This document shows, piece after piece, positions 1 to 64,000 of a stretch of 64,000 nucleotides of DNA. The notes beneath the pieces are model-generated. The model saw only the letters and a list, made by a program, of their open reading frames with translations. It was not told the origin of the DNA and made no database searches. Source of the DNA: an uncultured Chloroflexia bacterium (GTDB lineage: Bacteria > Chloroflexota > Anaerolineae > Anaerolineales > UBA4823); contig CAWELB010000008.1 in the NCBI GenBank assembly GCA_963809805.1, positions 684,157 to 748,156 of the forward strand, in the 5' to 3' direction. Position 1 is the stretch's first letter; each line of letters opens with the position of its first letter. Made by a program: the position numbers and the translations under genes.

Positions 1-173
1 ATAGCAATGTGATGAATTCTTGGGTTAAGCGCCTGAGAATTTGTATCGCTTTCGTAGGTGAGCAAATGGACGTCGTATCCTTTTTGTGAAAGTCTGTTCG
101 CTAAAAAAGCCATCACTTTCCCCGCACCCCCATAAGTTAACTTATAAGTGACAAATAGAATTTTTATCGACAC
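1..173 (-). CDS. glycosyltransferase (GT4-like), N-terminal 57 codons only; gene runs off the left edge
   Basis: Reverse-strand GTG at 173, then VSIKILFVTYKLTYGGAGKVMAFLANRLSQKGYDVHLLTYE, a typical Gly-rich N-terminus of GT-B/GT4 enzymes. It lies 6 nt downstream of the preceding GT2 gene on the same strand. Confidence 0.5.
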   Translation of the reverse strand, partial: MSIKILFVTYKLTYGGAGKVMAFLANRLSQKGYDVHLLTYESDTNSQALNPRIHHIA

Positions 174-179
174 AGGTCC

Positions 180-1187
180 TCAGAATGCTGCGATAAACCC
201 AAAATCACGCACAAAACTTATGAACTTGTTCAACGACACAGTTTCCCTGACCAGGTTTTGATTCAATTGCGTTAATTTACGGAATGCCTGCGGTAAGCTC
301 TTGAACCCAATATGCTTAATTATCCTCAGGCAAAACAGTGTATATACCATTGGATAAAAGATTACCGGATAAAAAATCAGCTTTACATGGACCGAACCTG
401 TATAGTGGTATATCGTCTCTTCGCGCCAGCTTGGACGTGTGCTTGTGCTGGGTTGATGAATGATTTGAATATCCTTCATCTCAATTACATATTTTCCATT
501 GAAATAATTTTTCAACGATGTGTATAGTTCCGGCATCCCGCGGAATTGTTGAGTGAGAAAGATCCTTTTTTGATCGGGTAGACGTTGCTTATCTATGAGG
601 CACGAACCACCGTGGAAAAACAATACCTTGTCTTTGAGACTCCCCGTATAATTTTTCTTTGTCGCTGTTGGGGGGCGTAGTCCATTAAGCTCTGTATCAA
701 AAATTGATGTGGTGATACAAAATATATTTTCATTTTCAACCAGTGTCTCGATCATTTTCTCAAAATAGGTCTCTTTTGGGCTATCGATGTAACCATCGTC
801 ATCTAAAAAATACACATATCGGCCATTGGACTGGCTAAATCCAAGATTTCTTCCTGCTGAAACCCCTATATTTTCAGTTAAATAAAAATATTTGCACCTG
901 GTTCCATGCTCGATAAAAAATTGATCAGCTCTTTCTTGGGTGCCATCTGTAGATCCATTATCGACAATAATAAATTCGGTATTTAATGGTAGAGAGCATT
1001 CAATGCATGACAGTAATGCTCGTGATAACTCTTCCTTTCTATTCCTTGTCAAAATTATTATTGATAGTAATGTGTTTTGTGAAACCGAATCCGGTGAAGT
1101 CAATTCCGCGCTCACTTTGGGTACGAGATCGTCCTCAATGTTTTTCGATATTACATCGATTATCTGATACGAGAAATTCTCTTCCAA
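180..1187 (-). CDS. family 2 glycosyltransferase
   Basis: 335-aa ORF with the GT-A signature LSIIILTRNRKEEL...FIIVDNGSTDGT and a DDD acidic motif (YFLDDDGY). Confidence 0.85.
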   Translation of the reverse strand: MEENFSYQIIDVISKNIEDDLVPKVSAELTSPDSVSQNTLLSIIILTRNRKEELSRALLSCIECSLPLNTEFIIVDNGSTDGTQERADQFFIEHGTRCKYFYLTENIGVSAGRNLGFSQSNGRYVYFLDDDGYIDSPKETYFEKMIETLVENENIFCITTSIFDTELNGLRPPTATKKNYTGSLKDKVLFFHGGSCLIDKQRLPDQKRIFLTQQFRGMPELYTSLKNYFNGKYVIEMKDIQIIHQPSTSTRPSWREETIYHYTGSVHVKLIFYPVIFYPMVYTLFCLRIIKHIGFKSLPQAFRKLTQLNQNLVRETVSLNKFISFVRDFGFIAAF

Positions 1188-1334
1188 TGAAAATATCCTG
1201 TCCGTAATTCTTTTTGATTTTCTGAGAATGAACGCTTCCGCCGAATGATCAATCTAACCTTCTGTCAGATTTACTCACTGTGTGAAATCCCGAATTAAAT
1301 TCAAAAAAATCAGCGGCTCTAATGGATTCAGAGT

Positions 1335-2270
1335 TCAATCCACCTTTAAAGCTAATCTAATTCCTTGTTTATAGATTGATCTTCTGCTTACCCATGTCTG
1401 GTTATCGTGTAAAAATGGGATTAACAGTGCTAATTCGGTAACCATTAACTTCACCCATGACATGGTAAACCCAAAGCACCGGAAAATAATACTTGCAAAT
1501 TTTCCGTATCGTTTCTCAACCAGGTGATAGAGTGTGCGGATTGTATATTGGTCAAATTCGCTTGCTTGTTTTGAGCTCTCCCCTCCATAATGAATCACCA
1601 TAGCCTTGCTGAGATAATATATTTTCCACCCTCGTTGAAACGTTGTATAGCAAAGGTCTACATCTTCGCCGTACATAAAAAACCTTGGATCAAAAATGTT
1701 CTCACCTAAAATTTCTCGTCGAATAACCATGCAAGCCCCCGAAATACATTCGACGGATTGATCGATTTCATACTCTGCTGCCTCTAGATAGTTTCTATAA
1801 GCCCTCCCATTTTCTCTCGTGATCAGTAATAATTTGAGCCAATCCCAATAATGATTGAATTTTCGAGCGCATACTCTCTGAATTGTGCCATCACGCGCCA
1901 ATAATCTGGGTCCAACAATGGCGATAGTGGCATCGTCTTCCAATTGCCTCACCATAAGGCCGAACGCATCATTTTTCAGAATCGTGTCCGGGTTGAGCAG
2001 TCCGATGTATTTCCCTTTTGCCTTAGGTAAAGCTTTATTATTTGCCCTGCCAAATCCTAAATTTTCTAAGCTTTCAATTATTCGCACTCCCCTAAATTCA
2101 TTTCGTAACATTTCTACACTGCCATCTGTAGATGCATTATCTACCACGATAATTTCGAAAGAAATATCACGGGTCTTTTCATAGATGGAATTAATGCAGT
2201 CACATAGATAGTTCTTGACATTCCAATTTACGATCAAAATTGAAAGCTCTACCTGATGGTTAACATCCAT
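1335..2270 (-). CDS. family 2 glycosyltransferase (rhamnosyltransferase-like)
   Basis: 311-aa ORF with LSILIVNWN...IIVVDNASTDGS and a downstream ...YGEDVDLC motif typical of GT2. Confidence 0.85.
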   Translation of the reverse strand: MDVNHQVELSILIVNWNVKNYLCDCINSIYEKTRDISFEIIVVDNASTDGSVEMLRNEFRGVRIIESLENLGFGRANNKALPKAKGKYIGLLNPDTILKNDAFGLMVRQLEDDATIAIVGPRLLARDGTIQRVCARKFNHYWDWLKLLLITRENGRAYRNYLEAAEYEIDQSVECISGACMVIRREILGENIFDPRFFMYGEDVDLCYTTFQRGWKIYYLSKAMVIHYGGESSKQASEFDQYTIRTLYHLVEKRYGKFASIIFRCFGFTMSWVKLMVTELALLIPFLHDNQTWVSRRSIYKQGIRLALKVD

Positions 2271-2294
2271 GGTTTCTCCCTACCATCAATCGAA

Positions 2295-3869
2295 TCAAGA
2301 CTTTTTACTCCAATACAAGGTGATTGATTTAAAAATTGGCAGGTTCCCAATAAAATTGATCACAACTTTAAAATGGTGCAGTCGTACATATCCGAACAGC
2401 ACCAATAACAATAAATATATAGTTGCGAAGATCGCACCATTTACCATAATATTTCCAAGCACTTCCAACCGATTAACCGTATCTGCTGATAATGCTATTG
2501 AGGGCACCAGCCGTTGTACCAACCATCCAGCGGTCAGGCTGGAGATTAATGCCAGGGTTGGCGGTAAGATCACTTTGCGTAAAAACAGAGAATTGGAGAA
2601 GCCAATCACCTTGTTAAACCAGTACATAAAAAACAATGACGATGAGAAATAAGCGATGAGTGTACCTGCTAGCACGCCTTGAATTCCCCACAGCCTCCCA
2701 AAGAGATATCCGAAGATCAAATTGCTCGCCAGTAATACGATTCCAAAAACCGTTTCAAGTCCCGGTCTGCCGATACCCCTCGTCAGGCAGGTACCGGTTC
2801 CCGTACTTACGTGTATATAATTTGCCAGCGCCAGGCTAATTAGTACGATGACCGCAATCGGATAGTGTTTCCCTGTCCAAAATACGATGATTGGATCAGC
2901 AATCGCACAGATTAGTCCAAATGCAGCCGAAGTGACAACGAATGAAACCCTGACTCCGTTATGGTATAAGTTAAGCAGATCTTTCCGCCTGTTCTGCGCA
3001 TGGATCTGCGAGGCCATCGGTGTCATACCACTGAATGTGATCATCGAGATATCGCGGACGCCTTGAACGATCGTCGAGCCTATTTGGTAGTTGGCAACAC
3101 CTGATAATCCTGCGAAAGTACCGATTAATATCTTGTTGATATTCGCAATCCCGATATTTGCCAGTTTCCCAGCCTGAACTTTTAAACCGAACCCAACCAA
3201 TTCCTTTGCTAGTTTCAGGTTTAGGTTTTTAGGAGAGATGCGGAAGGTCGGTAGAATTCTATGCGCACAGATATACAATAATAAGATCTGTAAGACACTA
3301 TCTGCCGCCCTTATCACCATCAGACCGACAATTCCCCCATTTGCATTCAAATAGATAATACAGGCAAAACAATATAGAATGGAAGTGAAAACCTGAATTG
3401 AGTTATTGTATTCCATCCGCTGAAGTCCGACAGGAATGGCTTCCAGCACGTTAAAAGTGGTAGCGAACGCAAAAACAAACAAACCTATCCTGAAAGATGT
3501 TAATGCTGCGGGTTGCAATTCTGGTGCGATATTAAATAACTTCGGGGTTAATTGGATTAATGGAAGACCGGTTGCGATTACAAATACAGAAATTAATAGG
3601 TATAGACCAATACCGCAGATAATTACCCCATTGATGTGATCGAATTCGTCCTTGGCATGAAATTCTGCAATATATTTGGAATAAGCTCCACTGACACCAA
3701 AGTCAAGGAACCCAATATACGAAATAATTAAGGTTACCAGTGACCAAATCGCAAAATAATTGTCTCCTAAATGGGAAATAATGATGGGTGTGAGGATGAT
3801 AGAAACTATCATCGTGCCAAAACGGCCAAACCCATTATAAATTGAATTTTTTAACAACCTTTGATACAT
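2295..3869 (-). CDS. polysaccharide flippase (Wzx / MOP superfamily-like)
   Basis: 524-aa ORF that is almost entirely hydrophobic helices (more than 10 predicted TM). It sits inside a glycosyltransferase operon. Confidence 0.7.
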   Translation of the reverse strand: MYQRLLKNSIYNGFGRFGTMIVSIILTPIIISHLGDNYFAIWSLVTLIISYIGFLDFGVSGAYSKYIAEFHAKDEFDHINGVIICGIGLYLLISVFVIATGLPLIQLTPKLFNIAPELQPAALTSFRIGLFVFAFATTFNVLEAIPVGLQRMEYNNSIQVFTSILYCFACIIYLNANGGIVGLMVIRAADSVLQILLLYICAHRILPTFRISPKNLNLKLAKELVGFGLKVQAGKLANIGIANINKILIGTFAGLSGVANYQIGSTIVQGVRDISMITFSGMTPMASQIHAQNRRKDLLNLYHNGVRVSFVVTSAAFGLICAIADPIIVFWTGKHYPIAVIVLISLALANYIHVSTGTGTCLTRGIGRPGLETVFGIVLLASNLIFGYLFGRLWGIQGVLAGTLIAYFSSSLFFMYWFNKVIGFSNSLFLRKVILPPTLALISSLTAGWLVQRLVPSIALSADTVNRLEVLGNIMVNGAIFATIYLLLLVLFGYVRLHHFKVVINFIGNLPIFKSITLYWSKKS

Positions 3870-4161
3870 GAATACTCTTTGACCAATATTAATTTAATGG
3901 CTAAGTATTAACCATAGAGCAATTGAAATATTCGTTGAATTGCTTAATAGCTTGGTAGGACGGCCTGTTTAAAATAAATTATGGATAGAGTTCGATATCA
4001 TTACCATTTCGTAACTCATGAACTCCACCCACAGTTTGTTTACTACTATTTTCCAAGAGATAAATCTGGTTCTCGATCGAATAGCCTGAAAACTTGTTCA
4101 AAACGGAAATAACTGGCTTAGTAATACAAATGGAAGCGACCTCACAACACTAAATGTAAAT

Positions 4162-5874
4162 TTATTTCGTGTGCAGCTTGGCTGATATTGGGCTCTTAAC
4201 CCCTCTGCCCTTTGGATTTCGATATAAGCTCGTTGCTTTAATTTTCTTGGTTTGCTTTGTTTTGTTTTTTGGGAGATCGTTATTGTAATATTTATAATGC
4301 TTATAATAGTAGCCGTAGGAAGAGTCACGTAAATTTATATCATTTAGAACAACACCAAGTAGATTTGCATTTAGATGGCGGTATTGGTTGATCATCCGTC
4401 GAAGTGGAGCCAGATGTGTGGAACCAGGTTTGACAACGAATATTACCCCTTCCATATATCCCAACATGACCGCTGAATCGGTGACTGCCAGGGCTGGCGG
4501 AGTGTCGACCAAAACGATGTCAAAATGGGATTTTAACCCTTTCAGGATGGATCCCATATAATGTGATCCGAGCAGCTCGGATGAATTCGGAAGGGATTCT
4601 CCAGCGGTTAATGCGGTCAATCCATTAATCCGTGTTGGCTGAAGTGCGTAATCAACCGCTAAATCAGGGTGTAAAAATAGTTGGCTTAATCCAATCTGAT
4701 TATTTATAGATAGACGAGTATGAATTGATGGCCGGCGCATGTCGGCATCCATCAGTAACACTTTATATCCATTTTGAGCGAGAACTACTCCGAGGTTGAT
4801 TACGACATCTGTTTTGCCTTCACCTGGCATCGCGCTGGTGACTAAAATCGAACGCAAAGGTTTATTGATCCCTGCTCCCGTGAAATTAACATTCGTGCGT
4901 AGCGTGCGAAAAGCTTCCGATTCCGGTGATATCGGCTTAGATTCTGTGATTGGTTTCCCGTCTTCTGCACTATAGTGTGATATCACTCCCAAAACTGGTA
5001 GTCCTAATTTTTCCGTAACTTCTTCAGGTGTTTTGACTGTATCATTCAGAATATCAACTCCGATGATCGCACTGCACGCCAATATTGCACTCAGTAATCC
5101 AGCGATAGCTACGTTCATGAATGTTCTTGGTCGAATAGGATCTATAGGAATGGTCGCTGGTTCAACCTGGACGATACTGGAAAGTGTTTGTGCAGCCGTC
5201 AATCGAACCTGTTCGTAACTCTGCAGTAAGCTTGAATACGTCTGGTTATAGTTCGCGATCGTGGTCTCAAGTCGGTCTTTTTCTACACGGTCAGTTGTAT
5301 TGGCCAGCTGCCCGTTTGCAAGTGCGATTTTACCCTCAATATCAGCCATTTGTGCTTGCAGGCTTTGTTCCGAGGCAGAGAAACGTGTCGTTTGGAGGGA
5401 TTGCACCTGATCCGCGAAAACCACAACCAAAGTATTGGCAATATCAGCTGCCAGCCTTGGATCAGTTGATTCAGAAAAAATGTTGATCAATTGGGTGCTG
5501 GTGACCGGTTTGGCTGAGATGGCTTTCGGATTCACTCCTGCTATACCCAATCGCGTCGCCACCTCACTGAGCACAGGTGACTTGACGATCATCTGCGCAT
5601 AGGTTTGCGTGAGCTGGGAGCTAAGGAGAACGGAGTTGTAATCGATAGTTTTATTCGAAGGCGCCATATCCACTAAAATTGAGGTTTTAGCCTGGTAAAC
5701 AGGGGCGCTTAGTTTGCTAATGAAATACGTTCCCCCGGTGGTGATCACAATAATAAGCGCGATGAGCCACGCCCAATGCCATATGAGCAAGATGTACTTA
5801 ATCAGATCAATGGATTCAGAATATTGATTTTCTACAACCGGTGATTGCATGAATTCTCCTTCAATCCAGACCAA
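4162..5874 (-). CDS. fused chain-length determinant (Wzz) / BY-family tyrosine autokinase
   Basis: N-terminal TM plus a coiled periplasmic region plus a second TM. Walker A is SAMPGEGKT, Walker A' is LLMDADMRRP, Walker B is IVLVDTPP. The C-terminal Tyr cluster is SSYGYYYKHYKYY. Confidence 0.85.
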   Translation of the reverse strand: MVWIEGEFMQSPVVENQYSESIDLIKYILLIWHWAWLIALIIVITTGGTYFISKLSAPVYQAKTSILVDMAPSNKTIDYNSVLLSSQLTQTYAQMIVKSPVLSEVATRLGIAGVNPKAISAKPVTSTQLINIFSESTDPRLAADIANTLVVVFADQVQSLQTTRFSASEQSLQAQMADIEGKIALANGQLANTTDRVEKDRLETTIANYNQTYSSLLQSYEQVRLTAAQTLSSIVQVEPATIPIDPIRPRTFMNVAIAGLLSAILACSAIIGVDILNDTVKTPEEVTEKLGLPVLGVISHYSAEDGKPITESKPISPESEAFRTLRTNVNFTGAGINKPLRSILVTSAMPGEGKTDVVINLGVVLAQNGYKVLLMDADMRRPSIHTRLSINNQIGLSQLFLHPDLAVDYALQPTRINGLTALTAGESLPNSSELLGSHYMGSILKGLKSHFDIVLVDTPPALAVTDSAVMLGYMEGVIFVVKPGSTHLAPLRRMINQYRHLNANLLGVVLNDINLRDSSYGYYYKHYKYYNNDLPKNKTKQTKKIKATSLYRNPKGRGVKSPISAKLHTK

Positions 5875-5890
5875 TTCCTGATCCGGCTTA

Positions 5891-7042
5891 TTAACCGCGC
5901 GTTGCTTCCTGCATTGAAATCACTGTCCGAGTGACAGCTTCTGAAACCAAATCAACCCGCTCTGCACCCATCCCAGGGTACAACGGTAAGGTCACTTCGT
6001 GTTCCGAAATCTGTTCAGTCTGTGGAAGCGATATTGTTCCGTATCTGGATTGGTAATAACTAAATCGATGGGTTGGCGGATAATGGATACTGGTTTGAAT
6101 GCCTTCAGCTCTTAATTTATCCATAAATGCTTTACGTTCGATGCCTGAAGGTAATATTATCGGAAATATGTGGCAGCTAGATGATGCCGCTTTTCCCTTG
6201 AAGGGCAGACCCACTCCACTCCCTTCCAAAGATCTCCAATATCGTTCAGTCCAGCTCTTCCTGAGTGCATTATTATCGGCTATTTTCTTGAGTTGTTCAA
6301 TTCCCAGGGCTGACCGTATTTCGTCGATCCGGTAGTTGTATCCCAGATCCACCACATCATAGCTGTACGCATGCCCTTGGTGACGATCATAAGTCAGACT
6401 GGTCATTCCATGAGAACGTAGCAATCTGACTTTTTCCGCGATATCATCGCGATCTGTCACCAGCATTCCGCCCTCACCGGTTGCGATATTTTTATTTGAG
6501 AAAAAACTGAAACAACCAATCGTCCCCCAGGTACCCATCGACTTTCCGTCTAATGATGCTCCTGGTGCATGGGCTGCGTCTTCAATAACGAGTAAATCCA
6601 ACCGTTTTGCGAACTCGATGATTTCATTCATCCTGCACGGATAGCCTGCATAATGCATCACGATGATGGCTTTTGTCCGTGGAGTAACTTTCTTGATAAT
6701 ATCCGCTGGATCAATGGTTAGCTCATCTGGACCAATGACATCTGCAAAACGCACCTCTGCGCCCGTATATAAAACCGCATTGGATGTAGCCACAAAAGAT
6801 AAAGATGGAGTAATGACTTCATCCCCATTGCCTATTCCAAGCGCTAGGCACGCCAGGTGGAGGGCTTCGGTAGCATTAGATAACGCGATCGCATGCTTTA
6901 TTCCAATTACCCGGCTAAATTGTGCCTCAAATTCCTGGGTGAGTCCCCCCATCGTGAGCCATTTATTACGCAGCACGCTCAAAATGGCGGTCTCTTCTTC
7001 CTGCCCATAATCAAGATCCGCCAACGGGACCCGCCAGTTCAT
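5891..7042 (-). CDS. DegT/DnrJ/EryC1/StrS-family sugar aminotransferase
   Basis: 383-aa ORF with the PLP-lysine region FSFFSNKNIATGEGG and overall DegT-like sequence. Confidence 0.85.
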   Translation of the reverse strand: MNWRVPLADLDYGQEEETAILSVLRNKWLTMGGLTQEFEAQFSRVIGIKHAIALSNATEALHLACLALGIGNGDEVITPSLSFVATSNAVLYTGAEVRFADVIGPDELTIDPADIIKKVTPRTKAIIVMHYAGYPCRMNEIIEFAKRLDLLVIEDAAHAPGASLDGKSMGTWGTIGCFSFFSNKNIATGEGGMLVTDRDDIAEKVRLLRSHGMTSLTYDRHQGHAYSYDVVDLGYNYRIDEIRSALGIEQLKKIADNNALRKSWTERYWRSLEGSGVGLPFKGKAASSSCHIFPIILPSGIERKAFMDKLRAEGIQTSIHYPPTHRFSYYQSRYGTISLPQTEQISEHEVTLPLYPGMGAERVDLVSEAVTRTVISMQEATRG

Positions 7043-7755
7043 TGATCATCTCCCGGTAAGAATTGGGAACGCATGCTCTCGAAATCGATATTCGCCTGTT
7101 CATAATCATCCGGGCGTCCCAAGTCCTCCCAGTACCCCTCAAAAGGATAAGCCACTACCCTTTTTTTATCGGCGACCAGGATTTTTATCAGGTCAGGGAA
7201 ATCCAGATATTGCCCTTTCGGTATATATTGCAGTACTGCGGGCTCAAAAATATAAATCCCCATGCTCACCAGGTAATCAATCGTCGGTTTCTCGTTATAG
7301 CCGATGATTGAATAGTCGCCATTTAGCTCGATTACTCCCAGGTCAATATGTACTTGCCGTTGGTGGGATGCGATGGTTGCCACCCCATGATTCTGCTGGT
7401 GAAATTCGACCAATTTCCTCATGTCGAGGGTGGTAAGTACGTCCCCGTTGCAGACCATAAATGTCTCGTCTAAACCGTTGATTAAGCCCAATGGACCTGC
7501 TGTTCCCAGTGGATGCTCCTCAAAACTGTAGCATATGTGTAATCCCAAATGAGCTCCATCTTGGAAAAATGCACGCATTAATCCAGCTAAATGTCCTACA
7601 GTAAGGATCACCTCATCGATCCCGGCTCTCTGCATCTGGTGTAACATGATTTCGAGGATGGCCTTATCGCCAATGGGCATCATTGGCTTTGGGATGATGT
7701 GAGTATAAGGCGCTAATCGGGCGCCTTTTCCCCCGGCAAGAACAACAGCTTTCAC
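7039..7755 (-). CDS. sugar-phosphate nucleotidyltransferase
   Basis: N-terminal MKAVVLAGGKGARLAPYT (GGxGxRL motif). It overlaps the downstream aminotransferase by 4 nt. Confidence 0.85.
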   Translation of the reverse strand: MKAVVLAGGKGARLAPYTHIIPKPMMPIGDKAILEIMLHQMQRAGIDEVILTVGHLAGLMRAFFQDGAHLGLHICYSFEEHPLGTAGPLGLINGLDETFMVCNGDVLTTLDMRKLVEFHQQNHGVATIASHQRQVHIDLGVIELNGDYSIIGYNEKPTIDYLVSMGIYIFEPAVLQYIPKGQYLDFPDLIKILVADKKRVVAYPFEGYWEDLGRPDDYEQANIDFESMRSQFLPGDDQ

Positions 7756-7767
7756 AGATGGTTCTCC

Positions 7768-9381
7768 CTACATGAATGAAGAAGTACGTTGTGCCAGGCA
7801 GTCAATGCATTTGGAATCGATGCTACCATTCCCAATATTCACAACTCTGGCTTTCTTCGCCGATTTTTTGATCAGGTGGTTCACGGATGCAAGAATATCA
7901 GGCATAACCACAAATCTGGCATTCGTCCCAGAACATATTTTTTTCAATGATTTATATCCTTTAGTATCAACTCTGTAATCCGCTAAAATAATGAGCCCAA
8001 TATCGTGTTTCTTCACTAAATTCGGAATATCTTCCCATTTACCAATGACATTTGAGCCAAATAATCTGATCCCTTGTTTTGTTAAGTCATTATCGACAAA
8101 ACCAACCAGATGATATAGTTTTGAGTTTGTCAGGTGCTCAAATAACCATGCTGCGTGTTGTGCAGATGCTCCCAAACCAATGATCAAGACCTGTTCTCTC
8201 ATCATTTGGTATTTTCGATGGAAGATCACTGATCGCTCTAAATAGTGTGCGATGATCAAGTTGTGTGATCGGAAGGCGATAAAACCGAACAGCGAGAATA
8301 CTGAACCAATCAAAATTAAATCCGCTGGGAAATACCCCAGAAACAAGTTGGCGATAAATGCGACCGATGTAGCTAGGATCCATGAGGGAACTAAATCAAA
8401 CAGGTCAGATGGATTTGCTTTTGACCACTGAATCCGGTTGGTTCCAAAGACCACTCCCATTCCACTGAACAAGACGGCATACGCAAAGGTAAGTAGCAAC
8501 GCATTTAGCTCACCAATATTCAGCGGTCCTTTTAAGCGGTATAAAAAGCCGACCAGGCCAAAGGCAATCAATGTAGTGAATAGGTCAATCGTAAACCAGT
8601 TGAGGAATCGGCTGATAACTCGCGAAAATAAACCCACAAAAAGCAAGTCTTCGGGAGGGCTGTACGATCCTACTCTTGGAAGTAACATCATTGCAGTCCA
8701 CAATAGTGTATCCAGGTCCAGCATAAATGAATGGTACCGGATATATAACTGGTCTAATCTCAATTTATTCGGACTCAGTTCGGATAAATACGTCTGTTCA
8801 ACATTACACACCGATAATAGTTTTTCTTCATCATGATACTGAACGGATGCTGGGCTCGTTATCCCTGGTCGGACAGATAAAACCTCATTTCGAACCTCTC
8901 TTGGCCAGGTTTGAGTGAATTCTGGGTCCTCCGGTCGAGGTCCCACCAGGCTCATTTCACCCTTTAGCACATTCCAGAATTGTGGGATTTCATTCAGCTT
9001 GGTGTCTCTTAACCAACGTCCAATGGGTGTGACACGATTATCATCGTGAGCTGTAATTCTGGGTCCGTCATAACTCTTCGGGGTTTCTTCCATGGTTCGA
9101 AATTTTATAATATTGAAGGGCTTCCCGTTCCTCCCGGTTCGAATACCCTGGTAGAAAACTGGTCCGGATGACGTGCGCTTGATTGCAATCGCAATTAACA
9201 TGTAGAACGGCGCGAATAACACCAACACAGTTGATGACAGAATGATGTCAAAAACTCTCTTCATGTAATCGCTTATCAAAACTTTTATTTTGACAGATCT
9301 TGAAATCTGTGTTGATAATCGAATATTTAGGATTTGATCCCCTGCGCTCATGCTATATTCCTCCAAATAATTCCAGTGCAA
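7768..9381 (-). CDS. phosphoglycosyl (bacterial sugar) transferase with C-terminal TM block and Rossmann/CoA-binding-like domain
   Basis: The Bac_transf signature (KRVFDIILS..., FRTM, NEIPQFWNVLKGEMSLVGPRPE) is at aa ~40-245. It is followed by ~4 TM helices and then VLIIGLGASAQ...VGFVDND. Confidence 0.8.
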   Translation of the reverse strand: MHWNYLEEYSMSAGDQILNIRLSTQISRSVKIKVLISDYMKRVFDIILSSTVLVLFAPFYMLIAIAIKRTSSGPVFYQGIRTGRNGKPFNIIKFRTMEETPKSYDGPRITAHDDNRVTPIGRWLRDTKLNEIPQFWNVLKGEMSLVGPRPEDPEFTQTWPREVRNEVLSVRPGITSPASVQYHDEEKLLSVCNVEQTYLSELSPNKLRLDQLYIRYHSFMLDLDTLLWTAMMLLPRVGSYSPPEDLLFVGLFSRVISRFLNWFTIDLFTTLIAFGLVGFLYRLKGPLNIGELNALLLTFAYAVLFSGMGVVFGTNRIQWSKANPSDLFDLVPSWILATSVAFIANLFLGYFPADLILIGSVFSLFGFIAFRSHNLIIAHYLERSVIFHRKYQMMREQVLIIGLGASAQHAAWLFEHLTNSKLYHLVGFVDNDLTKQGIRLFGSNVIGKWEDIPNLVKKHDIGLIILADYRVDTKGYKSLKKICSGTNARFVVMPDILASVNHLIKKSAKKARVVNIGNGSIDSKCIDCLAQRTSSFM

Positions 9382-9626
9382 TCATTATCTATGCTCCGCC
9401 ATTCCGACATGTGATGCTTATATCGGATAATCATGACAATATGAAACAGCTTTGCACTACCCTTTCTGGGATAGTTCCCATGCAGGTAATTATTGATCAG
9501 CGCTATGATCCAATAAAGAAGACATTTCTGATTTTATGTTTGATCATTTCATTCTTCTGATATCGGAATAATTCCATGCAATTTCTGTGATCGATATTGC
9601 TTCCACGTGTATAGCTTATTGTCATT

Positions 9627-9959
9627 TTATTTAAATCGGTAGCCGTTAAACTTTAATGCGATTCCACAAGTTCCATCAATTTGAGGTTCAGATCGCACCA
9701 CAATTCCATTCGTCGCTATTTTGGGGGTGTTAATATCAATTTGTGCACTCGTGAGGAGGATAGTTACAGATAATTGTGAGCCAATTGTGATACGTCGATT
9801 GGCCTTCATAAATAAACCACTGGCACTCAGGTTCGTTAGTTTTGCACTATCGTTGAATTTATTTCCATATTCATCATGGCCTTCAACGATAGCTGGATAA
9901 TCACAAATGACGCGTGGTTTAATCCTTCTCTCTGCTGTAATATACATTAGGCTTCCCAT
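9627..9959 (-). CDS. PilZ domain protein
   Basis: 110 aa with an RxxxR motif (ERRIKPR) and a D/NxSxxG motif (NLSASG). Confidence 0.7.
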   Translation of the reverse strand: MGSLMYITAERRIKPRVICDYPAIVEGHDEYGNKFNDSAKLTNLSASGLFMKANRRITIGSQLSVTILLTSAQIDINTPKIATNGIVVRSEPQIDGTCGIALKFNGYRFK

Positions 9960-10474
9960 CTCACCATGAGCCCTGGTGGAATGTAAGATAATATTTCAAA
10001 GCTGGGTAGCAATTTCTTATGATAAATATATTAGAAAAACATTAATTCCGCATCGGTAAAATAGCCAGAAGAAAATAGACAATAAGGACTATTTTTTATT
10101 ATCAATAAAGGACATATAACGACCATCTCTATGGCACAAATGTGCCATTCATTCGGTGTAACTGCTCACTGTGTCTTCTATTTTGATCCATTGAATTCAG
10201 AATTATCGAAACCATCTCACATTATTGTCATTGCGATGAGGGCGTAATCCGCATCTTGGGTTATAACCACACTTCGTAGCCCGAAGAAGCAATCTTCCAC
10301 TAACGTTTCCGAAGATTTGGCTATTTTCCGATTTCGGCGAGTAATTACGCATAATCCATGGTCCCTTTGAAACCTAAAAACAGGCGAACTTCTTGCAACA
10401 GTATGGATCATACGGACCAATCAACCTGTCCTGATGAAGTAGATGAACTGACGCCTGGTTCAGGAGTGAAATGT

Positions 10475-10891
10475 ATGTTTAAACGAAAAATATTCAATCT
10501 TATATTACTCACATTATCCATTGCCCTGGCTGGTTGTGGAAATTCGAGCAATAAAGCTGCCATAACCGGAGTGATCACCCATTCTCACCGCATGAGCATC
10601 CCATCGGGTTACAAGATTACAGTGCAAATTGAAGACACGACAAAGGTAGACACCCCCGGAAAGAAGATTGCAGAAACTGTGATTGAGAGCCAGGGAGTGG
10701 AGCTTCCCATGCCGTTTGAAGTGATCTATGATCCAGGCAAAATCAATCCAAGCCATACTTATAGCCTCCAGGTGAAGATTGAAGACAGCTCTGGAACAAA
10801 GGTATATTCCAACAATACCATCGTGCCGGTGATTACCAATGGTAACCCTACTCATAAAATCGAGGTCATTTTGGTTCTTTCCGATGGATAG
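10475..10891 (+). CDS. YbaY-family lipoprotein
   Basis: Internal ATG at 10475 is preceded by CAGGAG. The signal peptide has lipobox LAGC, and the body matches the YbaY pattern (ITGVITHSHRMSIPSGYKITVQIEDT...PFEVIYDPGKINPSHTYSLQVKIED). Confidence 0.75.
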   Translation: MFKRKIFNLILLTLSIALAGCGNSSNKAAITGVITHSHRMSIPSGYKITVQIEDTTKVDTPGKKIAETVIESQGVELPMPFEVIYDPGKINPSHTYSLQVKIEDSSGTKVYSNNTIVPVITNGNPTHKIEVILVLSDG

Positions 10892-10979
10892 TAGCCTCTG
10901 AGCACCAGGATGTAATCTGCAGGGATCTACACGATATTATTTCACGCACCCATCACCAATAATTGGGGGATATCCTCAG

Positions 10980-11022
10980 TGGGCCGAATAGGATTCGGTA
11001 CCTACGACCTGATCTGTGTAAG
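10980..11022 (-). repeat. degenerate copy of the tRNA-Val 3' end / att core
   Basis: tgggccgaataggattcggtacctacgacctgatctgtgtaag aligns with the 42-bp att core tgggcggaataggactcgaacctacgacctcctctgtgtaag. There are ~5 substitutions and 1 indel, and the orientation is the same. Confidence 0.7.
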
Positions 11023-11307
11023 CTGTATAAAATAGTATTCTAGGTCGATAAAAAACAACACACTATATCCAGCACCTAAATATAAGTTCAGAACATACAA
11101 CTAACCTCCCGGTATGGCACGAAGATATTCAAGCAGGTCAGCGCATTTGCACCCAAATTGCTCGGCAATATGATGCGAGGAAGGACGATCCGCAATTAAC
11201 TGGATCTATAAAAATGAAATTATGCGGATGGTTATATAATAATACCGGCAGCATCTTAGTCACCCCTGAGGGCTATCAATTCGTGATCTTTCCGACGGGA
11301 GGCTGGA

Positions 11308-11833
11308 ATGGTGGAAAAAAGGATCACTCGCAGTAAATTCTTAAAGCTGTCCGCGGTTGGGATGGCAGGGGCTCTCCTGAGCAGCTGTAGCGCTCTCACG
11401 ACGTCTCCGCACCGTCTACCCGCTGCCGAGCACGGTGCCGACTGAGGTGCCAACCTCACTCCCGATAGAACCAACTGCCGCTGTCGATACGGGGATTTCG
11501 AGTTACGCCTCCCAATTCGGAATGCACGCACCGATAACCTTCTCCAAAGACTTCATCTGGGGAGCCGCTTTCCCCGACCAGCTAGGTCCAAACGATCAGG
11601 TCTCAGACCCGGCGCGCATCTCCTTCCTTGAACGGCACTTTGTTCAAGCTGCCCGCGCCATCCAGGCGGGTGTGCCGCTGCGGGGTTATTTCGTCTGGTC
11701 GCTAATGGATAATTTTGAGTGGGCTCAGGGCTACTCCAAGCGCTTTGGCCTCATCTATATCGACTACTCCACGCAGAAACGTATCTTGAAGGATAGCGCC
11801 CTTTGGTACCGAGACTGGATCAACAGCCAGTAG
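11308..11833 (+). pseudogene. GH1 beta-glucosidase remnant (signal peptide, frameshift, large internal deletion)
   Basis: GGGAGG-ATG is followed by a Tat-like signal, RITRSKFLKLSAVGMAGALLSSCSA, and then a stop. In the next frame the GH1 N-terminal motif FSKDFIWGAA joins directly to the GH1 C-terminus (YFVWSLMDNFEWAQGYSKRFGLIYIDY). Confidence 0.75.
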
Positions 11834-12180
11834 CAAAAGATCATCGTTGCGAATTATGCCCGCTATCTATCCGCACAAATAGCATGGTAACCTGCCCATC
11901 GGATCATAATCATACACATTCGTCATTGCGAGCCGCAAGTGGTCTTCTTGCGGCGTGGCAATCTCCAAAAAACCTATATATTAGTTTCCAAACTATTTTA
12001 AATGACCATTTTTTAAGGTTGTCCGAACGTTCGTTCGAGTCTGAGCAGTCTCGAGTTGACAATCAAAATTCCTGGATATATAATCAATAATTAGACTGAT
12101 TATATCTAAATATTCTCTATACTTTCCAACGATACCAATCGTGAGAGCTCAGTCTGTAAATCGAAGTAAGGTGGGAGAAG

Positions 12181-13137
12181 TTGATATCGATGAATGCAAT
12201 AAAACAACCAAAAACCAGAACAAGGAAAGCAGTCTTAAAGTGGCTGCTTAATTCCGACCCTTCAATTCGCTGGCAGGTCATGAACGACCTCACCGGTGAG
12301 CCCGATGAGGTTGTTGCTGAAGAACGAAAACGGGTAGCCACGCAAGGTTGGGGTGCACAGTTGCTTTCCCTGCAAGGTTCCGATGGCAAGTGGCATGGCA
12401 GTTTCTTTCCAGCGCAGTGGGCCACTACTTTTTACGCCCTGTTGCTTCTCAGGGACATGGGGCTTGACCCGTCAAGTAGGCCTGCCCAGAAGGCAATTGG
12501 CCTCGTCCGTGACAGGGTCACCTGGGGTGAAGAATTCGCAAACTCTCCTTTCTTTGAAGGTGAGGTTGAGCCCTGTATTAACGGTCGGGTCCTTGCGTTA
12601 GGGGCTTACTTCGGTTGGGCAAGCGATCGGCTGGTGAACCGGCTCCTCAGCGAGCAGCTCGAGGATGGAGGTTGGAACTGTGAGGCTCCACCTAGTCGGC
12701 GGTCTTCATTCCACACCACCATCTGCGTTCTGGAAGGACTGTTAGCCTACGAGAAAACCAGGGGTGCCAATCCTGCAGTGACCGATGCCCGTCTCCGAGC
12801 TCAGGAGTATCTCCTGGTGCGTCATATGTTCCGTAGGTTGTCAACTGGCGAGGTGATTGACAACAAATGGAAGCGCTTCTCGTACCCACCTACCTGGCAC
12901 TACGATGTGCTGCGCGGTTTAGACTACTTGCGTAGTGCCGGAGTAAAACCTGACGACCGAATCGATGAGGCCGTCGATCTGGTGGCGACAAAACAGCACC
13001 AAAATGGTCGCTGGCCGCTTCAAAATCCTCACATCGATCAAGTCAACTTTCCCATGGAAGGGTCAGTAGGAACGGCCAGTCGTTGGAACACGCTGCGCGC
13101 CTTACGCGTGTTGGATTGGTCCTCCAGGCAAGAATAA
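12181..13137 (+). CDS. alpha/alpha-toroid repeat protein (prenyltransferase / terpene-cyclase-like)
   Basis: 318 aa with repeated xDGxW motifs (GSDGKWHG, LEDGGWNCE, HQNGRWPLQ). It is noticeably more GC-rich than its flanks. Confidence 0.4.
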   Translation: MISMNAIKQPKTRTRKAVLKWLLNSDPSIRWQVMNDLTGEPDEVVAEERKRVATQGWGAQLLSLQGSDGKWHGSFFPAQWATTFYALLLLRDMGLDPSSRPAQKAIGLVRDRVTWGEEFANSPFFEGEVEPCINGRVLALGAYFGWASDRLVNRLLSEQLEDGGWNCEAPPSRRSSFHTTICVLEGLLAYEKTRGANPAVTDARLRAQEYLLVRHMFRRLSTGEVIDNKWKRFSYPPTWHYDVLRGLDYLRSAGVKPDDRIDEAVDLVATKQHQNGRWPLQNPHIDQVNFPMEGSVGTASRWNTLRALRVLDWSSRQE

Positions 13138-13192
13138 CTCTCTTACCGGATATTCTGACTATAAAACTTCCCCTCACTGGGGATCTCCTTTT

Positions 13193-13256
13193 TGGTCGTA
13201 ATAGGATTCGAACCTGCGATCTCCTCTGTGCAAGAGATGCGTTCTAACCAATTGAG
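13193..13256 (-). pseudogene. tRNA fragment (anticodon arm, T arm and 3' acceptor only), related to tRNA-Val
   Basis: About 64 nt align with the 3' two-thirds of the tRNA-Val at 39844-39917 (roughly 54/62 matches). The anticodon position reads TGC. The 5' acceptor strand is absent and the anticodon and T stems carry mismatches. Confidence 0.65.
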
Positions 13257-13357
13257 AAAAGGCTTATCGCCATTAATTGGACCATTAAGGTCTTATTATG
13301 TGATATAATCCAATTATATCTATACAAAAGTAGATAAATCATAAGGGAGGTAATCGC

Positions 13358-13777
13358 ATGTCACTCGAAGATAACAAAAATATTGTGCGTCGTTTCATTA
13401 CAGAAATCCTCACCAAGGGAGATGTGTCAGTGGTCGATCAACTGATGGGTCCCAATTATGTGAATGCATTTTTGCCCGGACAAGGCATCGACGTTTTCAA
13501 GCAGTTTATTAGTATGTCTCATAACGCGATCCCGGATGCCAAGTATACGATCGGAAACATGGTAGCTGAAGGGGACCAGGTGGTGGTGCGTTTCACTTTT
13601 AGTGGAACCTATACAGGCTCAATCATGGGCTCCAAACCAACTGGCAAGTTCTTTTCAGTACCTGGCCTGGTGTATTACCGTCTCGCCAATGGCAAAATTG
13701 TAGAAGATGCACCTTTTACAAGCCCGGATTTGATGCACTTGCTTGGCATTCAAATGCCTGAACAGGCCCAGGCGTAA
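13358..13777 (+). CDS. SnoaL-like ester cyclase family protein
   Basis: 139 aa preceded by AAGGGAGG. The N-terminal NKNIVRRFITEIL...VDQLMGPNYVN and central VAEGDQVVVRFTFSGTYTG match the predicted ester cyclase pattern. Confidence 0.6.
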   Translation: MSLEDNKNIVRRFITEILTKGDVSVVDQLMGPNYVNAFLPGQGIDVFKQFISMSHNAIPDAKYTIGNMVAEGDQVVVRFTFSGTYTGSIMGSKPTGKFFSVPGLVYYRLANGKIVEDAPFTSPDLMHLLGIQMPEQAQA

Positions 13778-14121
13778 GGAAACATTTACCAAAGGGTGGT
13801 GGATGGAAACATCCACCACTTTTTTATTGTATTTGGAATTGACAAACAAGTAGGGGGAGAAAAATCGCCGGTTGGATTTCGATTTGGATTCTGCATCATT
13901 TTCAGCCCATGTTTGAGAAATCTGATATACGCGCGATCTACATTTTCTCGCACTCTAACCCCATCCTTCATTTTTTTTCAACCACCATCCCTGCCCACAA
14001 ACAATCCAACCATATAACCGGCTGCGCACCATGGGAGCTTTACAGTGCCACTAATTTCTAGTATCTACTCATCAACCAATCGTGTTTATCTCATTTCTTA
14101 TCGTTTCTCTTGGTAAGATTT

Positions 14122-14171
14122 CGAAAAACAGGCGTACGCAGGGCTACGCTCCTGCGTACGCCTGTTTTTCG
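14122..14171. terminator. bidirectional intrinsic terminator
   Basis: Perfect 21-bp stem cgaaaaacaggcgtacgcagg / cctgcgtacgcctgtttttcg with an 8-nt loop. An A5 tract precedes it and a T5 tract follows, and it lies between convergent genes. Confidence 0.75.
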
Positions 14172-14180
14172 ATCCAATTT

Positions 14181-14206
14181 TCCCCTTCCCTGGCTAGGGA
14201 AGGGGA
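14181..14206. other. second perfect hairpin (11-bp stem, 4-nt loop)
   Basis: tccccttccct-ggct-agggaagggga. Confidence 0.5.
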
Positions 14207-14433
14207 GATAAAGAGGGGATGGGTGTGTAATTACAATTTCTATGCTTGAACGATTGTCAAACTACATTTCGTTCACTGTAAGACCTGGACCACGGCATTT
14301 ATTCTAGAGGTTTAAGTGATGGACTTCGGGAGGCATTGTCTCACTAACGATACTCAATGCGAATCCCCACGTTACCTACAAATGTGAATTCTTAATGAGA
14401 ATTGGCTTCTCAAGAAGGAACATCAAGTACCTG

Positions 14434-16262
14434 TTACTGACCTCCTAGCTTTTGTATCGCTTTTTGAGCTTCTTTGCACAACGAGGCGTTGGTATCGCAT
14501 AGTTTCAGTACGATGTTTAAGTCCGCCATCGCATTATCTGTCTCACCCTTGATTGAATAGGTCAGCCCGCGAATAAAGTATGTCTGTGGGTCCTTGGGGT
14601 AGAGCTGGATCGCTGCGACTGAAATCGCTGATGGCACGATCGAGATAACCTTTACCGCCAAAATCTCTCGACCAATCATTATAAAGGAGAGCATAGTCGG
14701 GGTTACGAGTTAAAACTATATAAAAACTTTGGATGGCACCAATTGGATGGTCTGTATAATAATCCACGAGTCCCTGATAGAAAGAATATTGGGTGTCATC
14801 AGGATAGTCTGGTTGGCCTTGATGAAGGTCGCTAAGGGCTTCACTATACATGCCTTTATCATAATAAGCCACCCCACGATTCAAATGTGCTAATGCATAG
14901 CCAGGTCTGCGCTGAATAGCTTGATCGAATTCACTGATTGCGAGATCTAGTTCGCCTTTGTTGTAATAAGCCAAACCCAGATTGTATTATACTTCAGACT
15001 TATCATAATAGATATATCCACGATTGAAAAATATACTTGTGTCAGGTTGGATCCACAGAGCTTGTTCCCAATCACTGATGGCGAGATCCAGATCGCCTTT
15101 GTCATAAAAAGCTTGTCCACGATTGTAGTACGCTGCAGCGAAATCTGGTTTTAGATGGATTGCTTCATCATAATCACTTATGGCTCGATCCAAATTAGTT
15201 TTACGAGCATGGGCTAACCCACGATTATTGTATGCTATCGCGAAGTCGGGATTGAGTTGAATGGCTTGATCGAAATCAAGGATGGCATTATCCAGATCAC
15301 CTAAATTAAAATATCCCAATCCACGATAGTTATACGCCTCAGCATCGATAGGTTTGAACTGGAGATAAATAGAAATATCACTGATTGCGTTTTTCTCACT
15401 ATCTCTTATATAATCATCGTAAATACTTCGGAAATTGAGGGCTATATTATCTCCGTATGTATGGAGAATACCTCGGTAATAGTAAGCCATGGCATAATTT
15501 GGATCGAGTTGAATAACGCGATCGAAGTCGTTGATAGCATCACTGATATGGGGCCCAACCTTTGATAAATATAAATATGCTACCCCCCTATAATAGTATG
15601 CTTCTGTATAACGAGGAAGTAGATGGATGGCTTGATCATACTCTTTGACGGCATTTTCGAAATCACCATTACCTGCATAAGCTAAACCAAGATTAAAGTG
15701 GTTTAAAGAAGATTCCCGGCTGCGGGTAATCGCCAGGTTGTAGCTGACCAGGTCAAAGGTTGCGGTGGATGCCAATATCAGTAATACGGTTATAGAAATG
15801 AAAATGGTCTTCTTCCGATTTGACCAGCCAGGTTTCAGACCTGCCGGATGGATCGGAGAAGATGACTCTGCCAGTTTCTCGGGTAGACTTTCCTGATGTT
15901 CATCCAACCTACGGTTCTTTACCTCGATCAAACCGCTGATAATTAATAATAAACCGTCGGTGATGAATGCTACTGGAAAGAAATATATGCCACTGTACAA
16001 AAGTATCAAGGAGATCATCCCAAGAAAGGAGTACATGAAAATCCCAGGAAACACTAAAATGATCGCTCCGATGCCTGCCAATATCACCCCAACGGCAATC
16101 GGAAATTTGCTTCACCAGGAAAAATGCGGCAATAAGAATAATGCATATAATAACCGTACTGCTCGTCATTAAAAATCTGCACATATCACCATCATCACTC
16201 TGAGTAGACCCGCAGTGAACTCGGGAAATAATCCCATATACACCTATACTGGCAAGAATCAA
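14434..16262 (-). pseudogene. membrane-anchored TPR-repeat protein, disrupted
   Basis: Four overlapping ORF pieces (15909-16262, 14987-16087, 14543-14974, 14434-14694) all read as TPR repeats (AYYNRG...DLDxAISDFDQAIQLxP). An in-frame TAA lies at 14987-14989, and there are frameshifts near 14690 and 16090. Confidence 0.8.
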
Positions 16263-16562
16263 AACTAAAACAATTCTGCCAATTTTGTAAAATATAACGG
16301 ATGTTTTATCGTTGATAGGAGCCTTCCGGTTATTGCTATTAGCTGGACCAATGAATAGTAGGTAGAATCATGAATAGCCTTACCTGTCCCACACTTCCAG
16401 TATAGAGACTTTTTTTTGCTTGTCAATTAGGCAGATATCTTACTGATCGAATTCGTACTATCTCACCCGCTAATATTCACCCGTCTATGTAGCTGGGAAG
16501 TGAGCCTTAAAATTATTTCGAAGTTTGAACAACTATACACTCCATAAGATTATCCTTATGAA

Positions 16563-16735
16563 TAAGTTTTCAACCTTTATCCCTTGCTCGTCTGAAATCT
16601 GGTTATATAGAGGGGGTAAGAAGACAATTAGTGAACATGGGGGTATCAATAATTGAATACTTTCCCCATGTGTCAATGCCCTAGTAAGGTATCGCCTTGA
16701 CGCCTGGGGAGTGTGGGTAGGCTACGATGCAGGCT
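16563..16735 (+). repeat. dispersed repeat, copy A (contains 32-codon ORF 16558-16656)
   Basis: It shares ...ccttgctcgtctgaaatctggttatatagagggggtaagaag...gtgaacatgggggtatcaataattgaa... and the tail ...cctggggagtgtgggtaggctac with copies at 19.4, 23.1 and 25.2 kb. Confidence 0.8.
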
Positions 16736-16790
16736 GCTGCGATAAAATCATTGCCATTTTCAGCCTGACACGATCGGTGGCGCCCACTTG

Positions 16791-18011
16791 TCATTCCTCT
16801 TGCTCTCGCCCCACTTTCCCAACCGGAGCCAGGTAGATCACGAATTCATCCTTGCCATCCAGGCTAAGGAACTGATCCAGTTCATCCTGTTCATAGGCAG
16901 CGACGCCGCACGTGCCGCAGCCGATCGACTCGGCAGCCAGGTACAGATTTTGGCAGACATGCCCCACGTCCATCAGGATCACCCTCTCCGACCCGATACC
17001 ATAGCGCCATTCCATCCGGTAAGGGATCGAACTCCATATGAAGCAGACCGCCGAATTCCCCACGAAGGGTTGATCGGAAGCCAGGGCGGTCATCTTTTCC
17101 GGCAGGTTTCCCGCTGTAAAGAGATAGGCGAGCTGGTGGTCGAACGGTAGGTAACGGTAGACGCCAGTCTTCAGCCCTTCCACATGCTGGATAACAAGGT
17201 AAGTCTCGAAGGAATGGCGCGAGCCAGCTGAGGGGACCATCCTGTAATGGCGCCCGGAGGAGAGCGCCATCCGCACGCCCTGGGTGGCCCAGAGCAAATA
17301 GGCCAGCTCGTCAAGCGTCAGGTTCGCTGCGGAATATTTTCTCCGGCTTTTCCGGTCGCCGATGCAGGCCAGGAGGTCGGACTTTTTCAAAATGGATGGA
17401 TCTGGTTTAGGGAGGGAGATCAGTTCGCAGGCAGGGTCACAGGCCTTTTGTGAGGGGGGCATAGCTAGACCCTTCATCTGGTCTGAAACCCAATCGGTTT
17501 CCACGGTCAGGCCAGACTTCATGGCATCCCGGACGTCCCGAACCGTATCAGCATACTTTTTCTCCCGTTCCTTTGCAACGCGCACCGCCTCCGCTCTAGT
17601 ATAGACAGGTGCCAGGGCCTCCAGGGCGGGCAGGAAGACTTTCTCGTGCAGGTCCTTGGATGCAGAGGCGTTACCGGCCACGAGGACAATAAATGCCCAT
17701 TTCCCAACCTGCGCCAACGCAGCGTCGACAATAAATGGCTCATCAGCCGGTCCCTTGGTTTCCACGTGATAGAGGTCCCATTGGAAAGCAGCCGTCTTAT
17801 ACCGCCCCGTTCGTTCTCGCAGAATGGGCAGGTCGTACATTGGGAGCAAACCCACCTTGATTTGTTCGGCTGTCATGTTCGGGATGCCACGCTGGAAAAA
17901 AAAAGCCTGGTCGCTGGTACGCATCCAGAAACCAAGGCCTGGTTGGGTCCATCCGCCTGGCTTGAGTCCTCTGACGCCCACTTGTAGATCGGAAAATGGT
18001 TTCATGCTCAT
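16791..18011 (-). CDS. SagB/ThcOx-family (nitroreductase-fold) dehydrogenase with ~190-aa unassigned N-terminal domain
   Basis: The C-terminal half carries LDELAYLLWATQG, PSAGSRHSFETYL and CQNLYLAAESIGCGTCGVAAY, typical of SagB-type FMN dehydrogenases. The gene is GC-rich relative to its flanks. Confidence 0.7.
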   Translation of the reverse strand: MSMKPFSDLQVGVRGLKPGGWTQPGLGFWMRTSDQAFFFQRGIPNMTAEQIKVGLLPMYDLPILRERTGRYKTAAFQWDLYHVETKGPADEPFIVDAALAQVGKWAFIVLVAGNASASKDLHEKVFLPALEALAPVYTRAEAVRVAKEREKKYADTVRDVRDAMKSGLTVETDWVSDQMKGLAMPPSQKACDPACELISLPKPDPSILKKSDLLACIGDRKSRRKYSAANLTLDELAYLLWATQGVRMALSSGRHYRMVPSAGSRHSFETYLVIQHVEGLKTGVYRYLPFDHQLAYLFTAGNLPEKMTALASDQPFVGNSAVCFIWSSIPYRMEWRYGIGSERVILMDVGHVCQNLYLAAESIGCGTCGVAAYEQDELDQFLSLDGKDEFVIYLAPVGKVGREQEE

Positions 18012-18343
18012 TGATGCTCCTTGTTTTCGGGTTTATGTGGTTACGAATTCCATACCTTGACGAGGCAATCTTGCAGAATGTCGCTTAACATGTCGATTGC
18101 TGCTCCAAACTGGCGCTACAACATCGTATTATCAATGATGGCCATCACCTTATTCCTAACTATTCTTCCAGCTTCGTTTCGTCCATCCGACCGGACAGCT
18201 ACGCTGTTTCAGTGGTGATAGCGCGGCTAACTATTGATTCTACTGACTCTTTTTATATTGTGCCACTTATTTTCCCCTCCGCGAAAAGCCATGCGCAACC
18301 ATACGCTGAAAGTGGTCAGGTGGAGCCGATGTTAGGCTACCTC

Positions 18344-19087
18344 CTATCGACCAAAAACCGACATGATCAATAATATCGTTGATAGCAGATTAAGTATGCT
18401 ATGGGCTAGGATGCCCAGATAGATGTTCCGCTTTTTATAAACGAGATATGCCTGTGGAAGCACTCCCAGTATTATGAAAGGCTGCTGCCAGGGTGTAAGG
18501 AAATGCTGCAACGCAAAAAGGACAGTATTGACCAACGGCGACCAACCTTTTAAGCTAGAGAGCCTCGGCATTAGATACCCTCGGAAATAGAGTTCCTCCA
18601 CTATGGCCGCCGAAACATTCGTAATTCCATATACTATCACCATTACAACCAGGATGATCCTTGAGGTTACACCGTTGTCCGAATATAAAAACCAGGTGGG
18701 TAGCCAGGAGAACACCATTTTACTAAGGAGGTCTCCTAATGGGGATAATAGTAAAGCCCAAATACTGGACCAAACGACAAGCAGGGGAATCCAGAGGAAA
18801 TATTGCCACAGAGGGATCCTTTCTCGATAAACAACGACCCCTCGCAGCGAGAACCTGCCATTCCGTTTCTTTCCCTCATAGAAAAGGACTCCCAGTTCGA
18901 ATGGGATAAGAACCAGGAATACGCCCAGCATGGCTGCAAAGCGGAGGGGAAGACCCAAGCGATCAACAAAGGGTACAGCCATTACAAAGAAAACGAGGAG
19001 CAATACACTCGGAAATAAATGCAATATGATTGATTGCCAAATAGAATGCGGTTGTATCTCTTGTTCTGAAACAGGCTGTGGGTTCAT
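18344..19087 (-). CDS. CPBP-family intramembrane glutamic endopeptidase (CAAX protease / SagE-like)
   Basis: Multi-TM protein with motifs IVEELYFRGYL, FALQHF and ILAHSILNL. Confidence 0.85.
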   Translation of the reverse strand: MNPQPVSEQEIQPHSIWQSIILHLFPSVLLLVFFVMAVPFVDRLGLPLRFAAMLGVFLVLIPFELGVLFYEGKKRNGRFSLRGVVVYRERIPLWQYFLWIPLLVVWSSIWALLLSPLGDLLSKMVFSWLPTWFLYSDNGVTSRIILVVMVIVYGITNVSAAIVEELYFRGYLMPRLSSLKGWSPLVNTVLFALQHFLTPWQQPFIILGVLPQAYLVYKKRNIYLGILAHSILNLLSTILLIMSVFGR

Positions 19088-19361
19088 GAGAAAGAACTCC
19101 TAGCAATTAGATTGAGATCGTTTTCAAGTACTACGATCACCTAACAACAAGGCCACAATTTCATCTGTATCTTTGTTGTGTTTGGAGGCCAAACTATAGA
19201 TTCTACGAACTCTTGCTATACTGCAATCTCACTTTATTTTATACTAAAATGGAAAAATATCATTCGCCCTGTCTTCACATCCCAGAAGACTTCGATTATT
19301 ACCGATAAATTGCTTAGTTGTAATGCGGTAGTTCTCACATTTGAGCCTATTCACGTGAATA

Positions 19362-19525
19362 TGTTTTCAACTCCTATCCCCTGCTCGTTTGAAAGCTGGT
19401 TATATAAAGGGGAGAAGAAAGCCGTAAGTGAATATGGGGGTATCAACAATTGAACTACGCTGCGCTCGCTCCGCTCGGTGGCGATGACCTTGTAGGGTCA
19501 TCGCCTGGGTAGGCGGGAGCGGGGT
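19362..19525 (+). repeat. dispersed repeat, copy B (contains 30-codon ORF 19361-19453)
   Basis: Same family as copy A. It includes a perfect 10-bp hairpin, ggcgatgacc-ttgtag-ggtcatcgcc, at 19480-19505 that overlaps the stop of the 19498-20037 gene. Confidence 0.8.
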
Positions 19526-20037
19526 AAATTCTCAAGCCATCCAGTCAGCAGCTCGAAAGCCAATAGCATGAACGCTAACAAGATAAACAACCAGATCCCC
19601 CACAACTGTGCCGGGTGGATGACCTCTGCGGATAATGCAAGGAATGTTCCGAGAATAGCTGCTAACCCCCAGGCAATTACGCTAAAAGTTCTATGCTTCT
19701 GGCTTGCACTGGATCGCATCAGGAGAAACGTGCTGATAACAGGCATACAGAATATGATCAGGAACAAAAGAGTACCTTTGGAGACCAGAAGTAGATCGGG
19801 CAGGGTAGATCCCCGTGAAAACAACCCTAAGATCAACACCGGGACACTTACAGCCGCGAACAGGAGATAAAAAGTTCCCGGTTGACGTCCTGCACAGCTC
19901 CCATTCTCCAAAAGGAGGAAAGGTTTCTGGCACCACTCCGCTGGTGGGCTGTCATGGTGGTATCCCCAGGGACCCAGGAACGCGATAAACAGGAGCACAA
20001 ATATGCCGATACGGACCAGATTCTTATGCCGAATCAT
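19498..20037 (-). CDS. hypothetical integral membrane protein
   Basis: 179 aa with about 5 hydrophobic helices. It lies 14 nt downstream of the 904-aa gene on the same strand. No recognisable domain. Confidence 0.6.
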   Translation of the reverse strand: MIRHKNLVRIGIFVLLFIAFLGPWGYHHDSPPAEWCQKPFLLLENGSCAGRQPGTFYLLFAAVSVPVLILGLFSRGSTLPDLLLVSKGTLLFLIIFCMPVISTFLLMRSSASQKHRTFSVIAWGLAAILGTFLALSAEVIHPAQLWGIWLFILLAFMLLAFELLTGWLENLPRSRLPRR

Positions 20038-20050
20038 CTTTCTCCCTCTT

Positions 20051-22765
20051 TCACGGTAACTCCAATGGATAGATTGCCGTTTCTGTAATCGCTACTAGGT
20101 ACTTCTCGTCTGGCGAGAGCGTCAAGCTCACATTGCGCGCCCCACCCAAATCCCAGAAGCGCAACAGCTTACCATCCGGGATTGAAACTAAGGATACACC
20201 TTGCGCCGAAGCGAAAGCGATGCGGCTGCTTTTCTCAAAACATGTCATCGCCAGGGTGGAGTAATCGCGCGGGTTGTGACCTTGCAAGGTGATGTGTGAG
20301 TGTGGCTTTTCCGGCTGATCGACCCAGATCAGCTCAAACTCGTCTTTATAAGTGGCGTCGCTCTGCTTCGCCGGTAGGTAGATGCATTTCCCATCCGGCA
20401 AGAACAAGATCGGGTCGGCTGTTGGATCCAGCACCTCGACTTTGCCGGTCTCTGAGTGGTACAGGTAGACAGAATGGTTGCGAGGCTGGTTAATGTGTAC
20501 CCCCAGGTGGTAGAACTTGCCGGAGGCGTCGATCTGTGAGAAGTTCGAGGAAACATCGTCTGTGAAGCTTAGATCCAGACCGAACAGATCCTTCATCACT
20601 TCGGTGACCCTGACCGGAGTAGAGCTAAAATCATACAGGTCAAACTTGCCCGAGCCGTTGATTACCACCTGGTCGGGCCCAACAAAATCGACCCAAGGCG
20701 AGCTTTGCTTATAGGCTTCCTTGATTGTCTGAGAGGCAAGCACCTGGGCGGTAGCACCATCTACAATGAATAGGGTGGTCCCCTGCGTCCCATCACGCCC
20801 GTTCAGGCGTGAGATTACCAGCTTCTCGCCGCCTGGGAGCCAGGAGTAGTTGTCCCAGTGCAGCTCGTACGGGTTAGGCGCAACCCCCGGGATCAGTTTC
20901 GCTTCCAGCGTCTTGCCATCCAGGATCCAGTAAGAATCGGCACTTTTTAGAAGGATTCGCGAGCTTTCTTTATCCTGCGCCGGGATGCTGGTGAAATGGA
21001 CCGGGTAGTTCCTTGCCAGGTGCTTCACATTCATGGGAGAAGTGAACGCATCCATCGTGCCATCTTCCAAAACCAGGAGCAGCCGCCCATCCGGTAGCCA
21101 GGCCTCGTGTTGCCTCAGGCTAGAGATTGCAGGATAATCAGGGGGAGTATTGGTGCTCTTTCCCATAGGCGGATCTAAAAAGCCCAGTTGCATATACTTC
21201 ACAGGGTTGGCATCGACCACACCTGAAGCTACAAAAGAAAAAACCAGGTATCTGGAGCTTGGCGACCAATCGCCTACGGAGAGCGATTCAGCTTCGCCCC
21301 CGAAGGGCATCGCAGATATTTTCTCCCCCGTAGCCTTGCTCTTCGCCAGCGGGACTGGTGTGGGGATGTTGGGGTTCGATCCACCAAATTCCACGAAGTC
21401 CGGAGGCCCATAGCGCTGCTTCATGTACACCAGGCGCTCGGTGCACGCCAACCCGGTCTCGGGCGGGCTGCCGGCTTGGGAATAGATTTTCAGGGAGACA
21501 GGCGCGCTGAAATATTCCTGGTAGAAGGTACCAAAGCGGTAGTATTCCGCGCCGCCCTGGTAACACCAGCCCTCGCCGCGGAACATCACCGGCTGCGGTA
21601 CATAGAGCAGGTCGCGCGGGACTAACTCATTCACAGTGGACGGGTAGCGTCCTGTCCGCGTATAAAAATTCTCGATGGCAGTCTGGATGCGGACCGCCCT
21701 GTCGGCGGTGATACCCGCGAAGGGAACCTGCCAGCCATAGTTGAAAGCCCAGATCATCAGCGCCGGTACGGTCAACGCGAAGACAAAACCTGACAAGCGG
21801 AACCAGCTCTTGGCTTTGATCCCCATCACAGCCCCAGCGCCCACCCCCACCGGCACAGCTGTCATCAAATAAAATAGCCCGCCCATGCCATCGCTGGTCT
21901 GGTCCCAAACCGAAGACCAGAAGATGGTGTAAGCCAATGCGCCGAGGATTGTAAATGCCAGCGCCAGCCGTAAGGCGCCGGAAAGCCTGCTGCCGGGGCG
22001 TTTGACCGGCGATAGCGAAATTGCAGGTGGGTTTTCTGTCGTAACAGGCGAATTTCCTCTTTCATCAGGTCTGCCCGGCGCTTCCATTGCGGCGGATACT
22101 TGCATGGAGCCGTTGGGTATTCTCCAGAGGCGTTTGAGCCCTGTATGCACCAAGATGGCTGATAGTGCCACTGCGATCCCCGGCATGGCAAAAATCAAGA
22201 TTCCATAAGGGAATCGCAGCCAGGCCGGCATTGTATAGATCTGCTGCTCGAGCCAACTCGTGTAGATTGAGCTATTAATCAGAATAAAATTGAGCAGGCA
22301 GAAGATCCCCAGGATGACCGCCAGCCTTTGCCAGCGGTTGGTGACGGCCCAGATCAGCGCCAGCCCCAGCGCAGCAGGCAAAACGTAATAAGCCATACCA
22401 GCGGTCTTTTGGGCATAGATCGCCAATAGACCGATCAGCAGTACAGTCAAAGCTAGGTAGGGCAGCCATTGGCGGCGCGGCAGCCCTTTCAATGCAGGCA
22501 AGTGGAGCAAAATCAAAGCCAGTACGCCTAATATAGCAGTAGATATAATAGTGGATGCTGTGATACCCGGCGTCAGGGTCATATCTGTCGAAAACAGGCT
22601 GAGAACCACCACGATCAATAGCAACATGATACTTACCGAGACCAGGTACAGCAAGAAGCGTCTTTCCGCTGTCTCTTCCTTGCCGGCTTTCATCACCCAC
22701 AGCCCGCCTAAAACTATCAGAGTTGTGGGGATGATTCCAATCAGCATGATTGTTGTTATGTTCAT
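20051..22765 (-). CDS. large polytopic membrane protein with C-terminal beta-propeller-like (TolB/PD40-like) region
   Basis: 904 aa. The N-terminal ~340 aa are TM helices. The C-terminal ~450 aa have periodic beta-strand repeats (LPDGRLLL, SPDEKYLVA). The codon bias is GC-rich. Confidence 0.7.
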   Translation of the reverse strand: MNITTIMLIGIIPTTLIVLGGLWVMKAGKEETAERRFLLYLVSVSIMLLLIVVVLSLFSTDMTLTPGITASTIISTAILGVLALILLHLPALKGLPRRQWLPYLALTVLLIGLLAIYAQKTAGMAYYVLPAALGLALIWAVTNRWQRLAVILGIFCLLNFILINSSIYTSWLEQQIYTMPAWLRFPYGILIFAMPGIAVALSAILVHTGLKRLWRIPNGSMQVSAAMEAPGRPDERGNSPVTTENPPAISLSPVKRPGSRLSGALRLALAFTILGALAYTIFWSSVWDQTSDGMGGLFYLMTAVPVGVGAGAVMGIKAKSWFRLSGFVFALTVPALMIWAFNYGWQVPFAGITADRAVRIQTAIENFYTRTGRYPSTVNELVPRDLLYVPQPVMFRGEGWCYQGGAEYYRFGTFYQEYFSAPVSLKIYSQAGSPPETGLACTERLVYMKQRYGPPDFVEFGGSNPNIPTPVPLAKSKATGEKISAMPFGGEAESLSVGDWSPSSRYLVFSFVASGVVDANPVKYMQLGFLDPPMGKSTNTPPDYPAISSLRQHEAWLPDGRLLLVLEDGTMDAFTSPMNVKHLARNYPVHFTSIPAQDKESSRILLKSADSYWILDGKTLEAKLIPGVAPNPYELHWDNYSWLPGGEKLVISRLNGRDGTQGTTLFIVDGATAQVLASQTIKEAYKQSSPWVDFVGPDQVVINGSGKFDLYDFSSTPVRVTEVMKDLFGLDLSFTDDVSSNFSQIDASGKFYHLGVHINQPRNHSVYLYHSETGKVEVLDPTADPILFLPDGKCIYLPAKQSDATYKDEFELIWVDQPEKPHSHITLQGHNPRDYSTLAMTCFEKSSRIAFASAQGVSLVSIPDGKLLRFWDLGGARNVSLTLSPDEKYLVAITETAIYPLELP

Positions 22766-22791
22766 GGGTCAGTTCCTTCTCAGTGCAGGTA

Positions 22792-23004
22792 CTAACAGCA
22801 GCAACGCTGCGGTGAACCACAATTGAAACGCCCAAGCCGCCCGCGCCAGGTCGATGCGGTGAAGGATGGCGGACTGGCGGTGGGTGATATCGGCGTAGGA
22901 GGGATGGGAGTGACAGTAGACATAGGTGTGGGTGCAACGCATGCTGCAAGGATGGCAATCGAGAATATGAAACATAACACCAGTCGAAATGGTTTGCGAA
23001 TCAC
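22792..23004 (-). CDS. small lipoprotein-like ORF (signal peptide plus PT-rich linker), possibly a remnant
   Basis: GGAGGG-N3-GTG start, then VIRKPFRLVLCFIFSIAILAAC (lipobox) and VAPTPMSTVTPIPPTPISPTASPP. It ends 26 nt before the 904-aa gene. Confidence 0.45.
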   Translation of the reverse strand: MIRKPFRLVLCFIFSIAILAACVAPTPMSTVTPIPPTPISPTASPPSFTASTWRGRLGRFNCGSPQRCCC

Positions 23005-23053
23005 ATTCCCTCCATTTGATCTGGGAATCCCCCAAATCATTCATCTATAAAAT

Positions 23054-23082
23054 ACTATAGCACTTTTAGGGGTTGGTTTCAA
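23054..23082 (-). promoter_or_regulatory. sigma70-type promoter (TTGAAA-17-TATAGT) driving the 23004 -> 19498 gene string
   Basis: On the reverse strand, TTGAAA is at 23082-23077 and TATAGT at 23059-23054, with a 17-nt spacer. It is duplicated at 24147-24175. Confidence 0.6.
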
Positions 23083-23100
23083 TAGGTTGGGTAAAGTGGT

Positions 23101-23255
23101 ATTTTCCCCCGTGCGGTGTAAACGTGATTATATAGGGTAGTAATGCTACCTAATAGTGAACCTGGGGCTATCAACAATTGAATATCCCATATCTCTCCTA
23201 TCGGTGACCCTATAGGGCGCTGTCTGGACACTTGGGGAGTGGGGAGTAGGCTACC
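23101..23255 (+). repeat. dispersed repeat, copy D (degenerate 5' half, ORF destroyed)
   Basis: ...gattatatagggtag...agtgaacctggggctatcaacaattgaat...cttggggagtggggagtaggctac aligns with copies A, B and C. Confidence 0.65.
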
Positions 23256-23459
23256 TTGCTGCCCACAAATGTTTAGTTACCTTTCATGTGCTGGATGACT
23301 TGGTTGGTAATGTACGCGCTGGTAAGTAATTTGGCTAACCTGCTGGCTTATATCGCAAGGCTATTGACACATCATATCAAAAGAAAACGCAAAAGATCGC
23401 TTCTTATATATGCTTATGTTATTTTTGGTGTGGCTGGTGTGAGATGGATGTATACAACA

Positions 23460-23963
23460 TCACCATTGACAGAAGTGTTCGGGAGGACAACATCTTGATG
23501 ACGTAGGCTGCCCATCACCAGCCATACCAAACATTTTCATCCAAGTACCAATGAACCCTGGGAACGCGCCTTCAGGCATCCACACCCAACCCGCTTTTGT
23601 TTGCAGGAAAAATACTCCAGGCGCGTCGCATCCATTTCTTCCCAGGCTGGAGCCATCGGCTCGTGAATCAGCATGCACCTCGGCGATGACATACCAAACA
23701 TGGGGGTTGCTCCCGTCAATGGAATTTGGGCCAGCGCTTCGGATGTCTATGCGACTAATCCCAATATATGACTCTTCGAGCAGTGATTGCATGCCATACT
23801 CAGCAGAGGGATACACGCCTTTTGAACGTGCGATAGAGAGTTGTATCGAGGTGTAAATCCAGGCTGAGCCGATATAGACGATGGGACATGCTAGAATGAG
23901 GGCTATGAGAATACCCCATTTGATAACCGATTGTTTGATAGTCAATGGATGGTAGACTTTCAT
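23460..23963 (-). CDS. hypothetical N-terminally anchored protein
   Basis: 167 aa with one N-terminal TM (WGILIALILACPIVYIGSAWIY). No recognised domain. Confidence 0.55.
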   Translation of the reverse strand: MKVYHPLTIKQSVIKWGILIALILACPIVYIGSAWIYTSIQLSIARSKGVYPSAEYGMQSLLEESYIGISRIDIRSAGPNSIDGSNPHVWYVIAEVHADSRADGSSLGRNGCDAPGVFFLQTKAGWVWMPEGAFPGFIGTWMKMFGMAGDGQPTSSRCCPPEHFCQW

Positions 23964-24007
23964 TTCATCTCTTCTCTCTGGAGTTGGAGTCCGCCTAAAT
24001 ATCGATT

Positions 24008-24097
24008 CTACAGACTCTTACTGCATGACAAACATCCTGCCAGGATCGCTATCGAAAACCAGATAATCAACAACAACCAAAATGGTTTGCGAATCAC
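24008..24097 (-). pseudogene. truncated lipoprotein signal-peptide ORF (29 codons), paralogous to the start of 22792-23004
   Basis: GGAGGG-N3-GTG, then VIRKPFWLLLIIWFSIAILAGCLSCSKSL and a stop. The 5' UTR and promoter are the same as in the copy at 23.0 kb. Confidence 0.5.
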
Positions 24098-24146
24098 GCT
24101 CCCTCCTTTAGATTTGGGAATCCCACAAATCATTCATACATATAAT

Positions 24147-24175
24147 AATATAGCACTTAGTAGAGTCTATTTCAA
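24147..24175 (-). promoter_or_regulatory. sigma70-type promoter (TTGAAA-17-TATATT), duplicate of the 23054-23082 promoter
   Basis: On the reverse strand, TTGAAA is at 24175-24170 and TATATT at 24152-24147, with a 17-nt spacer. Confidence 0.6.
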
Positions 24176-24488
24176 TAGGTTTGGTGAAGTGATATTTTCC
24201 CCTATGATAGTCATCAGCTCATGCAAGAGATTAGGTCTGCTACCTGCGAAAACTGATGAGACATTCTGACTTACAGGCACTTCGTAAAATACCTCGCCCA
24301 GACCACAGAGGATATTGCTCGGGCACGAAGGATTGGAAGTCCTGTGGATAATAATAAGCTCTAATACTGGATAGTTATCTGGTCGTGAAAGAGACTCTAC
24401 CCCCACGTTAGTATTGAACTCGGTCAACACAATCTAGCGTATGTTTTTGCGCTCCCTAACTTACTCATCCAGGCATGCTTGGGTAGCT

Positions 24489-24905
24489 TTATTGCAAATT
24501 TGGACGGAGAAACAACCACGCTCCCCATCCAATCCAAAGGAATGTAATCAAAATACTTGCTACCACTTCTCTATCGTTAATCAATCCATTTATGCTGTAG
24601 AATAAGGCAAGTGATATAGACACAATCGCTGCAACACATCCAACAATCAAGGTTCTTTTGTCCATCTGCCATGGCGTTCTGCCCCGTGTTTGTTCCTCCT
24701 TCTTCCTTGTTCGTATCACTATCATTAGCACGCAGATAACCAAAGGTGCGGAAAGCGATATACCTGCAATAACGTATAGCATTGGCACTTCCACACCAAG
24801 GGCATCTGCGATTCCTACAGGAGGAAGCCCGATTACCACTTCAAGAGCCATAAGGCGAATCAATTCTTCTACAACTATTCGGCGGAAAATAGCCCAGTCG
24901 TTCAT
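24489..24905 (-). CDS. hypothetical membrane protein
   Basis: 138 aa with 3-4 hydrophobic helices. No recognised domain. Confidence 0.5.
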   Translation of the reverse strand: MNDWAIFRRIVVEELIRLMALEVVIGLPPVGIADALGVEVPMLYVIAGISLSAPLVICVLMIVIRTRKKEEQTRGRTPWQMDKRTLIVGCVAAIVSISLALFYSINGLINDREVVASILITFLWIGWGAWLFLRPNLQ

Positions 24906-25134
24906 TTACAATCCAATCCTAACTAATGTCTATACAACCCTATGATTACTCATTATAGTTCATAAATGCCCGTCGCATCACGCAACCCGAAATCTCCCAC
25001 CTCCCTCATCGAAAACCCGTCCCTCTTTCAGGATCAGACTCTCCCCTCCTGTAATCCTCTCGCCAATAAAACTTCCCAAACTAGCTAACTAATAAATAGA
25101 GTCCCATCCTCGCATACGAGATCATTCAGATGAA

Positions 25135-25300
25135 AAGGTTTCCGACTCTTTTCCCCTGCTCGTTTGAAAGTTGGTTATATAGAGGGAGTAAGAAGACCGT
25201 AAGTGAACATAGGGGGTATCAACAATTGAACTTTGCTCCGCTCTGTGTCGATGAATTTGTAGGTCACCACCCGGTCACCTGTGGAATGGGTAGTAATTTC
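25135..25300 (+). repeat. dispersed repeat, copy C (ORF from 25130 is frameshifted by a 1-nt insertion)
   Basis: ccctgctcgtttgaaagttggttatatagagggagtaagaagaccgtaagtgaacatagggggtatcaacaattgaa. The extra a after gaacat shifts the frame relative to copies A and B. Confidence 0.8.
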
Positions 25301-25361
25301 CCCTAATGGTGATCTTTCATCAACAGTGCTTTTCAGTCCCTCAAATCCGTGAAATTGCCTC

Positions 25362-25390
25362 TTGACAAAATAGAACATATGTGCTAATAT
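25362..25390 (+). promoter_or_regulatory. strong sigma70-type promoter (TTGACA-17-TAATAT), ATG at the predicted +1
   Basis: TTGACA is at 25362-25367 and TAATAT at 25385-25390. An ATG at 25397 opens a 65-codon ORF, so the transcript would be leaderless. Confidence 0.5.
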
Positions 25391-25794
25391 AATATCATGG
25401 CATATTCTGTATTAATTAGTGCTAATTACTTATCAGCGACCGCTTTACCTGATAGAGTATTCGAATGTATTCGAATTAAATCTATTCGAATATTTCTTGA
25501 TAACCTGGCCGACTTTATGATCCACACACTAGATTGTGACCGCATTCAGCAGAGAATTATATCCATTCCCAATCCAGAGGGATTTGTTTCCTAATTGTTT
25601 TTTGTACAATTATTTATTAAGAAATACTTCGTTCCTTATCGATATTTTTCATTCGAATTCTAAGTGTAAATAATTTTCTCTATTTATGGGCTTAACGATG
25701 GTACTGCCGCCCTTTCCCCTCTCTCCAACGTGCCCCTGTACCGGTTGTTCTTCACCGGTGAACGTTCAAACTTTCAAACGTTCAAACGCATTAA

Positions 25795-25836
25795 TGGGCG
25801 GAATAGGACTCGAACCTACGACCTCCTCTGTGTAAG
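25795..25836. repeat. attL: 42-bp exact duplicate of the 3' end of tRNA-Val
   Basis: tgggcggaataggactcgaacctacgacctcctctgtgtaag is identical to 39844-39885. Confidence 0.95.
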
Positions 25837-25945
25837 GCATATTTCCGGTGTTGTGGGATATTAACATGCCTATATATGGTGTATAGTGTGTCTGGTAGTG
25901 CTATATCTGGCGGTAAAAGTGAACATGTGTTACATCTGTTTCTAC

Positions 25946-25979
25946 AAATTGGTCACGAAATGGTCATGAAATGGTCATC
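25946..25979 (+). promoter_or_regulatory. three tandem 11-12-bp repeats (AAATGGTCAYG), putative arm-type recombinase sites (attL arm)
   Basis: aaattggtcacg aaatggtcatg aaatggtcatc. The same motif recurs at 39704-39767 near attR. Confidence 0.55.
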
Positions 25980-26252
25980 CCAATTATCTCAAATACTTGA
26001 GCACCGTCAGTATCACTTGCCTGGATCGTAGTCGTAGGCTGTCCAAGATCGGTGCCTTAGCTGCTGGCCTTGCTTTGCTGGTTAGGCTCTTAACTGCCCC
26101 GGTTACTCTTCCTGGTGAGAATAAGGCTCAATGGTAAATTGTTATTTTTTCTAGGACCTAACCAGATGTTAATATTAATTGATCGAGATATATAGGATGC
26201 ATAAAGTCTAAATTATCACATGTCATAAATAATGAAAAAAGGTGAATTACGA

Positions 26253-26654
26253 CTATTCCAGCGGTATAGGTTCAAAGGTTTTTCCGTGGAGATTGATCCT
26301 AAATGCTGCTGGGACACCTTTCTTCTGGAAGATTTTCACTTTACTTTCCATTTGGTTCCAGGCAATCATAATTTGCTTTGATATTTCTTTAATACCGACT
26401 TGATTTCCGCCGAGGTAGAATGCGACTAATTTGTATTTTTTTATCAATGCCTTTTGAAGCGGATTTTTTCTAATTGCCTTGTCTTTGGTGATAATCGCTA
26501 ATTTATTTTTCCCCGCATATTCCAGCCAAACTTCGTCTATGGTTCCACAATCAAATTTTTCAGTCACATGTTCAATATTTTCATACTCCAAAAGCCGTAG
26601 CGCTTGTACTAGTTGGATACCGATATTCTCATCAACCAAAAATCTTACTGCCAT
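26253..26654 (-). CDS. PIN-like toxin (DUF5615 / VapC45-like)
   Basis: 133 aa with N-terminal RFLVDENIG and ...LAIITKDKAIRK. It overlaps the upstream DUF433-type gene by 10 nt. Confidence 0.55.
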   Translation of the reverse strand: MAVRFLVDENIGIQLVQALRLLEYENIEHVTEKFDCGTIDEVWLEYAGKNKLAIITKDKAIRKNPLQKALIKKYKLVAFYLGGNQVGIKEISKQIMIAWNQMESKVKIFQKKGVPAAFRINLHGKTFEPIPLE

Positions 26655-27340
26655 AGACTGTGTTCAAAATGAACGGCAGTCCTTATTTGTGGCGCTGGAA
26701 TATTGAACCACTTACTCACAGGTTTTATTTGTTTGTGTTCACCTATGTAAAGGTCATAGATATTGCTCGTGGCTACACCGTATCCGATCAATGTTGGGCG
26801 ACCAAAAGATATTTGAGGATCGATCATAATCGATCCTTTCCTGCCTTCTGGATACCATCTACAGACGAAACCATGTTTCGTGATGTCCTCAAAGTCTAAT
26901 TTGTCATATAGTTTTTCTGTTATCTCTTTGAATACTCTTTGCCCAGATCCCATAAGCTGTACATAATCATCCTGTTGCAGCTTTAACACAATATCATCCC
27001 CACTGGTGAAGAATTTACTTCTGGCGAAATGAGGCGTCTGCAAGTGATCACGAGCGTCATCTAGGACTTTACGTATCCGCTGGAGAGTAAAACCTCGTTC
27101 AAGGAATAACTTTACAAAGAGTAAGTCAATTAAATCTAAGAACGAAGCATATGGTGATTCGGCAGATATTTTACGCTTAACAACCGGGCTCAACTCACCA
27201 CCCGAGTATTTATATCCCCTTAACCATCGTCTAACTCTCCACCGACTAATTCCAGCAAGACGACTTGTCATGGTTACAGAATAGGCTGGAGTTTCGAGTG
27301 ACCAGAGTAATTTACTCACTTCATCCTGCTCGATAGTCAT
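26645..27340 (-). CDS. HTH + DUF433-like antitoxin (VapB45-like)
   Basis: 231 aa. The N-terminal part is MerR-like (YSVTMTSRLAGISRWRVRRWLRGY). The C-terminal ISFGRPTLIGYGVATSNIY...IPAPQIRTAVHFE resembles DUF433. Confidence 0.5.
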   Translation of the reverse strand: MTIEQDEVSKLLWSLETPAYSVTMTSRLAGISRWRVRRWLRGYKYSGGELSPVVKRKISAESPYASFLDLIDLLFVKLFLERGFTLQRIRKVLDDARDHLQTPHFARSKFFTSGDDIVLKLQQDDYVQLMGSGQRVFKEITEKLYDKLDFEDITKHGFVCRWYPEGRKGSIMIDPQISFGRPTLIGYGVATSNIYDLYIGEHKQIKPVSKWFNIPAPQIRTAVHFEHSLWQ

Positions 27341-27629
27341 AATAATCCCTTGTTTTTACCAGTATATCTTTTTAATTGTTCGGAGCAAAACAAGTCGGCG
27401 CGTATAAATCTGGTGCATGATATAAGCCAAACCGGTTTAATACGGTGAGTACTTTCGCGACTTGTTCGCTCCTCCTAAGTCCACTCAAACAGTGCGAATT
27501 CATTACGCCAATAACAAATTATACATCAAATCTCCAGCGCTCCCTGCTTCCCCTCCTCCTTCTAAACCTCTCAGCCTTTTTGAACGTCCCATTCGAATCA
27601 CTTTGTTGACACACAAACTTTGGTTAGTT

Positions 27630-29258
27630 TTAGATGTCGAGGTGTGATTGTTTACCTTGTGCTTGTCTCACCTTTTGAGCAGTAATAAAAGTGCCGGTTT
27701 CGGGAGGCATTTGTACCATAGATCCTGCCAGAATCTGCTCGATGGTGAGGATTTGGAGACGAGGGAATGATTTCTGCCAGAATTCAGATTTGTAATAGCC
27801 GGCTGTTGATGCAGCTGCAATCATATCCCGGGTAGCTGACTCGAGTGTGATCAATACACCAATCTCAGCATGTTCATTATTCAGGGTGCCGATGAGATCT
27901 CGGATCGTACTGGCATTCACGTGGCCAGATTTAACCTGGACCAGGACTCGCTTGAGCTCCTGTTTGGCTGAATCGATGTAATTGATTACGCCATCGATGC
28001 CCTTATCGCTACCTTTTTTACCAGTTCCGCCCAAATCAGTACCGCCCAACGGTTTCGCACCAACCAAAGAAAGCGCCCACCATTGGAATTGGTAGCGATC
28101 ACGTTGTGCCAGATTGCGAGCAGATCCCAGATCCTCCGGTTTGCCGATAACTTCAAACAGTATTCCTGGGAACATGGCTTTCATTCGATTTTCGATAAGG
28201 TTGATAGAGAGATAAGTTATATCAATACCGATCCACTGACGGCCAAGTTTTTCGGCAGCTGCGATAGCTGTTCCACAGCCGCAAAATGGATCCAGGACTA
28301 TATCACCTGGGTTAGAGGAAGCCAGGATAATGCGCTCTAAAAGTGGAATTGGTTTTTGGGTCGGGTATCCTAAGCGCTCAGCTGCTTGTGCACCGATTGG
28401 GGGAATATCATCCCAAATGTCTTGAAGTGGCAGACCGGACATTTCGTCTAAATATCTTTTATATTGTGGAACTGCCCCTGCCTTGGTTTGGACGATTCGT
28501 CCTTGCTTGTAGAGTTCCTCCATGCGTTCTTTTTTATAGCGCCAGTACCTAACAACGCCTAGAAATTCATATTGGGGGTTACCTTTTGATGCTCCTCCTG
28601 GACCTGTTATGTCTCCCAACCTATATCGTCGTCCATCTGGATCTTTATACTTGTAAAAGCTGTTTAAATAACTTTCATCATAAGGTTGGTATATCTCGTT
28701 ATGGATGGCTTGTATTGATTTTGTGTAGTACAAGATTGTGTCATGAATCCTGCCCATATGTAAAACATTGCCTTGCTTTGAGTCGCTGTGCGCACTAGTT
28801 CGTTTCCAGATAATCTCATTTTGAAAGTTTTGGAAACCGAAAACCGTATCCAAAATAATTTTAAGATAATGGCTCGCAGTTGGGTCGCAGTGCAGATATA
28901 GGCTACCAGTGGGTTTTAGCACTCGCTGCAGCTCCACAAGGCGAGCGGCCATCATTATCAGATAAGCCAGCATCTGATTCTCACCGATAACGGTGCGTAA
29001 AGAGGCTAGGAGATCGTCAACTACGCCTGGGTTGGCCTGCAGAATATCGAGATAGGCCTGCTCAGCGGATGGACCCCAATGCCAGGTGTCATCGAAAGCG
29101 GTGATTTGAGCATCGGAGGAGATTCCACTTTCGTCCTTAAAAAGGACATTGTAGGACCGGGACGAATTGAAGGGTGGGTCCAAATAAATCAAATCGACTG
29201 AGCTCGCAGGCATTGCCCTCAGAATCGGGAGGTTATCACCATAATAAAGTTGGTTCAT
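27630..29258 (-). CDS. beta-class N6A/N4C DNA methyltransferase fused to a C-terminal Mrr-like PD-(D/E)xK domain
   Basis: Motif IV is IYLDPPFNS near the N-terminus, and motif I is VLDPFCGCGTAIAAA at ~aa 340. The C-terminal GIDGVINYID...VLVQVKSG resembles the D...(Q/E)xK restriction-endonuclease core. Confidence 0.8.
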   Translation of the reverse strand: MNQLYYGDNLPILRAMPASSVDLIYLDPPFNSSRSYNVLFKDESGISSDAQITAFDDTWHWGPSAEQAYLDILQANPGVVDDLLASLRTVIGENQMLAYLIMMAARLVELQRVLKPTGSLYLHCDPTASHYLKIILDTVFGFQNFQNEIIWKRTSAHSDSKQGNVLHMGRIHDTILYYTKSIQAIHNEIYQPYDESYLNSFYKYKDPDGRRYRLGDITGPGGASKGNPQYEFLGVVRYWRYKKERMEELYKQGRIVQTKAGAVPQYKRYLDEMSGLPLQDIWDDIPPIGAQAAERLGYPTQKPIPLLERIILASSNPGDIVLDPFCGCGTAIAAAEKLGRQWIGIDITYLSINLIENRMKAMFPGILFEVIGKPEDLGSARNLAQRDRYQFQWWALSLVGAKPLGGTDLGGTGKKGSDKGIDGVINYIDSAKQELKRVLVQVKSGHVNASTIRDLIGTLNNEHAEIGVLITLESATRDMIAAASTAGYYKSEFWQKSFPRLQILTIEQILAGSMVQMPPETGTFITAQKVRQAQGKQSHLDI

Positions 29259-29296
29259 ATAAAAAAACCTTTTTAATAGAATCTTATATAATTATC

Positions 29297-29488
29297 TTAA
29301 TTATCCTTTTCTTTATCTCCCCATTTTTTATATGCATTTTCTGGTTTAGGGATTTTGGGAATGGGTGGTGGCTCTTTTCGAGTAGTAGGCTCTGTTGAAG
29401 GTATTGGTGGAATCGGTGGAGGCGAAGTGGGTTTTGGTTGGTCCGTTGAAGTAGGTTTATCATCTTTTAACATCTCTATATTCTCCAC
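29297..29488 (-). CDS. possible small Pro-rich protein upstream of the methyltransferase
   Basis: 63-codon ORF (KPTSPPPIPPIPSTEPTTRKEPPPIPKIPKP) on the same strand as the MTase. It is low complexity, so coding status is uncertain. Confidence 0.25.
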   Translation of the reverse strand: MENIEMLKDDKPTSTDQPKPTSPPPIPPIPSTEPTTRKEPPPIPKIPKPENAYKKWGDKEKDN

Positions 29489-29498
29489 GGAGGTAATA

Positions 29499-29993
29499 AT
29501 GAACGAAAATGAGAATGAGATTCAAAATGAAGAAGCTGGTCTACAGATCTCGATCCAAGAAATGAAGCAGAATTTAACCAAGCAATTTGAAAGTATGGAT
29601 GCTATAAAATCTTCAGCTCGTACTATTTTTGGAGCTGGAAGTTTAATAATTTCCATTATAAGTGCTTTCGAATTAGGAAAAATGAACCAATCATGGTTTC
29701 TTCTTTTGTTTTTGTTTCTTTATATTTTATTAGTCATTATTTGTATTTATATTCTTGCTCCAGTGAAGATGGATCTTCCAGTAAAATCCGATTGGGGTGA
29801 AATATACGAATTTTTTATGGGCGAAAAAATCCCTGTGCTTCGGACCTGGGTATATTCATACATCCACACTATTCAGGAAAATAATAAAATAGTTGTCAAA
29901 CGAGAGAAACTGACTGTAATTGCAGGTATTATTTTAGCCATCATTGTTGTTTTGATATTGTCTTTTAGCTATTTGACACAACCAACTTCTTAA
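29499..29993 (+). CDS. hypothetical 3-TM membrane protein
   Basis: GGAGG-N5-ATG at 29499. An acidic or coiled N-terminus (MNENENEIQNEE...) is followed by two adjacent TM helices, a ~55-aa loop and a third TM. The gene is very AT-rich. Confidence 0.6.
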   Translation: MNENENEIQNEEAGLQISIQEMKQNLTKQFESMDAIKSSARTIFGAGSLIISIISAFELGKMNQSWFLLLFLFLYILLVIICIYILAPVKMDLPVKSDWGEIYEFFMGEKIPVLRTWVYSYIHTIQENNKIVVKREKLTVIAGIILAIIVVLILSFSYLTQPTS

Positions 29994-30194
29994 GAATGGC
30001 AAATTATTTCTGCAGCTGGATCCGGAATATTTGTGATGTTGACTATGATGTAACGATGGAAATTGCTAATACATAGTATATATCTAAAGAAACAAAATTC
30101 ATAATCTTAATAGAGTATTATTTAAAACAACCTAAGTGGTTAGAATATATGTTTTCGGGTTTTTGCTTTTATGTTATTATTGGCAGCAGGAATA

Positions 30195-30316
30195 AAAATC
30201 GCTCCGCAGTGTGTTTGCACTCGGAGCGGTGACCAGGCCGGCGAATGGCCTAGCAAAATAGATTATACCATTGCCTTATAAAAGCCGTTCGCTACATATC
30301 GAACGGCTTTTATTTT
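30195..30316 (+). ncRNA. candidate structured leader / small RNA ending in an intrinsic terminator
   Basis: Three consecutive hairpins. The first is 30200-30228 (cgctccg...cggagcg). The second is 30235-30251 (aggcc-ggcgaat-ggcct). The third is a 12-bp stem, aaaagccgttcg / cgaacggctttt, at 30280-30311, followed by a T-rich run. Confidence 0.3.
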
Positions 30317-30327
30317 AGGAATTTAAA

Positions 30328-30918
30328 ATGGATTTTCTTAAAAGGTCTACACAATACATTCGAAAGAAAAAATTGATTAAAGCAAAACAGAGATATGATA
30401 ATCAGCTTGAAAAATTTACTCGAGCACAAGCCGATTGGTATGAATTACTGTGTAGGAGAGATAAAGCATCAATGAATGATATTGTTTATCTTAAAAACAT
30501 CGATAAGGTTTCATTATTACTGGCTCTTGATGGATATGATCCTAAAAAAACGCTCGATAAATTCGATGATATTGTTCGTGAAAAAAATCCCCTGCCCAAA
30601 ATGAATCCAATTACTTATTTGGATAGTCTTGAATCCAAAACATTAGCTGAAAGAGCAGACATTTTAGAATTCGCTACCCTTTATTGGATTGGTGAGCTTG
30701 ATCGAGATGATATTGACTTACTAATCCACGATATGAAAAACACTTCGGTGTTATTTTCGGATTTAGTTGGATTGCTCACATTCTGTGATTTGTCTGGCTG
30801 GTGGAAAGAAAAGGGATATAACAAGCAAAAGCTCAAAGAAAAATGGGAGAGAGATAAACAAATCGTCAATCGTGAGACGTGGCATATGCGATTTAAAAAC
30901 GCAAGGGGTATAACCTAA
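30328..30918 (+). CDS. hypothetical protein (196 aa), no recognisable domain
   Basis: AGGA-N7-ATG start. The gene is AT-rich and is followed by a clean terminator at 30960-30993. Confidence 0.6.
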   Translation: MDFLKRSTQYIRKKKLIKAKQRYDNQLEKFTRAQADWYELLCRRDKASMNDIVYLKNIDKVSLLLALDGYDPKKTLDKFDDIVREKNPLPKMNPITYLDSLESKTLAERADILEFATLYWIGELDRDDIDLLIHDMKNTSVLFSDLVGLLTFCDLSGWWKEKGYNKQKLKEKWERDKQIVNRETWHMRFKNARGIT

Positions 30919-30959
30919 TGTCGTCTGGGTTATAGTCGTAAAATGCATTACTTATGTAA

Positions 30960-30993
30960 AAATGGACCGCATAAAGCGGTCCATTTGTTTTTT
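30960..30993 (+). terminator. intrinsic terminator
   Basis: aaatggaccgc-ataaa-gcggtccattt followed by gtttttt. Confidence 0.8.
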
Positions 30994-31002
30994 GGAGGTT
31001 AT

Positions 31003-31203
31003 ATGCCTGCACGAACAGAAAATTTCGTTTTCAGAATATCCCATCAAGAGCGAGCTTTAATCAATCAGATGGCGGAGCAAATGAGTAGGAAACCTGGAGA
31101 TGCTGCTCGTTTCGTGGTGCTTACTACTGCAAAAGAGATGATTAACGATGGGAAAATATTATTCGAAGCAAAGGAGGCGTCAAATGCTGAACCCTCCCGA
31201 TGA
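31003..31203 (+). CDS. small RHH/CopG-like DNA-binding protein (putative element regulator)
   Basis: GGAGG-N4-ATG at 31003. The 66-aa product has NFVFRISHQERALINQMAEQM, a beta-strand-helix pattern as in ribbon-helix-helix proteins. Confidence 0.45.
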   Translation: MPARTENFVFRISHQERALINQMAEQMSRKPGDAARFVVLTTAKEMINDGKILFEAKEASNAEPSR

Positions 31204-31435
31204 TCGTGATCGGCTAAGTTCTGAAAAACCCAAGGTGACATTGCAGCTCAGCAGCCTACCTGATAGGTTGTTGACAGCGCCTGAGGTCGCCAGCATTTTG
31301 CATGTGAGTGTGGTCCAGATTTACCGCTTGGCACGGCTGGGCGAGCTCGGATCAGTACCATTTCGGTCATCTGTGCGTTTTTTACCGATTCATGTCACAC
31401 AATTTATTTCTGGGCACGTTCGAGGTGTAGGCTAA
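31184..31435 (+). CDS. excisionase-family helix-turn-helix protein
   Basis: AGGAGG-N6-ATG at 31184. LLTAPEVASILHVSVVQIYRLARLGELGSV matches the MerR/Xis-type HTH_17 pattern. Confidence 0.6.
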   Translation: MLNPPDDRDRLSSEKPKVTLQLSSLPDRLLTAPEVASILHVSVVQIYRLARLGELGSVPFRSSVRFLPIHVTQFISGHVRGVG

Positions 31436-31621
31436 AACAACGCCTGCACATTGTCAGGGCGGACCAGGTGACAGAGCGCTGCTGGGCGGTCCCGTGAAAC
31501 TCATTGTTAATACTAACGCAACCGGCAGGAATTGGAGGGTACAGACGTTCACATACTAGCAAATAACATAATTTATGTCTAACTGAACCCATATTAACCT
31601 AAACTTACAAGGAGAAATAGC

Positions 31622-32017
31622 GTGAAAATTTCTGAAGCATTTCCATCAAAATATCTGAAAGCGGATGACTTGACCGGAAAAATTGCCGTGACTATCCTCG
31701 ATGTGCTCCAGGAGTCAGTGGGATCGGACAAATCCGTTAAGTTGGTTTTGTACTTTCGTGAACTTGCGAAGCCGATGATCTGCAACCGTACGAATGGTGA
31801 CATGATTGCGCAGTTGCATGGCGACGAAACAGATGGTTGGCGTTCCAAACGGATCGTACTGACAAGGGCATTAGTCGGATTTCAGGGGAAAAATGTCCCT
31901 GCAATTCGGGTATGTGACTTCATACCTGGAAGCAAGAAGGCAACTCCACCTCCACCCAGTGCTGAATTTGTAGAAGAAGCGGATTATGTAGAACCCGATG
32001 AAGTTGTGGATCTATAA
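31622..32017 (+). CDS. hypothetical phage-like protein
   Basis: 131 aa with a GTG start after AAGGAGA. It is co-oriented with and overlaps the primase gene. Confidence 0.5.
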   Translation: MKISEAFPSKYLKADDLTGKIAVTILDVLQESVGSDKSVKLVLYFRELAKPMICNRTNGDMIAQLHGDETDGWRSKRIVLTRALVGFQGKNVPAIRVCDFIPGSKKATPPPPSAEFVEEADYVEPDEVVDL

Positions 32018-33082
32018 CATAGGAGAGGGAGGGGTGTCACATCGTGGTGACACCCCTCCAGGATATATTATGGACGTAGCAACAGCAAAACAAGTTGACA
32101 TAATGCAGCTGCTAGGCGCCTGGCCATTACGCCGTGCTGCAAGCACAGGGGGAGGGGAGTTGCACGGTCCATGTCCATTTTGTGGAGGAACCGACAGATT
32201 TTGTGTACAGCCAAACCATCCTGAAGGGGGAAGGTGGTACTGCCGGCAGTGTGGTGATAATCGATGGCATGATGTCATCGACTTTGTGATGCGAAGATCC
32301 GGTGTAAGCATGCCCAAGGCAGTCCGGATGTTGGATACTTCCCAGACTGAACATGTGCTGCTGAAAGTAACTGCAAGTACAACAGGATCCGCTCCAGGCC
32401 CGGACCGGGCTACCTGGTCTGCAGCTGCATGGAAGTTTACCCGTGACTGTATTTCGTATCTGTGGGAGCCGGAAGGGGATAGAGCACGTGAATATCTACA
32501 CGGAAGAGGCCTGGACGATCAGACATTAGCCATTTGGCATATTGGATATAACCCATACAATGGGACTGACAGCTGGAGAAATTGGGGGGTCGCTCCTGGA
32601 GAAACGGTGCATCTGCCAGCTGGTATCGTCATCCCGTGTATTGCAGCTGGTGAGCTCCATTATGTGAAAGTCCGTAGGAATGACTGCAATCCAAAATATC
32701 AGATGCTGAAAGGATCGTCGTATTGGCTATTTGGGGCTGACACCTTCCAGGACAATTTGTTGGGCTATTTATTCGAGAGCGAATTGGACGTGTTGCTTGC
32801 TTGGCAGACGGGATTGAATATCGGATACGCATCAATTCCAGCCAGTGGAGTCCTGAAGCCGGAATGGTTGAAAAATCCAAATGTGAAGACATCCTGGTAG
32901 CACCGGATAATGATAGTGAGGGTGACAAAGCAGCTGAAAAGCTATGCAATCAGTCTTCCCATATCCAGCTGGCCGATCATGTCCCCACAGGTAAGGATTT
33001 GACTGAGTATTACCAAGCTGGTGGTGATGTTCTTACATGGTTATTGGAACAGCTGGAGCGTCTAAAATGCCCACAGAACTAG
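31998..33082 (+). pseudogene. Zn-finger / Toprim DNA primase, split by a 1-nt frameshift
   Basis: Zn-binding CPFCGGTDRF...YCRQCGDNRWHDVIDFVM and the Toprim Glu (FESELDVLLAWQ) are in frame A, which ends at 32900. The Toprim DxD (ILVAPDNDSEGDKAA) is in the frame of ORF 32801-33082. The switch maps to the A5 run at 32871-32875. Confidence 0.75.
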
Positions 33083-34098
33083 CGAACGACCTGGCAGGCA
33101 AGGAAAAGCTGAAATATACAATCAGAAACGCATCCTACGCACTGCAGCCCCAGGCACCACCGGATTGGATCGTGGATAAGCTGATCACCACCAGCAGTGT
33201 GTCCATTGTATTCGGTGAATCGGGAAGTAAGAAGACCTATGCCATGCTAAGCCTGGGAGTATGTGTGGCATTGGGTAAGGATTGGCTGAACTTCAAGACC
33301 AAGAAATCCCGTGTTCTGTTCGTCGACGAAGAGATGGGGGAATATTGGATCAGCCATAGGCTGGGTCGTGCCATACGGGGTGAGCTGGGTGACGAGAACA
33401 TACCATTCGACTTTGTATCACTGGCTGGATTCAAGCTGGATAAAAGAGAATCAGAAGAGCTGCTGGAAGCAGAGATTACACGGCTGGGGTCCCAACTTGT
33501 GATTATCGACAGTTTGAGTGAAATCATGGACGGCGATGAGAACAGCAAACAAGAAACACTGCCGGTCTTCAATGCCCTCCGGCGAATATCAGCGAGCACT
33601 GGAGCTGCCCTCATCCTGGTCCACCATCCGAACAAGATCGGGCTATATCGTGGATCTTCAGCCATAAAGCAGGCTGTTGACCTGATGGTGAAGGTCGAAT
33701 GCAAGGATGGATCCGACTGGATCAAGTTCAAATCCGAGAAGGTTCGACACATCGAGCCGGCCACGTTCAATGGGGTCTTCACCTGGACAGAAGACCAGTT
33801 CTATCTGCAGTTTGCGGAGAATACCAAGAATAAGGAGAAGGAACTATCCAAGAGCCAGAATTATGTAATTCAGTTCCTGAAGAAGCACGGTGCATCCACC
33901 CGTACAGATATTATGAATAATGCTGAAGTGTGCAGCGAGATATCTGCCAAGAACGCGGTCTATAGCCTGGCTGACCTGGGAATGATATACAGAACGAACC
34001 CCGGGGTAAGTGGCCCGGGTAACGATGCTATCTATGACCTGACTGAGAAGGGCAGCGCTTCCGATAGCAATGGCGGTGATGATGATTACACCGACTAA
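33037..34098 (+). CDS. RecA-like replicative ATPase/helicase (AAA_25 / RepA-like) with C-terminal wHTH
   Basis: Walker A is GESGSKKTY, Walker B is VLFVDEE / LVIIDSL, and ...LILVHHPNK is typical of AAA_25 proteins encoded next to primases. Confidence 0.7.
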   Translation: MVIGTAGASKMPTELANDLAGKEKLKYTIRNASYALQPQAPPDWIVDKLITTSSVSIVFGESGSKKTYAMLSLGVCVALGKDWLNFKTKKSRVLFVDEEMGEYWISHRLGRAIRGELGDENIPFDFVSLAGFKLDKRESEELLEAEITRLGSQLVIIDSLSEIMDGDENSKQETLPVFNALRRISASTGAALILVHHPNKIGLYRGSSAIKQAVDLMVKVECKDGSDWIKFKSEKVRHIEPATFNGVFTWTEDQFYLQFAENTKNKEKELSKSQNYVIQFLKKHGASTRTDIMNNAEVCSEISAKNAVYSLADLGMIYRTNPGVSGPGNDAIYDLTEKGSASDSNGGDDDYTD

Positions 34099-34113
34099 CA
34101 ACTTAAGCATAAT

Positions 34114-34213
34114 GTGTATTGTGTCCCGAATGTGTCCCGATGTTGCACATTCGGATGGTGTGACACATATGTGTCCCATCCCCCCTATTTATAGGGGATG
34201 GGACACAATACAC
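34114..34213. repeat. iteron / nested inverted-repeat cluster, putative replication origin
   Basis: GTGTCCC occurs at 34121, 34132 and 34171, and inverted at 34200-34206. There is a 14-bp outer IR (34114-34127 / 34200-34213), a 9-bp IR (34126-34134 / 34146-34154), a 14-bp palindrome (34162-34175) and a 13-bp hairpin (34171-34183 / 34194-34206). Confidence 0.6.
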
Positions 34214-34275
34214 ACTTCTTTGCTGGAATATTTTTTAACTTGTGCGCCGGCTGGCACACTTAAAAGGGTGATGAG

Positions 34276-34485
34276 ATGACGAAACGTGGCAGAAGGTCGA
34301 GCGGTAACTATAAGAAGGCCATCCTGGAATCGATCCAGGCTGGTGAGCTGCAGCCCCAGGCTGGCAAGGTGATCCAGGTGGATGTGATCCACAAGGATGG
34401 ATGTTCCTTCTTGCGTGGCGGTGAATGTGACTGCGATCCGGATATATTGCAGCGATCTGATACAAAGGAGAGCGAGCATGGCTAA
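34276..34485 (+). CDS. small hypothetical protein
   Basis: 69 aa with a basic N-terminus and a CxC...C cluster. It overlaps the next gene by 8 nt. Confidence 0.4.
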   Translation: MTKRGRRSSGNYKKAILESIQAGELQPQAGKVIQVDVIHKDGCSFLRGGECDCDPDILQRSDTKESEHG

Positions 34486-34777
34486 GAAAACTGATAACAA
34501 TCAGGCTGAAATTGTTAGAGGGTTACGCTCAATAGGCGCATCCGTGACTGTACTGTCATCCGTTGGCGGTGGCTGCCCGGATTTAATCTGTGGTTATCGT
34601 GAAAGGAATTATCTGTTTGAGTGCAAAAATCTGGAAGGTAGAGGCGACCGGCTCACCCCAGCTGAAGAGGCCTGGATCCGTTCATGGGGCGGCCAGATTG
34701 CGATAATTTTCAACGTCGAGCAAGCACTGGCAGTTATGCAGGATGCTGATTATGAAGATGCAGTCGATCTATCATAG
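34478..34777 (+). CDS. VRR-NUC domain nuclease
   Basis: AGGAG-N7-ATG at 34478. The PD-(D/E)xK core is GGCPDLICG...LFECKN. Confidence 0.65.
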   Translation: MAKKTDNNQAEIVRGLRSIGASVTVLSSVGGGCPDLICGYRERNYLFECKNLEGRGDRLTPAEEAWIRSWGGQIAIIFNVEQALAVMQDADYEDAVDLS

Positions 34778-34887
34778 CCTGTTGGGGGTATGGCCTAATA
34801 AAGTTTTGAGAGGGGTGTCTGCAAGCGGGCGGGGCGGTTCGCACGAAAAATATTTATATTTAGAAAAATCCAGGAATAAGGTGAATT

Positions 34888-35391
34888 ATGGCACGTGGCA
34901 AACCTAACATACTTTCGAGAAAACCGACCGACCGGAAGCGTACAGAGGCAAAAGCGGAGGCGGAGGAAGCATTCAGAGCAGGAGATCTTCCCAACTCGCC
35001 ACCCGTTGAGCTCAGGGGAATGCCTGCAGCTCAGAGGGCATGGCGCCAGTTGCTGAGGGCACATTCACAATTACCTGGGCAGCTCTTTAATAGATTGGAC
35101 ATGGATTTTATCATCATCTACTGCCAGGCTGTTCAATCAAGGCAGCGGGCTGTAGTTATGGAAATCGCAGCACATAAGATGTTTTTAGAGGGTCACATGG
35201 ATCTCGATAGCCTACTGAAAATTAGGACGGAGCTCCGTATGAGCAGCAAACTCGTAACGGATCTTCTGAAACAACTATTTTGTACGCCAAGATCCAGAGG
35301 GGGTGTTTCGCCAGTTCGTGAGGAAACGCCCGAGCAGGTCGTCGAGCGAGAGATTGCAGATTTGAATAAACTACTAGGGGGATCCAGATGA
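34888..35391 (+). CDS. phage terminase small subunit, P27-family-like
   Basis: 167 aa with a basic N-terminus (ARGKPNILSRKPTDRKR), ...AAQRAWRQLL...IIIYCQAVQSRQRA... and ...LKQLFCTPRSRGGV, following the Terminase_4 pattern. Confidence 0.5.
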   Translation: MARGKPNILSRKPTDRKRTEAKAEAEEAFRAGDLPNSPPVELRGMPAAQRAWRQLLRAHSQLPGQLFNRLDMDFIIIYCQAVQSRQRAVVMEIAAHKMFLEGHMDLDSLLKIRTELRMSSKLVTDLLKQLFCTPRSRGGVSPVREETPEQVVEREIADLNKLLGGSR

Positions 35392-35780
35392 AGAAGCAAA
35401 TGATTTTCGACAAGGCGTCAGATGTCCCTTATGACCATCAAATTCTTTGCGTGGATGACCTCGAGAATGAGGAGCTTGAAATATACACTCTCATATTACC
35501 CAAACTGACCGATCCAGAACCTGCGCAGCTCCACATGTTGGCCTGTTACAGTTTTGCATCTGCTGAATTCAGAAAAGCAAACGGGAATCATGCGCTTCAG
35601 GCCTGGCTGCAACGCTGCATGGTCTACGCCCGGAATGGTCTCGGATTATGGAAACCTAAATTTATTGACTATTTTGTACTGCTGCTTGATGAAGAGCAAG
35701 GTTGGCCGCCGGTCTTATATTTTCTGGAACAAGATTGGCAGTATGGCAAAGAACTACCCCTGCCTGCTGCGGTTGATTAA
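35388..35780 (+). CDS. hypothetical protein
   Basis: 130 aa. It is coupled to the TerS stop by an ATGA overlap. Confidence 0.5.
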   Translation: MKKQMIFDKASDVPYDHQILCVDDLENEELEIYTLILPKLTDPEPAQLHMLACYSFASAEFRKANGNHALQAWLQRCMVYARNGLGLWKPKFIDYFVLLLDEEQGWPPVLYFLEQDWQYGKELPLPAAVD

Positions 35781-35820
35781 CCGGTTAAACCCCGGATACT
35801 ATTTTGAAAGGACAATTGAA

Positions 35821-36225
35821 ATGGCAAACAAATTTAATAAATCTACTGTCACGATTTCAAAAGGCTCAAAAGAATCAACACCCCTTTTTCTTGGTGGTTC
35901 AAAAATAAGAACTCTTGGATTGCCAGTCGACGAAAACGGATCGGTTAATTTCTCGGGATCAGCTTTGAGTTTCTTCGGGACGTATGACGGACCACACTGG
36001 TTTTCACTTAACGATGTCACCGGGAAAACTTTGGTGGTGTCTACCAGAGTGCAGCAAAATTACATCACAGCGCCCTCTGCTTTAGCATCGGCACCGGCGA
36101 TGGTTCCGTTATCCCTACCAAATGCTGCGTTATTCGAAGGGGTCCTAACGGTCATCTTGATCTCAAATGTAATCGAGAGTGCAGATCGATCGATCGATGT
36201 TTATACCGAGGGTTCAAATCTGTAG
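35821..36225 (+). CDS. hypothetical protein
   Basis: Internal ATG at 35821 of ORF 35554-36225. The 134-aa product is rich in beta-type residues. The upstream part of the ORF overlaps the previous gene. Confidence 0.45.
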   Translation: MANKFNKSTVTISKGSKESTPLFLGGSKIRTLGLPVDENGSVNFSGSALSFFGTYDGPHWFSLNDVTGKTLVVSTRVQQNYITAPSALASAPAMVPLSLPNAALFEGVLTVILISNVIESADRSIDVYTEGSNL

Positions 36226-36421
36226 AGCACTTATTCGCCTACCAGGGTCGTAGGGTTGCCCTGGCAGGGCAGGATCAGGAGGGTCCTCCTTCCCCCACTG
36301 GTCCTGGAGGTTCTGCGCAGAGGTGCCCGCCTTTCTAACAAGGGAGGCGGGCCACCTCGGGAGGGGCCAGTTCATTACTAACCGATAAAAATCGGCTCAT
36401 TGATTAGGAGAAAATAATATC

Positions 36422-37033
36422 ATGGTGGACAAAAGGACAGACATCGAAAAAGCGCTGACAAAACTCAGCACAGCCAGGGATAGGATCGCCCAGCAGCTCG
36501 AAGAGAGTGAAGCACAGGTTAAACTGTTGCAGGAAGTGGTCAATAGCGCATTGTTGGAAAGTGGGGAGACTAACCACCTCTCCGAATTGAGTATTAACAG
36601 GGAGAGGGTCAATTCTCTCCATCAGGCCTTGCAGTATGCCAACGGCCAGGTCAATCAAGCTCGCCAGGCCCTTGAGGATCATGACCGGGCAGCTCAAGGC
36701 GGGATTATCATGGACATGGATAAAAAGGTCCAACAGGCAATCGTGAATCTGCAGGCCAAAATTGGAGAAGCTGGATTGAAGGCTGAGGTGGATAAACTGG
36801 GTGAAATGATTGCGGAACTAGAGCGACTGTCGAATAGCGGTGTACAGGTTATTGATGTCGCAGAGCATTGCTATTCGGCAAAAAATATCCATGATCGTTT
36901 ATCCCGCTCACTTCTGGCCTCCTGGCAGGATATTGAGGGATTGGGTTGGGGACAAGCTCATTCTCAAGCCTCGAGCCGGCCGAATTATATCGAAGGGTTT
37001 GGTGTGAGGCCTGGCAATTTGATCAGTTCATAA
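36422..37033 (+). CDS. hypothetical coiled-coil protein
   Basis: 203 aa with heptad-like Q/E/L-rich sequence, preceded by AGGAGA. Confidence 0.5.
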   Translation: MVDKRTDIEKALTKLSTARDRIAQQLEESEAQVKLLQEVVNSALLESGETNHLSELSINRERVNSLHQALQYANGQVNQARQALEDHDRAAQGGIIMDMDKKVQQAIVNLQAKIGEAGLKAEVDKLGEMIAELERLSNSGVQVIDVAEHCYSAKNIHDRLSRSLLASWQDIEGLGWGQAHSQASSRPNYIEGFGVRPGNLISS

Positions 37034-37205
37034 GTATGCCTGACAGGTCACGGGCTGGCCCGTTGACCTTTTGGGAGTTTGCTACCTGTTAGAGGGTCGG
37101 GGTGGCAAAGAATCCTTCTCCTTTCGTAGTGGGCTGTCGGAATGGGCCGGCAGCCCGACAGGAGGTAATCTGTGACTGGAATCCTCGGACGACTATCAGA
37201 TACGG

Positions 37206-37424
37206 ATGATGAATAAACCAAAAGCGCTCGAGCCTGAATTTACCCCTGTTTTGTCGGATATATTCACAGCCGAACAGGAGGTGCAGCTGGCAAGGCTTCT
37301 GACTGAGCTGTTGTTGATTGGCTGGGGTTCATTGGAGATCGTGATTGGTGGGCATAGAAAGAAATTCTTCCGGCCAAAGAGGTCGATCACGATTCGTGGA
37401 GCTGAGGATAATGCTGAAAACTGA
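37206..37424 (+). CDS. small hypothetical protein
   Basis: 72-aa ORF with no recognisable domain. Confidence 0.3.
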   Translation: MMNKPKALEPEFTPVLSDIFTAEQEVQLARLLTELLLIGWGSLEIVIGGHRKKFFRPKRSITIRGAEDNAEN

Positions 37425-37526
37425 TGAATTTTATTATATATTGACCTTAAATGCCTGCAGAATAGCTCTGGGAGCCTCCAGGAAGGCTCAGGAAGCTCTA
37501 CTATTAACTATATGGTGGAGTTATGC

Positions 37527-37554
37527 TTGACATTGAGTCAATTCGCCGTACAAT
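37527..37554 (+). promoter_or_regulatory. near-consensus sigma70 promoter (TTGACA-16-TACAAT)
   Basis: TTGACA is at 37527-37532 and TACAAT at 37549-37554. Confidence 0.6.
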
Positions 37555-37560
37555 CGCTGT

Positions 37561-37697
37561 AGCTTCAATAAGAAGCGGTCCCGGAAGGTGTTGAAGCACC
37601 AACCAGGACCTAACCTATCAACCGGGTGAACGGTCAACAGGCTAATATAATTTTACTCGACTGTCCCCGGATTATCAAAATCGGGGATTTTATTATT
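37561..37697 (+). ncRNA. candidate ~135-nt structured RNA / terminator-containing leader upstream of int
   Basis: It starts at the predicted +1 of the promoter above. There is a 7-bp stem (37562-37568 / 37591-37597). A terminator, tccccg-N12-cgggga followed by ttttattatt, lies at 37664-37697, 30 nt before the int ATG. Confidence 0.35.
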
Positions 37698-37727
37698 CCT
37701 GAGACGCAAGCGAAAGTTAGGTGTTGA

Positions 37728-38861
37728 ATGGCAAAGATCCGTAAACATGGTGAGGGCAACATCCACCAGCTAACATCTGGTAGCTGGAGGGGACGGCTGA
37801 CAGTAGATGGCCGGCGAGTGTACTTCACATCGAAATCTATGAGCGAGGTAAAAACTTGGCTCCGCAAAACAGCGGAGCAGATTGACCAGGGGATGACGTA
37901 CCAGGCTGCGAAGATTACAATGGAGCAGTACCTGGATAACTGGCTCGCTGGGAAAAAGACCTCCACCAGGTCAACTACCTACAGCCATTATGCGTCAATT
38001 TGTAATAAATACCTTAAACCGGCGTTTGGCAGGATCCGGGTGAAGGACATCACAGCCGATAAAATCAAATTTGTTTACAACAAATGGCAAAACGAGGGAG
38101 TTGGTGCTTATACCATCCGGAAGGCGCATAATGTACTTCACAACGCCCTGGAAGAAGCTGAGAGTACCGGAATGGTCATGCGGAATGTGTGTGATCATGC
38201 GAAACCTCCCAAAGAACCGGATAACGAGGTGAAACCCTGGACGGCTGACCTGGCCAACCAATTCCTAACTACCGCAAAAGGACACCGGTTGTATGCACTT
38301 TTTTACCTGGCACTGGCTACCGGCATGAGACAGATGGAGTTGTTGGGTTTAAAGTGGTCGGATCTGGACCGAGGCAGTGGGATCCTGCACGTGCAACGAC
38401 AGCTTTCACGGTCCGGTGGGCTCGAGCTGCCATTGAAAACCAGGAATGCAAAGCGCTCGATCGAGCTAGGGGCGGTCACGCTGCAGGTGCTGGAGGAGCA
38501 TTACCAGCTGCAGCTGCAGGAATGCCAGAATGGCGGCAACCATTGGAAGGATACCGGCCTGATGTTCACCAGCACGACCGGAACACCGCTTATTTACAAG
38601 AACATGATGGACCGGGATTTTAAACCTCTGATGACAGCTGCCAGGGTGCCGATGATCCGCTTTCATGATCTACGGCATACTGCAGCCAGTTTGTTGATCT
38701 GCAATAGAGTGCCGATATTCATCGTTTCCAAGATTCTGGGCCATGCCAGGCCCAGCATTACAAGTGATATCTACGGCCACCTTGTACCTGGGTCAATGGA
38801 TGGAATTGGCGATATGATGGATGAAATGATCGCACCGATTCAGATCAATCTATCAATCTGA
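37728..38861 (+). CDS. int: tyrosine recombinase / phage integrase
   Basis: Catalytic signature: ATGMRQMEL (Arg), FHDLRHTAASLL (HxxR) and LGHARPSITSDIYGH (His/Tyr). It has an N-terminal SAM-like domain and lies adjacent to the tRNA. Confidence 0.95.
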   Translation: MAKIRKHGEGNIHQLTSGSWRGRLTVDGRRVYFTSKSMSEVKTWLRKTAEQIDQGMTYQAAKITMEQYLDNWLAGKKTSTRSTTYSHYASICNKYLKPAFGRIRVKDITADKIKFVYNKWQNEGVGAYTIRKAHNVLHNALEEAESTGMVMRNVCDHAKPPKEPDNEVKPWTADLANQFLTTAKGHRLYALFYLALATGMRQMELLGLKWSDLDRGSGILHVQRQLSRSGGLELPLKTRNAKRSIELGAVTLQVLEEHYQLQLQECQNGGNHWKDTGLMFTSTTGTPLIYKNMMDRDFKPLMTAARVPMIRFHDLRHTAASLLICNRVPIFIVSKILGHARPSITSDIYGHLVPGSMDGIGDMMDEMIAPIQINLSI

Positions 38862-38899
38862 TCTCCAGGAGGAAGAAATAAACTTGAAAGGACCCAAAC

Positions 38900-39634
38900 A
38901 TGGATAAAAAACGCGAACTAATTCACCTCGAGCGCTTCAAAGAGAATTGTACTTTCTTTCCAGAGGGTGAAATTGACTGCACTGAGAGGCCTGATTTTAT
39001 CATTCATACAAACGAAAAGATCGTTGGTATTGAACACACAGAGATATTCCAGCCAGGGCCTCCAGATGGAAGTTCCCTTCAAGCTCAAGATGTTTTAGCG
39101 CAGAAAATTGTTAAGCAAGCAAGTGATCTTTATTTACAAGATAAAAATAAACCAATTTTAGTTCAGATAATGTTTCGTTCGGGCATTTTATTAAAGAAAA
39201 AAAGAATCGATCACCTTGCTGTAAGTATTTATCAAATAATAAAGAGAGAATCATTACTCCCTGGACAGATCATTACTTTGCACAGAACGCACGTAAATTA
39301 TAGATATTTTCCAAGCGAAATTGCGATGATCCATATTGCAGCGCAACCGAATGGTGAAAATAATTTCTGGTACTGTTCGAGTGCGGGTATCATTCCTGAT
39401 GTCGATGCTGATTATATACAAGAGAAAATCGATAGCAAGAAACAGGAGATAGACTTTTATAGATCTCGGTGCTCAGAAATATGGCTGCTTATTGTGGCGG
39501 AGTATCTGCGGATTCCGAAAGCAATAAATATTTCCAGAGATGCTGTTTTACATCATTATCACACACAATTCAATAGAGTTTTTATATTCTGGTTTATGAC
39601 AGGGGAATATATCGAGCTTCAATTGACGATTTAA
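38900..39634 (+). CDS. hypothetical protein, possible PD-(D/E)xK-like nuclease
   Basis: 244 aa and AT-rich. ERPDFIIHTNEKIVGIEHTEI is loosely PD...E-like. It lies between int and attR. Confidence 0.5.
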   Translation: MDKKRELIHLERFKENCTFFPEGEIDCTERPDFIIHTNEKIVGIEHTEIFQPGPPDGSSLQAQDVLAQKIVKQASDLYLQDKNKPILVQIMFRSGILLKKKRIDHLAVSIYQIIKRESLLPGQIITLHRTHVNYRYFPSEIAMIHIAAQPNGENNFWYCSSAGIIPDVDADYIQEKIDSKKQEIDFYRSRCSEIWLLIVAEYLRIPKAINISRDAVLHHYHTQFNRVFIFWFMTGEYIELQLTI

Positions 39635-39703
39635 AAACCAATGATTGAACGGGTGAGATCATCGCAGCGATTCGGGTAGATCTTCCATTGGTGAATTCGA
39701 AGT

Positions 39704-39767
39704 AATTGGTCACGAATTGGTCACGAATTGACCATGAATTTTAAGAATCAACAAATAATGTGACCAA
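39704..39767. promoter_or_regulatory. arm-type repeat cluster at the attR side (AATTGGTCACG x2, inverted copies)
   Basis: aattggtcacg is at 39704 and 39715. aattgaccatg at 39726 contains the inverted core, and gtgaccaa at 39760-39767 is another inverted copy. Confidence 0.55.
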
Positions 39768-39843
39768 CGCCTATAAAATCGACTAGTTCAAACTAAAAAC
39801 CGGCTAATAAGCCGGTGTTTGCAATAATAAGTGCTCATTTTTG

Positions 39844-39885
39844 TGGGCGGAATAGGACTCGAACCTACGACCTCCTCTGTGTAAG
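39844..39885. repeat. attR core (inside tRNA-Val)
   Basis: Identical to 25795-25836. Confidence 0.95.
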
Positions 39886-39917
39886 AGAGGCGTTCTAACC
39901 AACTGAACTATCCGCCC
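39844..39917 (-). tRNA. tRNA-Val (anticodon TAC)
   Basis: The reverse complement GGGCGGATAGTTCAGTTGGTTAGAACGCCTCTCTTACACAGAGGAGGTCGTAGGTTCGAGTCCTATTCCGCCCA folds as a canonical cloverleaf. It has a 7-bp acceptor stem, a GTTC/GAAC D stem, a CCTCT/AGAGG anticodon stem, and a TTCGAGT T loop. Confidence 0.95.
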
Positions 39918-40028
39918 GGCGCAGTGATTATACCTTAGTTTTTCTGCAGCCTGGATGCTCATTCTTCCAATATTCCGCAAATTCGTTTGCATTTTTCTCC
40001 ATCTTTATGATACACTTTGTATTAAAAT

Positions 40029-40886
40029 ATGATGAGTTTGGAGAAGATTATGACCTACGAAGAACGCATTCGTCGTGATCGTCCTAACATGTCGAAAAGC
40101 TTCGCCAAATTAGCGGATTTCCTGCTCGATTCCTACATCCAGGCTTCCTTCATGACCGCCAGCGAGCTTGCCCACGCCTTAAACCTGGATGCTGCCACGG
40201 TAGTCCGTTTCTCCCAACACCTGGGCTACAAAGGCTATCCCGAATTACTGCGTGAAATTCGCGATAAAGTTCGCCAAAACATCCTTTACCACCCACAAGA
40301 CGCCAAAGAACCCGATTCCTTGCCCGGCGTAGTAACTTCTGCCTTATCAACCCTGAGTCATGAGCTCGACCAGATGCGCCTCATGCTGGATATTGATTCG
40401 ATTGAAAAGCTGGTCAATGCGATTGGTAAAGCCCGCCGCATCATATTGCTGGTGGAATCCCCTGCCCAACCGGCGGCCTATAACCTGGTTTATTTCCTCG
40501 AGCAGGGTGGTTTTCCAATCTATATCGCCCGGCCGGGTGTGATCGATTTCGCCCGCACCGTTCACACCGCCTCCCCCCAGGATTTACTTCTAGCGATTGA
40601 TGTCACGGGGCAATCCCCCTTCATCGCTCGCTCACTGGCAGAAGCCAAGGCACGCGAAATTCCCACTGCTGCTATCGTTGGAGCAGCTTCCTTGCCCACC
40701 GCTCGCGCAGCCAGTGTGGTATTGGCTGCCTCCGAACACCCTTCCCCAACCAGTGGCATGATCGTGATCAGTTCCATCATTTACATCCTCGTCGAAGCCC
40801 TTCATTGGTCATTCTCCCAGCGTTTCTCGGGTGCCGAGCAGGCCATTGCCGATCTTGCCAGCCGCATCCAGGAACCAGAAGATTGA
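40029..40886 (+). CDS. MurR/RpiR-family transcriptional regulator (HTH + SIS)
   Basis: 285 aa with an N-terminal HTH_6-like region (FAKLADFLLDSY...ASELAHALNLDAATVVRFSQHLGYKGYPEL) and a C-terminal SIS-like domain. Confidence 0.8.
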   Translation: MMSLEKIMTYEERIRRDRPNMSKSFAKLADFLLDSYIQASFMTASELAHALNLDAATVVRFSQHLGYKGYPELLREIRDKVRQNILYHPQDAKEPDSLPGVVTSALSTLSHELDQMRLMLDIDSIEKLVNAIGKARRIILLVESPAQPAAYNLVYFLEQGGFPIYIARPGVIDFARTVHTASPQDLLLAIDVTGQSPFIARSLAEAKAREIPTAAIVGAASLPTARAASVVLAASEHPSPTSGMIVISSIIYILVEALHWSFSQRFSGAEQAIADLASRIQEPED

Positions 40887-40896
40887 ATAAATCTCC

Positions 40897-41664
40897 ATGC
40901 GCCTGATACGCTACCAAATCAAAAACGAGTCCGCCCGGTTCGGTTGGGTAAATATTTCGATGGTCGGGGCGCTGGTTGGTTCTCCTTTTGGAGAATATCA
41001 ACGCTCCGAAGCCAACATTCCCCTCGAATCTATCCAGCTCCTTGCACCTGTCCTGCCCGGCAAGATTATCTGCGTTGGTAGGAATTATGCCGAACACATC
41101 AAAGAAACCAGTGCGGAAACCCCCTCCACCCCACTGCTTTTCCTGAAACCTCCCTCATCCGTCATTGGACCCGACCAAACCATATATATGCCTCCTCAAT
41201 CCCTACAGGTCGATCATGAGGCTGAGCTGGTAGTCGTGATCGGTAAACGTGGTCGTTGGATTCAACCATCCGAAGCCTCCAGCTACATCTATGGCTATAC
41301 GGTTGGCAATGATGTAACCGCCCGTGACCTGCAGCGCAAGGATGGTCAGTGGACGCGCAGCAAAGGCTTTGATACTTTCTGCCCCCTCGGTCCTTGGATT
41401 GAGACTGAATTTAATCCCGCCGATGCGATGATCTCCTGTCACGTTAACGGCGAGCTGCGGCAGATGGCATCCACCCGCGACATGATCTTTCATATAGACC
41501 AGCTGGTTGCCTTTATTTCATCGATCATGACTCTGGAAGTGGGTGATGTGATTATGACCGGTACTCCTGCCGGAATCAGCCCCTTGCATCCCGCGGATGT
41601 CGTCGAAGTCACCATCGATGGGATTGGTAAATTACGTAATAACGTGGCGTTGGAAGTTCATTAA
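40897..41664 (+). CDS. fumarylacetoacetate hydrolase family protein
   Basis: KIICVGRNYAEHIKE, HEAELVVVIGK, GYTVGNDVTARDLQ and GTPAG are typical FAH-family motifs. Confidence 0.9.
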   Translation: MRLIRYQIKNESARFGWVNISMVGALVGSPFGEYQRSEANIPLESIQLLAPVLPGKIICVGRNYAEHIKETSAETPSTPLLFLKPPSSVIGPDQTIYMPPQSLQVDHEAELVVVIGKRGRWIQPSEASSYIYGYTVGNDVTARDLQRKDGQWTRSKGFDTFCPLGPWIETEFNPADAMISCHVNGELRQMASTRDMIFHIDQLVAFISSIMTLEVGDVIMTGTPAGISPLHPADVVEVTIDGIGKLRNNVALEVH

Positions 41665-41679
41665 TTTCTGCTTTCATAT

Positions 41680-42675
41680 ATGAAGCTAGATATCCACACT
41701 GGGGTCATTACCTTCGTTGCACTGCTTTCCATATTGGCTGCGTATGGGATCTTCACGGGTATTCGATCGATCCGCAAAGCACGCACACTAAAATTCTTTC
41801 GTATGCGCCGTGATCGCATGGTCATCGGTTGGAGGATGCTGTTCTTATCCTTTGTATTTATCCTTGTGGCGATCCTTACCCGCCGGTTTGCGGAACCGAT
41901 TGCGTACCACTACTTTCCTCCCACAGCCACCCCCTCGCAAACACCTACGGTTACCAACACGCCAACTATCACGCTTACGCCTACCATTACCCTTACCCCC
42001 ACGATCACCCCTACGCCTTCAATCACCGATACACCCACCGTAACCCCCACCCCCCATGTGCCCCTGGCGGTTGAAGAGCAATTTTTAAGCACCACAACAC
42101 CCAACCCTGCAGCTGTTTTCAGCCCCCTTGTGTTCGCCCAGGCTCTGGATAAAGATTTCGTACCGATAAACCCGGCCAAAGTCTTCCAAAATCCGGTGGG
42201 TCACCTGTACGCTCAATTCACCTATGACAAAATGACACCAGGTGCCCAATGGTCAGCCCTCTGGTATTTTGGGAATGAGCTGGTATATTACGAGACCAAT
42301 CCCTGGGATGGAGGCACCGGTGGCATAGGGTATACAGATTGGAATCCCGAACCATTTATGTGGCAGGTGGGTGAATATGAAGTCCAGATTTTCGTGGGAT
42401 TGAGTTGGAAAACCTCTGGTCGCTTCACCGTGGAAGGTCAGCCGCCCACCGCTGTCCCGAGTGCAACGCCTTCCCTCACCCCCACGCCCACTCGCACACT
42501 GCGCCCATCTGATACGCTTGTACCTTCACCCACTCCCACGCCCTCTCAGAGATACATAACGCCAACCTTCACCGCCTCTTACACCCACGCCCCCACATTT
42601 ACCAACACCCCGCCCACCCCCTCATCTACCCACGCACCTACCTATACCAATACTCCCTCCACACCTTCACCTTAG
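41680..42675 (+). CDS. membrane-anchored protein with Pro/Thr repeat linkers
   Basis: Two N-terminal TM helices, then TPTITLTPTITLTPTITPTPSITDTPTVTPTP, a ~150-aa globular core, and a second PT/ST-rich tail. Confidence 0.7.
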   Translation: MKLDIHTGVITFVALLSILAAYGIFTGIRSIRKARTLKFFRMRRDRMVIGWRMLFLSFVFILVAILTRRFAEPIAYHYFPPTATPSQTPTVTNTPTITLTPTITLTPTITPTPSITDTPTVTPTPHVPLAVEEQFLSTTTPNPAAVFSPLVFAQALDKDFVPINPAKVFQNPVGHLYAQFTYDKMTPGAQWSALWYFGNELVYYETNPWDGGTGGIGYTDWNPEPFMWQVGEYEVQIFVGLSWKTSGRFTVEGQPPTAVPSATPSLTPTPTRTLRPSDTLVPSPTPTPSQRYITPTFTASYTHAPTFTNTPPTPSSTHAPTYTNTPSTPSP

Positions 42676-42744
42676 CCTTTTCTATTACAAAATTGGCTAT
42701 GCGCAAGGTTGGAGATTACTTTACATTAAATTGAGCTTCTGCGA

Positions 42745-43674
42745 TTATGATTTCAACGGTTCGATGGAAATATAATGTGCGACTTCTGCAGCGACGCAGG
42801 CATTATTACCCAACAGCCCAAGGTTCGCTCGTAAACTTGCCTTCCCGGTCAGCTCGCTCACCCTGCGCAGCAGAAATGGTGTCACTGCTTGCCCCCGAAT
42901 ATTCTCCATCTTTGCTTCCTTCAGGGCAGCTTGAATAGCCCCCTCGATAACCACCGTATCCAGTGCCACCTCCCTTGGCGGTGGCACTCCCACTAGGACC
43001 GCACTGTGAGACCCCAGGTCCCAATGGATTTTTGCCAGGTTAGCTACCTCTTCAGCTGAATCTGCCCGTGCACTCACCCCCCTCCCGCTGCTGATCGAAT
43101 AGAAAGCTGGAAATTCGTCCGTCTTATATCCGATGACGGGAACGCCATAAGTCTCCAGTACTTCTAACGTGGCAGGGATATCTAAAATCGCCTTAGCACC
43201 CGCACATACCACCACCAGCTGTGATCGTCCCAATTGGCCCAGGTCAGCTGATACATCGAAAGGTGCCCCTCGATGCACCCCACCAATCCCTCCCGTGGCA
43301 AAGACCTTGATCCCCACTACCTGTGCAATCGCCAGAGTCCCGGCGACCGTGGTGCCCCCACTTTTATGCTGCGAAACCGCTGGACCGATGTCGCGGTTGC
43401 TTACTTTCAGCATGTCTTTAGCCTGTGCCAGGCGTTCCAGTTTTCTTTCATCCAGTCCAATACAGATCATTCCATCCAGGATGGCGATGGTGGCAGGGAC
43501 ACACCCCTGCTTTCGCACCTCGTTCTCCAGGCTTTTTGCCAGTTCTCCATTCTCTGGGAAGGGTAATCCATGGGTGATCACGGTAGATTCCAGCGCTACG
43601 ATGGGTTTCCCATCTTTTATCGCCTGGGTCACCTCGGGCAGGTAGGAAAAGAATTCCCTATGCCAGCTGGTCAT
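42745..43674 (-). CDS. psuG: pseudouridine-5'-phosphate glycosidase
   Basis: 309 aa with VALESTVITHGLPFPEN and ...FATGGIGGVHRG, typical of IndA/PsuG. Confidence 0.9.
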   Translation of the reverse strand: MTSWHREFFSYLPEVTQAIKDGKPIVALESTVITHGLPFPENGELAKSLENEVRKQGCVPATIAILDGMICIGLDERKLERLAQAKDMLKVSNRDIGPAVSQHKSGGTTVAGTLAIAQVVGIKVFATGGIGGVHRGAPFDVSADLGQLGRSQLVVVCAGAKAILDIPATLEVLETYGVPVIGYKTDEFPAFYSISSGRGVSARADSAEEVANLAKIHWDLGSHSAVLVGVPPPREVALDTVVIEGAIQAALKEAKMENIRGQAVTPFLLRRVSELTGKASLRANLGLLGNNACVAAEVAHYISIEPLKS

Positions 43675-44632
43675 ACAATTTCTCCAGGGATAGATCCGGT
43701 ATTACCGCCCCACGGTAGTTCAGGGTTAAGGACTCGGCTGCAACCCCCAGTCGGACTGCATCATCGATCGGCATCTGGTTCATCAAGCCGAACAGCACCG
43801 CCGCGGTGAGAGCATCCCCCGCTCCTGTCGGATCAACAATGTTCGTGCGAAGAGGCGGAACATACCCGCTAGTTTCAGACGTGGCGTAACAGACCCCAAG
43901 TTCTGCCATGGTGACGATGGCAATCTCCACCCCCTTGCCCACCAGGTATTTGGCTGCTTCGATGGCTGCCTTTCGAGTGGTCGGTCCAGAATTCCGCTCA
44001 CATAGAATCGATGCTTCACCACCATTCGGCACTACTAATCGTAATCGTGGAAGATAAGGGATTAGTTTGTCTGCCAGCAGTTCAGACGTGGGGTCGGCAC
44101 ATATGGGCAGGTTCACTCGTCGTGCCACCGACATGATGGTACGTAAAGTTTCCTTGGATAAATTGGTATCGATGAATAACAAGCAAGCTTGTGCAAATAA
44201 ATCTTCATGGGTATGGATGTATTTGGGTGATAATTCGGTCAGGATACGCATATCATCCAGACCATACTCCAGCTTACCGCTGGCATTTACTACTGCCAGG
44301 TAGGATCCGGTAGGATATTCGCTCGAGCGTAGCACCGCCTCCACATCCGCCCCCGCCTCTGCGATGGCATCGATCAAACGCTCGCCCGAGGTATCATCCC
44401 CCACCACAGTTAAGAAGGTCACGGGGGTGCCGAGACGTAGCAAGTTTTCTGCCACATTGCGGGCTGCCCCACCAAAAGATAGCCTGATCTGTGCTGGGTT
44501 GGAGGTATGAGCTATCAGGTCGGATTTTATCCTGCCGACCATGTCCCACCCCGCAGCACCGATCACGAGCACAGGCAAATCGGAGGGTATCACTGATTCA
44601 TTTAGCATGGGTCTCGTCTCTTTGAAGAACAC
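43658..44632 (-). CDS. psuK: PfkB-family carbohydrate kinase, probable pseudouridine kinase
   Basis: PfkB motifs are GGAARNVA and DPTGAGDAL. The 17-nt overlap with psuG suggests an operon. Confidence 0.75.
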   Translation of the reverse strand: MFFKETRPMLNESVIPSDLPVLVIGAAGWDMVGRIKSDLIAHTSNPAQIRLSFGGAARNVAENLLRLGTPVTFLTVVGDDTSGERLIDAIAEAGADVEAVLRSSEYPTGSYLAVVNASGKLEYGLDDMRILTELSPKYIHTHEDLFAQACLLFIDTNLSKETLRTIMSVARRVNLPICADPTSELLADKLIPYLPRLRLVVPNGGEASILCERNSGPTTRKAAIEAAKYLVGKGVEIAIVTMAELGVCYATSETSGYVPPLRTNIVDPTGAGDALTAAVLFGLMNQMPIDDAVRLGVAAESLTLNYRGAVIPDLSLEKLYDQLA

Positions 44633-44828
44633 CGATATTTTACCGGAAAATCCGACATTAGGGTTGGAATTAGTTAATATGTATATATAGTGTTGGATTA
44701 TTCTGCGATTTTTACCATCCCATGAATGGATACTTGTATGAGAAGTAAAGGAAATTCCAAAATCTTAGCTCCATATCCATGATGGATAATCATTGATACA
44801 ATAGGTGTGACTCTCATGGGAGACAATC

Positions 44829-46049
44829 ATGAATGACCATCTACGAACCAAAGGTAAAGTTGCTCTGTTAAAAACCTCGCCCGATCGAGTCCTTGATGAC
44901 ATCGAGCGATTGATGAAATTGGCAGGTTTTGACCAGGCCCTTCCCCAGGATAACCGCACCGGCTTGAAAATTAACATTTCGTGGCAAACCTGGTACCCGG
45001 CTTGTTCTTCTACACCCTGGCAGATCGAGGGCGTCATCCGTGCCTTGAATAACGCTGGCTACACCGATCTGGTGGGCGTTCATAACGATACGGTCGTGGT
45101 AAACACCGCCAATGCGGAGCAGAATAATAAGCACAAACTGATCACCGATAAATACAACATCCCATGTATTTATACCTACGACCCCTCAGTGAAATGGGTA
45201 GAATATCATCCCAAAACTCCCTTCCTGGTATTGGATCAGATTTTTCCTGAAGGATTGTTCATCCCCGAGCCAATGATCGGCATGAATATCGTTCATTTGC
45301 CTACGGTTAAGACACATGTTTTCACCACCATCACCGGTGCCATGAAAAACGCCTTCGGGGGTTTGCTGGGTCGCAATCGTCATTGGACTCATGGGCTGAT
45401 CCACCAGACCTTGGTCGACTTGCTTCAAATTCAGCAGGATATTCACCCTGGGATATTCGCCGTCATGGACGGCACTTTCTCCGGCGATGGACCCGGGCCG
45501 CGTGCCATGCGCTGGCATGAAACCGACGTCCTGCTCGCCTCGGCAGACCAGGTTGCTATCGATGCCGTCAGCGCTAAACTGCAGGGTTTCGATCCGATGA
45601 GTATTCCCTTCATCCGCCTTGCCCATGAAAAAGGCATGGGCATCGGTGACCCGAGCCAGATCGAGATCCTCGGTGAGCCTGATCTTGCTGCATCTAATTG
45701 GGCTTTCGTCCAGGAAGATACCTTCGCCAGCCGAGGTCAGAAAATGATCTACCATGGCTGGTTGCATTCATTTGAAAAACCGCTCCTGCGCAGTCCATTG
45801 GTTCCCTGGGCATATTTCGCCAGTAATTTCTATCACAATGTTTACTGGTATCCTTTCATTGGTCGAAAGCGAGTAACCGCTGCTTTGCAGACGAAATGGG
45901 GTAAGTTATTCCAATCGCTTGGCGATGGCACCGTAGTCATGCCTGGGATGGAACCCAAAACCATCCTCCAGGCTTCTGCGGCCATCGGTATTTTTTTGTC
46001 GCTCCTCTCATTTGGTATTTATAAGCTTCTGCGCCGGAAACAACGCTGA
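44829..46049 (+). CDS. DUF362 domain protein with C-terminal membrane anchor
   Basis: LKINISW, VKTHVFTTITGAMKNAFGG and VMDGTFSGDGPGPRA match the DUF362 pattern. There is a terminal TM helix. Confidence 0.65.
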   Translation: MNDHLRTKGKVALLKTSPDRVLDDIERLMKLAGFDQALPQDNRTGLKINISWQTWYPACSSTPWQIEGVIRALNNAGYTDLVGVHNDTVVVNTANAEQNNKHKLITDKYNIPCIYTYDPSVKWVEYHPKTPFLVLDQIFPEGLFIPEPMIGMNIVHLPTVKTHVFTTITGAMKNAFGGLLGRNRHWTHGLIHQTLVDLLQIQQDIHPGIFAVMDGTFSGDGPGPRAMRWHETDVLLASADQVAIDAVSAKLQGFDPMSIPFIRLAHEKGMGIGDPSQIEILGEPDLAASNWAFVQEDTFASRGQKMIYHGWLHSFEKPLLRSPLVPWAYFASNFYHNVYWYPFIGRKRVTAALQTKWGKLFQSLGDGTVVMPGMEPKTILQASAAIGIFLSLLSFGIYKLLRRKQR

Positions 46050-46078
46050 TCGACCGTCCTTCCCAAGAACTATCTTCC

Positions 46079-46753
46079 ATGCACCTGCCTGAAATGATAA
46101 AAGCTGAATTCCATTGCCATTCCATTTATTCCAATGATTCGTTAGTCACCCTCGATGCTCTGCGCTTAACCTGCCGGAAAAAAGGTATCCACAGGCTGGT
46201 GATCACGGACCATAATAATATCGATGCATCTGAATCAGCCCGTGAGCTCGATCCTTCGCTTTTCATCATCGGCGAAGAGATCATGACCCAGCAGGGTGAG
46301 CTGCTTGGGATATTCGTCAACGAGCCGATCCCGCCCGGTCTACCTGCTTCCAAAGCCATTGAGCTGCTCCGCTCACAGGATGCATTTATCTCTGTCTCGC
46401 ATCCCTTTGATTCCCTACGCCCGGGACACTGGGAAGAGCCCGATTTGCTCGCGATTGCATCCAGCATTGATGCGATTGAGGTATTCAACTCACGCTGTCT
46501 GAATCCCCAATTCAATTCTCTAGCCAGAAATTTCGCCCTGCAGCATCATCTGATGGGTACGGTTGGATCGGATGCGCACAGCACTACTGAGCTTGGTACA
46601 GCTACCCTCACCCTGCCTGACTTTTCCAATGCAGCCTCCCTGAGGACCGCCCTGGTTCACGCGCAGCTGCATATTCGACTGTCCAATCCACTCGTACATT
46701 TCTACTCGCGTTATGCCAAATGGCGTAAGCAGGTGGACTCTTTCTTTCATTAA
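46079..46753 (+). CDS. PHP-domain metal-dependent phosphoesterase
   Basis: FHCHSIYSNDS, VITDHNNI and VGSDAHS are His/Asp metal-ligand motifs. Confidence 0.8.
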   Translation: MHLPEMIKAEFHCHSIYSNDSLVTLDALRLTCRKKGIHRLVITDHNNIDASESARELDPSLFIIGEEIMTQQGELLGIFVNEPIPPGLPASKAIELLRSQDAFISVSHPFDSLRPGHWEEPDLLAIASSIDAIEVFNSRCLNPQFNSLARNFALQHHLMGTVGSDAHSTTELGTATLTLPDFSNAASLRTALVHAQLHIRLSNPLVHFYSRYAKWRKQVDSFFH

Positions 46754-46925
46754 CATTTTCTACACTAGTCATGTCAGGGATTGCGCCAGGTTCTCCACCC
46801 GAGGACATTTCTTTCGATTCTTATCTAGTTATTGAGTTATTTCTTCCGTTGCGTCCTAAGTAGTTAGTCATTATGAATATGATGGAACATAACTTGCAAT
46901 CTTCAGGTCATAGGAGAACCTGGAG

Positions 46926-47118
46926 ATGCCGCGAAAAAAGTACATTATCAACTTATCTGAAGAAGAGCGGAACGATCTGATGCAGCTGACCCACAAGGGT
47001 ACGATCAAAGCCCGCCAATTCAAACGTGCTATGGTGCTCTTGAAAGCAAACGAAGGCTTATCCGCAATCCAGAAGATCTGGCCGCCTTGAATGTTAGCCG
47101 TCCGACAGTAGAACGCCT
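46926..47118 (+). pseudogene. IS630 transposase, N-terminal HTH fragment (frameshifted)
   Basis: MPRKKYIINLSEEERNDLMQLTHKGTIKARQFKRAMVLLKANEGLS is followed in another frame by ...EDLAALNVSRPTVERL. Homology is lost near 47118. Confidence 0.75.
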
Positions 47119-48470
47119 GTCAGACCACGCCAATAGGCAAGATTTAGATCAGTTACTTCAATCCAGATATATCGATAAACTCCCGTATTTAAATTCTTCA
47201 CTTTCGCAAGAGCAATGCCAGCTGTAATACTATAATTCTCGAACTCACCAAAAGGTTTGTTGCCAAGAGACACTAATCCTTGCGCGTCTGTTACCCCAAC
47301 GATATCAGGTGTATTGTCAAAATTTTGGCTATAAGGACCTGACGAACCATCACCGGGCAATGCTTGATACATTGAAACTTCCATGTTTGGCATGGGTTGA
47401 TTATTATTATCTAAAATCCGAAGGCGCTTTGTCTCTGAGGGATCGAAAGAGCTTTGAATGAAGACCTTCGTGCCTGGCCAAAAGCGTAAACTATATGGCG
47501 TGCAGAAGCCACTTTGATTGCAACCGTCATGCACAGGTCATACATACGGCTTGCATAATGAACAACATCATACATTATGTAAGGTAACGAAGGAGTACCG
47601 GCAATAAGATATCCATTCTCGTCTAAAACCTTAACATCACCACCTTGTACATCTAGACCATAGAGATCGACTCTACCGAATAGATAGTGTCCAAGTTCAT
47701 GGATGACCCACCAGGGAACGTCATAACAAACCTCTGGCGGAGGACAACATTGACATCCATTGCCATATTCCTCAAATGAAAAACCCCATCGGCCATCATA
47801 AATCGCGCAAGGGCATGACCATTGGACTTTGCGATTATAGCAGTCCAGCTGGTACAACTCGGAGTTGTAGATACGATCTCGTGAGTATACCTTTAGGAGC
47901 TTTAGGATAAACTGAGTTTTCAAACATCCAATTCATTTTTTGAAGGATATGCTGTGCCCAATCTTCCCAAGAGTAACTTCCTGTACTATTTTGAATATTA
48001 TTGAAATCATCATAAACGGTCTCCTCAACCCAAAATCCTATAGTTAATGCATCAGTGACATCTTCAATTTTGTTATTGGTTTCTGCTGTCTCAGGAATAA
48101 GGTTTTGTGGATCAACCTCAAAACTTACATCGTGCCTGCCAGATTGCCAATACCATGTAATTGCTTGTGTCACTTCCCCTTGGGGCGGTATGGAAGTATA
48201 AGAATCGATTGAAATGATTTGATCATCTATTTTCCACTGAAATGTAAAATTGCCTGAGCTAACTGTCCCCTTATTGATGATATGGGCAGTAAAAGTTACT
48301 CGTTCACCCGGATCAGGCCATTGCTTTTGGGAATCCCAGCTGTATCGTGGTTCACGACTGATATAGGTAACATCCAGATCAATACTAGCTGAGGATTGAT
48401 AAGACGCCTGCGCAGTATCCGCATTGTGATCGAAACGAGCGAATTTCTCTAGGGGGTTTTTTTGAGAAAA
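47094..48470 (-). pseudogene. HExxH metalloprotease-like gene fragment (CARDB-like N-terminal region), frameshifted, captured inside the IS
   Basis: Three overlapping minus-strand ORFs are present. The middle one has VIHELGHYLFG (HExxH). The first has an Ig-like or CARDB-like segment (VTFTAHIINKGTVSSGNFTFQW). Both ends read into IS sequence. Confidence 0.6.
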
Positions 48471-48477
48471 TATGAAA

Positions 48478-49211
48478 CGGTGCAGGAGGAATATAGCAAT
48501 CAAAACAAACGATCTGAAGCCGTGGCAGCAAGAGATGTGGTGTATTCCGAAAGCCAGCGCTGATTATGTAGCTTGTATGGAAGATGTGCTGGAGCTTTAC
48601 GAGCAACCTTTTGACCCACAACGGCCGATGATTTGTTTCGATGAATAGCGGCGGGCATTGATCGGTGAAACTCGAACCAGTCTGCCCGCTCAACCCGGTA
48701 GGCGAAAGCGTGTCGATTATGAATACCGGCGCAACGGAGTGGCATATTTGCATATGATATTTGAACCATTGATGGGTAGAAGATTTATTCGGGTCACTCC
48801 GCAGCATACTAAGAAAGAATTTGCGGAATGCATGCAATGGCTGGTAGATGAAATATATCCCTCTGCGGAGGTGATTAGGCTTGTGATGGATAACTTGGCC
48901 GCTCACAAACCAGCATCGCTTTATGATGTCTTTCCTCCAGAAAAAGCGCGCCGCATTCTTCGTAAATTGGAGTTTCACTATACGCCTAAGCATGGTAGTT
49001 GGCTTAATATGGCTGAGATTGAATTGAGTGTTATGGGTCGAACCATGAAAAATCTTCATTCCTGAATTACAGGTGTTTGCAAACGAGGCGTATGCGTTGA
49101 CAGATGAACGATAATGCTTCATACTAAAAAGCCAGTGTGGACTGGCACAATTTCGAACTGAAACAGGCTCGCATCAAACTGAAGCAACTTTATCCATCCA
49201 TATCAGTGTGA
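48478..49211 (+). pseudogene. IS630 transposase, DDE-domain fragment (in-frame TAG at 48646-48648, later frameshifts)
   Basis: NDLKPWQQEMWCIP..., ...ICFDE*, ...LVMDNLAAHK..., ...HYTPKHGSWLNMAEIELSV... and the terminal ...ARIKLKQLYPSISV are present. The stop is at 49209-49211. Confidence 0.8.
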
Positions 49212-49294
49212 CCTGACTACTTAGTGTCCGTTGTGGTTATCTTTAATTTCAATTTCCTTGACCTATCCTTCAATTCAGGTAAAATTATCCCCAC

Positions 49295-49378
49295 GGGGCG
49301 GTGGCGGAATTGGTAGACGCAGCAGACTTAAAATCTGCCGGTAGAAATACCTTGAGGGTTCAAGTCCCTCTCGCCCCA
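49295..49378 (+). tRNA. tRNA-Leu (anticodon TAA)
   Basis: GGGGCGGTGGCGGAATTGGTAGACGCAGCAGACTTAAAATCTGCCGGTAGAAATACCTTGAGGGTTCAAGTCCCTCTCGCCCCA. It is a class II tRNA with a long variable arm and a GGTTCAAGTCC T arm. Confidence 0.95.
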
Positions 49379-49386
49379 TTAAAATG

Positions 49387-49414
49387 CCGTGCCCAATGCG
49401 CACGGTTTTCTTTT
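49387..49414 (+). terminator. intrinsic terminator after tRNA-Leu
   Basis: ccgtgc-N7-gcacgg followed by ttttctttt. Confidence 0.6.
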
Positions 49415-49446
49415 ATAATTCATTTTTATAATCTCTAGTTTTATTT

Positions 49447-50205
49447 ATGGATAGGTGGGTCTATATGACAAAAAACTTCTACGTCCCTGAATCTGCCATG
49501 GCAATCGCCGCTCACCCGGATGATATTGAGTTTACCTCGGTGGGCACACTTGCCCGCTGGGCTCACCTGGGCACAAATGTGGTTTACGTTCTATGCACCA
49601 GTGGCGATGTGGGTATTGCCGAGCCCGGTATGACGCGTGAAAAAGCAGCTCAGATCCGCGAGGCTGAATCCCTCGAAGCCGCCCGCATTGCAGGCATTAA
49701 TCAGGTCGTCTTTCTTCACGAGCCTGATGGGCTTTTACAAGCCACGCTTGACCTGCGAAAAAAATTAGTCCGTGAGATCCGCAAGTACCGCCCGGAGGTG
49801 ATCGTCACCGGCGATCCGACCATCGTTTGGTCCGGTGGTGATTACATCAACCATCCCGACCACCGTGCAGCTGCCCTGGCTGCCCTGGATGCCACCTTCC
49901 CCGCTGCCGGTCAGCCCAACCTCTTCGAAGAATTGGAACAGGAAGGTCTCAAAGCCCATAAAGTGCGTAAAGTCTACGCCACCGTCTGGGAAAAAGCCGA
50001 TGTCTTTATCAACATCGAAGAAACGATGGATATTAAGATCGCCGCCTTGCGCGCCCACAAAAGCCAGCTCAAGGATTGGGACCCTGAATCGATGCTCAAA
50101 GAATGGGCAAGTGATGCCGCCAAAGGCAAGGAAATGCAGTATGCTGAAGGGTTCAAGGTAGTGACCCTGGTCGACGACGAAGCCTGGGCAAAGCTGAAGG
50201 GTTGA
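49447..50205 (+). CDS. PIG-L/LmbE-family deacetylase
   Basis: Contains AHPDDIEF and HPDH motifs. The start could instead be the internal ATG at 49465 (MTKNFY). Confidence 0.85.
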
Positions 50206-50215
50206 TTCGCTCCTG

Positions 50216-51139
50216 GTGATGGAAACCATGCCTTTTCGCTTCGTCTTCATGGGTTCGCCCGAATTCGCTCTGCCGGTGCTGCGCAAATTGGTTGCACAGT
50301 ATCCAGTGGTCGGAGTGGTTACCCAGCCGGATCGCCCTGCCGGGCGAGGTCGAATTTTAACCCCTCCCCCTATCAAAATCCTGGCAGCTGAGCTAAACCT
50401 CCCGGTCATCCAGCCTCGCCGTTTAAGCGAGCCGGATGCGCTCGAGCAGCTGCAGCGCTGGGCGCCTGAAGTGATCGTCGTTGCGGCCTTCGGGCAGATA
50501 CTCCGGCCGGTCGTTCTCGAGCTACCAAAATACGGCTGTATCAATGTCCATGCTTCGCTTTTGCCTCGTTGGCGTGGGGCCGCTCCCATTCAGGCTGCCA
50601 TCTTGAATGGTGATGAAACCACCGGCATCACCATCATGCGCTTGGACCCTGGGATCGACACGGGTCCGATGCTGAGCCAGAGATCGCTGTCCATCTCACC
50701 AGAAGACACCGCTGGAACACTCGCCACGAAATTGTCCGTGCTTGGTGCTGATCTGCTGCTCGAAACACTACCGTCATATTTGAGCGGTAAGCTCGGTCCA
50801 ATCCCTCAAGATGGCAGCTTGGCCAAGTATGCTCCCATGATCAAAAAAGAAGACGGCTTGCTTGACTTTTCCTTACCAGCAGTTGTGCTGGATCTGAAGA
50901 TCAGGGCCTATAACCCCTGGCCGGGTGCCTTCACCTATTGGAATGACCAGATGCTTAAAATTCATCATGCTCATCCGGTCGAGTATCCCCCTGAGGTTGC
51001 CGGAAAAAGGGTAATATACAAGGAATTACCTGCCATTACTGCGGGAAATGGCTTAATTGTGCTTGATGAACTTCAGCTCGCTGGAAGGAATATTCAATCG
51101 GGCAAATCATTCCTGAATGGCATCAGGAATTGGGCATGA
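50216..51139 (+). CDS. fmt: methionyl-tRNA formyltransferase
   Basis: FMGSPEFALPVL, INVHASLLPRWRGAAPIQ and a C-terminal Fmt domain. Confidence 0.95.
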   Translation: MMETMPFRFVFMGSPEFALPVLRKLVAQYPVVGVVTQPDRPAGRGRILTPPPIKILAAELNLPVIQPRRLSEPDALEQLQRWAPEVIVVAAFGQILRPVVLELPKYGCINVHASLLPRWRGAAPIQAAILNGDETTGITIMRLDPGIDTGPMLSQRSLSISPEDTAGTLATKLSVLGADLLLETLPSYLSGKLGPIPQDGSLAKYAPMIKKEDGLLDFSLPAVVLDLKIRAYNPWPGAFTYWNDQMLKIHHAHPVEYPPEVAGKRVIYKELPAITAGNGLIVLDELQLAGRNIQSGKSFLNGIRNWA

Positions 51140-51157
51140 TAAATATCTCAGAAAAAA

Positions 51158-51811
51158 ATGGCCAATCCTAGTCACACTCCCACCTTATATCATTTTACCT
51201 TACTCAGGCATGCTGAGTCATTAGGCAACTTCGAAGGTCGCCACCAGGGACAGGCAGATTTCCCTTTGACCGATCACGGTAGAGAGCAAACCAAAACTTT
51301 GCTGGATCGCTGGATTGCAGAAGCAAAGGAATTCCACCTGATAATTTCCAGCCCTCTGGCACGCGCTCGTGAGACAGCTGAAATCATCGCCAGGGGATTG
51401 AATGTTCCCCTGGTTTTTGATCCTTTATGGATGGAGCGCGATAATGGCATGATGGCAGGTTTAAGCCCGGAGGAAGTGCGCCAGACCCTACCCCAACCAA
51501 CCTTCATTCACCCCTACCAACCGGTAGGTCAGACGGGTGAAAGTCAGTGGCAGTTGTACCTGCGGGCAGGCAATGCCTTGCAGAGCCTGTTCAATCATCC
51601 TCCTGGCAGGTACCTGGTGGTCTCTCATGGCGGGATCTTAAATATGTTTTTTTATGCCATCCTTGGAATCGCCCCCCAGGCAAATTTTAATGGACCGCGC
51701 TTTCGTTTTAATAATTCTGCCTTTGCCACTTTAAGCTATAACCCGTCCTCCCACCATTGGTATATCCTCGGACTCAACGACCACCTGCACTGCTCCCCTG
51801 AAGAAAGCTGA
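51158..51811 (+). CDS. histidine phosphatase family protein (phosphoglycerate-mutase-like)
   Basis: Catalytic LLRHAES near the N-terminus and a later SHGG motif. Confidence 0.85.
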   Translation: MANPSHTPTLYHFTLLRHAESLGNFEGRHQGQADFPLTDHGREQTKTLLDRWIAEAKEFHLIISSPLARARETAEIIARGLNVPLVFDPLWMERDNGMMAGLSPEEVRQTLPQPTFIHPYQPVGQTGESQWQLYLRAGNALQSLFNHPPGRYLVVSHGGILNMFFYAILGIAPQANFNGPRFRFNNSAFATLSYNPSSHHWYILGLNDHLHCSPEES

Positions 51812-51813
51812 AT

Positions 51814-52461
51814 ATGCATTCTATTACCCTCCTTCGACACGGTGAATCCGAAGGTAACCAGTTAGGCTTGCTTCAAGGACAATCCGATTATCCCTTGACC
51901 ACAAATGGGATGGAACAGGCGAAAGCACTGGCTGCATATTGGAAATCTGTGGATGCGAAATTCGACCTGGTGATCAGCAGCCCCCTCCTGAGGGCTTCCC
52001 AAACTGCCGAGATCATTGCCAATCACCTGAAAATTCCGATTGAATTTGATCCAGCCTGGAAAGAACGACATTTCGGGCGTTTGCAAGGAGTAGAGCTGCG
52101 GCAAATTGATCAGCTTACTCCGCCGGTCGATTTCTTCCACCCCTACGAGCCAATTGGTGAAAACGGTGAGAGTCAACTGGATCTATATTTACGCGCCAGT
52201 CTCGCCATTCAAAAAATAATCCGCCAACCCGAGGGTTCATCCCTGGTTGTCTCCCATGGGGGCATATTGAATAAAACCCTGTATGTCGTCATGGGGATCA
52301 CCCCACAGGGACATTATAATAGCCCAATATTCCACTTTGGCAATACTGGCTATGCGCAATTACGTTATAATTCTGTCTCTCGTCAATGGGCTGTGATCAG
52401 CCTGAACAGCCATATTGTTCCTGCGCAATCTGAAGGGACTATCTCTTGGCAGCAAGATTAA
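51814..52461 (+). CDS. histidine phosphatase family protein (tandem paralogue)
   Basis: LLRHGESEGN and VVSHGGILN. It is collinear with the upstream paralogue. Confidence 0.85.
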   Translation: MHSITLLRHGESEGNQLGLLQGQSDYPLTTNGMEQAKALAAYWKSVDAKFDLVISSPLLRASQTAEIIANHLKIPIEFDPAWKERHFGRLQGVELRQIDQLTPPVDFFHPYEPIGENGESQLDLYLRASLAIQKIIRQPEGSSLVVSHGGILNKTLYVVMGITPQGHYNSPIFHFGNTGYAQLRYNSVSRQWAVISLNSHIVPAQSEGTISWQQD

Positions 52462-53501
52462 GTTGGCTCGTCTTTGGCGCAGGCGCTATCGGTACCTACA
52501 TTGGTGGCAGCCTGCTCTTGCACGGTCAGAAGGTCGTCTTTCTGGAATTACCTCCCGCGGATTCTGCCCTCAGAGATAATGGCCTTAAGCTCACCATTCA
52601 AGCTCAGGAATATCGGGTACTTCATCCAGTCGTATTTTCGACCCTCCCCTCAGCCATTTCCTTTGATACCTATGATGTGGTAATTTTCGCACTGAAATCC
52701 TATGATACCGAAACTGCCCTCGAATTGATCCGCCCATATTCCCCATCTTTCCCACCGATATTGTGCCTCCAAAATGGCGTCGAGAACGAGCCTGCTCTGA
52801 AAACCGTCCTGGGTGAAAACAATGTCATCGCAGGAACGGTGACGAGTTCGGTTCGCCGGATCGCTGCTGGCGATATCGTTTTGGAGCGCTTGCGAGGCGT
52901 AGGTGTCGAGAAGAGCCACCCGCTTTCCCTCCAAATCGTGCAGGCATTATCCGACGCCCACCTAAACGCGCATCTTTATCCATCTCCAGCGGCGATGAAG
53001 TGGTCAAAAATGCTGACCAATTTATTAGCCAATGCCTCTGCTGCTATCCTGGATATGTCCCCCGCTGAAATTTTAGCTCATCCCGATCTATATCGGGTGG
53101 AGATCAACCAGATACGTGAAGCCATTGCAGTCATGCGTGCTCAGCAAATTTATCCCGTGAATTTGCCCGCCACCCCGGTCAGAGCATTTGCGTGGTTGAT
53201 AACTCATCTCTCACCGAGCCTATCCCAACCTTTGATCACACGCTTTGCCGGGAAGGGACGTGGCGAAAAGATGCCTTCATTTCACATCGATCTGCATTCG
53301 GGCCGCGGGAAGAGTGAGGTGGATTATCTCAACGGAGCGGTAGTTCGTTTTGGTCAGCAGCTTGGGGTGCCTCCGCCTGTGAATCTCTGGCTGAACCGAA
53401 CTTTACTCAGCCTGACCCAGGGAGAGATTCCGATCGACCATTACTCCCATAATCCCGATAAATTCTTGCAGGATATATATTCAGGCGTAAACGGTTGCTA
53501 G
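52446..53501 (+). CDS. panE: 2-dehydropantoate 2-reductase (ApbA/PanE family)
   Basis: Rossmann motif VFGAGAIGTYIGG and an ApbA C-terminal domain. The exact start is uncertain (non-ATG). Confidence 0.8.
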   Translation: MAARLSWLVFGAGAIGTYIGGSLLLHGQKVVFLELPPADSALRDNGLKLTIQAQEYRVLHPVVFSTLPSAISFDTYDVVIFALKSYDTETALELIRPYSPSFPPILCLQNGVENEPALKTVLGENNVIAGTVTSSVRRIAAGDIVLERLRGVGVEKSHPLSLQIVQALSDAHLNAHLYPSPAAMKWSKMLTNLLANASAAILDMSPAEILAHPDLYRVEINQIREAIAVMRAQQIYPVNLPATPVRAFAWLITHLSPSLSQPLITRFAGKGRGEKMPSFHIDLHSGRGKSEVDYLNGAVVRFGQQLGVPPPVNLWLNRTLLSLTQGEIPIDHYSHNPDKFLQDIYSGVNGC

Positions 53502-53510
53502 GTAGATCAA

Positions 53511-54815
53511 TTAACTGATCGTTCCGTAATATAAAGGCAGTGGTTTCACCGGCTCATCACTCCAATGATGGGCTTCTAACATGCATTTGACAGCCACATT
53601 CATTTTTTCCTCATCATTAGCATGGATGGTGAATAAATGATCCCCCGCTTTCACCACATCTCCAACTTTGTGCTGCACCACCACCCCCACCGCATGATCG
53701 ATCGGATCGCCTTTTTGCGCCCTTCCACCCCCTAATTGAACGGAAGTTTCCCCCGCCTCGCGCGCATTGATTTCACAAAGATAACCACCTCTGGGAGACT
53801 TAACCTCTTGGATCAAATTTGCCTTGGGTAATCTGGAAGGTTCATCCACGTATCGAGCATCTCCTCCCTGGGCCTCTACCAACTCCCGAAACTTCAATAG
53901 TGCCTTGCCGGTCTCCAATGTTTGCTCGGCGATTTTCTGCCCTTGAACTTCATCCGTGGCTAATCCACCCAGCGCCAGCATGTATCCCGACGCCACCATG
54001 CAATGCTCTCTAAAATCTGCCGGTCCGTTCCCTCGAAGTGTATCCAGAGCTTCCTGCAGCTCCAGGGAATTCCCCACAGCCTTCCCCAAGGGTTGGTTCA
54101 TGTCTGATAATACCGCCACTGTTTTCCGGCCTACCAGCTTGCCAATCTCGACCATTAACTCAGCTAATTTTCTGGCGTGCTCCAAATCGGTCATGAAAGC
54201 CCCCAGTCCAACTTTTACATCCAGCAGGATTGCCTGGGCGCCAGCCGCGATTTTTTTGCTCATGATGGAAGAAGCAATTAATGGGATGGATTCCACCGTC
54301 CCGGTGACATCTCTTAACTCATACAGCTTACCATCTGCAGGTGCCAGGTCAGCACTCTGACCAGTAAGCACGATCCCGATGCGCTTTAACTGCCTGATAA
54401 ATTCTTCTGTCGATAGGTCGCTGCGGAACCCCGGGATTGATTCAAGCTTATCTAACGTGCCTCCGCTGAAACACAATCCCCTGCCAGACATTTTTCCTAC
54501 CGGCAATCCACAGGCAGATACCGTCGGTGCGACCACCAGACTGGTCTTATCACCCACCCCCCCTGTGGAGTGTTTATCCACTGTGATTGGGACCACATGC
54601 GACAGATCAAGTACTTCACCCGAATGCGCCATCGCCAGGGTCAATACCATAGTCTCTCTGGCGCTCATCCCATTCAGCAAAATTGCCATCGCCAATGCTG
54701 ACGCCTGGTAATCCGGGATTTCACCATTCGTATAACCTTGGATGAAGTATTCGATTTCCTCGTCCATCAGCTCGTGGTTATCCCGTTTTTTGATGATGAT
54801 ATCTACCATGCGCAT
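53511..54815 (-). CDS. pdp: pyrimidine-nucleoside (thymidine) phosphorylase
   Basis: 434 aa with DKHSTGGVGDKTSL and SGRGLCFSGGTLDKLESIPG motifs. Confidence 0.95.
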   Translation of the reverse strand: MRMVDIIIKKRDNHELMDEEIEYFIQGYTNGEIPDYQASALAMAILLNGMSARETMVLTLAMAHSGEVLDLSHVVPITVDKHSTGGVGDKTSLVVAPTVSACGLPVGKMSGRGLCFSGGTLDKLESIPGFRSDLSTEEFIRQLKRIGIVLTGQSADLAPADGKLYELRDVTGTVESIPLIASSIMSKKIAAGAQAILLDVKVGLGAFMTDLEHARKLAELMVEIGKLVGRKTVAVLSDMNQPLGKAVGNSLELQEALDTLRGNGPADFREHCMVASGYMLALGGLATDEVQGQKIAEQTLETGKALLKFRELVEAQGGDARYVDEPSRLPKANLIQEVKSPRGGYLCEINAREAGETSVQLGGGRAQKGDPIDHAVGVVVQHKVGDVVKAGDHLFTIHANDEEKMNVAVKCMLEAHHWSDEPVKPLPLYYGTIS

Positions 54816-54901
54816 GGTGATTTTCTCCCTTTATTTCCACCCATTATAATCTACCCAGAATCTAGGGTATATATGCACCCTTGAACACGCATACCGGATA
54901 G

Positions 54902-55576
54902 TTATTTGAGCAGACTTTTTGCTTTCTGCCAGATCTCAGTGAACATCGTCACCGTCAGTCGACCGGTTTGGGTATTTTGTTGGCTTGGGTGATACGAAGC
55001 GATCAACCAAGGCATGCCTTCACCGAGCTCATATTCAGCCGAGTGTCTGAACTGAAAGCGCTCTATCGGCAAGCCCCGACTGCGGTATATTTTCAGGATA
55101 TTCTCAAAACCAAGCCTGCCTAAAGCAACAAAACCCTGTAAATTCTCCATCAATGATATTTCCTGCTCGAGGTATGGCAGGCAATTGGTAATCTCAATAG
55201 GGCTGGGTTTATTATCCGGTGGAACACATCTGCAAACCGCTGAAATGAGCAGGTCGTTCAGGTCAAGTCCATCCTCCCGGCTCTCTGATTTTGCCTGGTT
55301 GGCAAATCCTACCTTATTGAGTGCTTTGAACAGGAACACTCCCGAAGCATCTCCGGTGAACATTCTACCTGTGCGGTTTGACCCGTGAGGACCTGGCGCC
55401 AGGCCCACCACAAGTATCCTGCCATGAACATCTCCAAATGCAGGCACAGGTCTTCCCCAGTAATTCCATTCCTGGTAGGCACGCTTCTTCTTTTTTGCCA
55501 CACTTTCACGATATTCTACCAGGCGCGGGCATTTTCGGCAGTTGATGATCGTTTCGTTTAGCGTGTCAATATCCAT
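54902..55576 (-). CDS. uracil-DNA glycosylase, Fe-S family 4/5 (UdgB-like)
   Basis: CRKCPRL and GLAPGPHGSNRTGRMFTGD motifs. Confidence 0.85.
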   Translation of the reverse strand: MDIDTLNETIINCRKCPRLVEYRESVAKKKKRAYQEWNYWGRPVPAFGDVHGRILVVGLAPGPHGSNRTGRMFTGDASGVFLFKALNKVGFANQAKSESREDGLDLNDLLISAVCRCVPPDNKPSPIEITNCLPYLEQEISLMENLQGFVALGRLGFENILKIYRSRGLPIERFQFRHSAEYELGEGMPWLIASYHPSQQNTQTGRLTVTMFTEIWQKAKSLLK

Positions 55577-55602
55577 TGAGCACCATTAGTAATCATGATC
55601 GA

Positions 55603-56658
55603 TCAGATGATCAGCATTGCATCGCCGAATGAGTAAAATCGGTAGTTAGCTTTTTTAGCTTCTTCGTACGCATTGAGAACTCTCTCACGTCCAGCAAAAG
55701 CACTCACCAGCATGATCAGGGTTGAGCGTGGCAGATGGAAATTAGTGATCATCGCAGCTACAATTTGGAATTTGTAGCCCGGCAAGATGAACAGGCTTGT
55801 GGGTCCTTCGAATGCCTTCAATTTCCCATCTTTTGCAGCACTTTCAAGTGTGCGCACACTTGTCGTCCCCACGGCCACCACCCTGCCGCCTTGTGATTTT
55901 GCCTGGTTGATCAGGTCAGCAGCTTCTTGCGTGATTCGGCACCATTCGGTATGAATTTTATGCTTCACTGGGTCATTTTCTGTCACCGGTGCGAATGTAT
56001 CCAACCCAACGTGTAAAGTGACCGTTGCAAATCCTATCCCCGCGCTTTTCAATCCCTCAATCAGCTCTGAAGTGAAATGCAGCCCTGCCGTGGGCGCGGC
56101 TGCGGAGCCTGTTGTTCTCGCATACACGGTCTGGTAGCGCTCGGGATCCGTCAAGCGAGTATGAATATAGGGTGGCAGGGGTACAAAACCAATTTTGGGG
56201 AATAGCAATTCGAGTGGTTCATCAAATCGGATCACCCGCTCTGCTCCTTCCAGCACCGCCTCAATAACTGCCAATGGTGCTCTATCCCCTGTTTTGATGG
56301 CCTCCACTTGCAGCTGTTTCCCCTGCGTGAGACCTTTCCCACCAACCAGGGCTTCCCAGGTGCGCGTATCAAGCTTGCGCAGCAAAAGGATTTCCACTCT
56401 ACCGCCGCTTGGCAGTTTTCGGGCGAATAATCGCGCTGGAATGACACGCGTTTCATTGATGACCAGGATATCCCCAGCTTTAAGATAATTTCCAACCTCA
56501 TTGAAAATTCCGTGGCGGATTTCCCCACTTTTCCGGTCCAGGATCATCAACATGGACTGGTCACGCTTTTCGAGCGGGCTCTGGGCGATATAACCTAGTG
56601 GTAGTTCGTAATCAAAGTCTGATGTGCGCAATCGACTACCACTCCTACTTCCGGCCAA
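55603..56658 (-). CDS. queA: S-adenosylmethionine:tRNA ribosyltransferase-isomerase
   Basis: FDYELP, PLPPYI and GTTSVRTLES are typical QueA motifs. Confidence 0.95.
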   Translation of the reverse strand: MAGSRSGSRLRTSDFDYELPLGYIAQSPLEKRDQSMLMILDRKSGEIRHGIFNEVGNYLKAGDILVINETRVIPARLFARKLPSGGRVEILLLRKLDTRTWEALVGGKGLTQGKQLQVEAIKTGDRAPLAVIEAVLEGAERVIRFDEPLELLFPKIGFVPLPPYIHTRLTDPERYQTVYARTTGSAAAPTAGLHFTSELIEGLKSAGIGFATVTLHVGLDTFAPVTENDPVKHKIHTEWCRITQEAADLINQAKSQGGRVVAVGTTSVRTLESAAKDGKLKAFEGPTSLFILPGYKFQIVAAMITNFHLPRSTLIMLVSAFAGRERVLNAYEEAKKANYRFYSFGDAMLII

Positions 56659-56878
56659 TGAACCGCGAAAATATGAATAAGATAACGCTTAGAATGATTG
56701 AAAGTAGAATTGATGTTGCCAGGGGGAAAAGGCAGGTAATACCCTTCGCCTGAATTTGAAAATCTCCCGGTAGCTTGCCGAGCGGAAGATTGAACCGCCC
56801 TGCCAGGTATAATATACCCCCAACCACTAGGAAGATTATCCCAATAATCACAAATATCTTGGCGAAAGAGGAAAGCAT
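56645..56878 (-). CDS. DUF2905-family small membrane protein
   Basis: 77 aa with two TM helices and a central LGKLPGDFQI motif. It lies between ruvB and queA, as is common. Confidence 0.75.
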   Translation of the reverse strand: MLSSFAKIFVIIGIIFLVVGGILYLAGRFNLPLGKLPGDFQIQAKGITCLFPLATSILLSIILSVILFIFSRFIGRK

Positions 56879-56916
56879 ACGGAATCCAATTTCTAGGTAG
56901 ATCGTAAGAAGCGTGC

Positions 56917-57942
56917 TTAGAATAGTTTTTGCTGATTGTCTTCCGGGATGGCAATCCCCAGGTGCTCATAAGCCAGTGCGGTTGCCACCCGCCCATGGGA
57001 GGTCCGTTCCAGGTAGCCAAGTTGAAGCAGGTACGGTTCTACCACATCCATGATGGTATCCGGCTCTTCGCTGATCGAGGCTGCAATCGTGCTCAACCCT
57101 ACCGGGCCGCCACGATATTTTTCAATCACTGTGCTCAGCACTCTGCGATCCAGTTCATCCAATCCCATCAAGTCAACATTCAGCAAGTTCAACGCGTCGC
57201 GCGCAATCTTTCGGCTGATCGTGCCGTCCGCTCGCACCTGGGCGAAATCGCGCACCCTCCTGAGCAGGCGTAATGCCACCCGCGGCGTTCCCCTGCCCCG
57301 TTGGGCAATCTCATCCACACCCTCATCGTCTGCATGCACATCCAGGGTCTTACATGCCCTTATGACGATCTTACGCATGGCATCCATTTCATAAAAATCG
57401 AGATGATACACTGCCCCGAACCGGGAGCGAAGTGGTGCCGTAAGCAGTGCCAGGCGCGTGGTGGCACCGATGACGGTAAAGCGCGGTAATTTCAACCGTA
57501 TCGATCGTGCCGAAGGACCTTTACCGATCACAATGTCGAGTGCGTAATCCTCCATCGCCGGGTATAACACTTCTTCCACCGCTCTGCCCAGGCGGTGGAC
57601 CTCATCGATAAACAAAATATCCCCCGCTCTCAGGTTGGTCAAGATTGCTGCCAGGTCTCCTGGTCGTTCGATCGCCGGGCCTGAAGTGACCTTGATGTTG
57701 ACATTCATTTCGTTTGCCAACACATGTGCCAGTGTGGTCTTCCCTAATCCGGGTGGTCCGTAAAACAGCACATGATCCAGTGGGTCGCCTCGCTGGGTCG
57801 CTGCAGCAATCAAGATTGCCAGATTTTCTTTCACACGCTCCTGACCGATCAGGTCAGCCAGTGTGCGCGGCCTTAATGCCAGATCGAGTCGGTCATCATG
57901 TTGGTGTTCGGGGTTTACCAGGCGTTTGGGCTTGTCATCCAT
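56917..57942 (-). CDS. ruvB: Holliday junction branch-migration helicase RuvB
   Basis: [20 protein letters not shown] and GATTR motifs, plus a C-terminal winged helix. Confidence 0.97.
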
Positions 57943-58010
57943 AAACGTGATTATAACCGATACAGAATACGTACTATAATTCCATCATCCTCATCCTGGA
58001 GCTAAAGCTC

Positions 58011-58637
58011 ATGCCCAATATCTTTCCCTCCATCCACCCCCTGGTTGCCCATAAATTATCACTCCTGCGCGACAAAAATACCGAGCACAAGAAATTCCGT
58101 GAGCTCATCCGAGAAATCTCCACCTTGCTCACTTATGAAGCGACCAGTGATCTGATTCTGTATCAAATCAATGTCGATACCCCTTTAGCCACAACCACTG
58201 GTAAGGTATTGTCTGAGAAAATCTGCCTCGTCCCTATATTGCGGGCTGGTCTGGGGATGGTCGAAGGAGTTTGGCACCTGATGCCTTCCGCAGAGGTCTG
58301 GCATATCGGCCTGTACCGCGACGAAAACACACTGAAGCCGGTCGAATACTATAAAAAGGTGCCGGTAGAGCCTGACGTGTCAGTCTGCCTGATCCTTGAC
58401 CCCATGCTCGCCACCGGAGGTTCTGCAGTCGCCACTGTAGACATTCTCAAACGCTGGGGCGTCCGCAAGATAAAGTTCGTCGGTATACTGGCTGCACCCC
58501 AAGGCATTGAGAATCTGCAAGACCATCATCCGGATGTGCATATCCATATCGCCGGGATTGATGAAACGCTGAACCAGCGTGGATACATCCTCCCTGGTCT
58601 GGGAGATGCCGGAGATCGTCAATTCGGGACTGGATAA
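58011..58637 (+). CDS. upp: uracil phosphoribosyltransferase
   Basis: 208 aa with [14 protein letters not shown] and the PRPP loop [11 protein letters not shown]. Confidence 0.95.
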
Positions 58638-58657
58638 CTCTTCAATTTTCCCGTAAG

Positions 58658-59146
58658 TCACATACTCGGTGGGATAGGCTCCTGCGGAGGTAGTACGGTC
58701 ATGGTTTGATTTTTCCCTTTCATCTGGAACCAGATTGCGCCACCTGCGACACCCAATATCGCCATCCAGACGATGTTAAATAAGCCGACGCATACAGCAA
58801 AGGTCAGCTGATAAGTCCATATTTGCGACTGGCTGATTGAGTAGTTGTTTACTCCAAAAACCTTGGTGAAATTTTCTATCGATGCAGGGTTCAGTAAAGC
58901 CCCATTGATTACGCCTCCAATAAGACCGCCCACCAGACCCAATGCTCCTGCAATGGCTCCAGCCATCCCGCCCTTCCTCACGCTCTCCCCTGAGTTGATC
59001 GGTTTATCAAATACACCTGCGACGTAACCTGCAGCAATCCCTAATACTAATCCCAAACATGGGGCACAGAAAGGTGTGATCACGATAGCAGATCCAAGTA
59101 CCAGCACAAATGCGATTGCACCGAAGATTAACCCAGATTTCACCAT
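58658..59146 (-). CDS. hypothetical Gly-rich membrane protein
   Basis: 162 aa with four hydrophobic, Gly/Ala-rich helices. Confidence 0.6.
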   Translation of the reverse strand: MVKSGLIFGAIAFVLVLGSAIVITPFCAPCLGLVLGIAAGYVAGVFDKPINSGESVRKGGMAGAIAGALGLVGGLIGGVINGALLNPASIENFTKVFGVNNYSISQSQIWTYQLTFAVCVGLFNIVWMAILGVAGGAIWFQMKGKNQTMTVLPPQEPIPPSM

Positions 59147-59372
59147 GGAATGCCTCCATCACCGAAAGTGTTTTATCGCCAATGCTTATAGTTAAAATTA
59201 TAGCAGCATCTTCGTTTATATATTTAATCCAATAATATAACCTGTCATTAATCCAATTCCTGATATACAATTCAGCGCACATCTGACCGCCTTTGTGGGA
59301 GAACCTTATCTTGGATAATATTATTGCCCGTTCACCCTTGGTCGAGCCTCGATTTGTAATGGTTGAATAATT

Positions 59373-60333
59373 ATGCGTTGTCGAAAATGTGGTGAAAAAG
59401 CCGTCATCAATATGCGCCAGCATAAACTGGCATTATGCAGCCTACACTTTTTAGAATGGGTGCCTGGGCAGGTGCAGCATGCGATTAAAAAGTACAGCAT
59501 GTTTACACGGCGCGAACGTCTTATTGGTTGCCATTTCAGGTGGAAAAGACTCACTCTCCTTATGGGATATTCTCAACCGTCTGGGTTATACCGCCGATGG
59601 CTTGTACATCGGTCTTGGGATCGATGGGGGTGTGAATTATTCCGAAAGTTCTCTCTCTTACGCACGGGCTTTTGCTCAGCAGCATAATCTCCTGTTGCAC
59701 GTCAAAGATATCCAGGCTGATTATGGTGAGACTATCCCCGAGATCGCAAATCGCACCCATCGCGGACACTACAAGCCCTGCTCTGTATGTGGGCTCACCA
59801 AGCGACACGTGATGAACCAGCTCGCTCGCGACCAGCATTATGACGCCCTCATCACCGGGCACAACCTGGATGATGAAGCCGCCATTCTGCTTGGCAATAC
59901 ATTGAATTGGGTCGGTTCCTACCTCATCCGTCAGGGACCTGTGCTTGAGGCAAATCGTCCCGGTCTGGTGCGGAAAGTCAAACCACTTTGCCGTATGTAC
60001 GAACGCGAGATGGCTGCATATGCCCTACTGCGGCCTATTCCGTATATTCACGAAGAATGCCCCTTTGCAGAAGGTTCTACATCCATCTACCACAAGGAAA
60101 TGCTGAATAAGCTGGAGACCGATCGACCCGGCGCCAAGCTTAGTTTTTATCTTTCGTACCTTCAAGCGAAACAAGCGGGATTATTTTCGCAAGCTGTGGA
60201 TGATCGTGCAGAGTTGGTTCATGCTTGTCCGCAGTGCGCTCAGCCTACCTCTGCCCCAGGCTTGTGTGTTTTTTGCCGGATGTTCGTTAAATCAGCTGAC
60301 CAGTTGGTTTCAGATGAAGTGGATGATTTATGA
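59373..60333 (+). pseudogene. ttuA: TtuA/TtcA-like PP-loop tRNA thiolase with an apparent +1 frameshift near 59510-59521
   Basis: The N-terminal Zn finger MRCRKCGEKAV...LCSLHF is in one frame (ORF 59373-59687). The PP-loop LLVAISGGKDS and the C-terminal CPQC...CVFC finger are in the +1 frame (ORF 59479-60333). Confidence 0.75.
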
Positions 60334-61067
60334 CGATGCCAGTAAGAACGAAGACTGACCAGACGCCCAACTACCGATATTTGGACCTGATTACAGCCTT
60401 ATTTGTCACTGTCTTGGTAGTCAGTAATATCGCCTCCTCTGCCAAGATTGTCGATTGGGGTTTCAGTATTCTGGGTGTGCGCCTGGCTTTTGATGCGGGC
60501 ACATTGCTTTTCCCGGTTTCTTATATATTTGGGGATATTCTTACCGAGGTATATGGATACAAACGTTCACGGCGGGTAATCTGGACTGGTTTTTTCTGTC
60601 TTGGTCTTAGCGCATTTGTTTTCTGGATCGTACGCCTGCTCCCCGGTGAAGCTACCTGGCAGCGATATGCCGGTCAGGCTGCCTATAATGCCATCCTTGG
60701 TGGCATGAGCAGCGGTGGTATCGTTCTTGCCAGCATGCTCGGCTATTGGACGGGCGAGTTTTCCAATTCGTTCACTTTGGCCAAAATGAAAATCCTCACC
60801 CGTGGCCGTTGGTTATGGTCCCGCACCATCGGTAGCACCCTGGTAGGTGAGCTGGTGGACTCGCTTATGTTTATCACTGTGGCTTCCTTGTTCAAAGTCT
60901 TCCCCTGGAGCCTGTTCGTCACCCTGGTGATGACCAATTACCTGTTCAAATGCTCCATCGAGGCATTGATGACCCCGGTAACATACCTGGTGGTGAATGC
61001 GCTCAAACGGCACGAGCACGAAGACTATTACGATCGCGGCACGAACTTCACCCCCTTCCAAATCTAA
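60330..61067 (+). CDS. yhhQ: queuosine-precursor transporter (YhhQ / DUF165)
   Basis: 6-TM protein with YLDLITALFVTVLVVSNI and FPVSYIFGDILTEVYGY, typical of YhhQ. Confidence 0.85.
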   Translation: MTMPVRTKTDQTPNYRYLDLITALFVTVLVVSNIASSAKIVDWGFSILGVRLAFDAGTLLFPVSYIFGDILTEVYGYKRSRRVIWTGFFCLGLSAFVFWIVRLLPGEATWQRYAGQAAYNAILGGMSSGGIVLASMLGYWTGEFSNSFTLAKMKILTRGRWLWSRTIGSTLVGELVDSLMFITVASLFKVFPWSLFVTLVMTNYLFKCSIEALMTPVTYLVVNALKRHEHEDYYDRGTNFTPFQI

Positions 61068-61148
61068 AAACTTCTATCCGATTCCTCCTTCCTCCCCACC
61101 ACCGTTCTTGTAGCCGCTTATGATATGTAACCGCCATCGTTCGTTGTA

Positions 61149-61177
61149 GCCGCCTTCGTCGATGGCGGCCCTTTTTT
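61149..61177. terminator. terminator between convergent yhhQ and glnA
   Basis: gccgcc-ttcgtcgat-ggcggc followed by cctttttt. Confidence 0.6.
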
Positions 61178-61249
61178 GCCGATTTTAGCTTCCTCATAAT
61201 CCCCCATAATTCCGTTAAATTGCTTTATCCGTTCACCGATACCCCCCTC

Positions 61250-62590
61250 CTACGCCTGCTCCAGATACCTCTCCACTTCCCAATCCGTAACCTTCATCTG
61301 ATATTCCTCGATTTCTTCCCTCTTCGCCCTATCGAAAGCCTCGAATAGGATTGCTCCAAGCGATCCCTTAACCACCGCATCATTTGCCAATTCATCCAAC
61401 GCCTCGCTCAGTGAACCCGGTAATTCTGCCACACCCATGGCTTTCCGCTCCTCGGCTGTTAGATCATACACATTTACATGGTTTAAAGGTTTTGGGCATT
61501 CGAGTTTACGATCGATTCCATCCAATGCAGCTGCTAGCATGGTAGTGAACGCCAGGTATGGGTTGGATGATGGGTCTGGGAATCGTAGCTCCGCCCGGGT
61601 TGAATTATCTCTACCCTCAGACCATCTCGGGATGCGGATCAGTGCCGACCGGTTGATCTGCGCCCAACCGATATATACCGGGGCTTCATAACCAGGCACC
61701 AGTCGTTTATATGAGTTAATTGTCGGTGCAACGATAGCTGCTAGGGCGCGTGCATGCACAAGCTGCCCGGCGATAAAATGATACGCGATTTTCGACAAAT
61801 GAAAATCATCCTTCGGATCAGCGAACACGTTTTTACCCTGCATATCGAACAAGGATTGGTGTACATGCATTCCTGAGCCGTTGATGCCGAATATCGGTTT
61901 CGGCATGAACGATGCAATCAACCCATGCTGGGCTGCAATTGCTTTCACTGTATATTTCAGCGTCAAAACGTTATCCGCGGTGCGTAAGGCATCGTCAAAA
62001 CGGAAATCAATTTCATGTTGGCCGAGTGCCACCTCATGGTGCCCGGTTTCCACCTCCAATCCCATCCCCTCCAAAGCATCCATAAGCTCTGTTCGTACTC
62101 TCACCGCATCATCATTTGCCGAGAAGTCAAAATATCCTCCCACGTCATGGGGCACCGGGTGGATACTTTCATGCCCATTCCCACCCCTGAACAGGAAAAA
62201 TTCAGGTTCCGGTCCAACGTTATACTTCCAGCCTCGTTCTACCAGCTTTTCAAGTAAACGTTTCAAAGTACCGCGTGGGTCACCTGGGAACGGTTTGCCA
62301 TCCGGTTGGTAGATTTCACAGAATATCCGCGCCCTGCGTAGCTCAGGAAGCGTCCACGGTAGTACGGCATATGTATCAACATCCAGCACCAGGCGCATGT
62401 CACTTTCCTGGATCCGTGCGAATCCCTCAACCGACGAGCCATCAAACCATATTCCATCGTCCAATGCACCCTCTAATCGTACTAAAGGAATATCCACACT
62501 CTTCACAGTGCCAGTGACATCAGAAAATTGGAGCGAAATAAACTTCACCTCATCTTCTTTAACCCTGTCTAATAATTGCTTTTTGTCCAT
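61250..62590 (-). CDS. glnA: type I glutamine synthetase
   Basis: 446 aa with FDGSS, PEPEFFLF, NGSGMHVHQS and the C-terminal catalytic domain. Confidence 0.97.
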   Translation of the reverse strand: MDKKQLLDRVKEDEVKFISLQFSDVTGTVKSVDIPLVRLEGALDDGIWFDGSSVEGFARIQESDMRLVLDVDTYAVLPWTLPELRRARIFCEIYQPDGKPFPGDPRGTLKRLLEKLVERGWKYNVGPEPEFFLFRGGNGHESIHPVPHDVGGYFDFSANDDAVRVRTELMDALEGMGLEVETGHHEVALGQHEIDFRFDDALRTADNVLTLKYTVKAIAAQHGLIASFMPKPIFGINGSGMHVHQSLFDMQGKNVFADPKDDFHLSKIAYHFIAGQLVHARALAAIVAPTINSYKRLVPGYEAPVYIGWAQINRSALIRIPRWSEGRDNSTRAELRFPDPSSNPYLAFTTMLAAALDGIDRKLECPKPLNHVNVYDLTAEERKAMGVAELPGSLSEALDELANDAVVKGSLGAILFEAFDRAKREEIEEYQMKVTDWEVERYLEQA

Positions 62591-62726
62591 ACATCCTCCA
62601 GGCTCAACGATACAATCAAAATTGCATGAATAACTTCCCCGTAAACAATTGCCCGCAATTTTATCACACCCTTATCAACTGGTGGGGGTTATGGATTATG
62701 GTATACAACCCGTATTTGGAGACGCT

Positions 62727-63578
62727 ATGCAAGACATAACCATTATCACTGATACTGATTCGTCCATTCCCTTCGAGTTGGCTACTCGATATAACATCTA
62801 TCAAGTACCAATGACCATTAATTTTGGCGAGGATAGTTATGAGGCAGTTTATGCGGTTAATGATGCCGATACCTTCCGTCGCATCGATTCGGAAGGTAAG
62901 CTTCCCACTACGGCAGCCCCCTCCCCAGGTAAATTTATATCTGCTTATAAAAACGCTTTCGATGCTGGTTGCCAGAAGATTATTTGTCTTTGTGTCAGCA
63001 GTGAGGTCAGCGCAACCTTTAGTGCTGCCCAGTCCGCACGCGATTCCTTCCCCCAGCAGGAAATCCATGTCATCGATTCGCGCAGTCTTTCGATGGGCTT
63101 AGGGTATATGGTTTTAGCCGCCTCTGAAGCTGCTTCTCAGGGAGCTTCGGTATCCGAAATCATTTCAATTATTGATGCTACTCGCGAGAAAACACACTTG
63201 TTCGCTGCCTTATCCACCCTTAAATACCTGGCTATGGGTGGTCGGGTCAGCAATCTTGCTGCCAGTATGGCCTCCATGTTGAACGTCAAACCGATCCTCA
63301 CCATCCGGGATGGCAAGCTTGACCTGTTGGAACGCGTCCGTACTCAGAAGAAAGCCTGGGAAAGGGTTATCGAGCTCTCTGCGATCACGACCGGTGAGAA
63401 ACAGATCGAGAAAATGTGTATTCTGCATGTCAATGCCCCCGAAATGGCATCGAAATTCAAGCATGAGCTCCAAAATCGTATGCATTGCCCTTCTGAGATT
63501 CCCTTGGTGGAAGTCACCCCTGGTTTATCAGTTCACTCGGGTTCTGGGATGGTCGGAACTGTTTTCGTTGTAAAATAA
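62727..63578 (+). CDS. DegV-family fatty-acid-binding protein
   Basis: GGAG-N6-ATG at 62727, then MQDITIITDTDSSIP... and ...PTTAAPSPG..., typical of DegV. Confidence 0.85.
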   Translation: MQDITIITDTDSSIPFELATRYNIYQVPMTINFGEDSYEAVYAVNDADTFRRIDSEGKLPTTAAPSPGKFISAYKNAFDAGCQKIICLCVSSEVSATFSAAQSARDSFPQQEIHVIDSRSLSMGLGYMVLAASEAASQGASVSEIISIIDATREKTHLFAALSTLKYLAMGGRVSNLAASMASMLNVKPILTIRDGKLDLLERVRTQKKAWERVIELSAITTGEKQIEKMCILHVNAPEMASKFKHELQNRMHCPSEIPLVEVTPGLSVHSGSGMVGTVFVVK

Positions 63579-63582
63579 ATCC

Positions 63583-64000
63583 ATGGCTGTGATTACCCTG
63601 CTCACAGATTTTGGACTGCAGGATGGTTACCCTGCTGTGATGAAGGGTGTGATCTGGAAAATAGCCCCGGGTGTACTGATAGCTGACCTGAGTCATGATA
63701 TATCACCTCAGGATATTTTGGAAGCTGCCCTTCTCCTTGGCCGCACAGCGCCATTTTTCCCCGCTGGAACCATCCATGTTGTTGTCGTAGACCCTGGGGT
63801 AGGTACAACTCGTCGTGGGATTGCTGCCAGTATTGGCACACAGTATTTCGTCGGACCGGATAATGGCTTAATCTCACTGCTCATCACAAGCGCTGAACAG
63901 CTGCATCAACCTAGTAGCATTGTTCATCTTGACCGCCCTGGATATTGGCTGCCTGTAGTTTCACACGTCTTTCATGGACGTGATATCTTTGCGCCAGTCG
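63583..64000 (+). CDS. SAM hydrolase / SAM-dependent halogenase family protein (DUF62), 5' part; runs off the right edge
   Basis: MAVITLLTDFGLQDGYPAVMKGVI...VVVVDPGVGT...GPDNG are signature motifs of the family. Confidence 0.85.
   Translation, partial: MAVITLLTDFGLQDGYPAVMKGVIWKIAPGVLIADLSHDISPQDILEAALLLGRTAPFFPAGTIHVVVVDPGVGTTRRGIAASIGTQYFVGPDNGLISLLITSAEQLHQPSSIVHLDRPGYWLPVVSHVFHGRDIFAPV

What the first reader, a model, noticed from the sequence alone, without database searches (positions are those of the whole stretch)
25795..39917. 14.1-kb tRNA-Val-integrated element with a phage-satellite (PICI-like) gene set
An exact 42-bp direct repeat (25795-25836 = 39844-39885) duplicates the 3' end of tRNA-Val(TAC) and brackets the element. 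The tyrosine integrase sits next to the intact tRNA. Inside are an Xis-type HTH, an RHH protein, a Zn-finger/Toprim primase, a RecA-like helicase, an iteron cluster, a VRR-NUC nuclease and a P27-type small terminase. I see no recognisable capsid, portal, large terminase, tail or lysis gene in 14 kb. Int + pri/rep + ori + TerS only, plus accessory cargo, is the architecture of phage-inducible chromosomal islands. If the host is Chloroflexota-like, I know of no described satellite in that lineage.
Basis: partly seen in the sequence, partly recalled or inferred. Interest (0 to 1): 0.72.

Follow-up and report, generated by a model that had tools for sequence, protein, structure and literature searches.

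The report
Phage-satellite-like island in an Anaerolineae genome
A 14-kb mobile island inserted in a tRNA-Val gene of an uncultured Anaerolineae (Chloroflexota) bacterium has the genes to cut itself out, copy itself and start DNA packaging, but none to build a virus particle, so it most likely parasitises a helper phage and belongs to a small, undescribed family of such elements.

Summary
An exact 42-bp direct repeat of the tRNA-Val(TAC) 3' end brackets 14.05 kb. A close relative genome has the same locus empty. 11-bp integrase arm-type repeats sit inside both ends. The element encodes a tyrosine integrase, an RHH-like protein plus an HTH_17 Xis/AlpA-like protein, a Zn-ribbon/Toprim primase (1-nt frameshift in this copy), an AAA_25 helicase, a TGTGTCCC iteron cluster, a VRR-NUC-like nuclease, a divergent P27-family small terminase, and cargo (PIN_10 protein with an upstream partner, MTase-Mrr fusion). 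The TerS call is remote but supported four ways. No capsid, portal, TerL, tail, lysis or relaxase gene is detectable, and no unassigned ORF exceeds 244 aa. The host is Anaerolineae. About a dozen metagenomic relatives share the RHH/Xis front end and int, with TerS+p130 and/or nuclease+p134+p203, and swap replication modules. Three are delimited: 8.6 kb and about 13.4 kb between att repeats, and a 15.5-kb circular IMG/VR contig. Some carry an HK97 capsid protein, prohead protease, gp10-like or tape-measure-like gene; none has a recognisable TerL or portal. Best reading: a helper-dependent, PICI-like satellite of a new family. Helper, induction and packaging are untested. Interest is moderate.

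The parts
25795..25836 (.). attL: 42-bp copy of the tRNA-Val 3' end
   Evidence: Exact direct repeat of 39844-39885. The same 42-mer bounds the relative in L087.
25936..25989 (+). Left arm-type repeats (11-bp units, TGGTCAYG core), probable integrase arm-binding sites
   Evidence: The same motif pairs lie inside both ends of L082 and L087.
26253..26654 (-). Cargo: PIN_10/DUF5615 protein, likely toxin
   Evidence: PF18478 1.6e-15.
26645..27340 (-). Cargo: 231-aa HTH-containing partner overlapping the PIN gene, likely antitoxin
   Evidence: Weak MerR_1/HTH_28 hits and phrog_31673 3e-06. The pairing is inferred from the 10-nt overlap.
27630..29258 (-). Cargo: N6/N4 DNA methyltransferase fused to an Mrr_cat restriction-endonuclease-like domain
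   Evidence: PF01555 5e-41, PF04471 9e-09; PADLOC MTase_II 8e-65.
29499..29993 (+). Cargo: small hydrophobic protein of unknown function
   Evidence: No family hit. The hydrophobic stretches were read from the translation.
30198..30312 (+). Conserved non-coding segment: 14-bp hairpin, small hairpin, terminator-like hairpin with T-run. Candidate sRNA/leader or protein-binding site.
   Evidence: About 45 nt nearly invariant in the window, L082 and L087. Two compensatory pairs in the terminator stem. No Rfam match.
30328..30918 (+). First rightward ORF (196 aa), unknown, variable among relatives
   Evidence: No hits.
31003..31203 (+). RHH-like small regulator, conserved in front of the Xis-like gene across the family
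   Evidence: Family alignment shows a beta-alpha-alpha pattern. Profile found in 10 loci. PDB 2k1o at E=0.059 only.
31148..31435 (+). HTH_17 excisionase / AlpA-like regulator
   Evidence: PF12728 3e-06; phrog_66 'excisionase and transcriptional regulator' 2e-07.
31622..32017 (+). 131-aa protein of a phage-associated family of unknown function
   Evidence: phrog_21613 2e-10.
31998..33082 (+). Zn-ribbon + Toprim DNA primase, split by a 1-nt deletion at 32873 in this copy
   Evidence: PF08273, PF13155, phrog_510/47. Intact 349-aa gene in L081.
33037..34098 (+). AAA_25 (RecA-fold, RepA/DnaB-like) replicative helicase
   Evidence: PF13481 1.5e-29 and several primase/helicase PHROGs.
34113..34214 (.). 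Iteron cluster, probable replication origin: TGTGTCCC three times direct and once inverted, plus palindromes
   Evidence: 4 of 5 window occurrences fall within 88 bp.
34478..34777 (+). VRR-NUC-like PD-(D/E)XK nuclease (99 aa)
   Evidence: phrog_93 5e-06; conserved G.PDL...E.KN motif; 4qbl VRR-NUC E=0.35. Found upstream of TerS in the window, L084, L095 and L097, and also in L115/L119.
34888..35391 (+). Divergent P27-family (Terminase_4) small terminase subunit
   Evidence: phrog_83 7e-06. PF05119 sub-threshold over nearly the whole model in 5 of 13 family members. BFVD fold hits dominated by TerS/COG3747. 31 of 96 remote profile hits are Terminase_4, best 4e-17.
35388..35780 (+). p130: unknown helical protein. 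Its start overlaps the TerS stop, and it follows the TerS-like gene in all 10 loci that carry it.
   Evidence: AF2 pLDDT 66 with no fold match. Not a TerS paralogue.
35821..36225 (+). p134: unknown, probably beta-rich protein of the conserved late module
   Evidence: Homologues in L084, L097, L115 and L119. Only weak galectin-like PDB hits, E=0.03.
36422..37033 (+). p203: conserved protein of about 200 aa, probably coiled-coil. Candidate morphogenesis or interference factor.
   Evidence: 18 homologues, all about 200 aa, no domain. Only weak coiled-coil/SMC-type hits.
37206..37424 (+). p72: small conserved ORF before int
   Evidence: Homologues in L085 and L087.
37728..38861 (+). Tyrosine integrase
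   Evidence: PF00589 1e-21, PF14659 1e-11, phrog_1 7e-66. 62-65% identical to the integrases of L082/L087, which use the same att site.
38900..39634 (+). Cargo ORF (244 aa) between int and attR
   Evidence: phrog_35865, unknown function, 7e-18.
39704..39746 (+). Right arm-type repeats (AATTGGTCACG, about 2.5 copies, plus a degenerate copy)
39843..39917 (-). Intact tRNA-Val(TAC). Its 3' 42 nt (39844-39885) form attR.

Best explanation
The element is an integrated, helper-dependent phage satellite that works like a PICI.

Shown by sequence:
- It is a discrete insertion in the 3' end of tRNA-Val. It has duplicated att cores and arm-type repeats at both ends, a tyrosine integrase and an Xis/AlpA-type HTH protein.
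- It has its own replicon: primase, AAA_25 helicase and an adjacent iteron origin.
- It has a small terminase subunit of the P27/Terminase_4 family, and no large terminase, portal, capsid, tail or lysis gene.

Inferred mechanism: a co-resident or infecting siphovirus-type helper triggers excision by Int plus Xis. The circle replicates from the iteron origin. The satellite TerS, probably together with the co-inherited p130, recognises a site on the satellite DNA and recruits the helper's TerL, so satellite DNA is packed into helper-made particles.

More speculative roles:
- The VRR-NUC-like nuclease next to TerS may play the part that HNH nucleases play for P27/HK97-type cos terminases, or it may resolve replication intermediates.
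- p134 and the probably coiled-coil p203 are candidates for capsid-size redirection or helper interference.
- The left-arm cargo (PIN_10 protein with its partner, MTase-Mrr fusion) is accessory and may serve stabilisation or defence.

The 1-nt frameshift in the primase of this copy is either an assembly error or a recent inactivation.
For: Boundaries and empty site.

Arm repeats at both ends, conserved in relatives.

Int, Xis, primase, helicase and iterons.

TerS: phrog_83 7e-06. Terminase_4 sub-threshold across the model in 5 of 13 members. Fold hits to TerS/COG3747. The family profile reaches 122 cluster representatives, and 31 of the 96 remote ones scanned are bona fide Terminase_4 with no competing family.

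No structural, lysis or conjugation family hit in Pfam, PHROGs, NCBIfam or PADLOC. The only ORFs of 300 aa or more are the MTase, primase, helicase and integrase.

Family evidence:
- An identical element occurs in a second assembly.
- Complete relatives are bounded by the same att at about 13.4 kb (L082) and 8.6 kb (L087); L097 is a 7.9-kb contig spanning the whole RHH-to-int module.
- A 15.5-kb relative was assembled as a circle in IMG/VR.
- Replication modules are swapped while TerS+p130, and often nuclease, p134 and p203, are kept.
- Relatives carry single head or tail genes (HK97 MCP, S78 protease, gp10-like, TMP-like) but never a recognisable TerL or portal.
- The MCPs have 44-57% relatives on contigs of up to 37 kb whose ORF layout looks phage-like; these were not annotated with family searches.
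Against: No helper phage was identified.

There is no evidence of induction, of a circular junction for this element itself, or of this element's DNA in virions.

The TerS homology is remote. It is below the Pfam gathering score, there is no PDB fold match, and the best BFVD E-value is 2.4e-03.

No capsid-morphogenesis or interference protein could be identified. p130, p134 and p203 remain of unknown function.

Gene order differs from canonical PICIs.

The primase is frameshifted in this copy.

A related sub-lineage (L115/L119) keeps nuclease, p134, p203 and int but lacks the TerS+p130 pair, so the family backbone can exist without this TerS.
Confidence: 0.6

Rival explanations
1. It is a non-satellite integrative, self-replicating genomic island, or a decayed remnant of one, that picked up a TerS-like DNA-binding gene. 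It excises and replicates but is not packaged by a phage. It spreads vertically or by unknown means, and mainly serves as a cargo or defence island.
For: The cargo consists of a PIN_10 protein with its partner and an MTase-Mrr fusion. The primase is frameshifted. The L115/L119 relatives lack the TerS+p130 pair. No helper is known.
Against: The only function I know of for P27-family TerS is initiation of phage DNA packaging (own knowledge). TerS+p130 is conserved across relatives whose replication modules are swapped. Relatives carry MCP, prohead protease, gp10-like and TMP-like genes. A circular relative sits in a viral-contig catalogue. The family is compact and has a conserved order, unlike random decay.
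Confidence: 0.2
2. It is a very small autonomous temperate virus whose structural proteins (p130, p134, p203, ORF196, ORF244) are too divergent to recognise.
For: Five or six conserved ORFs have no assignable function. L086 was catalogued as a viral genome.
Against: The unassigned coding capacity is about 1,400 aa, with no ORF over 244 aa. That is too little for MCP, portal, TerL and a tail (own knowledge of typical sizes). A TerS without a TerL implies dependence on an external packaging motor. Relatives that do carry an HK97 MCP still lack a recognisable portal and TerL.
Confidence: 0.1
3. It is an integrative mobilisable element (IME) moved by a conjugative system.
For: Int/Xis plus a replication module also occur in IMEs. 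Several ORFs are unassigned.
Against: There is no relaxase, T4CP or other conjugation domain in any ORF. No recognisable oriT was sought or seen. The TerS and the phage-head genes in relatives point to phage-mediated transfer.
Confidence: 0.05

Closest known systems
PICIs (phage-inducible chromosomal islands, including SaPIs), as defined in de Sousa et al. 2023, PMC10085698
   Same: Size of about 14 kb. Site-specific integration by a tyrosine integrase. An AlpA/Xis-type regulator. Its own primase/helicase and ori. Its own TerS. No tail, holin, portal or TerL. Accessory or defence-type cargo near the ends.
   Different: The host phylum is Chloroflexota. De Sousa et al. found more than 99.9% of putative PICIs in Proteobacteria or Firmicutes. 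Int lies at the far end and is co-directional with the operon, not next to a divergent stl/str switch. No Stl-like repressor and no Cpm/Ppi/Rpp homologue was recognised. The TerS is of the P27/Terminase_4 type and is paired with a VRR-NUC-like nuclease and three family-specific proteins. No similarity beyond generic domains was seen in the Pfam and PHROG scans; no direct comparison with described PICI sequences was run.
Capsid-forming PICIs (cfPICI; de Sousa et al. 2023, PMC10085698)
   Same: Some relatives (L083, L086, L087, L082) carry an HK97-type MCP, an S78 prohead protease or a gp10-like head-tail protein next to the TerS. A nuclease gene lies beside TerS, where cfPICIs have HNH.
   Different: The window element has no MCP, protease, portal, adaptor, connector or TerL. 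Even the capsid-carrying relatives lack a recognisable TerL and portal, which are core genes of cfPICIs.
P4-like satellites
   Same: Integrase plus primase/helicase replicon, an AlpA-type regulator, and dependence on helper structural genes. The conserved structured non-coding segment upstream of the operon loosely recalls P4's CI RNA (my own recollection, speculative).
   Different: No Psu, Delta, Sid or Epsilon homologues were detected. P4 has no TerS and uses the helper's cos site.
Tycheposons and other tRNA-targeting satellite-like islands of marine bacteria (from my own knowledge of Hackl et al. 2023; not read here)
   Same: tRNA-targeted integration, tandem arrays at one tRNA, modular replication genes, and occasional capsid or packaging genes.
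   Different: Different hosts. No homology between the two was tested here.

Membership tests
PICI (SatelliteFinder definition, PMC10085698) | Integrase | tested here: met
   PF00589 1e-21, phrog_1 7e-66.
PICI (SatelliteFinder definition, PMC10085698) | Regulation module homologous to alpA, merR or stl | tested here: inconclusive
   An HTH_17 / phrog_66 'excisionase and transcriptional regulator' protein and an RHH-like protein are present. SatelliteFinder's own profiles were not available. No Stl-like repressor was seen.
PICI (SatelliteFinder definition, PMC10085698) | Primase-replicase module | tested here: met
   Zn-ribbon/Toprim primase, AAA_25 helicase and iterons. The primase is frameshifted in this copy and intact in L081.
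PICI (SatelliteFinder definition, PMC10085698) | Small terminase subunit | tested here: met
   Remote but convergent support: phrog_83 7e-06, Terminase_4 by transitive search (31 of 96), and BFVD fold hits.
PICI (SatelliteFinder definition, PMC10085698) | Capsid morphogenesis gene | tested here: inconclusive
   No homologue was found. p134 and p203 are candidates by position only.
PICI (SatelliteFinder definition, PMC10085698) | No tail, holin, portal, or head-tail connector/adaptor genes | tested here: met
   No such Pfam or PHROG hit in any ORF. No unassigned ORF exceeds 244 aa.
PICI (classical description; from my own knowledge of the PICI literature, not read here) | Canonical order: int and repressor at one end, transcribed divergently from xis-pri-rep-packaging genes | tested here: not met
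   Int is the last core gene. It is co-directional with the operon and lies at the tRNA-proximal end. The divergent leftward genes are cargo.
PICI (classical description; from my own knowledge of the PICI literature, not read here) | Helper-phage-induced excision, replication and high-frequency packaging | not testable with these tools
   This needs induction or virome data for this host. The only indirect hint is the circular relative L086 in IMG/VR.
cfPICI (PMC10085698) | Own MCP, protease, portal, head-tail adaptor and connector, HNH and TerL | tested here: not met
   None is present in the window. Relatives have an MCP, protease or gp10-like gene, but no recognisable TerL or portal.
P4-like satellites (PMC10085698) | Psu-Delta-Sid operon, Epsilon, alpha primase | tested here: not met
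   No PHROG or Pfam hit to these in any ORF. Specific SatelliteFinder profiles were not run.
IME / ICE | Relaxase, with or without T4CP/T4SS | tested here: not met
   No relaxase or conjugation family in Pfam, PHROGs or NCBIfam.
Defective prophage | Remnants of structural or lysis modules, idiosyncratic decay, no conserved compact relatives | tested here: not met
   No structural remnants. About a dozen compact relatives keep the same order, three of them delimited (two by att repeats, one circular).

The most novel reading that the evidence does not exclude
This is the first recognised member of a modular family of phage satellites in Anaerolineae (Chloroflexota). The family runs from minimal forms of about 8 kb (int, RHH/Xis, a helicase, nuclease, TerS, p130, p134, p203) to circular forms of about 15 kb that carry their own HK97 capsid gene. 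It uses a hijacking module with no described counterpart: a VRR-NUC-like nuclease, a P27-type TerS, an obligatory partner (p130), and two unknown proteins that may remodel helper capsids. It may also be regulated through a conserved structured RNA next to attL.
Probability: 0.45. Interest if true: 0.7.

Novelty: new variant of a known kind. Interest (0 to 1): 0.58.

Why it matters
The satellites described in the 2023 survey I read lie mostly in Proteobacteria and Firmicutes. That survey predicts many undescribed families elsewhere (PMC10085698).

A bona fide satellite family in Anaerolineae would extend phage-satellite-host three-way interactions to a phylum where phage biology is almost unexplored. 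Anaerolineae are abundant, mostly uncultured filamentous bacteria of soils, sediments and wastewater plants.

It would provide marker genes for finding more satellites in metagenomes: the TerS+p130 pair and the nuclease-p134-p203 module.

It would offer a natural series from TerS-only to capsid-encoding satellites within one family. That bears on how PICI-type and capsid-forming satellites evolve from one another.

It also flags a tRNA-Val hotspot that holds tandem arrays of such elements carrying toxin-like and DNA-modification cargo.

Tried and rejected
- Exact-sequence look-ups of two window proteins found nothing.
- Single-protein scans of IMG/VR with the TerS and the helicase found no close relative. 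The alignment-based scans worked.
- The TerS profile against PDB sequences, and Foldseek of the TerS model against PDB, gave nothing significant. tblastn of the TerS against isolate phages gave only noise.
- I suspected p130 was a second, degenerate TerS. hhalign (probability 0.4%), Pfam and Foldseek do not support that.
- PDB profile searches for p130, p134 and p203 gave only insignificant hits: Cmr4, galectin, Atu0240.
- PADLOC and NCBIfam hits to p203 (JetC/LmuB/SMC-like) are weak (PADLOC 4e-05 and 5e-04; NCBIfam 0.003, far below its cutoff). I read them as coiled-coil similarity, not homology.
- I searched IMG/VR for the invariant 39-nt non-coding motif, hoping to find a helper phage with the same site. 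Only the L087 contig came back.
- Rfam found nothing for that motif, or for the 165-bp repeats.
- The 513-aa ORF of relative L088 was checked as a possible TerL or portal. It has no match in isolate phages or PDB.
- blastn of the element core against isolate phages and plasmids gave no match.
- The rival readings were rejected as the main explanation: defective prophage, IME and autonomous mini-virus.

Full report
**1. The observation**

ARAGORN finds tRNA-Val(tac) at 39843-39917 on the minus strand, and Rfam agrees. The exact 42-bp direct repeat 25795-25836 = 39844-39885 is present and corresponds to the 3' part of that tRNA.

11-bp tandem units with a TGGTCAYG core lie just inside both ends, at 25936-25989 and 39704-39746. 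That is the usual layout of integrase arm-type sites.

**2. Host and empty site**

The FAA-hydrolase gene 1 kb to the right of the tRNA is 89% identical to a MAG labelled uncultured Chloroflexia (L001). The next best hits are Anaerolineales and Anaerolineae MAGs. The order tRNA-Val(tac), RpiR regulator, FAA hydrolase is conserved across these genomes.

L001 to L004 each carry the 42-mer once. In L001, window 25124-25395 aligns to L001 7766-8038 and window 39842-44654 aligns to L001 8292-13110, with nothing in between. The 14.05 kb is therefore a discrete insertion in an Anaerolineae chromosome.

**3. Gene content**

Pfam and PHROG scans give the following.

| Coordinates (strand) | Assignment |
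|---|---|
| 26253-26654 (-) | PIN_10 |
| 26645-27340 (-) | overlapping HTH partner of the PIN gene |
| 27630-29258 (-) | N6_N4 MTase fused to Mrr_cat |
| 31148-31435 | HTH_17, phrog_66 excisionase/regulator |
| 31998-32900 | Zn_Ribbon_Prim primase part |
| 32801-33082 | Toprim_2, in another reading frame |
| 33037-34098 | AAA_25 helicase |
| 34397-34777 | phrog_93 endonuclease, 5e-06 |
| 34888-35391 | phrog_83 small terminase, 7e-06 |
| 37728-38861 | tyrosine integrase |
| 38900-39634 | phrog_35865, unknown function |

Further points:
- No ORF hits a capsid, portal, large terminase, tail, lysis, relaxase or conjugation family. PADLOC and NCBIfam add only the MTase.
- The only ORFs of 300 aa or more are the MTase, primase, helicase and integrase. 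The longest unassigned ORF is 244 aa. From my knowledge of typical sizes, that leaves no room for a hidden portal, TerL or HK97-fold MCP.
- The iteron claim holds. Four of the five TGTGTCCC sites in the 64-kb window lie in 34120-34207, directly after the helicase stop, with flanking palindromes.
- The RHH label rests on a beta-alpha-alpha pattern in a family alignment and a weak PDB hit.
- The VRR-NUC label rests on a conserved G.PDL...E.KN motif, phrog_93, and PDB 4qbl at E=0.35.

**4. The primase frameshift**

A second assembly (L081, ENA ERZ25039554) holds the same element at 99.7% identity. There the primase is one intact 349-aa gene. The window lacks a single G at 32873. L081 in turn has many indels near its contig end, which break its integrase. 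So the window's frameshift may be an assembly error or a recent mutation. It cannot be decided here.

**5. The TerS assignment**

The protein has only 13 close homologues at the 90% cluster level, all unnamed. Four lines of evidence converge:
- phrog_83 at 7e-06.
- Pfam Terminase_4 (PF05119) below threshold but across nearly the whole model, in 5 of 13 family members, best 1.3e-03.
- An AlphaFold model (pLDDT 78, all-helical). Its best BFVD matches are mostly 'terminase small subunit / COG3747', best E 2.4e-03. PDB gave nothing.
- A profile of the family reaches 122 cluster representatives among 1.84 billion proteins. Of the 96 remote ones scanned, 31 are Terminase_4 at E<=1e-3, best 4e-17, and no other family competes.

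I accept it as a divergent P27-family TerS.

**6. The family**

Contexts of the TerS, p130 and p203 homologues define a family.

| Locus | What it is | Notable content |
|---|---|---|
| L082 | About 13.4 kb; contig ends in the two halves of the same tRNA-Val att and has the same arm repeats | 736-aa primase, Laminin_G_3 protein, HK97-gp10-like protein, TerS, p130 homologue (121 aa), a 133-aa ORF at the p134 position that does not match the p134 profile, p203 homologue (201 aa), Prim-Pol, Int |
| L087 | Exact 42-mer at 6626-6667 and 15195-15236, bracketing an 8.6-kb element | RHH, Xis, gp10-like, TerS, p130, S78 prohead protease, Int |
| L097 | 7.9-kb contig | RHH, Xis, DnaB, nuclease, TerS, p122, p129, p203, Int |
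| L084, L095 | Same late module | DUF3987 or DUF3854 replication proteins |
| L083 | DnaB/AAA_25 helicase | S78 protease and a 322-aa HK97 MCP directly before TerS |
| L086 | IMG/VR contig with a 127-bp terminal overlap, so a 15.5-kb circle | Helicase, primase, 426-aa MCP (PF05065 8e-44), TerS, p130, 882-aa tape-measure-like protein (phrog_5493 4e-60), DdrB-like protein, Int |
| L115, L119 | Integrated in host chromosomes | RHH, Xis, nuclease, p134, p203 and Int, but no TerS or p130 |

In L087, another integrase lies before the first att copy. Non-tRNA DNA follows the second. This is a tandem array at the same tRNA.

In all 10 loci that carry the TerS-like gene, p130 follows it immediately. 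In the window its start overlaps the TerS stop. No locus has a recognisable TerL or portal. The largest unexplained ORFs of L086 and L088 were checked without result.

The MCP of L086 has 44-57% relatives on IMG/VR contigs of up to 37 kb. Judged from ORF sizes and order only, these look like ordinary tailed phages with portal-sized, protease, MCP and tape-measure-sized ORFs. They could represent the helper lineage.

**7. Backbone versus cargo**

In L082 and L087, a conserved non-coding segment of about 115 nt follows attL and the arm repeats directly. In the window the same segment is at 30198-30312. The 4.3-kb block with the PIN gene, its partner, the MTase-Mrr gene and the hydrophobic-protein gene lies between it and the arm repeats, so that block is inserted cargo.

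The segment has a nearly invariant 14-bp hairpin and a terminator-like hairpin with two compensatory pairs. It has no Rfam family. Its role is open: an sRNA or leader, the int terminator in the circular form, or a protein-binding site.

**8. The unknown proteins**

- **p130** has 6 homologues. Its model has pLDDT 66 with a confident three-helix core. It has no fold or profile match, and hhalign does not relate it to TerS.
- **p134** gives only weak galectin-like hits.
- **p203** has 18 homologues, all about 200 aa, with no domain and only weak coiled-coil/SMC-type hits.

I therefore cannot name a capsid-redirecting or interference gene.

**9. Interpretation**

Shown:
- A site-specific integrative element with its own replicon and a TerS.
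- No particle, lysis or conjugation genes.
- Membership of a conserved, compact, modular family, some members of which carry single phage head genes and one of which was assembled as a circle.

Inferred: because the only function I know of for a TerS is to start packaging by a TerL, an element with a TerS and no TerL must borrow a helper's motor and particle. That is how a PICI-type satellite works.

Against strict PICI membership:
- Int is distal and co-directional.
- No Stl-like repressor or Cpm/Ppi/Rpp homologue is present.
- Helper dependence is untested.

It is not a cfPICI, P4-like element, PLE, IME or ordinary defective prophage, judged by the features tested (see the membership table).

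**10. Novelty**

De Sousa et al. [quoted passage not shown] They expect undescribed families. The term 'Chloroflex' does not occur in that paper. No paper in the searchable library links phage-inducible islands to Anaerolineae or discusses phage satellites in Chloroflexota beyond passing mentions. The element core has no DNA match in isolate phages or plasmids.

I rate it a new variant of a known kind and of moderate interest. The concept is expected, but the lineage, the late module and the within-family range from TerS-only to capsid-carrying forms are new. All of this is so far in silico.

Noticed in passing
window 16559-16732, 19356-19524, 23100-23262, 25126-25293; also L001 4971-5137 and 7766-8038; L007 5574-5737 and 7939-8117: A repeat of about 165 bp with a strongly conserved 80-nt core (…CCCCTGCTCGTTTGAAAGCTGGTTATATAGAGGGGGTAAGAAGACC…CAACAATTGAA) recurs between minus-strand ORFs without Pfam hits, left of the element. 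It looks like a cassette array. There is no Rfam match, and RNAalifold is unconvincing.
   Followed up: partly
window ~19454-25124: This 5.7-kb stretch is absent from the closest relative L001, although L001 shares 16554-19454 at 92% identity. It encodes a 904-aa ORF and several smaller ORFs with no Pfam hits, and it is bounded by copies of the 165-bp repeat. It is a second variable region next to the tRNA-Val island.
   Followed up: partly
window 32873: A single-base deletion relative to the 99.7%-identical copy L081 splits the primase into two frames. It is either an assembly error or a recent inactivation.
   Followed up: partly
window 30198-30312; L082 181-293; L087 6840-6950: A conserved structured non-coding segment: an invariant 14-bp hairpin and a terminator-like hairpin with compensatory changes. 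In relatives it lies immediately after attL and the arm repeats. It has no Rfam family. It could be an sRNA or leader, or a packaging or protein-binding site.
   Followed up: partly
L087 (IMGVR_UViG_3300032118_001440) 5365-15333: A tandem array at the same tRNA-Val att. An integrase lies upstream of the first 42-mer (6626-6667). An 8.6-kb element with an S78 protease and a gp10-like gene follows. After the second 42-mer (15195-15236) comes non-tRNA DNA, which suggests a further element.
   Followed up: partly
L086 (IMGVR_UViG_3300047586_000247), whole contig: A circular 15.5-kb relative (127-bp terminal overlap). It carries Int, primase, helicase, HK97 MCP, TerS, p130 and an 882-aa tape-measure-like protein, but no recognisable TerL or portal. 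This is an odd partial set of structural genes.
   Followed up: partly
L115 4296-12607; L119 1513-10143: A sub-lineage integrated at another chromosomal site (L115 lies next to trigger factor/ClpP). It keeps RHH, Xis, the VRR-NUC-like nuclease, p134, p203 and Int, but has a different 130-aa ORF where TerS+p130 would be. This suggests TerS+p130 is an exchangeable specificity cassette. L115 and L116 show the start of a second, similar element about 7 kb downstream.
   Followed up: no
window 25761-25788: An 8-bp tandem repeat (AACGTTCA, 3.5 copies) sits directly against the outer side of attL. Its significance is unknown.
   Followed up: no
L004 1141-1784: Another Anaerolineae MAG has a 67%-identical (nucleotide level) integrase next to the same tRNA-Val. 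The site is therefore used repeatedly by this integrase lineage.
   Followed up: no
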